NCBI GenBank assembly: GCA_004431415.1
Contig: QPMI01000653.1
Location: forward strand, 1-31,062
Direction of reading: 5' to 3'
DNA: 31,062 nt
Origin: Cyanophora paradoxa CCMP329
Taxonomy: Eukaryota > Plantae > Glaucophyta
In this document: positions 1 through 31,062 of the stretch, piece by piece
Position numbering within the stretch: position 1 is the stretch's first letter
How the letters are laid out: each line of letters begins with the position of its first letter
The notes under the pieces: model-generated
What the model was told of the DNA's origin: nothing
Database searches by the model: none
What the model saw: only the letters and a program-made list of their open reading frames with translations
Translations under genes and position numbers: made by a program

Positions 1-1587
1 GTCTCCGCCGTGGGCCCCGCGCTCCTGCCGGTGCGGCCCGCACGCCGGCCCGTCGCCGAGTCGCCCCCCCAAGCCGACCAAGCCGCAGGAGGGCGTGGCG
101 GAGCTCTCCGGCGAGCAGCGCGCGGCCTGCGCCGCCGTCCTCTGCCGGCACATCGACCTGGGTGCGCCCCGCCCGCTCCCGGCCCCGGTCGACCGCCCCC
201 AGCCGACGCCCGCGCGCCGCGCGCAGCCGCGCGCCTGCTGCGCGAGCCGGCGGTGCGCCGCAAGCTCGCGGGACGGCCGCGCGGGAGCCGGCTGGTGGCG
301 GGCCTCGCGGCGCTCGCGCTCGCCGTCCCGGGCGCCCCGTGCCCGGCCTGCGGCGGGGACGGGGGAGACGGGGCGCCGGCGCACGTCTTTGACGAGGCGG
401 CCCCCGCCCAGCGGTGCCCCCGGACCGGCCGGCTCGTGCGCACCGCCGAGCCGATCGAGCCTGCCGCCGTGCGCCGCCTCTTCGGGCCCCCCGACGCCCC
501 GGCCTCGCCGCCGCCGCGCTCCCCAGACGGGCCCGCGGCCGGGCCGCCGGCCCCGCGGCCCGTCCGGCGGGACGCCTTTCGGGACCGGGGGAGGCTGCTC
601 AAGCTCCTCGCCTCGCCTGGGCGCCGGGGAGCAGGCGGCGAGCTTCGGGACCTCCTCCCCCTCCGCGCCCTCGCCGCGCGCCTCTGCGCCGAGCGCGCCT
701 CGACGTCTCCCACTGGTGCGCCCGGCGCCGCCGTCCCCCCTCGTTCGCCCGCCGGCCCCGACCGACCCGACGCCCGCGCGCGGCAGCGATCCTCTGCCGG
801 AGCGATTCCTTGCGGCTGCCGAGTGAGCTCGCGGCCTCGCATCCCTCACGACCGCTGGGCCGCCCGAGACGTCCCCTGCGCCGCAGGGCCGCGAGGCGGA
901 TCGAGGCGGGCGGCGTCGTCGATCCCAGCACGCGTGCGCAGCGGGGCCTGGGGCGCTCCCCCACACCGCCGCCGGCCGCCGCGCCGACCGACCCGCCGGC
1001 GCGCGCAGGGCGCAGACGTACGCCTCGAGCTTCTTCCGGCGGGACGAGGACATCCGGCAGTTTGCGCTGCGGCACCTGCCGGCCGAGGCGCCGGCGGACG
1101 AGGTCTCGAGATGGACCGCGACGCCGTCGTCGCCTCGTCGTCCTCGCGCCCGCCGCCTCGGCTGGCCCGCCCCGGACCCGTGCGCCCGTCCCCGCTCTCG
1201 CCTTGCCCCCTCGAGCCCCGACGCCCCCGCCCCGAGCAGCGGCAGGCAGCCGGGGCGCAGCGGTGGCTCGAGATGTCCGACGCGCACCTCGTCGCCTCCG
1301 GTGCGGCAGGCCGCGCCCACGGCGCGGCCGCGCCGACGAAAGGCGGGGCGGGGCGCGCAGAAGCGGCGACGAGCTGGCGGCTGCGAGGCGCCCGCGACGC
1401 GACGTGCGCGCCCTCTTTCCCGTTTCCTCGCGTGCGCGCGCGCGCGCGCGCGCGCGCTCCGACCCGAGGGCCAACCGGCAGGACGGGGGCGGCGGCGGCA
1501 ACGACGGCGGAGCGGGGCGGAGCAGCGGCGGCGGCGGGCGAGCCGCGTCTCCCACGCGAGCGCATCGAGGACGAGGAGGCCGACTGA
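1..1587 (+). CDS. 3' part of a multi-exon hypothetical protein (5' end outside window); exon boundaries approximate
   Basis: Repeated GTGCGC/GTGAG...CGCAG intron-like segments (e.g. ~162-227, ~716-787, ~823-886) separate GC3-rich segments (EGVAELSGEQRAACAAVLCRHIDL; ARLLREPAVRRKL...PCPACGG...HVFDE...RCPRTG). Internally repeated LEMDRDAVVAS / LEMSDAHLVAS. Stop at 1585-1587, followed by a more AT-rich stretch. No family recognised. Confidence 0.45.
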   Translation, partial: VSAVGPALLPVRPARRPVAESPPQADQAAGGRGGALRRAARGLRRRPLPAHRPGCAPPAPGPGRPPPADARAPRAAARLLREPAVRRKLAGRPRGSRLVAGLAALALAVPGAPCPACGGDGGDGAPAHVFDEAAPAQRCPRTGRLVRTAEPIEPAAVRRLFGPPDAPASPPPRSPDGPAAGPPAPRPVRRDAFRDRGRLLKLLASPGRRGAGGELRDLLPLRALAARLCAERASTSPTGAPGAAVPPRSPAGPDRPDARARQRSSAGAIPCGCRVSSRPRIPHDRWAARDVPCAAGPRGGSRRAASSIPARVRSGAWGAPPHRRRPPRRPTRRRAQGADVRLELLPAGRGHPAVCAAAPAGRGAGGRGLEMDRDAVVASSSSRPPPRLARPGPVRPSPLSPCPLEPRRPRPEQRQAAGAQRWLEMSDAHLVASGAAGRAHGAAAPTKGGAGRAEAATSWRLRGARDATCAPSFPFPRVRARARARAPTRGPTGRTGAAAATTAERGGAAAAAGEPRLPRERIEDEEAD

Positions 1588-1784
1588 GCCGCCGACGGGT
1601 CGACGGGCTCGCCCTCTATCGGGGGCCGCCCATGCCAAAGCCGTGCACGTGCTTGGACAGGTAGAAGGTAGCTAGGAAGCTAGGCAGATGTACAGTTGGC
1701 GTTCAGGGCGGGGTTTGAGTTGATCGCGATCGAATCACAACGAGCCGGGCGTGGAACCATAGCGGAAAAGGGGGGAGCTCGAGG

Positions 1785-2230
1785 AGATGGTGCGGCCGGC
1801 CCTGCTGACAGATAGCCCGCCTGGTCGATTCCGGCTACGGCGCCTGTACCCCCGACGGGCCACGAGCTCTCTGGTGGGACGAGGCGGGCGGCGGGGGGCG
1901 GGGAGAGCGGGGTACGGACGAACGAGCCCGCCGCTTATCGCCCGCCTGGTCGATTCCGCTACGGCGCCTGACCCTGGCGGACGCGCGAGCTCTCGGTGAG
2001 ACGCGGCGAGCGGCAGAGGGTTCGGGGAAGCGGGGGGTACGGACAAACCGAGCCCCGCCGCTTATGGCCGCCTGGTCGATTCCGGCTACGGCGCCTGTAC
2101 CCCTGGGCGGCCCGCGAGCACGTCGTGAGGCGAGGCGAGCGGCCAGAGGGTGCGGGGGAGCGGGGGTACGGACGGACCAGGCCGCCGCTTATGGCCCGCT
2201 GGTCGATTCCGGCTACGGCGCCTGTACCCT
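1785..2230 (-). repeat. Tandem array, type A units (~125 bp), 4 cores, reverse orientation
   Basis: GCCTGGTCGATTCCGGCTACGGCGCCTGTACCCC (some with 1-bp deletions) at ~1819, 1944, 2070 and 2198. Reverse complement of the units at 5017-6776 and 26899-27283. Confidence 0.95.
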
Positions 2231-2332
2231 GGCGGGTGCGCGAGCTCTTTGAGAGACGGGGGCGAGCGGTCGGAGGGTGCGGAAGCGCGCGAAGGGGTGG
2301 GTCGAGAGGAAAGGCAAACGACAGCGTTAGCA

Positions 2333-3490
2333 GGGGTACACGCACCGTAGCCGGAATCGACCAGGCCGCCCCTACTGCGAGCCAGCTGCTGCGATCCGTA
2401 CGGGCGCCGAGTGAGCGAGGGCGGGGGGGCGGGGGGGGCGCGTTGGAGGGTACACGCACCGTAGCCGGAATCGACCAGGCCGCCCTACTGCGAGCCAGCT
2501 GCGGCGGGCCGTGCGGGCCGCGAGTGAGCGAGGGCGGGGGCGCTCGAAGGGGGCGAGAGGCCTAAGGGGTACACACACGTAGCCGGAATCGACCAGGCCG
2601 CCCTACTGCGAGCCTGCTGCCGCGGGCCGTACGGGTCGTCGAGCGAGCGAGGGCGGAGGCGCACAAGGGGGGGCGAGGGCTAAGGGTACACACACCGTAG
2701 CCGGAATCGACCAGGCCGCCCCTGCTGCGAGCCAGCTGCGGCGGGCCGTGCGGGCCGCGAGTGAGCGAGGGCGGGGGCGCTCGAAGGGGGCGAGAGGCCT
2801 AAGGGTACACACACCGTAGCCGGAATCGACCAGGCCGCCCTACTGCGAGCCTGCTGCCGCGGGCCGTACGGGTCGTCGAGTGAGCAAGGGCGAGGCGCAC
2901 AAGGGGGGGCGAGGGGCCTAAGGGGTACACACACCGTAGCCGGAATCGACCAGGCCGCCCCTACTGCGAGCCAGCTGCGGCGGGCCGTACGGCCGCCGAG
3001 TGAGCGAGGGCGGGGGCGCTCGAAGGGGGCGAGAGGCCTAGGGGTACACACACCGTAGCCGGAATCGACCAGGCCGCCCTACTGCGAGCCTGCTGCCGCG
3101 GGCCGTACGGGCCGCCGAGTGAGCGAGGGCGGGGCGCTCGAGGGGGGGCGAGGGGGCCTAAGGGTACACACCGTAGGCGGAATCGACCAGGCCGCCCTAC
3201 TGCGAGCCAGCTGCGGCGGGCCGTACGGGCCGCCGAGTGAGCGAGGGCGGGGGGCGCTCGAAGGGGGCGAGAGGCCTAAGGGTACACACACCGTAGGCGG
3301 AATCGACCAGGCGCCTCTACTGCGAGCCAGCTGCCGCGGGCCGTGCGGGCCGCCGAATAAGCGAGGGGCGGGGCGCTCAAAGGGCGAGAGGCCTAAGGGG
3401 TACACACACCGTAGCCGGAATCGACCAGGCGGGCCCCTACTGCGGGCCAGCTGCCGCGGGCCGTGCGGGCCGCCGAAGGAGCAACGAGGG
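2333..3490 (+). repeat. Tandem array, type B units (~118 bp), 10 cores
   Basis: GGGGTACACACACCGTAGCCGGAATCGACCAGGC-CGCCCCTACTGCGAGCC at ~2333, 2448, 2566, 2684, 2803, 2922, 3040, 3161, 3280 and 3397. Confidence 0.95.
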
Positions 3491-5016
3491 CGGGGCGCGC
3501 GAGGGGCCGCGGAGCGGGCAGCGGGCGAGGAAAGGGGGCGGGGCTCGCTGCAGCCCGAAGAAGCGGACCGAGCGCGGTGCCGGCCGACTCGGTGATCGTC
3601 TTGCTCGCCGGACCGGTGCGCCCGCACTCCTCCCCGCGTAGCGCTTCGCGAGGGTGTGGCGGAGAAGCGCGCGGGTCCGCACGCTGCGCGCCGGCGCCGC
3701 ACGCGGCGGCCGCGGACCGATCGATATCGACGGCCGGAGGCGCGCAGGCGGAAAAGCGCGGAAAGTGCGCCTTGGGCTCCGGCTGCGTCTGCGCTACCGC
3801 CGAGCGCGGCGCCGTGCGCGCGAGCTCGGGTGCCAGCATGTGCGAATAGGGCACGCATACGTGAGCTTGTGGGCCGGAGAGGCATCGGAGGGCGCTGCGG
3901 ATCGATCGCTAGCCATGGCCATGGGATCTTCGACTCAGTGACTGCGCCGACCCGAGCACGAGCCGGGCGGGCGCCGACGCGATTTTCGAGCTCAACAGGA
4001 GCCAAGGACTGCGCCAGAGGGCACTCGCGCGACGCGGCGTGCTGTTGAAATTCGATGGTGCGATGTCGCACGATCGAAACGTTGCAAACTGGCCCCCCCC
4101 CCCCCGAAAGAGCTGCGCTTTGGGCCAGCGTGCGTGCACGCGCTCGCCGAGCTGCGGCGGCAGCTGCGGCACGCGGTGCGCGTGCTCGAGCCTCCAGGCT
4201 CCAGCCGCACGGCTGCGGCGAGTCTCTGGTACACGCATTTCACCGCCGGGCGGAAAAGCACGCTAGAGCCACAGCGATCCACGCACAGAGAGCAGCGGAC
4301 CCGAGCCGCGCTCGTGCGGGCGCTCGGACGCGCCCGAGCCGCGAGCCTCCTTCTGCTCTCCGAGAGATCTAGAGCCACGCCTCCGGCGGTTCCAGCTACC
4401 GTGCGGTTCATGCGCTCCCGTCGGTCGTAGCCTGCTCGGCGGCCGCGGCCCGCAGGCAACTTTCGATCCGCCGCGGCTGACGTGCGCATGCCTCTGTACA
4501 TGTCCCTCGCCCGGCCGCAGGGCGCCGACGCCGGATTAAGTTTTTGCGCGCCGCGAGCTCTTCCTGCGTTCAGTTCGAATCAAAGCGGCTCATGCCTACG
4601 CGCGCCGCGCGCCCGGCCGGGCCCGCCCGCCGGAGCCGGCCGGCGCTCAACCGGCCAGGCCTCGGCGCCGGGCGCGGCGCCCCGTCGCCCAGAGCGGATC
4701 GCCTGGTGCGCTTCGGGGCCGCCTGCTCGGGGGGCGGGACGCGCGGCAGCGGCCTGGCGAGGCCGGGCGCGGGACGTCGGTCGGCACGGGGAGCCGGCCG
4801 ATGCCCTGCGGCGGCGGCGGCGCAAGCGGCGGCGGGGCGTCCATCGCGAGGTTGAGCGCGGCCCGCCGGGCGCCGCGCCCGTGGCGGGCGAGAGAGGCCC
4901 CGCTTCGAGCGTCCCTCTGGATCCGCTTCCCCGCCAACGCCAAGCCCTCCGCAGCCGGCCCGCCGGGCGAGCCAAGAGCGCCCGGGGCCTCGTGTGGGGG
5001 TGCGCCCGAGCACGGC

Positions 5017-6776
5017 GGGCCTGGTCCGTCCGTACCCCCGCTCTCCCCGCCCCCGCCGCTCGCCGCGTCTCACCGAGGGCTCGCGGGCCCGCCCAGGGGT
5101 ACAGGCGCCGTAGCGGAATCGACCAGGTGGGCCATAGGCGCGGGGGCTGGTCCGTCCGTACCCCTCGCTTCCCCCGCACCCTCTGGCCGCTCGCCGCGTC
5201 TCACCGAGAGCTCGCGCGTCCGCCCAGGGGTACAGGCGCCGTAGCCGGAATCGACCAGGTGGGCCATAGGCGGCGGGGGCCTGGTCCGTCCGTACCCCCC
5301 GCTTCCCCCGCACCCTCTGGCCGCTCGCCGCGTCTCACCGAGAGCTCGCGCGTCCGCCCAGGGGTACAGGCGCCGTAGCCGGAATCGACCAGGCGGGCCA
5401 TAATCGGCGGACCCGGTCCGTCCGTGCCCTCTGCTCGCCCGCCCCCGCCGCTCGCCTCGTCCACCGACGTGCTCGCGGGCCACCCAGGGGTACAGGCGCC
5501 GTAGCCGGAATCGACCAGGCGGGCGATAAGCGGCGGCCCGGTCCGTCCGTACCCCGCTCCCCTGCACCCTCTGGCCGCTCGCCTCGTCTCACCGAGGGCT
5601 CGTGGGCCCGTCCAGGGTACAGGCGCCGTAGCCGGAATCGACCAGGCGGGCCATAACGGCGGGCCCGGTCCGTCCGTACCCCCGCTCGCCCCCACCCCCG
5701 CCGCTCGCCTCGTCTCACCGGCGTGCTTGCGGGCCGCCCAGGGGTACAGGCGCCGTAGCCGGAATCGACCAGGCGGGCCATAACCGGCGGGGCCGGTCCG
5801 TCCGTACCCTGCACCCTCTGGCCGCTCGCCTCGTCTCACCGAGAGCTCGCGAGCCCGCCCAGGGGTACAGGCGCCGTAGCCGGAATCGACCAGGCGGGCC
5901 ATAAGCGGCGGGCCTGGTCCGTCCGTACCCCCCGCTCTCCCCGCCCCCGCCGCTCGCCGCGTCTCACCGAGGGCTCGCGGGCCCGCCAGGGGTACAGGCC
6001 GCCGTAGCCGGAATCGACCAGGCGGGCGATAAGCGACGGGCCTGGTCCGTCCGTACCCCCCCGCTTCCCCCGCACCCTCTGCCGCTCGCCGCGTCTCACC
6101 AAGAGCCTCGCACCGCCCAGGGGTACAGGCGCCGTAGCCGGAATCGACCAGGCGGGCGATAAGCGGCGGGCCCGGTCCGTCCGTACCCCCGCTTCCCTGC
6201 ACCCTCTGGCCGCTCGCCTCGTCTCATCGAGAGCCGCGGTCCGCCCAGGGGTACAGGCGCCGTAGCGGAATCGACCAGGCGGGCGTTAAGCGGCGGGCCC
6301 GGTCCGTCCGTACCCCCGCTCCCTGCACCCTCTGGCGCTCGCCTCGTCTCACCGAGGGCTCGTGGGCCCGTCCAGGGGTACAGGCGCCGTAGCCGGAATC
6401 GACCAGGCGGGCCATAACCGGCGGGGCCCGGTCCGTCCGTACCCCGCTCGCCCCCACCCCCGCCGCTCGCCTCGTCTCACCGGCGTGCTTGCGGGCCTGC
6501 CCAGGGGTACAGGCGCCGTAGCCGGAATCGACCAGGCGGGCCATAACTGGCGGGCCCGGCGTCCGTACCCTGCACCTCTGGCGCTCGCCTCGTCTCACCG
6601 AGAGCTCGCGAGCCCGCCAGGGGTACAGGCGCCGTAGCCGGAATCGACCAGGCGGGCCATAAGCGGCGGGCCGGTCCGTCCGTACCCCCGCTTCTCCCCC
6701 GTCCCCGCCGCTCGCCTCGTCTCACCGAGAGCTCGCGGCCCCGCCCAGGGTACAGGCGCCGTAGCCGGAATCGACC
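5017..6776 (+). repeat. Tandem array, type A units (~127 bp), 14 cores
   Basis: GGGGTACAGGCGCCGTAGCCGGAATCGACCAGG at ~5096, 5227, 5361, 5487, 5615, 5741, 5862, 5989, 6120, 6247, 6375, 6504, 6620 and 6748. The inter-core sequences are homologous to each other. Confidence 0.97.
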
Positions 6777-6979
6777 GGGGGGTCAAAACCGGACGACTCT
6801 CGGCGGGCGCCGTTTCGCGGCGCCCACCGCGGGGCCCGCGCGCCGGCGTTGGGGCCCGCGGGCCATCGCCCACCGCCGGCCGCCGCCCCGCCCCGGCACG
6901 CGTCCTTCCCACCGTACCTCTCCCCTCTCCCCCGCCACCCCGTCTGCCGCTTTTGCCCATCCCGGCGGGCCCGATGGGG

Positions 6980-6989
6980 CATATATAGG
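6980..6989 (+). promoter_or_regulatory. TATA-like box CATATATAGG upstream of the 7069 gene
   Basis: Isolated AT island in very GC-rich DNA, ~88 bp before ATG 7069. Identical 10-mer at 11954-11963. Confidence 0.6.
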
Positions 6990-7068
6990 AGTCGCCGGCC
7001 CCCGATCCTCCCGACGAGACCGCAGGCCCCTTCTGCGGGGTCCTCCTCCTTCCCCCCTGCCTCCGGCG

Positions 7069-9403
7069 ATGGCGTCGCAGCCGGCGTCGGGGGCCAGGTG
7101 ACGAGCCCGCGGGGCGCGGCGGGCGGCGCGTCCGGCTGCCCGCCCCTCGACTCGCGGCCGGCCAAGGTCAGCCTCCCCGCGTTCATCAGCCTGGGGCGGG
7201 ACCCGCTCTCTCCTGCCGCCCGCCTGCGCCGCTGCAAGTCGGAGCGCATCCTCCCCCGATCCTCCTCTCCTGCGCCGCCGCCCGCCTCCTCGCCAAGACC
7301 GGCGCATCGTCCGTCAACGAGGCCCTGGACGCCCACCCGCGCCCCGCCCTCGACGACCTCAAGTTCAACTCGACCGGCTCGTTCGTCTGCCTCAGCTGCG
7401 CCCTCACCCTCCTCTCCGTCAGCGCCGAGGGCGGCGCCTCGCCGCCCCTCTTCACCTGCCCCAGCTGCGGCGACCCCCACCCGGCCGCCTCGGGCCTCGT
7501 CTGCAGCTCCCGCATCGACGCCCTCTTTTCCTTTCTCGCCTACATCGACGACGCCGCCTTTGCCGCCTCGTGGATCTCCGGCGACCTCTGCCTCCGCACG
7601 GCGCTCACGTACGCCCTCGAGCGCTTCCAGGCGGCCGCCGCCCAGGCCCGCGCCCGCCGCCGCGCCGCGGCGGCCCGCCCCGGCCCCCGCGGCCCCCGCC
7701 GGGGCGGGCCGAGCTCGGGCTCCGGCTCTGGCCCCGAGCCGCCGCCCGTCCGACGGATCCGCGCCGCCGCCCAGCCGCCGGCGCCGGCGGCCGCCCCCTG
7801 GCCCGGGGAGCCGGCCGCGGGCGCCAAGGCCCAGGCGGCAAGAAGCGCAAGGAAAGGGCGCCGCCTTGGGCCGGGCCGGCCGCCGAGGAGGAGGGGGAGG
7901 AGAAGGAGGAGGAGGGGCCGGCCACCGGCCCTCGCGATCGCGCGCCAAGCGCGCCGCGACGTCGACCAAGGGCCGGCGCGGGGCGAGTCGGCGGCCGAGC
8001 AGGAAGAGGGGAGGACGGCGCCGAGGAGCGGGCGCTGGAGCGGCGCAAGACGCTGCGCCCGCCCAAGCCGGCGAGCTCCCCCGACCCGAGGCGGCGTCGG
8101 CGTCGGCCTCGGCGCAGGGCGCCGGCCCGGGTCCGGCTCGGGCGCCGGCCCTCGAAGCCGGCGCGGCGGGCGGCGCGGAGCAAGTGGGGCGCCGGGCGCG
8201 ACGCCGCAAGGAGTGGGAGTCGGACAAGCTCATCCGCGTCCTCTACAACGCGTACACGCGCCCAAGGACGAGGACGCGCGCTCCGAGTCGGAGGGGGGCA
8301 GCTCGCCGGGAGCGGCGGCGGCGGCGGCGGCAGCAGCGGCGGCGGCGGCAAGGGCAAGGCAAGGGCAAGCGGCGGCGGCCCCCTCGCCATCGAGGCCGGG
8401 CCCGAGGGCGGCGGGGCGGCGGCGGCGGCTCGGGCAGCGAGGAGGACGGCTCGCGCGCCGGCTCGCCGGACCCGCGGGGCAAGGAGCTCGCGGAGCGCTG
8501 GCGCAAGGCCCTCGCCGAGGCGGAGCGGGCGAGGGCGGCGCGGACGACGCCGACGAGCTCGCCGAGGGCCCGCCGGGGCGGGGGCGAGGGCGAGGGCGGC
8601 TCGACCCAGAGTCGCTGGAGGCCTACGACTTTGGGCTCGAGCGGGATCGACCCGGGGCTCATCGGGCGCCAGATCGACGCCAGCCCCGAGGCCGCGCGGC
8701 CCTCCTGAACCGCATCGAAGAGGCGGGGCGGGAGCGGATCCGCTGCATCATGCTCATCGCCTGCTCCGTCCTCGCCGTCCACCAGGCCTACACGGAGCGC
8801 TACGGCCGCAACCGCCGCCTCTGGGGCGCCTACCGCGCCGAGCACCTCTGCGCAAAGTACGACCACATCCTCCAGGCGGCCGGCTTTCGCCTCGAGGTCA
8901 GCGCCCAAAAGGTGAGTCGCTTCGAATTCCCCTGCGGGAGGAGGGGCGGGGGCGGGCCCCTAGCGCTAGCTGCAAGCACGCGTGCCCGGCCCGGCGTGCT
9001 TTCAACGTCGCTCACCGGAGGCTCGCGCAGTCCGAGATCTACAACGACCTCGCGCGCTGGGAGAGACGCTCACGAGGTTCCCTGGCCTGGCGCGCGTCTG
9101 CGGGAGCGGCATATCGGTCGTCGACTTTGTCAGCTGCCTCCCGCTCCTGAAGGGCTGCACGAAAGAGGGGGCGGACCAGATCCGGAGCGGCTCGCGGAAG
9201 AGGTGCAGCGCGCCAAGGGCTTTGTCTTTGACGGCTCGGTGCTGGAGCTTCGGGAGGCCGGCGAGAGCGACGGGACGGGGACGGGGACGAGCAGAGCGAG
9301 GCGTCGGGCGAGGAAGGGCCGCCGAAGGCGCCGGCGAGGCCGGCGCCAAAGGCGACTGACCGGCAACGAAAATAGCACACGTTATACGCTGTTTAGAGTT
9401 TAG
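7069..9403 (+). CDS. Hypothetical protein with CxxC...CxxC zinc ribbon, low-complexity linker and helical C-terminal domain (frameshifted, at least one intron near 8912)
   Basis: High-GC3 frame not shown in the ORF track reads ILLSCAAARLLAKTG...FVCLSCALTLL...LFTCPSCGDPHP...FSFLAYIDD...ALERF (~7259-7640). It continues with EWESDKLIRVLYNAYT and LLNRIEEAGRERIRCIMLIACSVLAVHQAYTERYG...SAQK|gtgag. The 3' end (9359 or 9403) is uncertain. Confidence 0.55.
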
Positions 9404-9794
9404 CCTTTTCGTTTCAATCATCTAAATAATCTGGCCCTCTCTCTTTCTGGCTCTTTAGTAAGATCTAGATCTAGAGTGAAGCCTATAGCTAGGCCCTAGT
9501 TGACTATTTGATGCGATGTTCCCCGCGCTCTAGACTTGTAGATTTCTGATCTGTGCAGTACGTAGTGTGCTTTTATGATCCGTGTGACTTTCTGCGCTCA
9601 GTGCTCACGTGTTATCATAGTATCGATATCGATTGCAAGCTTAAGCACCCGATTCTGCCATGCCGTGACGAGGCCTAGGGCGGCTCATGATCACTGACTT
9701 GCAATTGGTAAATAAGTGACCGTGATCATGACCAGAACTCGTGGTGGCGGCATTCTAGCTATTTGTCTCAGAGTCTCTATCGCGATTTTAAGCT

Positions 9795-10876
9795 TCAGGC
9801 GCTCTCGGTGTCGGCCGCCGTGTCTCCCTTCAAGCGTCGCGCAAGATCCGTGTCTGCAGGGCTGTCCAAATTCAAGGATCAGGACAGTCGCGATTAGCAT
9901 CAATCCGAGCGTGACATTATAATTAAAGAAGCAGCCTGGCAGAGGGAGCTTAAGCCATGCTTATAATTATAGTTATAATCAAGGGACGGAAGAGGCACTG
10001 CAGCATTTGTAATCAAAAATAGGGCAAGACCTTACGCGTGCGCACCCGACCGTGACTCGCTTGCGGTGCTTGGCCGCGAGGACACCACCCTCGAACCAGC
10101 GAATGATGTGCGCCTCGGCGGCCTCGCGAATGGCTTGGATAGTGTCCTGCAAGACATGAAATACTAATCAGCCAGCTATTCGCACCCCCCCGCGCCCGGC
10201 ACTGCGGCACGGGCGCGCACCTTTGTGAACCGAAAGTTAACAGATTGTTCACGAAGACCGGCCTCCACGTCTTCCTTGATCATCGCGGCCGTGAGCTCGC
10301 GCACCTGCGCACGTGCACGCGCCGCACAGCAGGGCACAGGGCTCGGGCGGCAGAGGATAGTTTCAAGTTTTGAAGGGCCCCCACACGTACCAGGCGGCCG
10401 AACGGGGCCAGCGGAATGAGGGCATTGTAGGTCTTCTGGTACCTGAACAGGAGCGGGGTTTCATTCAGAATTTATTTGTCACAGATCTAAATAGATTTAA
10501 ACAAGAGTGAAATAAAAAACATTGAACGTACTTCACAATTTCGCGCTTTGCCACCGTCCCAGGGCGATGGCTGCGCGAGCGAGCGATTCTCACGTGCCGG
10601 GACTTTCTCTTCAAAATAAAACGTAGGGAAGAGAGCAGGCCGACCGGAACGGCTTTCTCACTCCGCCCTCGCCCACAGCCTTTTTCCGCGCGGCTTTGGT
10701 CTTGAGGCCGCTGGCGCCGGAGCTCTTGAATGCCTTTCGCGGGCCTTGTTTCCGGTGCCACGCTTGGCAGTTTGCTGCAAAATATAATTACAATGAACGA
10801 ACTCGAAAGAACTAAGAATCGCAGATATGAATTCAGCGGGCTTTCATGATCATTTTCCCACCTTGATGCGGGGCAT
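9795..10876 (-). CDS. Divergent histone H3 variant (7 exons, ~162 aa; H3/CenH3-like histone fold)
   Basis: Exons 10876-10862, 10774-10645 (one C missing in GCCC), 10570-10532, 10442-10391, 10304-10221, 10146-10046, 9861-9795; all six introns GT-AG. Translation: MPRIKQTAKRGTGNKA(P)RKAFKSSGASGLKTKAARKKAVGEGGVRKPFRHRPGTVAKREIVKYQKTYNALIPLAPFGRLVRELTAAMIKEDVEAGLREQSVNFRFTKDTIQAIREAAEAHIIRWFEGGVLAAKHRKRVTVGPADTDLARRLKGDTAADTESA*. Collinear with canonical H3 from K4 to G132. Confidence 0.93.
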
Positions 10877-11205
10877 TGTTATATATGAGTAGACCGCGGG
10901 GGTCAAAAGCCACTGGGCCACCGGGGGCACTAATCAAAGCGAACGACATGCTTATCTGCTCGACCGCCAGCTGCAGCCGCTGGGCTGCAGGTCCGACCGT
11001 CCAATTCAGGCACGTGATTATAATTATATTCTGCCCGACGCCGGCGCAGCCGCGAGCACGCCGCGCAGCTCGCTCTGAGCGTGCAGGACGCACTGCATCA
11101 TGATCAAGCTCAAGCGACAGCGGAAAGCGGCCCCGGGCGTATTCGAAACCTTCCCGACCCGAGGCCAGGAGCCCGGCGCCGGCGTTCACGCCCGCAGACG
11201 ATGCG

Positions 11206-11980
11206 TTCTATTAGCTCGGAATGCATCAGAAGAACGCTTGAACGATCCCCGGCAGCCGCCTCTGCGCTCGCGCCGCGCCAGGGCGCAGGGCCCCGCCCCC
11301 GGGGCTCGGGCCCCCCGACCAGAGCTCCGGCAGAGACGAAGCGCTCTATTAGCTCGGGCTTCACTGCAGATGCGAATTCGTGCCTTCTCGGCCCGCGGGG
11401 CGGGGCTCAGGCGCGCCAGGTCCGACGGAAAAGCCCCGGCCGGGGGTCGGCCGAAACCCGGGGTACCGGGACCGCGGGGAACTAACGATGTAAATCGCTT
11501 CCTAGCGCACCGAGAATGCGTTTTAGTCACTCTGTTCCATGCCGAGCCCGCCGGCCGCGATGCCAGAGGCCCCATTGAAAGGTGCCACCAGAACTGGACC
11601 CCCCCCAAAGGAGGCTATTCCGGGGGCCCCTGAACGGAACCAAGGCCGTTTAAGGCATCTCCGAGGCCCAGAGGCTCAGGAAAAAATACCAGTTCCATAC
11701 CCGGAGCGGATCCTAGGGTCTCGGGGGGAGGCCCCCCCGGGACCCCCCCGCCCCCAACTCGCCAGGAGAGGCCCGGGGAATGGAACCGGCGCTCTATTTC
11801 AACACTACGAGACCCGCAGACGCTAAATACGCGCTCCCCGCGGCGCCGGGGCGCGCCGGCGGCGCCGGCCGGGGGCGGATCAAATCTGCGCCCCGAGGCC
11901 CCCCGGAGGCTCCGAGAGGGCCGGCCGAGGCCGGGGCGAGGGGCGGAGCCGGCCATATATAGGGGCCCGAGCTAATAGAA
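11206..11980. promoter_or_regulatory. Divergent promoter region with three copies of TCTATTAGCTCGG and a TATA-like CATATATAGG
   Basis: TTCTATTAGCTCGG at 11206-11219, TCTATTAGCTCGGG at 11345-11358, inverted copy CCCGAGCTAATAGAA at 11966-11980. CATATATAGG at 11954-11963, ~80 bp before ATG 12035. Confidence 0.6.
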
Positions 11981-12034
11981 GGTCCACGGGAGCGAGCGGA
12001 GAGGCGCAGGGGGCGGGGCGGAGGGCGGGGCGGG

Positions 12035-14763
12035 ATGTTCAGCGTGGTCAAGGACGCCTACGAGGTCGCCGAGTTCGACGGCCTGTGGGGCCGGGACCGC
12101 CTGATCCTGCTGCGCTCCGACGCCGGCCTCGTCGTGCCCGTCGCCGAGCTGCGCCGCATCCTCATCTACGCCCCCGATGAGCCGCCGGAGGACCCCGACC
12201 GGGCGCTGGCGGACCTGTACCGCGTCCCCTGCAGGCCCGTCGCGAGCGAGGAGACGATCCTGCTGCTCGAGATGCTCGGCGTGATCCGCCGCGGGGCGCA
12301 CCGGCCCGACGGGAGCCCGCCGCGCGTCGTCTCCCTCCGCCACGCCGAGCAGATCGTGTGCGAGCGGTGGGACGAGGACCCCGGGGTGAGCGCGAGGAAG
12401 CGGTGCGTCGCCCGCCACATCCTCGCCGCGATCGAGCGCCGCCGGCTCGAGTCGTTCGAGCGCGTCGAGCTCCGCGTCCTCCGCCTCGGGCCCTCCAGCG
12501 CCACCCGCGTCTTTGCCCTCCGCTGCAAGCGCATCGAGGTCCCCGTGAGCGGCGCCCCCGACCAAGCACCGCCCCGGCGCCCCGCCCCGCCCCGCGCCCC
12601 ACGCTCACCCGGCCTCAGGACGTCGAGTGGTACGCGCCCATCGCGTCCCTCGCGCAGGCGGCGTACGGCTCCTCGCGGACGTGCCCTCGCTGCGGGCCGA
12701 GATCAGGCGCAAGCACCCCGACCTCGGGGCCGACTCGCCTTTTCGCTTCGAGGCACGGACCGACGTCGTCGGGCGGGCCCGCTTCGCCCTCCTCACCAAG
12801 GCGCGCGCCCGCCTCCCGCCTCCGAGCGCGCCCGGGCGCCGGCTGATCGATATTGTGACCGCCCGCGGCCGGGGGTCAGACGCTGACGCTGTACGCCGGG
12901 CTGAACGCCGAGGTCGAGGGCGAGGCGACGCGCGGGCGGCGCGCAAGTGGGGCTTCATCAGCCTCGCCGGCGCCGAGAGGATCCTCCAGGGCCTGCCGCG
13001 CTTCGGGACGAGCTCCTCGTGCCGTTCCGCCGCCAGCGCCTCGCCCTCGAGGGCGCCGACGCCGCCGAGATCGAGGCCGCCGCGCCGCTGCCCCTCGCCC
13101 CCGCCCGCCGCATCGCCATCTTTACGAAGCGCGAGTGGCTCACGGTAAGCAGAGGGACGCGCGGGGCCGGGGCGCGGGGATCGAGGCGGAGGGGCCGGGG
13201 GGCGCTGACCGCGGGCGGCGGCGGCAGGACCAGCACATCGCCAACTGCCTCTCGATCGTGCTGGCGCGGGCCAGCGCGGCGCCCCGCGTCCGAGCCCTGT
13301 ACCCCATGACGCTCGACATTGCGACGAGCCTCCTCCGCCGCCACGCGCGCGCCAGCCCCGAGAAGCGCCGGCGCCGCGCCCTGGGGGCGGCGGAAGAGGG
13401 GCGCGTCATCCTCTGCCCCGTCTCGGGCGGGCTCGTGCGGCGCGGGTCGGAGCGAACCTGGAGCGCGGGGGGCCACTGGACGCTCCTCGTGATCTCCGGC
13501 GACCTGCGCCGCACCCGCTACTTTGACAGCCTGGGCGCGCGCCCGGACCCGTCGCTGGAGCGGGCGGCGAAAAAGGCCTTTCCGAACTTTGAGTTCGAGG
13601 TCGAGACGCAGCTGCGGCTGCAGGCCGATGGGTACCAGTGCGGCATCTGTGCGCGCGCCGCCGCCGCTCAGCGAGTGGTACCGGTACGGTGCAAGGGGAA
13701 GGGACGCCGACGCACCCGTGCGCGCGCAGGGTCCTCTACTTTGCGGAGAGCGTGGTGAGCGAGGCGCTCCTCGGCTTTCCCTGGGACGACGAGCTGCGCA
13801 CCGGCGCCCTCCACTACCTGCGCACCAAGTCGCCCTCGTACGAGGAGAGAAAGGCGATCAACGGGCGCTTCATCGCGGGAAAGAGGGAGCACTTTCGGAG
13901 CCTGCTCGAGTCGGCGCTCGTCGGCGACGTCTACCTCTTCTGCGAGGCCGACGTCGCCGATCCGGAGCGCGTGACGCTCCCGCCGCCGGCCGCCGCGGGC
14001 GAGGCCGCCGCCGCCGCCGCCGCCGCCGCCGAGGGGAGGCCCCGCCGGCGGGCGGACGGGGGGCCGCTGGTCATCTCCTCGTCCTCTTCCTCGTCGTCCT
14101 CGTCGTCCGCCCCGTCCGACGAGGCCGACGAGGCCCAAGGCGGGGCCGCGGACGGCGGCGCCGACGGCGAGGCAGAGGGCCTGGAGCTGGAGGCGGCGCC
14201 GGAGGCGAGCGAGGGCGAGGGCGAGGGCGAGGGGGCCGCAGAGGGCGGGCGGTCGCGCCCGGAGCCGTACGCGCTGCCGGAGGGCGAGTGGAGCCGCGAG
14301 CTGCGGGCGCAGATGAAGCTCTTCGAGGAGTGGAGGACGAGGGCGATCAACCCGGACCGCGCGGGGGCGGCCGTCGAGCGGAGCACGGCCCTGACGAACG
14401 ACGTCGGTGAGCGGGCGCGGCGGCGGCGGCGGAGATGCATATGGGCGGGGCGGGGGACGGAGGAAAGGGGGCTCACGGGGAATCGACGCAGGGACGGTGG
14501 GGCGCTTCCTGGGGTACCTGGCGGCGAGGGAGGAGGTCAGACCGCTCTCGTTCGACGTCTTCTCGCGGGGGGACCTGATCGACCTGTGGATGCGGTTCCT
14601 GACGTTTCTCAAGGAGGAGAGGAAGCTCACCGCGGGGACGCTGAGCGGCTACACCAGCTCGATCATCATGGCCGCCGCCTTTGTGCACTCGAGGACGGGC
14701 GCCGCGACGGGGAGCGAGGGCCCGCACGCCCGCGCCCTGAAGAACGTCAAGGTCAGAGGCGCT

Positions 14764-14795
<32 letters not shown>

Positions 14796-15768
14796 AGAGG
14801 GATCTAGAGAGAGGAGGAGAGGGGCGGAAGAGGGTCGGGGCGGGGGCTACGAACCCGACGCCCGCCCGCCCGCAGGCGCAGCTGGAAAAGGAGAAGCGGG
14901 AGGAGCGCAAGTGGCGGCCGCGGGGCGAGAACTGGGTCGAGTACGAGCAGGTCCTGGGCGCCCGGCTCGCCGCCCTCGAGCAGTACGAGGGCGCGAAGAC
15001 GGACTACGAGCGGGCCCAGGCCCTCCGCGAGGCCTGCCTCCTCGGCTTCCTCGCCGTCACGCCGGCCCGCGTCGGGATCATCCGCCGCCTGCGCGTGGGG
15101 GTGAGCCTGCGGCGCGACGCGGGGGCGTGGTGCATCGTCATCGACTCGATGCGGGCGGACGACGGGACGGGGGAGATGGCCCTCGCGAGCAAGACGGCCC
15201 GCTTCCACGGGGCCCTCTCGATCCCCGTCGCCGCCGTCCTGCAGGAGCCGCTCACCCTCTTCGTGGAGCGCTTCCGCCGCCTCCTCATCCCCGACGGCGC
15301 CCCCGACCAGCAGTGGCTCTTCACCAGCTCGAGCGGCGGCGTCCTCAGCGAGAGCGGCTACGGCGCCTGGGTCAAGCGGGCGCGTCGGAGGGGGTGGCGG
15401 GGGCGGGGCCGGGGCTCACCGCCGCGCCGGCAGGTGCTGGAGCGGTGGACGGGCAAGCCGGTCTCTGCACGCGCCATGAGGGCCGTCCTGACGACCTACG
15501 TGCGGGAGCGGGCGGCGGCGCACCAGATCGAGGGGGACACGGCGGCGGCGGTGATCGAGGGGACGGCCCGCCTCCTGCAGCACAGCGTCCAGACGGCGAC
15601 GACGCACTACGACTACGGCGCCCGCGCCCGCCAGGCCGCCGCCGCCGTCGCGTTCTTCGAGATGGCCGCCCAGCAGCACGCCGCCCGCCGCGCGGCCGAG
15701 GGCGCCGACCGCGAGCGCCTCCCGGCCCCGTCCCCGCCGCCCGCGGCCGCCGGCTCCTCTGCGGCTCC

Positions 15769-15800
<32 letters not shown>

Positions 15801-17056
15801 CGGGGGCGCCGACGGGCCGGACGAGGGGGTACCGGTGGCGCAGCCCGCCGCCGAGCCCGAGCCCGAGCCCCGCGCCGGCGCCCCGTCTCCCCCCTCCTCC
15901 TCGTCGTCCACCGCGACGCCGCCGCGCCGCGCAGCGCGGAGGACGGCGCCCCCGAAGCCTGCGGAAGAGGATGAGGAGAGCGACGGCGGGAGCGGGCGGG
16001 GCCGCTCGGGAGGCGCGAGCTCGTACTCGGAAGACGGCGAGGATTCCACGGGGAGCGGGGCCTCGAGCGGCGGCGAAGAGGGGCCGGAGCAGAAGCGGAG
16101 GCGCTTCCCGTGGCAGAAGCAGAACCCGTTCACGAGGCCCGGGATGCAGGTCGAGCGCGACCTCGCGATCGCCGAGGGGAGGTACTGCGCCCCGTGCGTC
16201 AAGGTGAGGCCCCGCCCGCCGTCCGCCCCGCCCCGCCCCCGCCCGCCCCCTCTCCCGCGGACCGACCCGGCAGCGCCCGCGCGAGCAGATCTTCCGCACC
16301 GCGGCGGGGTACCAGCGCCACCGGGCGACGTCCAAGGCGCACGGCCGAGGGGCCGGGGCGGGGCGGGGCGGCCGCCGGCGGGGGTCCAGGGGCCGCGCCG
16401 CGCGGCGCGGGCGGGACGGGGACGGGGAGGAAGAAGAGGAGGAGGAGGGGGAGGAGCAGGTCGGCGGCGAGCCCCCCGCGGCCCGCGGGCCGCTCTGGCA
16501 CCTGCGCTGGACGTCGGCGTCGCCCTTTCGGGCGGGCCAGGTCGTGGCGGCGCTCACCTCGCACGCGGCGGATCCCCTGCCGCGCCCCGTCTTTGCCCGC
16601 CTCGTCGCGACGGTGCCGCTCCCCTCGGGCGAGACGGAGAACCGCTTCGTCGTGCTCCGGCGCTTCGGGGCCCTGTACGCGCCGTCGACCGAGGGCGGGC
16701 CCGGCGACTGGGGGCGGCCCCGCGCGCTCGTACCGGTGCAGAGCGAGTCGAGGAACGGCGCCGTCGACGTGCTGACGAAAAGCGAGCGGATCTTCGACCT
16801 CCTCGGCCTGGGCTCCTCCTCGTCGGCGCCGCCGCCGCCGGCGCCGCCGCCGGCCCGCGGGCCCGGCCCCGCGACGAGGAGCGCGAGCGCGGGCCCCCGC
16901 GGCGCGGCCGCCCGCCGAAGCGCGGGGCCCGCTCCGCGTAGCCCCCTGCGGCCGCCCTCGAGCCGCCCCCGCCTCCCACCAGCTGCAGAGATCGAGCGCG
17001 CGCGGGCTGGGCGCGGCCCGGGAGCTGAAGAGGTCGGCCGAACTGCGCGTGCGTAA
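12035..17056 (+). CDS. Multi-exon fusion protein: putative tandem Bro-N/SKI-like DNA-binding domains + Ulp1/SENP-like cysteine protease (C48) + tyrosine recombinase + C2H2 zinc finger + C-terminal domain
   Basis: Protease: EWLT|DQHI...GHWTLLV (His 13474)...YFDSLG (Asp 13525)...QADGYQCGI(W)|VLYFAE (Gln 13621, Cys 13639). Recombinase: RFLGYL...FLKEERKLTAGTLSGY, TPARVG (Arg 15068), SKTARFHG (Lys 15191), ARAMR (Arg 15479), LLQHS (His 15581), THYDY (Tyr 15608). Finger: YCAPCVK|IFRTAAGYQRHRATSKAH (~16183-16342). In-frame introns at 14407-14491, 14752-14875, 15380-15433 (GC-AG) and 16204-16288. A few 1-bp frameshifts are needed. Confidence 0.85.
14773..14799 (+). repeat. (GA)n microsatellite inside a recombinase-gene intron
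   Basis: gagagaga... run within intron 14752-14875. Confidence 0.9.
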
Positions 17057-17145
17057 AAAGAGGCCGGCGGGAGGAGACGCGGGGCGGCAAGCTAGCTGCA
17101 GCGCGCGCGGGCGCCGGGGCGCGAGCGCGTGCGACGCCGGCTTCG

Positions 17146-17556
17146 ATGGGGGACGCACCGGGGCCGCCGACGACGACTCCAGCGACGACGCAGTCGATCC
17201 TGGAGCGCGCAGGCTCGCAGCATGCCGTGTACCTGCTCCAGAGCGAAAAGGCGGGCGCCGGCGTGACCTACACCGGCTCCACCAGCTGCCTGGCGCGCCG
17301 GCTCAAGGAGCACCAAACGGGGGCGATCAAGGGCGCGTACACGGCCGGAAGGGGCCCCTGGCGACTCGTGGCTGCGGCGTGGGGCTTTGCAGACGCCGCC
17401 GGCGCGCGTTCGTTCGAGATGCGCGTCAAGAAGCGCTCCGGCGGCGCGAAGCGCAAGCTCCACGCCATGCGCGACATGGCGCATGAGGGTGCGAGCGCGG
17501 GCCTGGCGTTTGGGCTCGCCGAGGGCCTCGTGGGCGGCTGCGGCGAGGTCGGGTGA
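17146..17556 (+). CDS. SLX1-like GIY-YIG endonuclease (136 aa, intronless)
   Basis: AVYLLQS...TYTGST..LARRLKEH...GAYT.GRGPWRLV....GF.....ARSFE matches the GIY-YIG SLX1/UPF0213 motif series, including the conserved Arg, His and Glu. Starts 90 bp after the recombinase stop. Confidence 0.88.
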   Translation: MGDAPGPPTTTPATTQSILERAGSQHAVYLLQSEKAGAGVTYTGSTSCLARRLKEHQTGAIKGAYTAGRGPWRLVAAAWGFADAAGARSFEMRVKKRSGGAKRKLHAMRDMAHEGASAGLAFGLAEGLVGGCGEVG

Positions 17557-18461
17557 GGAAGGCAGGACGGGCCGCGATCGCGCGCCCGAGGCTAGCCTAG
17601 CGGATGAAGAGTCGGATGTAGAACCTTGAAGAAGCGCGAGATGCCGCTCCCGCGATGCTGCCTGCGCTCGCCGGGTACGAGGCTTTAAGCACGGGGGGGG
17701 GGGGAAAGGAGGGGAGAGGTTGGGGGGGAGAGGGGGGGAGGGGGGAAGCGGAGCCACGTTGCGACAACGTCGGTCAGTGTTCGAGACCGGGACCCAAGCG
17801 GCGCCGGCGGGCCGCAGCTCGCGCTCTGCGATCGGATTTGGAGACGTTATGCGAGAGCGGGTGCCTCCAGCCCGGCGCGGCCGAGCGCAGATGCGAATGG
17901 CGGGCGATGGGCCGAGCCTCGCGGCGCCCTCCAGCAGGCCGCCCGCCGGCCTGGGCACCGTGCTTCGAACTGCCTCTGCGCCAGGCCTAGGCTCCTTCCG
18001 GTGAGCTGGTGCGCCCTCGAGCTCGCGCGGCCGCCGGCGACGACCGCACACACAGCAGCACAGCAGCACAGCAGCACCCAGCTGTGCAGCGCGCTCCGCT
18101 TACCGTCCAGGCGAACCGCCGGGGGCATAGCTCGCGGCGCCGGCGCGGCTCCCCCGCCCCCATGCCTCGGCTCCTCCGATCCCCGTCGACGGCAAGGCGG
18201 CGGCGCCGTCCTGCAGGCCCAAGCTCGGCGCCGCGGAATCGGGTGCGAGGGGCAAGCCAGAGGCCCCAACCCCGCCCCCGCCTCTGCAACCGCCCGACCG
18301 CCCGCGCCGCCATGCGCAGCCGCAGTGCCGCGGATCGCGGCGAGCTCAGCGATTCCGAGCGTGCGTGCATCTTCCGGGTGCGGCGGGGCGGCGCTCCTAG
18401 AATTCCCCAGCCCGCCCCTCTCGCAGCCGGCCTCGCGCCGCGCTCACTCGCCCCCTAACCC

Positions 18462-18938
18462 CCCGTACCCCCGCGCAGCGCGCGGTCTACGGCCCTGTGG
18501 CGGATTCCGGGTACGGGCCGTGTACCCCTCTCTGCTCCGGGCGGCGCGCCGCCGACTCTTCCGATCTACGGGTCCGGCCCCTCCCAGCGGTGCCCCGCCG
18601 CGCTCGCCGACCCCCGTACCCCCCGCAGCCTGCGCTACACTGGCCGTGGCGCATTCCGGCTACGGACCGTGTACCCCCTCCCTGCGCCGCGGCACCTCGC
18701 GAGGGGCGGCTCGCTCGAGCGGTTCGGCATGCTTCAGAGGCCCAGCGGAACCGACCTCAGGGGGGGGAGCGGCACCGTGCCCCGAATCGACCCGTCGCGA
18801 GGTCAGAGCCGCCCCGCGCCCCTGCCCCCTCCCCCCTAGACCCCCTCTGCCGCCCCGCCCCTTCTGATTCGGGACGGGGGCGGGGGAATGCAGGAACGAC
18901 CCTGAGGGGGGTAGCGGCACCCTACCCGGAACCGGCCG
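18462..18938. repeat. Degenerate copies of the repeat core: two reverse, then two weak forward copies
   Basis: GGATTCCGGGTACGGGCCGTGTACCCC (~18502-18528) and GCATTCCGGCTACGGACCGTGTACCCC (~18651-18677), each preceded by CCCGTACCCC. Weak forward copies CACCGTGCCCCGAATCGACC (~18773) and GGGGTAGCGGCACCCTACCCGGAACCGGCC (~18908). Confidence 0.6.
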
Positions 18939-19169
18939 GGCGGCTCGATGGAGATGCGGCGGTCCCGCGCGCGACGGGGCGGCCCGCTGGGCCCGGCCCG
19001 CCTTAAAGGGAACCCGGCAGCCGCTCTCTCGGGCCAAGGATCGCGGTCCTTCGACCCCCCGCAGACGCGCCCAGGTGCGCCGCCCACGCCCGCGCCCTCC
19101 CCCCCTCGGCGACCCCGCCCGCCGGCCCCCTCGCTCCGCACCGACGCCCGCGTCTGCGCAGGCGAGAGC

Positions 19170-20755
19170 ATGCCGGGCCGCGCGATCGAGGGCTCCGGCG
19201 GCGCCGGAGCGGTGGTGGCGGCGGCTCGCTCCCCGGCCGTCAAAAAGGCAAAGCAGGGCGGGCGCGGCGGCGGCGGCGGCGGCGGTGGAGGCGGAGGCGG
19301 CGGCGGCGGGCCGACCGAGGGACCCGCCGAGGACGCCGGCGGGGCGCCCGCCCCGCAGCAGCAGCAGCAGGAGCGCGAGCACGACGGGGGCTCCGAGGGG
19401 CGCCCCGACGCCGAGCCTGGCGCCGCGGCCGCCGCGCCGCCGGCGCCCCCCGGCAAGCCCAAGCGCCCCCGCGGTGCGTTCCCCTCTCTCGCCGCCCCGG
19501 CCAACTCTCATCCCGCCCGCGCCGCGCAGCCCGCGGGACGGCCGGCGGCACCCCCCCCGCCCTCTCGGGGAAGCGCGCCAAGCTCTTTGCCGACGGCACC
19601 GGTGCGTCCCGTACCCCCCCTCCCCCTTTCCCTTTTTTCCCTCCCAGGGCCGCCCGCGCCGATGGGCGTCCCGGGGCGCAGGTCGCGGCGCCGAGGGGGG
19701 CGCCAGAGGCGCCGCGGAAGAGGCGCACGCCGCCGGCTTGGCGGGCGAGCGCTCGGACGGCTCCGGCCATGACGGCGGCAGCGAGGGGGACGGCAGCCAG
19801 CGCGAGGTGGGGCCGGACCCCCCCTCCCCCCTCCCTCCCCCGCCCGGTTCGTCCCCTCTGACCGGTCTGCGCGCAGGGCCCCGGCTCGCACGACGAAGAA
19901 GACGACGACGAAGGCAACGACGAGCGGGGCGACGAGGACGGGGGCGGCAGCGACGCCGACGGGGCGACGGACCGCGCCCACGGGCGGGGCGGGGCCGGGG
20001 ACCGGCCCCTCAGCGCCGAGCTGCGCCGCGCGGCCGGCCTCCCGCCGGCGGTGACGCGGCGGGAGCGGGCGATCCGGGCCCGCTGGGCGCGCGCGGCGGC
20101 GCACCGCCGGGCGGCGGCGGCGCGGGAGGCGCTGGCGGAGCGGCTGCAGTCGACGCTGCGCCCGCGGGCCGAGCGGCTCGAGGCGCGCGCCGCCGAGCTG
20201 GGGCCCGAGGCGGCGGCCGCCGAGGCGGCCCACGTGCGGATGGTGGCGGAGCGGGCGGAGCTGCAGCTCGCCGCCTGCAAGGGCCGCCCGGGGCTCGAGC
20301 CCTCGATGCGGGCGGCGGCGGAGCGGGCGCGGCGCCAGCTCGAGACCGAGGAGCGGCGCGCCGCCCGCGCGCGATCCGCCAAGGCCGCCGCCGTCGCCGC
20401 GCGGCGCCGCGTCGAGGACGCCGAGGAGGCGCTGGAGGAGGACCCGAGCCCGGAGCCGATCTTCACCCCACCGGCCGCCGGCGCCTCCAGCGCCATCTAC
20501 TGGGTCGCCCTCGCCGCCGCCCTCGCCCTCGGCGGCCCCGCCGCCGCCGACCCCGACGCCCAGGACCGCGCCGCCGCCGAGGCGGCCGCCGAGGCTGCCG
20601 CCGAGGCCGCCGCCGCCGCCGCCGTCGTCGACTCGTTCTCTTCTTCGTCTCCTCCGGAGGCGAAGACGGCCGCTCCGGCGCCGGCCCCGGAGCCCGGCCC
20701 CGCCCCCGAGGCTCCTGCCCACGAGGCCGAGGGCGCCGCCCCTGCAGACGCCTAA
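19170..20755 (+). CDS. Multi-exon low-complexity / Ala-Glu-Arg coiled-coil hypothetical protein
   Basis: ATG 19170 follows a 5'UTR-like intron (GTGCGC ~19075 to CGCAG 19161). Several GTGCGT...CAG introns. Last exon is GC3-rich (RERAIRARWARAAAHRR...SAIYWVALAAALALG...) and ends at TAA 20755. Confidence 0.5.
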
Positions 20756-20761
20756 TCGAGA

Positions 20762-20766
20762 CCCCC

Positions 20767-20816
<50 letters not shown>
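20762..20816 (+). repeat. Poly-C tract (~50 nt)
   Basis: Directly visible. A shorter poly-C tract lies at ~26389-26418. Both sit just upstream of GGGATTCCC-type promoters. Confidence 0.9.
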
Positions 20817-20821
<5 letters not shown>

Positions 20822-21083
20822 CTCCAACGACGAACGAAGCGCCTTCAGGACCCCCCGAGACGTTACGGGGTAGATGCAGGCGCGGGGTGGAGGGGGTGGG
20901 AGGGGGGGAGGGGGGAAGAATGCCAAGGGATTCCCGGGCGGCGTCGGGAATCCCGGGTCGAGCCGTCGAGACCGCGGGGTCGATAAAAGGGGTTGCGCGG
21001 TGCCATCTCACAACACGAGCGTGCACTATCGCCCGAGAAAAGGCCGCCCACCCCCACCAATTCTCGTACCGCTAGAGATACCG

Positions 21084-22067
21084 ATGGCCACGGAGACGAC
21101 GCACATGGCGGCGGCGGCGGCGGCGCCCCTTTCCGAGCCGGCGGCGCCCAGGTTGATCGCCGACCTCCCCGACGAGATCGTTCGCATGGTAACGAAGCGG
21201 CTCGGGCCCTGGGATGCCAAGCGCACCCTGGGGTCTACGAACCGCCGCTTTCGCGACTTGGTCAAAAACGACGACGGCGAGTGGGCGGCCTTGTGCAAGA
21301 CGCAGCTCGGGATCGTGGTTCCCGAAGACGCTCCGCGGGACGGCCTACAACGTCTACGCCGGCTTTTTCGCGACGCGCTGCCGCTTGTGCTTTGAGCGCG
21401 GCTTCTGGAAGCCCAGCGAGGAGCCGATGGTGATGGACCCGCTCTTGAACATGCGCCTCTGCTCCACCGACGCCCGCTGCGATCGTACCCCGATGAGCAG
21501 CATCTACACCATTTCTTATGAATCGAAGAACAGCCACGACAATTACGGGCTATACGGAAACACCATCCCGCACCTAGTCGTCGACGCGGCCGGTCGAACG
21601 AATTACGCCGCCCTCGTCAGGGAGCGGAGCGCCGCCGCGGCCTCCCCGCCCGCCCAGGCCTCCTCTCCATGGCGGAGATCGTCAAGCGCTACCACCTCGT
21701 CCCCGCCGCAATACGAAGCACCGTCCGCGCGGGGCCCTCGCCGCGGCCGGCTACGACCCGGAGACGCTGGAGGAGCGCTTCGACCCCGCCGCCGTCCGTG
21801 CCTGGCTGGTCGATGAGGCCGGCGCCGGCATCCCCGATCCAGAGGGGCGCGCACGAAATCTCGAGAAGGCGGCAGAGTACCGCAAGCGCCGCCGCGGACA
21901 GTTCGAGCAGCACACTGCGCCGGCTGCGCATATGCATGCCACCGCTCCGGCTGCGCATGCCACCGCGCCGGCTGCGCCTGCCGCGGGGCGGCCGGGGTGG
22001 CGTCATGATCAGCTATATGAACTATATATACGACGTCGATCTGGGAGAATTCGTTACCGCTCCTTGA
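21084..22067 (+). CDS. F-box protein with CxxC...C zinc-binding region, paralog 1 (intronless, frameshifted; 3' end uncertain)
   Basis: IADLPDEIVRMVTKRLGPWDAKRTLGSTNRRFRDLV...W..LC is an F-box signature. Followed by RCRLCF...DPLLNMRLC...C and NYGLYGNTIPHLVVDAAG, shared with paralog 2. Confidence 0.75.
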
Positions 22068-22627
22068 TTGAAAAGAGGTTAGCGGCAGTTGTCAAAGTGC
22101 ACGTGTAGAATACGAATAGCTAAAAACCTAGCTATAGAAATGATTATGATATTCGATAGCTATACCGATCGATATCATGAATCGAACGAGATTTGTTTGG
22201 AACAGCAAAGTGACCGTCAGTCCATGTGCGAAGCGATAATTATAATGTTATAATCAAATCAGTTAACGTTCCAAGGACATAAAACTGAGCTTTAAGTTAC
22301 ATGAGTTACATGCGATGTATATGTGTGCGTAGGAAATTTAAAATCGCTCGCGCATGTTGCGCGCGAACATGAATTCGAGACCTCTCGTGGAGCGGCCAAG
22401 GGTGGAAATTAAAGGGCGCGGACCCGAAGGGGCGCGGTGTCACGTGCAAGTGCACAGGGTACGCTCCTTCCGGCATGCGCACCCCGGCCCCTCGGTCGGG
22501 ATTCCCGTTCACGAAAAAAACGGTGGCCGACAAAAGGATCGCGCGGCGCCATTTCGTCACTCGGGCGCGCCGACCCAAAGAAACGACGTCGACACCGGTA
22601 CCGCACCCGATCCATCCAAAGATCTAG

Positions 22628-23634
22628 ATGACCCTGACGACGATGCCGACCCGTGCACTTGAGCTCGAGCCCGAATTTGTGGAGGCGGTGGCGCATGGAG
22701 GCCGCCCGGGCGCGTCGCCGGCGCCCGTGGCCGAGGCCGAGGCCGACATAAATCGCGAGATCGAGCTCACGATCGTGCCTGCCGCGCCAAAGTCGACGTC
22801 GGTGTCGTTTCTAGACCTCCCCGACGAGATCATCGCGAAAAGATCGCCACCATGCTGGGCGCCAAGGGCGCCAACATGTACCTGGGATCCCTCTGCCGCC
22901 ACTTCCGCACCATCGTCAAGGAGCACGACCAGGCGTGGGCGCAGCTGTGCACGACGGAATTCGAGCTGGGCGTCACCAACATGGAGAGGGCCCCGCGCGG
23001 GGGGCCCCACGCCGCGTACTTTGCGTTTGCCGCCGTGCGCTGCAAGGCGTGCTTCTACGGCCACCGCGACTGGAGCCCCGCGGCCGACACGCCGTTTATC
23101 GACCCGATCACAAAGTGGCCCGTCTGCGCCGACTGCGCCGCTCCCTACACGAGCACCGCGAACGGCGTGGCCATTGGTCACGTGATCAGCGCCATCTCTG
23201 GCGAGTCCCGCGAGGCCAGCGTCAAGTACGGCCTCTACGGAACCACCATCCCGCACCTCGCCGTCGACGCGGCCGCTTTACGAACTATGCCGCCATCGTC
23301 AGGGAGCGGGAGCGCCGCCGCGGCCTCCCGCCCGCCCGGCCTCCTCTCCATGGCGGAATCGTCAAGCGCTACCGCCTCGTCCCCGGTCGCTGTCTGCATC
23401 ACCGCCCGCGCGGGCCTCCCCGTGGCCGGCTACGACCCGGAGACGCTGGGGAGCGCTTCGACCCGCGACGTCCGTGGCTGGCTGGTTGAGAAGGCCGAAA
23501 TCCCCGATCCGGAGAGGCGTGTGCGCGATCTCGAGAAAAAGGCCGAGCGGCGCAAGCGCAAGCGACAGCAGGAGCCCGACGCCGAGCGCTCCGCCGCGCC
23601 GGGCGCGTCCGTAGAGGCCCACGCCGAGATCTAG
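22628..23634 (+). CDS. F-box protein with CxxC...CxxC zinc finger, paralog 2 (intronless, frameshifted)
   Basis: FLDLPDEIIAK(fs)IATMLG...LGSLCRHFRTIV...WAQLC is an F-box signature. Followed by RCKACF...DPITKWPVCADC, KYGLYGTTIPHLAVDAA, GYDPETL and IPDPE, shared with paralog 1. Confidence 0.78.
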
Positions 23635-24587
23635 TATATCGTGGTTGATTAGATATATATATATATATATAGGAAGATTGATTGCGATTGCGAGAGGTAT
23701 GCGTTGCGCGGTTAACGTATACGTATACGCGTAGGTAAATCTCGCGCTCGTGCTCGTGGGAGATCATGGATATCGATATCGATCGGAAATGGATATTTCG
23801 CACGCTTACGTATAATGCTCGTAAACATGTTTGCAATTTGTGGCTCCACGATGCAATCATTGAATGATTGTTGAATAATCACTGAGATAAAACATCGCCT
23901 TCCGATCCGCCACGTGCACGGCGCCTGCAAACTACGGCCTGGCCGGAAGCCTCTGGGGGGGATTACGTGCGCTCCGCGGCCGGCTGACCCGACGTTAACG
24001 CTAGCTATAGCTGGCGTGTGTCGAATTCATTATAGTTCTTGGAAGCTTAAACTGTAAGATGGTCGACGTCGGTGCGATCGGCGAAGAAGCAGTACTAGCG
24101 AATACGTAAACGTGCGATGCTTAAGCATGTACTACGTATACGGTATCATAGCATGCATTCGCATTGGTGCGTTCGTTTGCAATTCGAGTTCATTGAAAAA
24201 ACTACGACGCCGACTCTGCAAGTTTGAAATTTGCGGCAACAGTTTTCTACGCCGTGCTGCACACGCGTACATACGTGCACATGTGTGCACAACTCGCTGA
24301 ATGTCAAATGATTGCAACGTGCGACCGTCCGGACGCAGTCTGTTTCATTCCCTCCTGTCCAGCCTGTACGTGTACGTGTATCCTTGCCGACGGCGACGGG
24401 GCGTACACGTACGGGATTCAGAAATCTTTTTCGGTCAGCGATCGGGAATCCCGCATGAAATTCCGCAGTGCCACGGTGCAGCGAGGAGGAGGGCTATAAA
24501 AGAGATCCACCTCATGATCAGCCTCGCAGACCACATCGGCAGTTCCGGATCCCTTTCGCAAAACAAAGCGGTTCAAACTCGCGAAAC

Positions 24588-24960
24588 ATGTCCAACGCGT
24601 TCGTCGAAGCCAACGTTACCGTCAACGGCGACGATGCTGTCACGTCGGTTGCAATCGGCGAAGGAAGCGGGCGCGGTGGCGACGATGACGTGCACGTGGG
24701 AAGAAATCGTGAGGCTCGCTGACCGCTTTATCGAGGACGACGACCGCATCCGCGCCGAGTCCGAGGCGAGGTCACACCCGTCGCCAACGCGCCTACGGCA
24801 ACACGGACATAGTTTGGCTCGGGAGCCTCTCGCCCGAGGAGATTCGAGCTGCGGCCGGCGTCGGTGACGTGGGAGAGATCGTGAGCTCGGGAGCGGTTCA
24901 TCGAGGACGACAATCGCATCCGCGCCGAGTGCGAGGCCCGGGCGATTGCTAGGTCGCGAT
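24588..24960 (+). CDS. Small hypothetical protein or pseudogene with a duplicated ~25-aa acidic helical motif (frameshifted)
   Basis: TATAAAA at 24495-24501 and GGGAATCCC at 24444-24452 upstream. GC island in AT-rich flanks. TWEEIVRLADRFIEDDDRIRAESEAR (~24694-24770) recurs as ...ERFIEDDNRIRAECEAR (~24867-24940). Confidence 0.4.
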
Positions 24961-25544
24961 TAATATTGATCAAGCTTATAAATAGCTTGGATACCGTAGC
25001 ACGTGTACGTATACAGTTCTGCGTCAGAAGCGATACATAATATACAAGCTCACTGATCATGATCATGCCATGATGCATATGGATGATGCGAATTCGACTG
25101 CACATACATATGCATGCATTTACATCATTACACACGTAAATATACGAGCTACTAAACGTATTATAGCTAAAACTAATGTAATACGCATAATGTAAGCACG
25201 TATATATTATACCGCGCGGCGCGCAGCTGAATAGAGTAACGTATAGTACACGTACTTGGTAGCGCGTGCCAATTCCGGATCCAAGTACGGCCTAAGCTTG
25301 CTGCCCGTTTTTGCTCTTCGCATCGCCTCTAGATTTCCTCTCATATATAATCACCCTCTGAATCTCACACACAGCGTGGGTGTACGTAGCTATAACGTTC
25401 AATGGCTCACACGGGTACGTATACGGGTCGGTTTATTTCGCGTAACAAACCGTATATATATACGTAGTACGTATACATGCGGGTCTGAAGAGAAAATGCG
25501 AGGCCCCACGGTACGGCCAGGGGGTAGAAGGGAGCGGGAAAGGA

Positions 25545-26190
25545 TCACTGTAGCTGGTCACGAGCGCTAGCGGGGGCGGGGGCGGGGGCGGCCGCGAGGG
25601 CTGCGTCGAGCTCGGTAGCGAGCTCTTTGTAGATCTTTTGCTTGCCCCAACACATCAGCTCCTGGCAGAGATCCGCCTCTCGGTAGAGCCGGAACGCGAG
25701 CTCCGCCTTGGCGTACCCGCCGTTGTTCGAACGGGGTCCGCGGTACCGGCTGCCTTGGCCTTTCTCGCGGTATTCGTTCACGTAGTCATCCCACATTTCC
25801 CGCTCAAGGCGGGGGAAGCGCTCCACATCCGTCCATGTCCCATCACTGAAGATCTTTTCTTTGAAGCCAGACCGTGCGCCTGTAACGCCGACGTATTGCT
25901 CGATACGGGCGCGCTTGAGGGCTGTGTCGATGGCATCTACGGCTCTGGCGCGCTTCGCGCCGATTATGGCGTCGCAGTCGAGGTTCACGACTTCACGGGC
26001 TCCGTCGGCGTAGACCTGAAGGCCCTCCTGGATCTCCTCGGAGCTGCAATTCCTCCAAAGGCTTAGAGCGGAAAATCCGGTAGCGGGCTTCGAGGGGCCG
26101 TTTGGCGCCGGCGGCGACGAGCTTTGGCTCGTCGTCCTTGAACACGGTCTTCGCGCGCTTGATCAGGCTCTTCACTTTGCCGGCGTCCAT
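25545..26190 (-). CDS. Hypothetical protein, ~215 aa (intronless; ORFs 25993-26190 and 25545-25988 joined across frameshifts)
   Basis: Globular-looking composition (MDAGKVKSLIKRAKTVFKDDEPKL...; ...FSDGTWTDVERFPRLEREMWDDYVNEY...). Minus-strand TATAAA at 26306-26301 and two GGGATTCCC motifs upstream. Confidence 0.6.
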
Positions 26191-26559
26191 GGTCGATCGC
26201 GGGGGCGGTCTAGGTCTGGGCTGGCGTAAGCTTTTGGGTGCGCGGGCGAGACCGCGAGTGCGAATGACGATCGATGCCGACCGGAGCGGACGCGAACCCC
26301 TTTATAGACCCGCGATTCCCTTGGGGATCCGGGGGCTTGGGGGATTCCCGGTTGGGATTCCCGGCCCGACGGACCCCGCCGCGTCCCAACCCCCCCCGCC
26401 CCCCCCCCCCCCCCCCCCTCGATCCTCTGCGTTCACATGAAGCCCAGCCCTCGCGGTGAAAAAAGCGCGAGACCGCGTCGCGCCTCGCCGAGCCTGTGGC
26501 GAGCTGGCCGGCGGCCGCCCGCCGCTCTGGCAGATGCCACGCCCGAGCGGGCCCGTTCA

Positions 26560-26812
26560 GGGGTACCCCCTCGCGCACCCCCGGCCTCGCTCACCGGCGG
26601 CGAGCACCCCGTACGGCTCGCTGCATCTGGCTCGCAGTAGGGGCGGCCTGGTCGATTCCGGCTACGGCGTGTGTACCCCTCAATCGCGCCCTCTCCGATT
26701 CTCGTACGCCCCTCGCGCTCGCCCTCGCTCGCCCTGCGGCCCGTTCGGTTCGCCGCAGCTGGTGCGCAGTAGGGGCGGCCTGGTCGATTCCGGCTACGGC
26801 GTGTGTACCCCT
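26560..26812 (-). repeat. Type B units, reverse orientation, 2 cores
   Basis: CGCAGTAGGGGCG-GCCTGGTCGATTCCGGCTACGGCGTGTGTACCCC, with cores at 26646-26679 and 26778-26811. Confidence 0.93.
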
Positions 26813-26898
26813 GCTAACGCTGCCCTTTTCCCTCCCTCTCCAACTACCCCTGGCCCTCCCGGGTCCCGCATCCTCTCAGCGAGGACCCGCAGGACGTC

Positions 26899-27283
26899 GG
26901 GGGTACAGGCGCCGTAGCCGGAATCGACCAGGCGGGCGATAAGCGGCGGGGCTCGGTTCGGTCGTACCCCCGCTCCCCCCGCCCCCCGCCGCGCCCTCGC
27001 CTCGTCTCACCGCGCGCGAGCTCGCGGGTCCGCCCAGGGGTACAGGCGCCGTAGCCGGAATCGACCAGGCGGGCCATAAGCGGCGGGGCTCGGTTCGGTC
27101 GTACCCCCTGCTCCCCCCGCCCCCCGCTGCGCCCTCGCCCCGTCTCACCGCGAGCCCGCGCGTCCGCCCAGGGGTACAGGCGCCGTAGCCGGAATCGACC
27201 AGGCGGGCCATAAGCGGCGGGGCTCGGTTCGGCCGTACCCCCGCCCCCCCCCGACCCCGCCCGCTCGCCCCGTCTCACCGAGG
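26899..27283 (+). repeat. Type A units, 3 cores (~135 bp period)
   Basis: GGGGTACAGGCGCCGTAGCCGGAATCGACCAGGCGGG at ~26899, 27037 and 27171. Confidence 0.95.
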
Positions 27284-27335
27284 GCACGTGCACGTCCCAA
27301 TTAATATTAATATTGCAAGGGGGAAGATGGGAGGA

Positions 27336-28014
27336 TCACTGATCGTGAGCGGCCGCGGGGGCGGGCCGGGGGCGGGGGCCCGAGTGCAGCTCGGGGGGAA
27401 CGAGCCACGCGGCCGAGCGGTAGCGATCGCGAAACGCCTGCGGCGCCCAGGCGGGGAGCGCCGCCGCCCCCTCGTCGAGGCGCCGCCCGTAGCCCTGCGG
27501 GTCCGCCCGCCACCGCGCCGCGTGCTCGCCGGCGAGAAAAGTGATGCCGGCGCCCGGGGCGGCGCGGCAGAGGGGGCAGCGAAAGTCGGCGGGGGGCAGC
27601 GAGGCGAGGCAGTGGAGGCAGAAGACGTGGTTGCAGGCGAGGCGGACGGGCCGCGCGTGCGGCTCCAGGCAGACCGCGCACGGGTCCCTCTCGTCGGCGC
27701 CGGCCGCGCCGGCCGCGGCCGGCAGCTCGGCGCTCGACGCGTTCCGCATGCACCAGCAGGTGAGGGCGGCGAGGTGGCCGAGGGAGACGAAGCGGGCGAG
27801 GGCGGCGGGGTCCGTGCGCGGGTCGCCCCCCGCCGGCGCCTCGACGACCTCGGTCTCGACCCAGGACTTGCCGCGCGCCACGGGCAGAGGCACGCGGATG
27901 GAGCCGCGCGCCGCGTCGTACTCGTGCAGACCGTGCCCGCTCCGCGCGCGAGCGGGTCCCGCTCCCCGCCGAAGCGCTGGGGTACGGGGTGGCCCGGTGC
28001 CCGCGGGCGCTCAT
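27336..28014 (-). CDS. RING-HC (C3HC4) finger protein, putative E3 ubiquitin ligase
   Basis: CAVCLEPHARPVRLACNHVFCLHCLASLPPADFRCPLCR is a canonical C3HC4 RING. Likely ATG at 28014 (needs one frameshift), below a minus-strand ATAAAA at 28120-28115. Confidence 0.85.
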
Positions 28015-28385
28015 GGGGTAGGGAGAACCCTGCGTCGACCGAGTTCGAGCGGACGGGGTACTGCGGTCGCGCACCCCTCGCTCTTCCTCGTCTACCCCCC
28101 GCCCAGGGGCGCCCTTTTATGGTCGGACGCGGCGGGCGTGCGGGGCGGGGACGGGGGCGGGGAGGGGAGGGGTTCGGAGCACCTCGCCGGGGTACGCGGC
28201 GGGCGGGGAGCCGCGCCCCGCCGGCTCGGGTCGCGCGGGGAGCGGCACCGGCCGCGGAGGGCGGGGGTACGGCCGGCCGCGGCGCGGGATTCCCGTTCGT
28301 TTCCGCCAAGAAAAGGGGCCCGCCCCGCGGGAGGAGGGGCGTTGATCGCCATTCCTCGCCTGCGCAGGGAAAAAGCGAGAACGGA

Positions 28386-31062
28386 ATGGAACTTGCCGAG
28401 GGGCCGCTCTGCATCGCCGGGCCGAGGGGCGCCGCGGGGCCCGTCCCCGCGCCGAAGCGCGCCAGGGACGGGGCGGCGGCGCCGGCGGGCGTCGCCCCCC
28501 CCGCGCGCAGCCCTCGGTGCCGCCCGCCTCGGACGTCGACCCTGCCAGCGCCGCCCTCTTTGTCAAGATCGGGCGCCCGGGGCGCGCAGGACGCCATCTA
28601 CCGCACCTCGTGGCGGCGGTCCCCTCGACGCCTCGCCGGCGTGCAGGGCGCCCCGTCGGCGTCCCGCCCCCGCAACGTCGCCCAAGTCTGCCTCCAGCCG
28701 GCCGTCCGGCTGCGCGACGGACGCGCCGCCAAGCTCGCCTTTCTGGGCGCCTTTGACCTGGACGTGCACGTCGAGGTGCCGGCCGAGGTCTGCGAGGGGG
28801 CGGTGGGCGACGCGCAGCGGGCCAGTGCAAGAAAGAGTACCTCTGCGGCGTCCTGGCCGAGGCGCGCACGCTGGGCGAGTACTGCCGCCGCCTCCCCGAC
28901 GTGGCCCGCGTCGCCCGCCTCGCCACGACCTCGCCGCCGCCTGCGAGGCGTCCGGCCTGCGCGCCCTCGTCGTCTTCAGCGGGCTCAAGGGGTTCCACGT
29001 CGTCGTGATGGAGCGCGAGCTGATCGCCCGCTCCGAGGCGCCCGCCTCTACGACGCCGAGGACCTGCGCCAGTGGGAGCTCAGGCGCGCCCGCGCCCGCG
29101 CCCGCTTCCCGGGCGACTGGAAGCGGGCCTCGCGGTCGGCCGGCACGCGCGCCGTGCCCGGCATGGTCGACAAGAGGCGGTCCTCGTGGCGCGGCGCCGA
29201 CGCCCCTCGCGGCCGTCGTGAGCCCTGGATGGAGCGCAAGCTCGGGCCCGCGTCACCGGCGCCCTGCTCGAGGCGGGGGCCGTGGACGTGAGCACTGGAA
29301 CCCGAACTGCGGGATGCGCGAGGACACGCACTACCACGGCTGGACGCTGCGCTACCCGGTGGCGATCGCCGACCGGACCGCCCTCGTCGATCCCGCCCGC
29401 GGCGACGCCGTCGACCTCTGCACGGCGCGGGCCGACCCCCGCCATCGTCGCCTGGAACCGCGACTTTCTACGCCTGGCTCCGCTCCGCCCTCGCCGAGGC
29501 CCTTCTTCCTCGACCTCCCGGCCCTCCCGCGCCCGCCGGCGCCGGCGCCGACCTCGCCCGCCGGCCGCCCCAAGCGAGAGGCAGAGGGCGCCGCGAAGAG
29601 GGCGGTCGGCCGCGCGGCCGCGGGCCCAAGCCCCCGCCGCGGCGCGCCGGGCGCGACCGACCCGGCCCCCCGCCGCGGCGCCGCGGTCGATCCGAGCGGG
29701 CCCGAGGTGCCGCCGGACCGCCTCCGCCTCGCCCGCGCCGTCTACCCCGCCGAGAGCGGCCGGGAGTGGGAGCGCCAGGGCGGCGAGGTCGAGGCCTACG
29801 TCTCGCGCCCCGCCGGCGGGCCTGCCTCCACGGGCGCGTCCACAGCAGCCAGAACACGCGCCTCGCCGTCGCCCCGTTTGGGGCGTGGGCGTGCTGGCGG
29901 GCTCCGCCCACTGCTTCAGCCTCGCGTGCGCCGAGCGGCCGCTGCGGGGCGCCCTCGCCTTTGCCGAGGGGCTCCCCGCCGCCGCCGCCCGAGGCCGCCG
30001 AGGCCCTCGGCCGCTGGCTCCCGCTCCTCTCCGAGGCGGCCAACGCCGCGATCGCCGCCGCCGCGCCGCCCGCGAGCTCCCGCCCCTCGTGCTCCCGGAC
30101 GCGGCGGCGGCGCCGTACCCGGCCCGCGCCGACCTGGGCACCGACACCGTCGAGTACGCGTCAAGGCCCCCTGCGCCCTCTGCGGCGACCGCCGCGGCCT
30201 CGTGCGCGTCGACGCCCTCGAGGGGACGGCCCGCGCCCACGCTGCGACGCCTGCGAGGAGGCCAAGGCGGCGGAGGCGGCGGCCGCCGCCGGCGCCCGGC
30301 TCGGGCCCGGGCCCGGGCCCAAAGCGGCGCCCGAGGTCCGCCTGGGGCGCGCCTGGACCTCGTCGATCTCGGCGTGCAGCGGGCCGTGCACCGCGGCCAC
30401 CGTCGGCCCGCCGTCGCCGCCGGCCTCCTCCCCGCGTCGACGGGCCTGCTGGGGGCGACGGAGCCGCGGGCGACCAGCCGCCCATGTCGGCGGCGCGCCA
30501 GAAGTTCGTGGCGGGGCTGGCGCGCACCTGAGGAGCGGCTGGCGGCCCCCGCCGGCTCCCCCGACGGCCGACCCCCTGGAGGTGGGCGCCCGAGCAGGCG
30601 GCCTCTGGGCCGCGCGTCCGCTCCGAGCCTCGGGAGGCCGCTGGCGCCGCCGGCGGGGCGGCCCGACCTGGAGGCGGCGTGGCTGGGGATCGACGACGAC
30701 GCCGGGGGCGAGGGCCGAACCGGCGCTACGTCGACGGGGCGCGCATCTCCCGCGAGCTCGAGGGCCCCGAGGGGCAGGCGCGCACCCTCTTCCTGCGGGG
30801 GGGCATGGGGACGGCAAGACGCGCGCCTGCGTCTCGATCTCCCGCGCGATCGTGGCCGACCCGGCCGCTTCGGCGTCCGCTTCGCCGAGGGGCAGCGGCT
30901 CCATCCTCTACCTCGTCGCGGGGCGGCTGCACGCGCCCGAGATTCAGCGGGACCCCGAGTGGGCGACGGTGGCGCGGTGGGTCTCGTACGCGCGTGCGGG
31001 ACGGGGCGCCCGACGCCGCCGCGCTCCTCAGCACCGTCGAGTCGGTCCGGCGCTTCGACGGG
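28386..31062 (+). CDS. AEP primase-polymerase + Zn fingers + UL9/origin-binding-protein-like SF2 helicase (heavily frameshifted, runs off window end)
   Basis: AEP motif I AFDLDV (28752-28763) and motif II VVFSGLKGFHVVV (28978-28998). PrimPol/UL52-type Zn motif CLHGRVHSSQN...HCFSLAC (~29823-29929) and a second CALC...CDAC. Helicase: RYVD...TLFLRGGMGT(G)KT Walker A (~30781-30822), SILYLVAGR, WVSY, LLSTVESVRRF. Confidence 0.8.

Follow-up and report, generated by a model that had tools for sequence, protein, structure and literature searches.

The locus raises the question of what kind of DNA combines a tyrosine recombinase (YR), a candidate replicase, a histone and genes of the ubiquitin system. 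The window (the whole stretch of DNA analysed, 31,062 nucleotides) matches Cyanophora paradoxa contig tig00021536 and encodes a Ulp1-type protease/YR fusion, an 1811-aa primase-helicase, a divergent H3, a GIY-YIG nuclease, a RING protein and two F-box-type proteins; this gene inventory is real. The window is read here as a portion of a multi-copy DNA element of C. paradoxa. The element is likely virus-like and self-copying in the nucleus, and is possibly a circle.

Gene and repeat content of the window

The window contains the following features.

1..1587, +: gene with no function assigned, 5' end cut by the window edge; reading frames and GT-AG intron-like stretches, no Pfam match
1817..2282, −: type-1 repeat array, unit of ~127 bp, 4 cores
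2334..3476, +: type-2 repeat array, unit of ~119 bp, 10 cores, back to back with the preceding type-1 array
5013..6779, +: type-1 repeat array, 14 cores
7069..9360, +: CxxC-pair gene with no function assigned (Pfam zf-Tbcl_FmdE, E 9e-4, below the cut-off)
9795..10876, −: divergent H3 histone gene, interrupted by several introns and lying in an island of 55% GC
12035..16941, +: multi-exon fusion gene with N-terminal domain, protease, YR and C-terminal domain (EukProt model tig00021536_g22234)
about 13228-13760, +: Ulp1/CE-clan protease domain of the fusion gene
14256-15679, +: YR core-binding and catalytic domains (catalytic domain, 14876-15679)
about 16490-16810, +: conserved C-terminal domain of the fusion gene
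17146..17556, +: stand-alone GIY-YIG nuclease (Pfam E 2e-8; exact 136-aa model in the protein collection)
18494..18676, −: two degenerate cores, with 5-6 differences relative to the core, ahead of the 19170 gene
19170..20755, +: low-complexity Ala/Arg/Glu-rich gene, no Pfam match
20927..26362: the other six GGGATTCCC sites, located 122-164 nt upstream of F-box gene 1, F-box-like gene 2, ORF 24588 or ORF 26190
21084..22067, +: F-box gene 1 (Pfam E 1.5e-4)
22628..23634, +: F-box-like gene 2, paralog of gene 1 (82% DNA identity over 360 nt)
24588..24960, +: short ORF with internal duplication, end approximate
25545..26190, −: ORF with no function assigned, no family match
26608..27280: mirror module in which 2 type-2 cores (−) adjoin 3 type-1 cores (+) back to back
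27336..28014, −: C3HC4 RING gene (Pfam E 6e-7), divergent from the primase-helicase gene
27979..28294: four GGGGTAC sites and one GGGATTCCC in the divergent promoter of the RING and primase-helicase genes
28386..31062, +: 5' half of the primase-helicase gene (905 of 1811 aa; P0062 tiling and motifs), cut by the window end

The fusion gene agrees exactly with its EukProt model (1538 of 1543 aa), and the identities of both enzymes are confirmed. For the YR catalytic domain, the first matches in the ESM Atlas score 0.97, and in the three top clusters 67%, 63% and 29% of members carry PF00589. The family profile aligns with XerC-like proteins of the PDB (E 1e-4), and the predicted structure (pLDDT 83) matches integrase folds. 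The protease is of the CE-clan/Ulp1 type and retains the H, D, Q and C residues (profile against the PDB, E 9e-7; Pfam C48, E 0.11 only). PHROGs profiles gave nothing beyond an integrase match at E 0.09 for protein P0002, and exact look-up in the protein-model collection left nine of ten ORFs without a match.

The H3 protein matches Pfam Histone (E 2.4e-5) and aligns with H3 entries of the PDB. K27 is kept, S28 is replaced by K, and K36 is absent, being replaced by R; K9 is probably absent as well, the R at position 9 and the 3' end of the gene both depending on the exon model. Two genes of the window are spliced in RNA-like runs. An intron at ~8912-9030, in the gene at 7069, is skipped in two such runs, X15 and X16, whose contigs join 8909 to 9029; the runs are not recorded as RNA, and their RNA status is read from the skipped introns. 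The recombinase, derived H3, Ulp1, F-box and RING domains named in an earlier note on this DNA all stand, with no Pfam F-box match for the second F-box-like gene, and its 'SLX1-like' nuclease reduces to a generic GIY-YIG match.

The visible part of the primase-helicase is intronless and contains AEP motifs, a Cys/His zinc-finger-like block and SF2 helicase motifs in the expected order. P0062 tiles the window with gaps that are 1-3 nt indels only. The AEP region matches Pfam LigD_Prim-Pol (E 0.01) and DNA_primase_S (E 0.04), and the helicase matches NCBIfam CyRepA1 (E 0.013 and 0.0011, far short of the cut-off). Pfam gave no match on the helicase stretch, Herpes_ori_bp included; the motif letters were compared with those of UL9. 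A sequence search of the PDB with P0062 returned nothing, and a single-sequence helicase model (pLDDT 38) found no match in a fold search. The AEP primase with origin-binding-type SF2 helicase proposed earlier is weakly confirmed: the motifs are present, but the profile matches remain below threshold.

A 32-bp repeat core occurs 35 times in the window and in none of 10 shuffles. Its copies are confined to four clusters (1820-3429, 5097-6779, 18494-18676 and 26647-27203), contrary to the earlier view of a repeat family running across the whole window. The arrays are iterated, as had been claimed, but not palindromic: the core has a z of +0.68, and one of eight stretches folds better than shuffles (z below -2), which also sets them apart from palindromic origins of the herpes/baculovirus type. 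In most type-1 units, GGGGTAC and its reverse complement lie ~60 bp apart. The mirror module is an inverted copy of the 1817-3476 junction on the opposite strand (78% identity over 742 nt). Terminal repeats were rejected as an identity for the inverted modules, since the F-box genes that they enclose travel together with the primase and RING genes, which they do not enclose. The modules at 1817 and 26608 would be internal in a unit that extends in the way seen on tig00021535. Outside the arrays, GGGGTAC is present 11 times (1.6±1.3 expected; maximum of 7 in 200 shuffles). GGGATTCCC, a motif picked by eye, has seven sites against 0.42 expected, and all seven lie 92-164 nt upstream of five starts. 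These cis motifs, common to the arrays, cargo and primase gene, tie them together.

Copies, gene order and read evidence

F-box gene 1 and the primase-helicase gene are linked on three contigs: in the window, on tig00021535 (tig00021535_g22210 and g22215, respectively) and on tig00020509 (tig00020509_g9762 and g9756), with the same spacing on all three. The primase and F-box models of tig00021535 differ from the window by small indels only, and its YR model also shows, next to indels, a small number of residue mismatches. Identity between the tig00020509 and tig00021535 copies is 95% and 98%. The order on tig00021535 is F-box, primase, 15 gene numbers and YR (cut at aa 901); in the window it is YR, F-box and primase (cut). 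Because the two contigs are circularly permuted, the copy in the window is likely to be a circle or a head-to-tail array, as judged from gene numbers and contig ends. By the same numbers, the unit would comprise ~24 gene models and perhaps 45-65 kb.

Single-copy host genes, the explanation that the earlier note had set against its own, do not fit: the recurrence of the F-box and primase genes supports one multi-copy unit, and the YR family is present on at least six contigs besides the window. Five older fusions of N-terminal domain, Ulp1 and YR (43-61% identical) lie on five other contigs and form one side of a branch (93/93, not starred) in a tree that excludes 17 of 46 YR rows for domain length or lack of a match. 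Word-based searches found no primase-helicase paralog beyond the 95%-identical copy, so that any linkage of these five older copies to a replicase is putative. The nearest YR relatives form a ~30%-identical clade from Prymnesium polylepis and metagenome contigs, and no near-length YR homologs were found. None of the 63 metagenome loci of this sister clade, most of them shorter than 7 kb, carries a relative of the primase-helicase or of other window genes. In 11 of the longest loci, 45 long ORFs include pogo DDE, AAA, RING and ClpP matches and no capsid or primase.

Since the genome is reported to be probably haploid (PMC6704402, in excerpt), the unit copies are paralogs rather than alleles, and allelic haplotigs were rejected. 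A pseudogenised relic was likewise rejected, the frameshifts of the window being assembly errors: both DNA runs contain the listed missing letters, and no substitutions occur in the eight long pieces of run X1. Read data cover window positions before 20830. There, the raised depth that the earlier note had proposed to look for is hinted at by the X1 pieces, at 4.0-8.4 times the depth of unrelated contigs of the same run, but in run X11 the ratio is uneven (0.6-7.3 times) and tracks GC; depth is not equivalent to copy number.

Proposed mechanism and rival explanations

With roughly even odds, the element replicates in the nucleus by means of its own primase-helicase, uses the YR to enter or leave chromosomes and exists as a circle or head-to-tail array. 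From the observed genes, three-contig recurrence, older YR family and splicing, we infer the following steps. The primase-helicase or another element protein would bind the iterated GGGGTAC-containing core, open the back-to-back type-1/type-2 junction and prime; elongation would fall to a host polymerase (no PolB is seen in the window), and GGGGTAC at the primase-helicase promoter could provide autoregulation. The YR may excise, integrate or resolve multimers, and the GIY-YIG nuclease may cut replication or recombination intermediates. The fused Ulp1-type protease and the RING and F-box proteins could remove or redirect the SUMO and ubiquitin marks that silence foreign DNA, and the variant H3 may help to keep the element out of heterochromatin. 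A bolder version is held only tentatively and is rather doubtful: a nuclear plasmid of ~45-65 kb that has no capsid and can also integrate, as the eukaryotic counterpart of a bacterial integrative element. It would combine iterated origins with an AEP-SF2 replicase of its own, a YR switch between circle and chromosome and escape from silencing through the K9/K36-less H3 and an integrase-fused deSUMOylase, and would have diversified into at least six lineages within a glaucophyte. Natural nuclear plasmids are rare in eukaryotes.

An endogenous coated virus (polinton-like, mriyavirus-like or small mirusvirus-like) is possible, at clearly less than even odds. It would replicate and integrate as just outlined and also form virions, with its capsid and packaging genes among the up to about 12 tig00021535 gene models of the unit that lie outside the window. 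YR plus AEP-helicase is a common pairing in polisuviruses (10.64898/2026.10.13.758929, in excerpt), C. paradoxa has 366 PLV (polinton-like virus)-type MCP genes (PMC10120064 supplement, in part), regions related to Mriyaviricetes have been reported from a glaucophyte assembly (10.1101/2025.04.19.649669, in excerpt), mirusvirus genomes are rich in introns and include histone and RING genes (PMC12768974, in excerpt), and the best matches of the predicted YR fold are giant-virus proteins, several of them algal. However, a profile check like the one suggested in the earlier note found no Pfam match to a capsid, A32 ATPase, terminase or HUH in 285 of 289 six-frame segments outside the arrays, a search of the window in which the capsid result is limited by the many PLV capsids that Pfam misses. 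The two MCPs, VLTF2/3, HK97 capsid and portal were also not found in the window by Pfam. Moreover, the known endogenous PLVs lack introns and measure 15-30 kb (PMC10120064, in excerpt), and scans of IMG/VR found no relative of the YR, primase or repeat core, the last also having no match in JGI metagenomes.

An immobile patchwork is unlikely. On this view, duplicated host genes, a stray primase-helicase and a Crypton-like transposon with YR and Ulp1 would sit side by side and have been multiplied by ordinary segmental or tandem duplication, the arrays being satellite DNA. This would suit YR plus Ulp1 as a Crypton trait (PMC3212892, in excerpt), the 34.7 Mb of duplicated features in the assembly (PMC6704402, in excerpt), the presence of 73-90% of the region's words in all 14 top DNA runs, as expected of inherited DNA, and the base composition, in which genes have high GC and introns and two blocks of 53-63% GC suggest separate origins. 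Yet promoter motifs are common to the low-GC cargo and the primase gene, an array motif stands at the primase promoter, the catalytic residues of YR and protease are retained in most paralogs, and two copies have an uninterrupted 1811-aa primase-helicase frame. It is very improbable that the circular or multi-copy state is an artefact of a long-read assembler that assembled one locus twice. The numbers tig00021535 and tig00021536 are adjacent, the differences are almost only indels and the window is error-rich, but a permuted overlap at both ends requires a circle or tandem, real substitutions mark the tig00020509 copy, and five diverged YR paralogs exist.

Comparison with known systems and significance

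The Starships of fungi are, like the proposed element, large YR-mobilised cargo elements without a capsid. Unlike in Starships, no DUF3435 'captain' match was found for P0001-P0005 or P0065, the YR is internal rather than the first gene, and a replicase and repeat arrays are present. Typical mirusviruses are much larger than the inferred unit.

The description of the replicon as undescribed overstates its novelty, as AEP-SF2 with YR, the UL9-like AEP fusion and YR with Ulp1 are each published. AEP-SF2 replicases paired with a YR are already known in PLVs (10.64898/2026.10.13.758929, in excerpt; PMC12220804, in excerpt), with Prim-S2H PLVs known from Rhodomonas (PMC12220804). Polisuviricotina PLVs share with the window the YR and AEP-helicase fusion (AEP and helicase being weak assignments here), the GIY-YIG nuclease and an endogenous, multi-copy state in a protist. 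Tandem integration of PLVs is reported and capsid-free AEP modules are mentioned, one in EVE_QPMI01_83, which has the Cyanophora WGS prefix (10.64898/2026.10.13.758929, in excerpt). No jelly-roll capsid or A32 ATPase was found in the 31 kb seen here. In contrast to PLVs, the window contains spliceosomal introns (multi-exon YR gene, introns in H3, intron-skipping RNA-like contigs), an H3, F-box and RING genes, a YR-fused Ulp1 and large internal arrays. The unit is likely larger. PLVs measure 15-40 kb and have terminal inverted repeats; the inverted modules here would be internal if the unit extends in the tig00021535 manner.

An AEP fused to a UL9-like SF2 helicase occurs in Yaraviridae, mimivirus R8, ASFV pF1055L and OsHV-1, and nuclear replication is predicted for mriyaviruses, which have no PolB (10.1101/2024.02.29.582850). 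The window may resemble mriyaviruses (Yaraviridae SF2_hel), R8, ASFV and OsHV-1 in a putative fusion of this kind, for which the motif order fits (CyRepA1 E 0.001-0.013); unlike mriyaviruses, it has a YR and introns, and no HUH endonuclease, MCP or VLTF genes were found in it. YR together with a C48/Ulp1 peptidase is known in Cryptons, namely oomycete CryptonF and CryptonS, for which a circular intermediate is proposed; a replicase, histone and arrays are not described for Cryptons in the available part of that paper (PMC3212892). Cryptons are small, have no replication gene and end in direct repeats of 4-6 bp; here, by contrast with the first two traits, the F-box and primase-helicase genes recur together, and in two assemblies of the unit they are found on one contig with the YR. 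Mirusviruses, including Soporavirales as the type with episome plus integrant, share introns, a histone, a C3HC4 RING, a nuclear lifestyle and a possible episome with integrant, and 'integrase' is not mentioned in the available main text (PMC12768974). Introns, histone and RING are not diagnostic, and no HK97 capsid or terminase is seen in the window. A Cyanophora mirusvirus was dropped from the comparison, Cyanophora being absent from the main text of PMC10827195.

No published account of the element was found in a literature search of sources other than subscription journals and preprint supplements. Six of the eight contigs of interest are not named in the available part of the PMC10120064 supplement, and six are not named in that of PMC12344493. 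The element bears on how polinton-like viruses relate to giant elements that have no capsid. Because the host, at the base of the plant lineage, is cultured and sequenced and the element looks intact, with two or more of its genes spliced, direct tests can address whether it is a circle or a tandem, how many copies exist, whether it can be induced and whether it makes virions. If the reading is true, selfish DNA would here escape host silencing by a new route, an H3 of its own that lacks the lysines bearing silencing marks; genes of viral origin are enriched for methylation in the C. paradoxa genome (PMC12344493). If the element is episomal, its origin and replicase could start a glaucophyte vector.

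The gene at 1..1587 probably belongs to the unit, to judge from the gene numbering on tig00021535. It falls outside the region delimited in the earlier note (1785..31062).

Recombinase fusion and primase-helicase genes

Two genes encode the recombinase fusion and the primase-helicase.

12035..16941 (+): Ulp1-type protease/tyrosine recombinase (YR) fusion, protein model P0065 (tig00021536_g22234)
28386..31062 (+): 5' half of the gene for P0062, an 1811-aa primase-helicase model that continues beyond the window end

The YR is supported by a score of 0.97 to Atlas clusters partly annotated PF00589, by a profile match to an archaeal XerC-like structure (E 1e-4) and by a confident predicted structure (pLDDT 83). 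Among viral proteins, the best fold match of the model comes from Pyramimonas orientalis virus (E 6.5e-4, the sole match under 0.001); in the PDB, integrases and Xer/Cre proteins were matched, none below 0.001. The protease fused upstream belongs to the CE clan (Ulp1-type, E 9e-7) and retains the catalytic H, D, Q and C residues. The YR and Ulp1 domains of the earlier note are thus both present. All Cyanophora paralogs long enough to include the N-terminal domain of the fusion (window 12035-12900) conserve it; it gave no match in a profile search and may resemble two Bro-N-type repeats. The YR catalytic domain contains a probable in-frame GC-AG intron of 54 nt (window 15380-15433), which the gene model reads through and whose residues are absent from the YR paralogs. 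A GA microsatellite lies within a YR intron (window 14773-14821).

In P0062, AEP-type primase motifs lie at residues 125, 201 and 312, followed by a Cys/His block (486-521) and by helicase motifs of SF2 type (817 to 1118). Profile matches are weak (LigD_Prim-Pol, E 0.01; CyRepA1, E 0.013 and 0.0011), and the helicase stretch searched alone matched no profile. Motifs and sub-threshold profile matches make the proposed PrimPol-UL9 replicase a likely one; its helicase motifs presumably resemble those of UL9.

Sequence source, copies and gene order

The YR stretch (window 14876-15679) yielded 44 phmmer matches at E <= 0.001 among 1.84 billion representatives, the best six being EukProt models from Cyanophora paradoxa. 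P0065 aligns to the window in 1538 of 1543 residues with exclusively intron-sized gaps, which identifies the window as contig tig00021536. The many frameshifts in the window are assembly errors. Across window 6800-20700, the eight long pieces of DNA run X1 contain no substitutions, and the 12 single-letter insertions listed, from a table with 69 further rows, are present in both DNA runs; the primase-helicase model of a different contig aligns along the window with interruptions of only 1-3 nt. Between 73 and 90% of the words of window 9000-18000 are present in each of 14 DNA runs (14 studies, one organism label). Substitutions common to X11 and the RNA-like runs X15 and X16 are missing from X1; two or more sequence types are therefore present. 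The two RNA-like runs lack the intron at ~8912-9030 and also shorten the 12523-12739 gap of the YR gene; in the variant type, both genes are therefore transcribed and spliced.

The primase-helicase recurs as tig00021535 g22215 and as tig00020509 g9756, the latter 95% identical, and F-box 1 recurs as tig00021535 g22210 and tig00020509 g9762. The two genes are five and six gene numbers apart on these contigs, respectively, as in the window. The YR is also found on tig00021535 (g22231, cut at residue 901), where the order is F-box, primase, 15 gene numbers and YR (cut); the window order of YR, F-box and primase (cut) is a circular permutation of it. Because the order is permuted and the common genes differ almost only by indels, the gene numbers point to a circle or a head-to-tail array. 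Relative to unrelated contigs in the same run (15 background rows for X1, 14 for X11), the long pieces of the element have a depth of 4.0-8.4x in X1 and 0.6-7.3x in X11, a hint of a multi-copy unit.

Iterated arrays and cargo genes

A 32-bp core occurs 35 times in the window and not once in each of 10 shuffles. Its units are of two types, one about 127 bp long (type 1) and the other about 119 bp (type 2); their back-to-back junction at 1817-3476 has a mirror copy at 26608-27280 (78% over 742 nt). GGGGTAC, the end of the core, has 11 copies outside the arrays where 1.6+-1.3 would be expected, and four of these are at the RING/primase promoter. A second motif picked by eye, GGGATTCCC, occurs seven times where 0.42 would be expected; each copy precedes one of five starts by 92-164 nt. 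Judged by these counts, the mirrored junction and the motif placement, the arrays look like iterated protein-binding sites, putatively an origin and/or enhancer. Their description as palindromic fails: the core is no palindrome, and only one of eight stretches folded better than shuffles. The core was not found in IMG/VR or JGI metagenomes. Two more, very degenerate core-like stretches, exceeding the 6-difference limit of the core count, lie at window 18750-18940, a short distance ahead of the gene at 19170.

As the earlier note held, the element has its own H3, the C-terminal helix of which matches H3 (E 8e-4), and F-box and RING domains. It also has a GIY-YIG nuclease domain; the GIY-YIG, F-box and RING matches pass Pfam cut-offs. 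The H3 tail retains K27, with S28 replaced by K and K36 by R; in the exon model, K4 is presumably also retained and position 9 is probably R. Another four ORFs, and likewise the gene truncated by the left window edge, matched no family. Blocks of lower GC (window 9001-11000 and 22001-26000; 53-63% versus 73-83% elsewhere) contain H3 and the F-box 2/ORF cargo and are possibly later acquisitions; CpG observed/expected reaches 1.4-1.6 in the 22001-26000 block. Four gene starts are preceded, at a distance of ~80-115 nt, by TATA-like boxes (window 6982, 11956, 24495 and 26306) in DNA that is otherwise very rich in GC. Long C runs (window 20762-20816 and 26390-26418) lie next to the block of F-box genes and to the mirror module.

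Nature of the element and its relatives

Of the readings considered, an element that replicates itself and is adapted to the nucleus is the most likely; its enzymatic steps are all inferred. The primase-helicase would start replication at the iterated sites and leave elongation to a host polymerase, and the YR would integrate, excise or resolve multimers, while the protease, RING, F-box and H3 proteins would oppose host silencing. A scan of 285 of the 289 six-frame segments outside the arrays revealed no capsid, and the unit has up to ~12 gene models beyond the window. A nuclear plasmid that integrates and lacks a capsid would form a new category; this reading appears rather unlikely. The undescribed integrative replicon proposed earlier is partly supported by the multi-copy unit with linked F-box and primase genes, but its YR/AEP-helicase pairing is already known.

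Of the replicases of polisuviruses, a sizable minority are AEP-SF2 fusions, and the presence of a YR correlates with that of AEP/PolA (10.64898/2026.10.13.758929). Prim-S2H is present in 20 polinton-like viruses (PMC12220804), and AEP joined to a UL9-like SF2 helicase is also described (10.1101/2024.02.29.582850). In its proposed workings the element resembles the YR/AEP-helicase module of polinton-like viruses; their genes are intronless, whereas the element has introns. Cryptons combine YR with C48 (PMC3212892), and the element exceeds a Crypton in carrying a replicase. Mirusviruses have introns, histones and RING proteins (PMC12768974). For the C. paradoxa genome, 366 MCPs are listed by a study describing intronless EVEs of 15-30 kb (PMC10120064), and GEVEs and methylation are treated in PMC12344493. 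The comparison also covered PMC6704402, 10.1101/2025.04.19.649669, 10.64898/2026.06.19.733378 and PMC10827195. In the searched literature no description was found of an element that unites an intron-bearing Ulp1-YR fusion with its own H3 and internal iterated arrays; preprint supplements may list it.

Each of five further contigs carries an older YR fusion (43-61% identical), and these five cluster in a tree built from 29 of 46 rows (support 93/93, below the starred threshold). Word-based searches found no further primase paralogs that would link these fusions to a replicase. A sister YR clade, ~30% identical, comprises Prymnesium polylepis and metagenome contigs; its 63 mostly short loci showed no primase-helicase or capsid neighbor. 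Weak PHD, Chromo, BAH and RING matches, all below cut-off, in the sister-clade YRs P0021, P0031, P0035 and P0017, one member of the clade being from the haptophyte P. polylepis, suggest an unnamed, putatively chromatin-targeted YR transposon family. On a metagenome contig, 1.8 kb separate a sister-clade YR from a pogo-type DDE transposase (L003:12909-15032). The Cyanophora YR paralog model P0005 (tig00021043_g17614) runs together with a tandem-repeat region on its upstream side and a WD40 gene on its downstream side; this may mark the edge of an element adjoining a host gene and is a candidate attachment-site region.

Follow-up and report, generated by a model that had tools for sequence, protein, structure and literature searches.

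Arrays of a conserved 30-bp dyad site within a recombinase- and primase-helicase-encoding element of Cyanophora paradoxa

The element and its genes

The ‘window’, that is, the whole 31,062-nucleotide stretch of Cyanophora paradoxa CCMP329 DNA analyzed here (contig QPMI01000653.1), carries 37 copies of one ~30-bp site, 33 as units of tandem arrays plus 4 diverged copies. These arrays likely sit in a multi-copy mobile element of Cyanophora. The element is intron-bearing, multi-copy, and longer than 31 kb, with named paralogues from Cyanophora paradoxa. Contig depths are 216-589 (X1), 115-254 (X2), and 116-244 (X15) for element contigs and 35-104 for many stray matches, values which are to be read as a hint only. 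Depth over the arrays is low in two runs presumed to be RNA, and no weight is put on this.

A spliced gene at about 7070-9400 lies downstream of the largest array, with a TATA-like box at 6980..6988 (+ strand; motif scan only) and an intron, 8910-9028, which is skipped by a contig from run X16. The product of this gene is a zinc-finger protein. There follows an intron-bearing gene (12035..16941, +) consisting of N-terminal domains, a Ulp1-like protease, a tyrosine recombinase, and a C-terminal region, i.e., recombinase and protease are fused within one gene. The recombinase displays a Cre/Xer (XerA) fold comprising a core-binding and a catalytic domain, and R, K, R, H, and Y are all present. 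The original prediction had suggested Bro-N-like domains; the N-terminal domains gave no Pfam or PHROGs match, nor a fold match above background, as based on a model with a pLDDT of 49. A GIY-YIG nuclease gene (PF01541, E 1e-8) is found at 17146..17556 (+), and a RING-finger gene (27336..27938, -), which is covered by a contig from run X18, is convergent on the right-hand type A array.

At 28386..31062 (+), truncated by the window's end, is a fusion of an AEP-like primase with a UL9-like SF2 helicase, of which P0063 and P0064 are near-identical, full-length copies. The helicase domain is UL9-like by language-model features only, with PF02399 in 20% and 53% of top-cluster members, and the UL9 origin-recognition motif RVKNL is absent from both P0063 and P0064. 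That the element encodes both a tyrosine recombinase and a UL9-like helicase, as had been proposed, nevertheless holds, with the helicase being primase-fused. No capsid or packaging gene was recognized by a Pfam scan of 26 window stretches, with the element extending past the window.

Arrays and the 30-bp site

Five arrays hold the 33 units, 21 of type A and 12 of type B, with a period of 118-134 bp, ordered along the window as A(-)x4, B(+)x10, A(+)x14, B(-)x2, and A(+)x3. Scanning the window for the core, CCGTAGCCGGAATCGACC, yields 33 copies, 27 exact and 6 with one edit, vs 0 matches at ≤2 edits in 10 shuffled windows. Leftmost are four type A units (1812..2282, -; period about 127 bp), which across a back-to-back A|B junction (2229..2333, unstranded) adjoin ten type B units (2333..3500, +; unit period ~119 bp, higher-order 2-unit period 239 bp). 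This junction is the inverted homologue of 26813-26899, a likeness equalled by 1 of 3000 shuffles, and over 742 aligned columns the left module (1861-2552) is 78% identical to the right (26566-27290). The largest array (5013..6776, +) opens with a partial unit, has 14 type A sites and a 6-unit higher-order repeat, and stops exactly where its last site ends, with a TATA-like box about 200 bp further on. To the right, two type B units (26563..26858, -) point toward a TATA-like box at 26299-26306 (- strand), and three type A units (26900..27290, +) are directly followed by an AT-rich run (27291-27345), the sole one adjoining any array. The arrays themselves are 71-78% GC. Sites in total form four clusters, in three of which they face outward from a centre, and, by motif scan, three array ends face a TATA-like box at 65-260 bp. 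Other TATA-like boxes from that scan, the recombinase gene's among them, have no array.

The site's consensus is GGGGTAC-N5-CC-GTASCC-GGAATC-N2-CC, with an inner 6-7-6 dyad. A representative copy (5862..5891, +) thus consists of a GGGTAC half-site, a 7-bp spacer, a GTAGCC half-site, and a GGAATCGACC tail. The four diverged copies, which along with the inner dyad had escaped the original prediction, lie at 18499-18937. Two of these are on the minus strand, C1 (18499..18528), possessing a perfect 6-7-6 dyad and a second GTAC at +57, and C2 (18648..18677), with a 5/6 dyad and a second GTAC at +55. The others are on the plus strand, D1 (18763..18792) with a 4/6 dyad and D2 (18908..18937) with a perfect dyad, GGGTAG-N7-CTACCC, that is changed on both sides; D2 is about 65 bp ahead of a TATA-like box at 19003 (motif scan). 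The same positions are conserved in these copies as in the others, with a dip at spacer positions 1-5. In five of six site types, dyad complementarity is maximal at a spacer of 7, each at 5/6 or 6/6, and two types are 6/6 (background 0.0014). Pairing is seen in 85% of cells vs 18-52% once the dyad is slid. Covariation amounts to one double change, a level which 95 of 500 shuffles match.

The original prediction's claim of ~33 nearly invariant cores amid variable linkers stands, with core mismatch of 0.000-0.018 vs 0.22-0.27 for linkers. Particularly, pairwise mismatch among internal units (18 A and 10 B) is 0.000 (A) and 0.018 (B) within the core, 0.148 and 0.106 within the loop, and 0.267 and 0.220 within the linker. 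CpG columns showing a transition number 0/4 (A) and 0/3 (B) inside the site and 8/13 and 4/13 outside of it, in a host reported (PMC12344493) to methylate CpG in repeats. The core had been proposed to be a protein-binding iteron, a reading with which its conservation, its lack of CpG decay, and its survival in six diverged site types are all consistent. The 30-bp site, to judge from these sequence patterns, would seem to be under selection through protein binding.

Neutral minisatellites would provide a different explanation, with slippage, gene conversion, and a recent chimeric origin, rather than binding, accounting for the shared core. The arrays indeed grew by multi-unit duplication, their 2-unit and 6-unit higher-order periods being those of ordinary unequal duplication, and within an array similarity spans much of the unit, beyond the core. 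The paralogous gene model P0005, moreover, opens with a translated array (~140-bp period) that has no 7-residue translation in common with the site. Duplication, however, copies whole units, and therefore leaves unexplained a sharply bounded, invariant site common to A, B, C, and D; unexplained as well are the absent CpG decay, the kept dyad, and a GTAC spacing (below) that is kept despite compensating indels. Neutrality consequently is viewed here as quite unlikely.

Anatomy and descent of the units

The original prediction described units as GTAC-bounded, imperfect palindromes, with types A and B a single ancestral unit retaining opposite arms. A second GTAC is present 58-62 bp past the first in 17/21 A units and 7/12 B units, that is, the bounding is seen in 24/33 units but is missing from the rest. 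Types A, B, and C all keep the 55-62 bp gap to a further GTAC half-site, where a 9-bp window would contain one by chance with a probability of 0.024, and this spacing persists despite compensating indels. In the C sites, though, the second GTAC box is direct rather than inverted.

As a version of this proposal, the units might be decayed 66-70 bp palindromes which extrude an attC-like hairpin. Besides the GTAC bounding, in its favor is that one A copy folds well, at z of -2.6 and -3.65 for its two strands, and that a C-rich strand and the word CTCAC are common to A(+) and B(-) linkers. The other two of three type A units folded, however, gave z of -0.35 and +0.21, and five B strands, at z of +0.24 to +0.70, fold no better than shuffles. 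The internally deleted inverted core ascribed to type A fares poorly, its inner arm, GCCTGGTC, being exact in just 4/21 A units, as does type B's 8/10 inverted core, seen in 5/12 B units with p of 0.085-0.21 vs same-right-arm shuffles. Of 31 units whose left and right halves were aligned, one reaches p≤0.05, and a consensus fold of units retains only the inner dyad plus one 2-bp helix. A whole-unit palindrome or hairpin was, by these folds, half-vs-half alignments, and consensus fold, rejected, and the comparison with integron attC sites lapses as well, a whole-site single-strand hairpin not being conserved in structure.

Likeness of A(+) to B(-) linkers relative to shuffles had been named by the original prediction itself as its point of refutation. 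Over 180 pairs this likeness does not exceed that of dinucleotide shuffles (mean z 0.44, median p 0.44). Instead it is in the same orientation that A and B match better: Post-core sequences so aligned give a mean z of +1.24, with p≤0.05 in 26% of 228 pairs, vs a z of -0.72 and 0% of pairs at p≤0.05 for opposite orientation. The opposite-arms history thus is not upheld, and decayed palindromes are scarcely probable. Types A, B, and C presumably share instead a single ancestral cassette, all three being read in one orientation.

Possible roles of the arrays

The favored reading, to which a probability of roughly 0.45 is given, is that the arrays are double-stranded protein-binding sites which, by analogy, would function like the origin/enhancer arrays (hrs) of baculoviruses. 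A dimeric element protein would bind the 6-7-6 dyad of the 30-bp site as double-stranded DNA, with arrays then serving as dispersed replication origins and/or enhancers, i.e., with replication, transcription, or both as possible outputs. The site is likely bound by a protein that the element itself encodes, with the primase-helicase, the zinc-finger protein beside the largest array, and the recombinase fusion (through its N-terminal domains) as candidates; a host factor would be a further candidate.

Speaking for hr-like arrays are a site common to A and B despite linkers which no longer are alignable beyond chance, an element carrying its own primase-helicase, array ends that face TATA-like boxes, and a 55-62 bp GTAC gap that is kept. 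Speaking against them are arrays that are GC-rich with an AT-rich neighbor at just one, the missing RVKNL, TATA-like boxes elsewhere that have no array, and dyad covariation resting on a single double change. As for the baculovirus arrays, SpltNPVII possesses, as described in PMC4535591, 7 hrs of 3-8 copies each, with a 64-bp unit and a 24-bp palindrome. The likeness is that of several clusters along a replicon, of short, imperfect dyads, with 2-14 sites per cluster here. Unlike the Cyanophora arrays, hrs are AT-rich; other differences are the 6-7-6 dyad's conserved, one-sided tail, the back-to-back modules, and that this is a glaucophyte nuclear element with introns, in which no baculovirus gene was found. 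The herpes simplex oriS/UL9 system similarly combines a UL9-like helicase domain with inverted boxes. UL9 origins, though, possess an AT-rich spacer (PMC12543377), whereas here there is no such spacer, no RVKNL, a primase-fused helicase, and long tandem arrays.

A further possibility is that the arrays would serve to tether an episomal form of the element or to partition it, or would recruit chromatin factors, as the EBV family of repeats and the 2-micron STB repeats do. Many evenly spaced, GC-rich dyads lacking an unwinding element are more what would be expected of a loading platform than of an origin. No partition protein was identified, however, and the episomal form is putative, making this role very unlikely.

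The main rival of the hr-like reading is that the element's tyrosine recombinase would use the sites as its core sites, with inverted half-sites and a 7-bp overlap which chooses the partner (AxA, not AxB). Left A(-) by right A(+) exchange would then invert a 24-kb segment, and middle by right A(+) exchange would excise a ~20-kb circle bearing the recombinase gene. Lambda-type geometry is indeed one of inverted core sites with a 7-bp overlap (PMC8371274), and, as with lambda-type, loxP, and dif sites, the element encodes an enzyme of the cognate fold, its R, K, R, H, and Y retained. The A spacer, furthermore, is without variation in 18/18 internal units, from three arrays 25 kb apart, and spacer sequence differs from type to type. 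The two A|B modules are an inverted pair flanking the recombinase gene, and among loci with distant recombinase relatives that gene begins at an inverted-repeat inner edge in 3 of 65 (L009, L030, L037).

Against recombinase sites, the 6-bp half-sites are short, as dif arms are 11 nt and core-site arms generally ~11-13 bp. Conservation around the dyad extends about 16 bp to the right and 7-8 bp to the left, the left flank being unconserved past GGGG, while symmetry covers 6 bp only. There are 37 tandem-array copies rather than one per junction, and an unrestrained enzyme presumably should delete 14 direct sites that are 127 bp apart. Array ends fall outside of the spacer, B spacers vary from the left array to the right (0.208), and identity between the left and right modules is down to 78%. 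No site is common to the repeats of the relatives and the window. Linkage across a crossover at the site also was considered, but the within-linker control gave an r of 0.07 and the test therefore has no power. Recombinase sites, all told, are a realistic if doubtful alternative.

Polinton-like viruses and virophages (PMC10120064, PMC11296320) share with the element a tyrosine recombinase, primase-helicase, GIY-YIG, cysteine protease, and integrated, multi-copy state. They differ from it in its SF2 UL9-like helicase, Ulp1-like protease fused to recombinase, introns, internal repeats, length of >31 kb, and lack of a recognized capsid or packaging gene within the window. Inverted repeats have been proposed (PMC11296320) to be recombinase substrate and origin at once. 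Such a combination might also be envisaged here, namely a large, capsid-less, self-replicating element of a glaucophyte nucleus whose spacer-coded recombinase-site arrays double as primase-helicase origins and serve to invert or excise the central segment and to amplify the element in a 2-micron-like manner. This is unlikely; if true, then the marine relatives, whose recombinase gene lies at the edge of long inverted repeats, would represent a simpler version of this design.

Cryptons and other eukaryotic recombinase transposons possess an intron-bearing tyrosine recombinase gene within a nuclear genome. The element resembles Cryptons in this regard but differs in its many cargo genes, its own primase-helicase, and its internal site arrays.

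All evidence on the site comes from one element because the site occurs in 0 of the 65 loci with distant recombinase relatives. An 8-mer that recurs here and upstream in four related marine loci was judged to be chance. Viral contigs gave three single matches to the exact core and five to the degenerate site, none an array and all taken as chance, along with 0 loci with recombinase or primase-helicase relatives. The site pattern was found 0 times in metagenome contigs, an Rfam scan of the window gave 0 matches, as did a PDB sequence search with P0063, and a word-based protein search, using the recombinase and a translated array frame as queries, gave no match. No description of element or repeats was found in the literature, though supplements of PMC12220804, PMC10120064, and PMC6704402 may list them. 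There appears to be, in Cyanophora, a so-far undescribed family of large recombinase/primase-helicase elements.

What is defined is a precise, 30-bp cis site in Cyanophora, an organism which is a model for plastid origin but for which there are few genetic tools. Should the arrays be recombinase sites, then a eukaryotic nucleus would hold such sites in tandem arrays, and there would be a new enzyme-site pair. Should they instead be origins or enhancers, then hr-like arrays would exist outside of the baculovirus lineage, and could possibly supply the base for an episomal vector.

Arrays and their conserved core

The 18-mer core of the conserved 30-bp site occurs in the window in 33 copies at no more than one edit (27 of them exact). 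By these matches there are five tandem arrays, i.e., four type A units at 1812-2282 (minus strand), ten type B units at 2333-3500 (plus), a middle array of 14 A units at 5013-6776 (plus), two B units at 26563-26858 (minus) and three A units at 26900-27290 (plus). When the window was shuffled ten times with dinucleotides preserved, nothing matched at two edits and a single match appeared at three. TRF copy numbers are 3.7, 9.6 and 13.9, with the core present in each period, and core-based unit finding therefore leaves the within-array conservation figures unbiased. The arrays are heavily covered by contigs from three DNA runs and so are not an artefact of a single assembly, though with the caveat that the window differs from those contigs by many one-base indels. 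The arrays, that is, are a real feature; it is the anatomy originally predicted for their units which is corrected here.

A higher-order period of two units is seen in the left B array, and of six units in the middle A array. Homology links the left A|B junction to the right one (as good in 1 of 3000 shuffles), and the A|B modules form an inverted repeat (742 columns, 78%) that encloses 24 kb. Lone GGGGTAC half-sites are found as well, at 27979, 28055, 28189, 28264 and 26560, clustered between the RING and primase-helicase genes and 75-134 bp apart.

That the core should be near-invariant while linkers vary was borne out. Pairwise mismatch, computed on internal units (18 of type A, 10 of type B; the array-terminal ones, three A and two B, are set aside), is 0.000 (A) and 0.018 (B) in the core. 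It rises to 0.148 and 0.106 from the core to the second GTAC, and the linker reaches 0.267 and 0.220. CpGs with a transition number 8/13 (A) and 4/13 (B) outside of the site versus 0/4 and 0/3 inside of it. It is beside these figures that a reading of the arrays as neutral repeats must be placed, and we view that reading as distinctly improbable.

Site dyad and unit anatomy

Site types agree at GGGGTA(C/G), then, after five bases that vary, at CC, (G/C)TA(G/C)CC and GGAAT(C), and, two further variable bases on, at CC. The dyad within consists of two 6-bp half-sites with 7 bp between, matching at 5/6 in A and B (background rates are 0.012 for 5/6 and 0.0014 for 6/6). Four diverged single sites are arranged back to back, as in the arrays: C1 (18499, minus; dyad 6/6), C2 (18648, minus; 5/6), D1 (18763, plus; 4/6) and D2 (18908, plus; 6/6, both sides changed). 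Scanning the window with a matrix from six site types gave no further copies outside of the arrays. Over ten aligned sites the dyad pairs in 85% of cells versus 18-52% when slid, and the one double change is alone not significant (95/500 shuffles). The second GTAC, at +57 in C1 and +55 in C2, is there a direct box. GTAC-to-GTAC spacing is 58-62 bp in 17/21 A and 7/12 B units; extra bases precede the A/B-matching block in B and come after it in A, such that this distance is held.

Units had instead been described as GTAC-bounded imperfect palindromes. Of the 21 A units, 4 carry the proposed inner arm, GCCTGGTC, without a change, and the 8/10 inverted core of B is seen in 5/12 B units (p 0.085-0.21). 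For five B strands, folding gives z of +0.24 to +0.70; folding held up for one of three A units but not for the other two. Left and right halves align at p<=0.05 in 1/31 units, a conservative test given shuffles of short GC-rich strings. The claimed A(+)/B(-) linker alignment is no better than shuffles (mean z 0.44, median p 0.44, 180 pairs), these linkers having a C-rich strand in common and no likeness past that composition. With the A inner arm rare, the B inverted core weak, B fold z positive and linker z at 0.44, the palindrome model fails. The RNAalifold consensus is the inner dyad plus one 2-bp helix, without a long hairpin, and a whole-unit hairpin is the least probable of the readings considered.

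Nor is it supported that A and B are one ancestral palindrome with opposite arms kept: set in the same orientation, their core-to-second-GTAC segments match better (mean z +1.24, with p<=0.05 in 26% of 228 non-independent pairs; best pair 16/20 bases) than when opposed (z -0.72; 0%). A simpler history is a single cassette, with A and B in the same direction and linkers diverged or flipped.

The element, its recombinase and its likely host

A gene at 12035-16941 fuses N-terminal domains, a Ulp1-like protease (weak Pfam C48 match, E 0.011-0.095) and a tyrosine recombinase. The predicted recombinase stands, given language-model matches to PF00589 clusters (0.97), the catalytic R, K, R, H and Y, and a structure model of the paralogue P0002 resembling XerA, Cre and lambda Int; the Bro-N label for the N-terminal domains is unconfirmed. 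Five paralogues of the same layout (43-61% identity over matched stretches) are named as Cyanophora paradoxa proteins, which makes that species the likely host. In the gene model of the paralogue P0005, residues 1-1070 are a translated tandem array (~140-bp period, ~23 units) that has no relation to the site. Upstream of the recombinase gene is a palindromic TATA-like box (11954), and around it lie three copies of another repeated motif, TTCTATTAGCTCGG, at 11206 (+), 11344 (+) and 11967-11980 (-).

From 28386 a primase (weak LigD Prim-Pol match, E 0.01) is fused to a helicase of the SF2 class; in the clusters nearest to this helicase, 20% and 53% of members have Herpes_ori_bp, in agreement with the UL9-like helicase first proposed. 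Near-identical full-length copies, P0063 and P0064, on two other contig names indicate that the element is multi-copy and reaches beyond the window. It probably continues leftward as well, since a spliced gene at 1-1587, left of the first array, has raised contig depth and is unrelated to the helicase C-terminus. GIY-YIG and RING genes have clear Pfam assignments, GT-AG introns are skipped by contigs of presumed RNA runs, and no capsid gene was recognised in the window. A contig of run X18 (window 28028-28700+) skips 28092-28182 and ~28544-28606, with GT..AG on the minus strand, and probably represents spliced antisense transcription across the primase-helicase 5' end that continues toward the RING gene. 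The gene at 25548-26363 has a diverged (~87%) second version, of similar depth in runs X1 and X2; it is this version that X18 shows, which points to a second subfamily. Genes at 21083-21890 and 22628-23634 are paralogous (82% identity over 360 bases), with an F-box-like N-terminal motif as judged by eye, without a Pfam match.

An alignment of eight distant recombinases, ~30% identical to the window's, led to 65 metagenome loci (248,764 bases), none with the site dyad; six (L005, L009, L034, L062, L064, L065) hold unrelated repeats of 68-196 bp in 2-3.6 copies. L009 has a perfect inverted repeat of 4,485 bp (2976-7460, 16078-20562), at whose inner edge its recombinase gene begins. L030 and L037 share this layout, with terminal inverted repeats of 105 bp and 123 bp, and in all three, which are marine, a paralogue of the recombinase's N-terminal domain also begins at a repeat inner edge. 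Of loci with the recombinase gene N-terminus, 10/21 break within 160 bp of it. These hints suggest that the family may often lie within an invertible segment, with the caveat that long perfect repeats can arise from assembly; these relatives do not bear on the window's own sites. Also within the L009 repeat are tandem repeats of 68 and 181 bp and a portion of a large helicase-like ORF (853-3954, judged by eye); the L009 recombinase seems to be joined with an OTU-like protease motif.

Probable protein binding, possible recombination and a proposed hr-like role

Sharp bounds, survival in six contexts, the dyad, a third half-site some six helical turns from that dyad, and no CpG decay together make protein binding to double-stranded DNA the best reading of the site, at a probability of about 0.75 summed over binding models. 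Tethering, after the manner of the EBV family-of-repeats or 2-micron STB repeats, appears very unlikely; Cryptons are likewise nuclear elements whose tyrosine recombinase gene has introns. Ranked second is that the sites would be recombinase core sites, in favour of which are the 7-bp overlap geometry (PMC8371274), an A spacer without variation, spacers that differ by type and the inverted A|B modules. The arms nevertheless are short, 14 direct sites are stable and array ends fall outside of the spacer, and we view this reading as rather unlikely.

No description of the element was found in the main texts searched. PMC12220804 has one mention of a Cyanophora PLV, the main text of PMC10120064 has none of Cyanophora, PMC12344493 describes, for Cyanophora, CpG methylation of repeats and giant-virus insertions, PMC6704402 gives 11.5% unknown repeats, PMC12543377 describes the UL9 origin, and in PMC11296320 repeats are proposed both as recombinase substrate and as origin.

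Ranked first among outputs of the arrays, and tentatively favoured at somewhat short of even odds, is action as an hr-like origin or enhancer. This ranking follows from a layout matching that of baculovirus hr regions (PMC4535591), the element's own primase-helicase, and three array ends facing TATA-like boxes 65-260 bp away. Against it, arrays are 71-78% GC with an AT-rich neighbour at only one, and the RVKNL motif is absent. By analogy, that is, the arrays would function like hr arrays rather than being hr arrays themselves.

Follow-up and report, generated by a model that had tools for sequence, protein, structure and literature searches.

An unannotated seven-exon gene encoding an unusual relative of histone H3 in the glaucophyte Cyanophora paradoxa

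Residues 87-90 of histone H3 form a chaperone-recognition patch that reads AAIG in H3.3, and variants of the H3.3 type depart from bulk H3 at only a handful of positions. Centromeric variants (cenH3, also termed CENP-A or CENH3) are recognised by an extended loop 1, the absence of the alpha-1 glutamine, loss of a threonine and a divergent fold (PMC7052976, PMC4359364), and algal candidates have usually been picked out as isolated, intron-bearing H3 genes (PMC11092101). H3-like proteins are also encoded by some giant viruses that replicate in the nucleus, those of clandestinovirus and medusavirus combining an elongated loop 1 with lysines conserved in the tail (PMC9145170). Cryptons are the closest described systems for the gene adjoining the locus reported here. 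Described members carry a recombinase gene plus at most a peptidase and typically lack terminal repeats, the pairing of Ulp1 with a tyrosine recombinase being a known layout (PMC3212892); in Chlamydomonas, insertions of an active Crypton favour the vicinity of 5' UTRs and gene-proximal DNA (PMC9977147).

The stretch of DNA analysed here (the window) comprises 31,062 nucleotides of contig QPMI01000653.1 of Cyanophora paradoxa CCMP329, the genome of which is intron-rich and has a G+C content of 67.6% (PMC6704402). A divergent H3 gene was detected on the minus strand at positions 10876-9795, head-to-head with a gene encoding Ulp1-like and tyrosine-recombinase-like domains.

Gene structure and relationship to histone H3

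The H3-like gene consists of seven exons that are colinear with H3 from a MARTK-like start to the C-terminus, all on the minus strand; no annotation of this gene was found. Exon 1 (10862..10876) contains the start codon and four further codons, reading MPRIK against MARTK in H3, with a GT donor immediately following, and its junction with exon 2 is in phase 0 and yields K/QTA as in H3. Exon 2 (10645..10774) encodes an H3-like tail that corresponds to residues 5-40 and is lengthened by a net 8 aa after K18; it contains a −1 frameshift and was identical to H3 at 7/11 positions over residues 5-15 and at 13/20 past the insertion. The alpha-N region (HRPGTVAKREIVK) lies in exon 3 (10532..10570), where 9/12 positions matched H3 residues 41-52. 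Exon 4 (10391..10442; 9/17 identical) covers alpha-1 and carries glycine in place of Q68 and P/L in place of R63/K64, while exon 5 (10221..10304) holds the end of alpha-1 and a loop 1 that is 12 residues longer than that of H3, with R83 and F84 kept. Exon 6 (10046..10146; 14/33 identical) encodes alpha-2, loop 2 and the beginning of alpha-3, with T107G and C110A changes accompanied by retention of H113, K115, R116 and T118. Exon 7 (9795..9861; 8/15 identical) contributes the remainder of alpha-3 and the C-terminus, retains D123, L126, R128 and R129, and adds a 6-aa acidic extension before the TGA at 9797-9795.

Each of the six introns (74-184 nt) had GT..AG boundaries, with every acceptor ending in CAG. 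Their presence ruled out a retrogene origin. The exons exhibited a coding-type base pattern (GC3 of 0.74, GC1 of 0.63 and GC2 of 0.50), and the introns had G+C contents of 33-65%.

Histone comparisons and searches were run exon by exon with a canonical H3 (P0006:1-136) as the reference, a mode in which searches are insensitive. Exon 6 alone matched the Pfam Histone profile (PF00125; E=2.3e-5, 25.0 bits), this single 33-aa exon falling below the whole-protein cut-off of 26.4 bits, and matched H3 residues 89-119 in PDB entries with an E value of about 1e-3. Exon 2b matched H3 tail peptides spanning residues 18-38. When the canonical H3 was used as a tblastn query against the window, exons 2b, 3 and 4 were detected as colinear matches (sum E=1.3e-7) and exon 6 was matched at E=1e-4; no second H3-like fold was detected elsewhere in the window. 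A chance resemblance to H3 was ruled out by the Pfam, PDB, tail-peptide and colinear tblastn matches together with the coding-type base pattern. The histone-fold profile match and the colinear matches through the tail, alpha-N, alpha-1, alpha-2 and alpha-3 both place the gene in the H3 family; the reading frame as assembled is interrupted by the −1 frameshift. The sequence-only reading of this DNA had proposed a hidden seven-exon H3 variant at this site, and the minus-strand exons, the GT-AG introns and the ordered H3 matches were all found. An unannotated seven-exon gene for an unusual relative of histone H3 is, therefore, confirmed.

A HMMER search of 1.84 billion cluster representatives with exon 6 returned artificial multi-H3 fusions only and no close relative, a 33-aa query of this kind passing only relatives of more than roughly 60-65% identity. 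No paralogue or other copy of the H3-like gene was found in this search, although paralogues of the recombinase gene and of the gene on the other side (gene X) are annotated. A degenerate DNA pattern derived from exon 6 had no match in viral contigs or metagenome contigs.

Residue pattern and the cenH3 question

Exon-by-exon alignment demonstrated that K4, K14, K18, K23, K27 and F84 are retained and that the substitutions are T3I, R8K, K9R, S10G, S28K, K36R, Q68G and T107G. Every retained residue and substitution listed in the sequence-only reading was thus present, as were its two insertions: in the tail, nine residues stand in the place of Q19, giving the net gain of 8 aa, and in loop 1, the gain of 12 aa follows from the 28 residues of exon 5, for which H3 has 16. 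Beyond that list, the alignment revealed an A1P change and the acidic C-terminal extension. The predicted tail would keep the H3 register while being unable to bear methylation at K9 or K36 or phosphorylation at S10 or S28.

Identity to H3 was 25/38 (66%) over tail residues 1-39, 9/12 in alpha-N and 36/79 (46%) over residues 54-135, the tail being better conserved than the fold. The remodelled parts are alpha-1, loop 1 with its additional residues, alpha-2, residues 87-90 and the C-terminus. At residues 87-90 the H3-like protein has DTIQ and the canonical H3 used as the reference has SAVM. The arginines that contact DNA (R40, R42, R49, R69, R72, R83, R116, R128 and R129) were all retained, as were other nucleosome residues, namely K115, T118, L126 and the H113-D123 pair of the four-helix bundle, and the RF dipeptide was present within NFRFTK in exon 5. 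Retention of these structural residues at only 46% identity in the fold points to purifying selection on this gene in the past. The pattern of remodelling resembles, in our analysis, the manner in which cenH3 and other specialised replacement H3s depart from bulk H3.

Several features of the fold are those of cenH3. Loop 1 has 12 extra residues, where at least one is looked for; the alpha-1 glutamine is absent (Q68G); and the fold, including alpha-1 and alpha-2, has diverged to 46% identity. T107 was lost and T118 (in numbering without the Met) was kept, and the outcome for the threonine depends on the numbering meant, the position being printed as 118 in PMC4359364. The C-terminus is altered, and the gene is isolated, intron-bearing and outside any histone cluster. 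Other features differ from those of cenH3. The tail aligns with H3 throughout, with one insertion, and has diverged less than the fold, whereas the rule for cenH3 is the converse; F84, which is absent from cenH3 by the usual criterion, was kept; the 12-aa insertion in loop 1 is a long one; and the C-terminal extension is acidic rather than hydrophobic. The suggestion of a CenH3-like protein made in the sequence-only reading consequently held for the fold (loop 1, Q68, T107 and the 46% identity) but not for F84 or the alignable tail, and the caveats attached to it were borne out, the retained F84 and a tail alignable at 66% identity being the reverse of the usual pattern.

With replication-independent H3 variants the gene shares a solitary, intron-bearing organisation and an H3-like tail bearing K4, K14, K18, K23 and K27. 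It is set apart from the H3.3 type, in which near-identity to bulk H3 is expected, by the tail and loop-1 insertions, by DTIQ in the 87-90 patch and by the 46% identity in the fold. As the fold has the characters of cenH3 and F84 and the tail do not, the gene is classified here as an H3-family variant and a candidate cenH3, rather than as an established cenH3.

Exon-2 frameshift, composition and neighbouring genes

The frameshift in exon 2 was located at a CCC run on the minus strand (10741..10743; GGG on the plus strand), where the frame slips back by a single base after ...NKA and resumes at PRK.... The exon reads QTAKRGTGNKA and then, one base back, PRKAFK..., with the C at 10742 common to both frames; when it is read straight through, a stop is encountered after about 43 codons. 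No intron could bridge the frameshift. Bridging by a GC-AG intron or by a different acceptor was considered and set aside, the sole alternative that restored the frame being a weak acceptor (AAG/G) at 10734 that deletes residues 5-18. If the frameshift is genuine, this copy would be either dead or dependent on that acceptor. The frameshift noted in the sequence-only reading is thus present in the sequence, its origin being a separate matter.

Two more G-runs in the window, near 12683 and at the acceptor at 13728-13731, were one G short relative to the paralogues P0010 and P0011, which read through these sites as GSSRDVPSL and QCGIWVLYF, respectively. The three defects of the window belong to one type, a single-base loss in a plus-strand G-run; as the CCC run is GGG on that strand, the frameshift of the histone gene is the same kind of event as the other two. 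P0011, which is encoded by the sister contig tig00021535, was found to be a mosaic of the three reading frames of the window DNA at about 100% identity, with many 1-nt indels and almost no substitutions, a combination indicating that natural decay was not the cause. The assembly was produced from PacBio RSII reads with Canu and Quiver, followed by majority-rule correction with short reads (PMC6704402). The two further shortfalls and the indel-rich sister contig suggested that the frameshift may be a PacBio artefact, and we consider a long-read homopolymer error to be its somewhat likelier origin. The short-read correction of the assembly counts against an artefact. The shortfall at 13728-13731 has affected annotation, being the reason that the annotated model P0009 skips, and so lacks, the catalytic cysteine.

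The H3-like gene and its flanks coincide exactly with a low-G+C island (9360..11100) in which G+C is 44-63%, between stretches of 68-80%. A second low-G+C island at 21-26 kb holds F-box genes and is similar in composition to the histone gene. The recombinase gene has a GC3 of 0.88-0.99 and predicted introns with 71-89% GC, compared to 0.74 and 33-65% for the H3-like gene.

Possible promoter elements were detected around the histone gene. The octamer CATATATA is located 4 nt before the proposed histone ATG and is also found ahead of gene X and the recombinase gene, in those two cases at distances like those of a TATA box; its position only 4 nt from the ATG renders the 5' end of the histone model slightly insecure. 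The palindrome TATAATTATA (11019..11028), a candidate TATA element 143 nt upstream of the histone ATG, appears to be the better promoter candidate. Related copies of TATAATTATA are present in introns 1 and 6, and 5/6 of the matches in the window fall within 9918-11028, with 0 expected by chance. Upstream of the histone gene, on the minus strand (11207..11357), are two sense-oriented copies of a 15-nt motif, GCCCGAGCTAATAGA, and a third, also in sense orientation, is found at 11967-11979, immediately past the CATATATA box that belongs to the transposon gene. This motif may act as a shared regulatory element or be bound by a protein; its presence upstream of both genes is a hint of co-regulation and fits with an association between the histone gene and the element. 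Neither TGTAA nor AATAAA polyadenylation motifs were found 3' of the histone stop codon, and an Rfam search gave no matches.

The divergently transcribed neighbour, tig00021536_g22234, occupies positions 12035..17556 of the plus strand in about 11 exons and encodes Ulp1-like, tyrosine-recombinase-like and GIY-YIG domains. Exact look-up clustered its GIY-YIG ORF (17146-17553) with EukProt entry EP00741_Cyanophora_paradoxa_P023023, tig00021536_g22234.t1 (P0009, 1543 aa). P0009 mapped exon by exon onto 12035-17556 at 98-100% identity and agreed with an independent GT-AG model. The C-terminal GIY-YIG nuclease domain was detected by Pfam with an E value of 1e-8. The Ulp1/C48-like domain contains H, D and Q..C motifs and gave weak matches to ChlaDub2 and XopD, Pfam and PDB support being at the level of motifs (E about 0.2-0.4). 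The tyrosine-recombinase-like assignment derives from an R..K..RxxR..H..Y pattern read by eye and from the multi-copy behaviour of the family; no Pfam or PDB profile supported this domain, and it was not found in viral contigs or metagenome contigs. One paralogue, P0010 (tig00020509_g9764), was 98-99% identical in clean exons, another, P0011 (tig00021535_g22231), is cut by the contig end, and P0012 and P0013 represent two remoter recombinase families of 41-43% identity. The near-identical paralogues on other contigs indicate that the neighbour is, as judged from its sequence, a Crypton-like transposon gene. It resembles Cryptons with a C48/Ulp1 peptidase (CryptonF-2_PS, CryptonS and, in Chlamydomonas, CryptonF-1_cRei) in combining a recombinase with an Ulp1-like peptidase, in being multi-copy and in that no terminal repeats were found, and differs from them in the additional GIY-YIG domain. 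The head-to-head arrangement with an Ulp1-recombinase gene, as described in the sequence-only reading, was therefore observed, the two genes diverging across 1.16 kb.

The histone gene is bordered on its opposite flank by gene X (about 7100-9356, plus strand), which likewise has several copies (P0014, P0015 and P0016). The order of gene X followed by the recombinase gene recurs on tig00021535 (g22229 and g22231), a contig that may be the same locus assembled twice. On tig00020509, the sole independent copy with readable gene numbers, the X-like gene (g9741) and the recombinase-like gene (g9764) are 23 gene numbers apart. The whole 20-kb block is flanked by arrays of one satellite family, the core of which was not matched in viral contigs. 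Neither terminal or inverted repeats framing the histone gene or the gene pair nor shared ends of an element were found, and exact look-up returned no record of contigs encoding P0008-P0011 or the two ORFs flanking the histone gene.

Origin of the gene and its significance

The explanation that we prefer, at about even probability, is that the locus is a host-encoded H3 variant, possibly a cenH3, lying beside a Crypton-like transposon, with a frameshift that is perhaps an assembly error. The product would be a replication-independent variant deposited by a chaperone of its own into a specialised chromatin domain, for which the centromere would be the leading candidate. The transposon would have landed next to a resident histone gene, the histone not being cargo-like; an insertion preference near the 5' ends of genes, as in the Chlamydomonas Crypton, would yield exactly this head-to-head layout. 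A less probable but serious competitor is that the frameshift is real and that the locus is an H3-variant pseudogene, in a repeat-rich and possibly duplicated segment, from which no full histone is made. The −1 shift with its early stop is expected of such a decaying copy, the exon-6 search yielded no annotated gene model, and short-read correction should have mended errors in a stretch that is only moderately G+C-rich. The two 1-nt losses private to the neighbouring transposon copy relative to its paralogues would fit decay of the whole locus equally well, but every defect in the window is a one-base loss from a plus-strand G-run, and the indel-to-substitution ratio of the sister contig is explained by assembly error only. 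Moreover, the other exons are all open, the twelve splice sites are canonical and the critical structural residues are intact, so that any inactivation must have been very recent.

That the histone instead moves with the Crypton-like element, or with a composite of gene X, histone and recombinase, and, as an H3 look-alike closed to methylation at K9 and K36, marks or protects the chromatin of the element was considered improbable. The divergent arrangement across 1.16 kb, the sense-oriented copies of GCCCGAGCTAATAGA upstream of both genes, the multi-copy nature of both flanking genes with their recurring order on tig00021535, the position of the block between satellite arrays of one family and the changes at all of K9, S10, S28 and K36 are consistent with transport of this kind. 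Genes that travel together should look alike, however, and the codon and intron composition of the histone gene is unlike that of the recombinase gene; the gap of 23 gene numbers on tig00020509 indicates that the flanking genes are not one obligate unit, and the tig00021535 arrangement loses its weight if that contig is the same locus assembled twice. No H3-like relative accompanied the annotated paralogues of the recombinase gene and gene X in the exon-6 search, and no terminal repeats were found to enclose the histone-recombinase pair. We know of no histone gene in any described Crypton, and the limit of a recombinase plus at most a peptidase (PMC3212892) also counts against cargo. Still less probable is a functional passenger sharing a promoter motif with the Crypton-like or composite element, which, without the K9, S10, S28 and K36 sites, would protect the chromatin of the element from becoming heterochromatin or seed chromatin of a centromere-like kind. 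The idea put forward in the sequence-only reading, an element-encoded anti-silencing or decoy histone, was unsupported in view of the contrast in composition, the lack of another copy or annotated relative in the searches and the separation of gene X and the recombinase gene on tig00020509; such a histone is improbable, with nothing in its favour beyond adjacency and the shared motif. Capture from a giant virus, followed by residence in the host genome, is the least probable of these origins. The viral H3-like proteins have the longer loop 1 and the tail lysines and are about 43-46% identical to host H3 in the fold (PMC9145170), and the gene sits in a compositional island; but ordinary F-box genes are found in another island with this composition, and the gene, unlike its viral counterparts, lies in a cellular genome and is split by six spliceosomal introns, the splice sites of which are of the host type. 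These introns, the failure of the exon-6 pattern to match viral contigs and the absence of viral genes nearby make a viral origin unlikely.

A practical lesson of this locus is that single-base homopolymer shortfalls on the contig distort gene models. Glaucophytes make up one of the three lineages with primary plastids, and hardly any work has, to our knowledge, been done on their chromatin. If the gene encodes the Cyanophora cenH3, centromeres could be mapped with its help in a genome that still consists of 712 contigs, and it would be an unusual cenH3, since its tail has remained H3-like. If it is another specialised H3, the loss of K9, S10, S28 and K36 with retention of K4, K14, K18, K23 and K27 would be a natural experiment in the function of the H3 tail.

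Domain make-up and apparent defects of the recombinase gene

The protein encoded by the Crypton-like recombinase gene (12035-17556, + strand), which combines Ulp1 and tyrosine recombinase domains, was found to have a GIY-YIG nuclease domain at its C terminus (16020-17556, + strand). No description of this three-domain combination was found for Cryptons in the publications consulted. In the annotated product of this gene, P0009 (tig00021536_g22234), the residues QADGYQ run straight into VLYF and, because of this direct junction, the Ulp1 catalytic cysteine is missing. Two paralogues annotated on other C. paradoxa contigs, P0010 and P0011, both read QCGIWVLYF at the site where P0009 is without this cysteine. 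Relative to these paralogues, the window is short of a single G at two sites, the acceptor (13728-13731) and a position near 12683. These shortfalls indicate either that this transposon copy is damaged or that the contig contains homopolymer errors.

Comparison of positions 12035-15355 with P0011 (tig00021535_g22231) detected ~100% identity, but the P0011 sequence switches among the three reading frames of the window DNA in a mosaic fashion, with all three represented; the sister contig, tig00021535, is therefore full of 1-nt indels. P0011 breaks off mid-domain where its contig ends. The sister contig may represent the same locus as the window, assembled twice.

Satellite arrays and other genes

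Arrays of 118-, 127- and 134-nt satellites with a G+C content of 75 to 83% are present at 1817-3476, 5013-6776 and 26608-27280, and the three satellites have a common core, CCGTAGCCGGAATCGACCAGG. The block at 1817-3476 is inverted with respect to that at 5013-6776. The latter and the array at 26608-27280 flank a 20-kb gene-bearing block. Gene X, located beside the histone gene on the side opposite the recombinase gene (7100-9356, + strand), contains an FTCPSCG motif, and no Pfam domain was found within it. This gene is multicopy in Cyanophora, with P0014, P0015 and P0016 being 95 to 100% identical across the 144 residues searched; as annotated, P0016 includes a translated stretch of one satellite array.

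The second island of lower G+C content contains a tandem pair of paralogous genes (20874-21816 and 22628-23634, + strand) with a common cysteine-rich C-terminal region, the first of which encodes an F-box (Pfam E = 1.5e-4). An uninterrupted C homopolymer of ~55 residues is located at 20762-20816. A C3HC4-type RING-finger open reading frame (27339-28010, - strand; Pfam E = 6e-7) has a very high GC3 of 0.92.

Motifs in and upstream of the genes

The palindrome TATAATTATA and its near-copies are concentrated in the histone locus (9918-11028), which has five of the six matches in the window, with occurrences in the promoter as well as in introns 1 and 6. A 15-nt motif, GCCCGAGCTAATAGA, occurs three times (11207-11219, 11345-11357 and 11967-11979), with two copies facing the histone gene and one facing the recombinase gene, immediately past the CATATATA box of the latter. 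This octamer was detected four times in the window (6980, 10880, 11954 and 25342) compared to 0.06 occurrences expected by chance. Gene X, the histone gene and the recombinase gene are each preceded at short distance by one of these copies in the sense orientation, accounting for three of the four, and CATATATA is probably the local TATA-box consensus.
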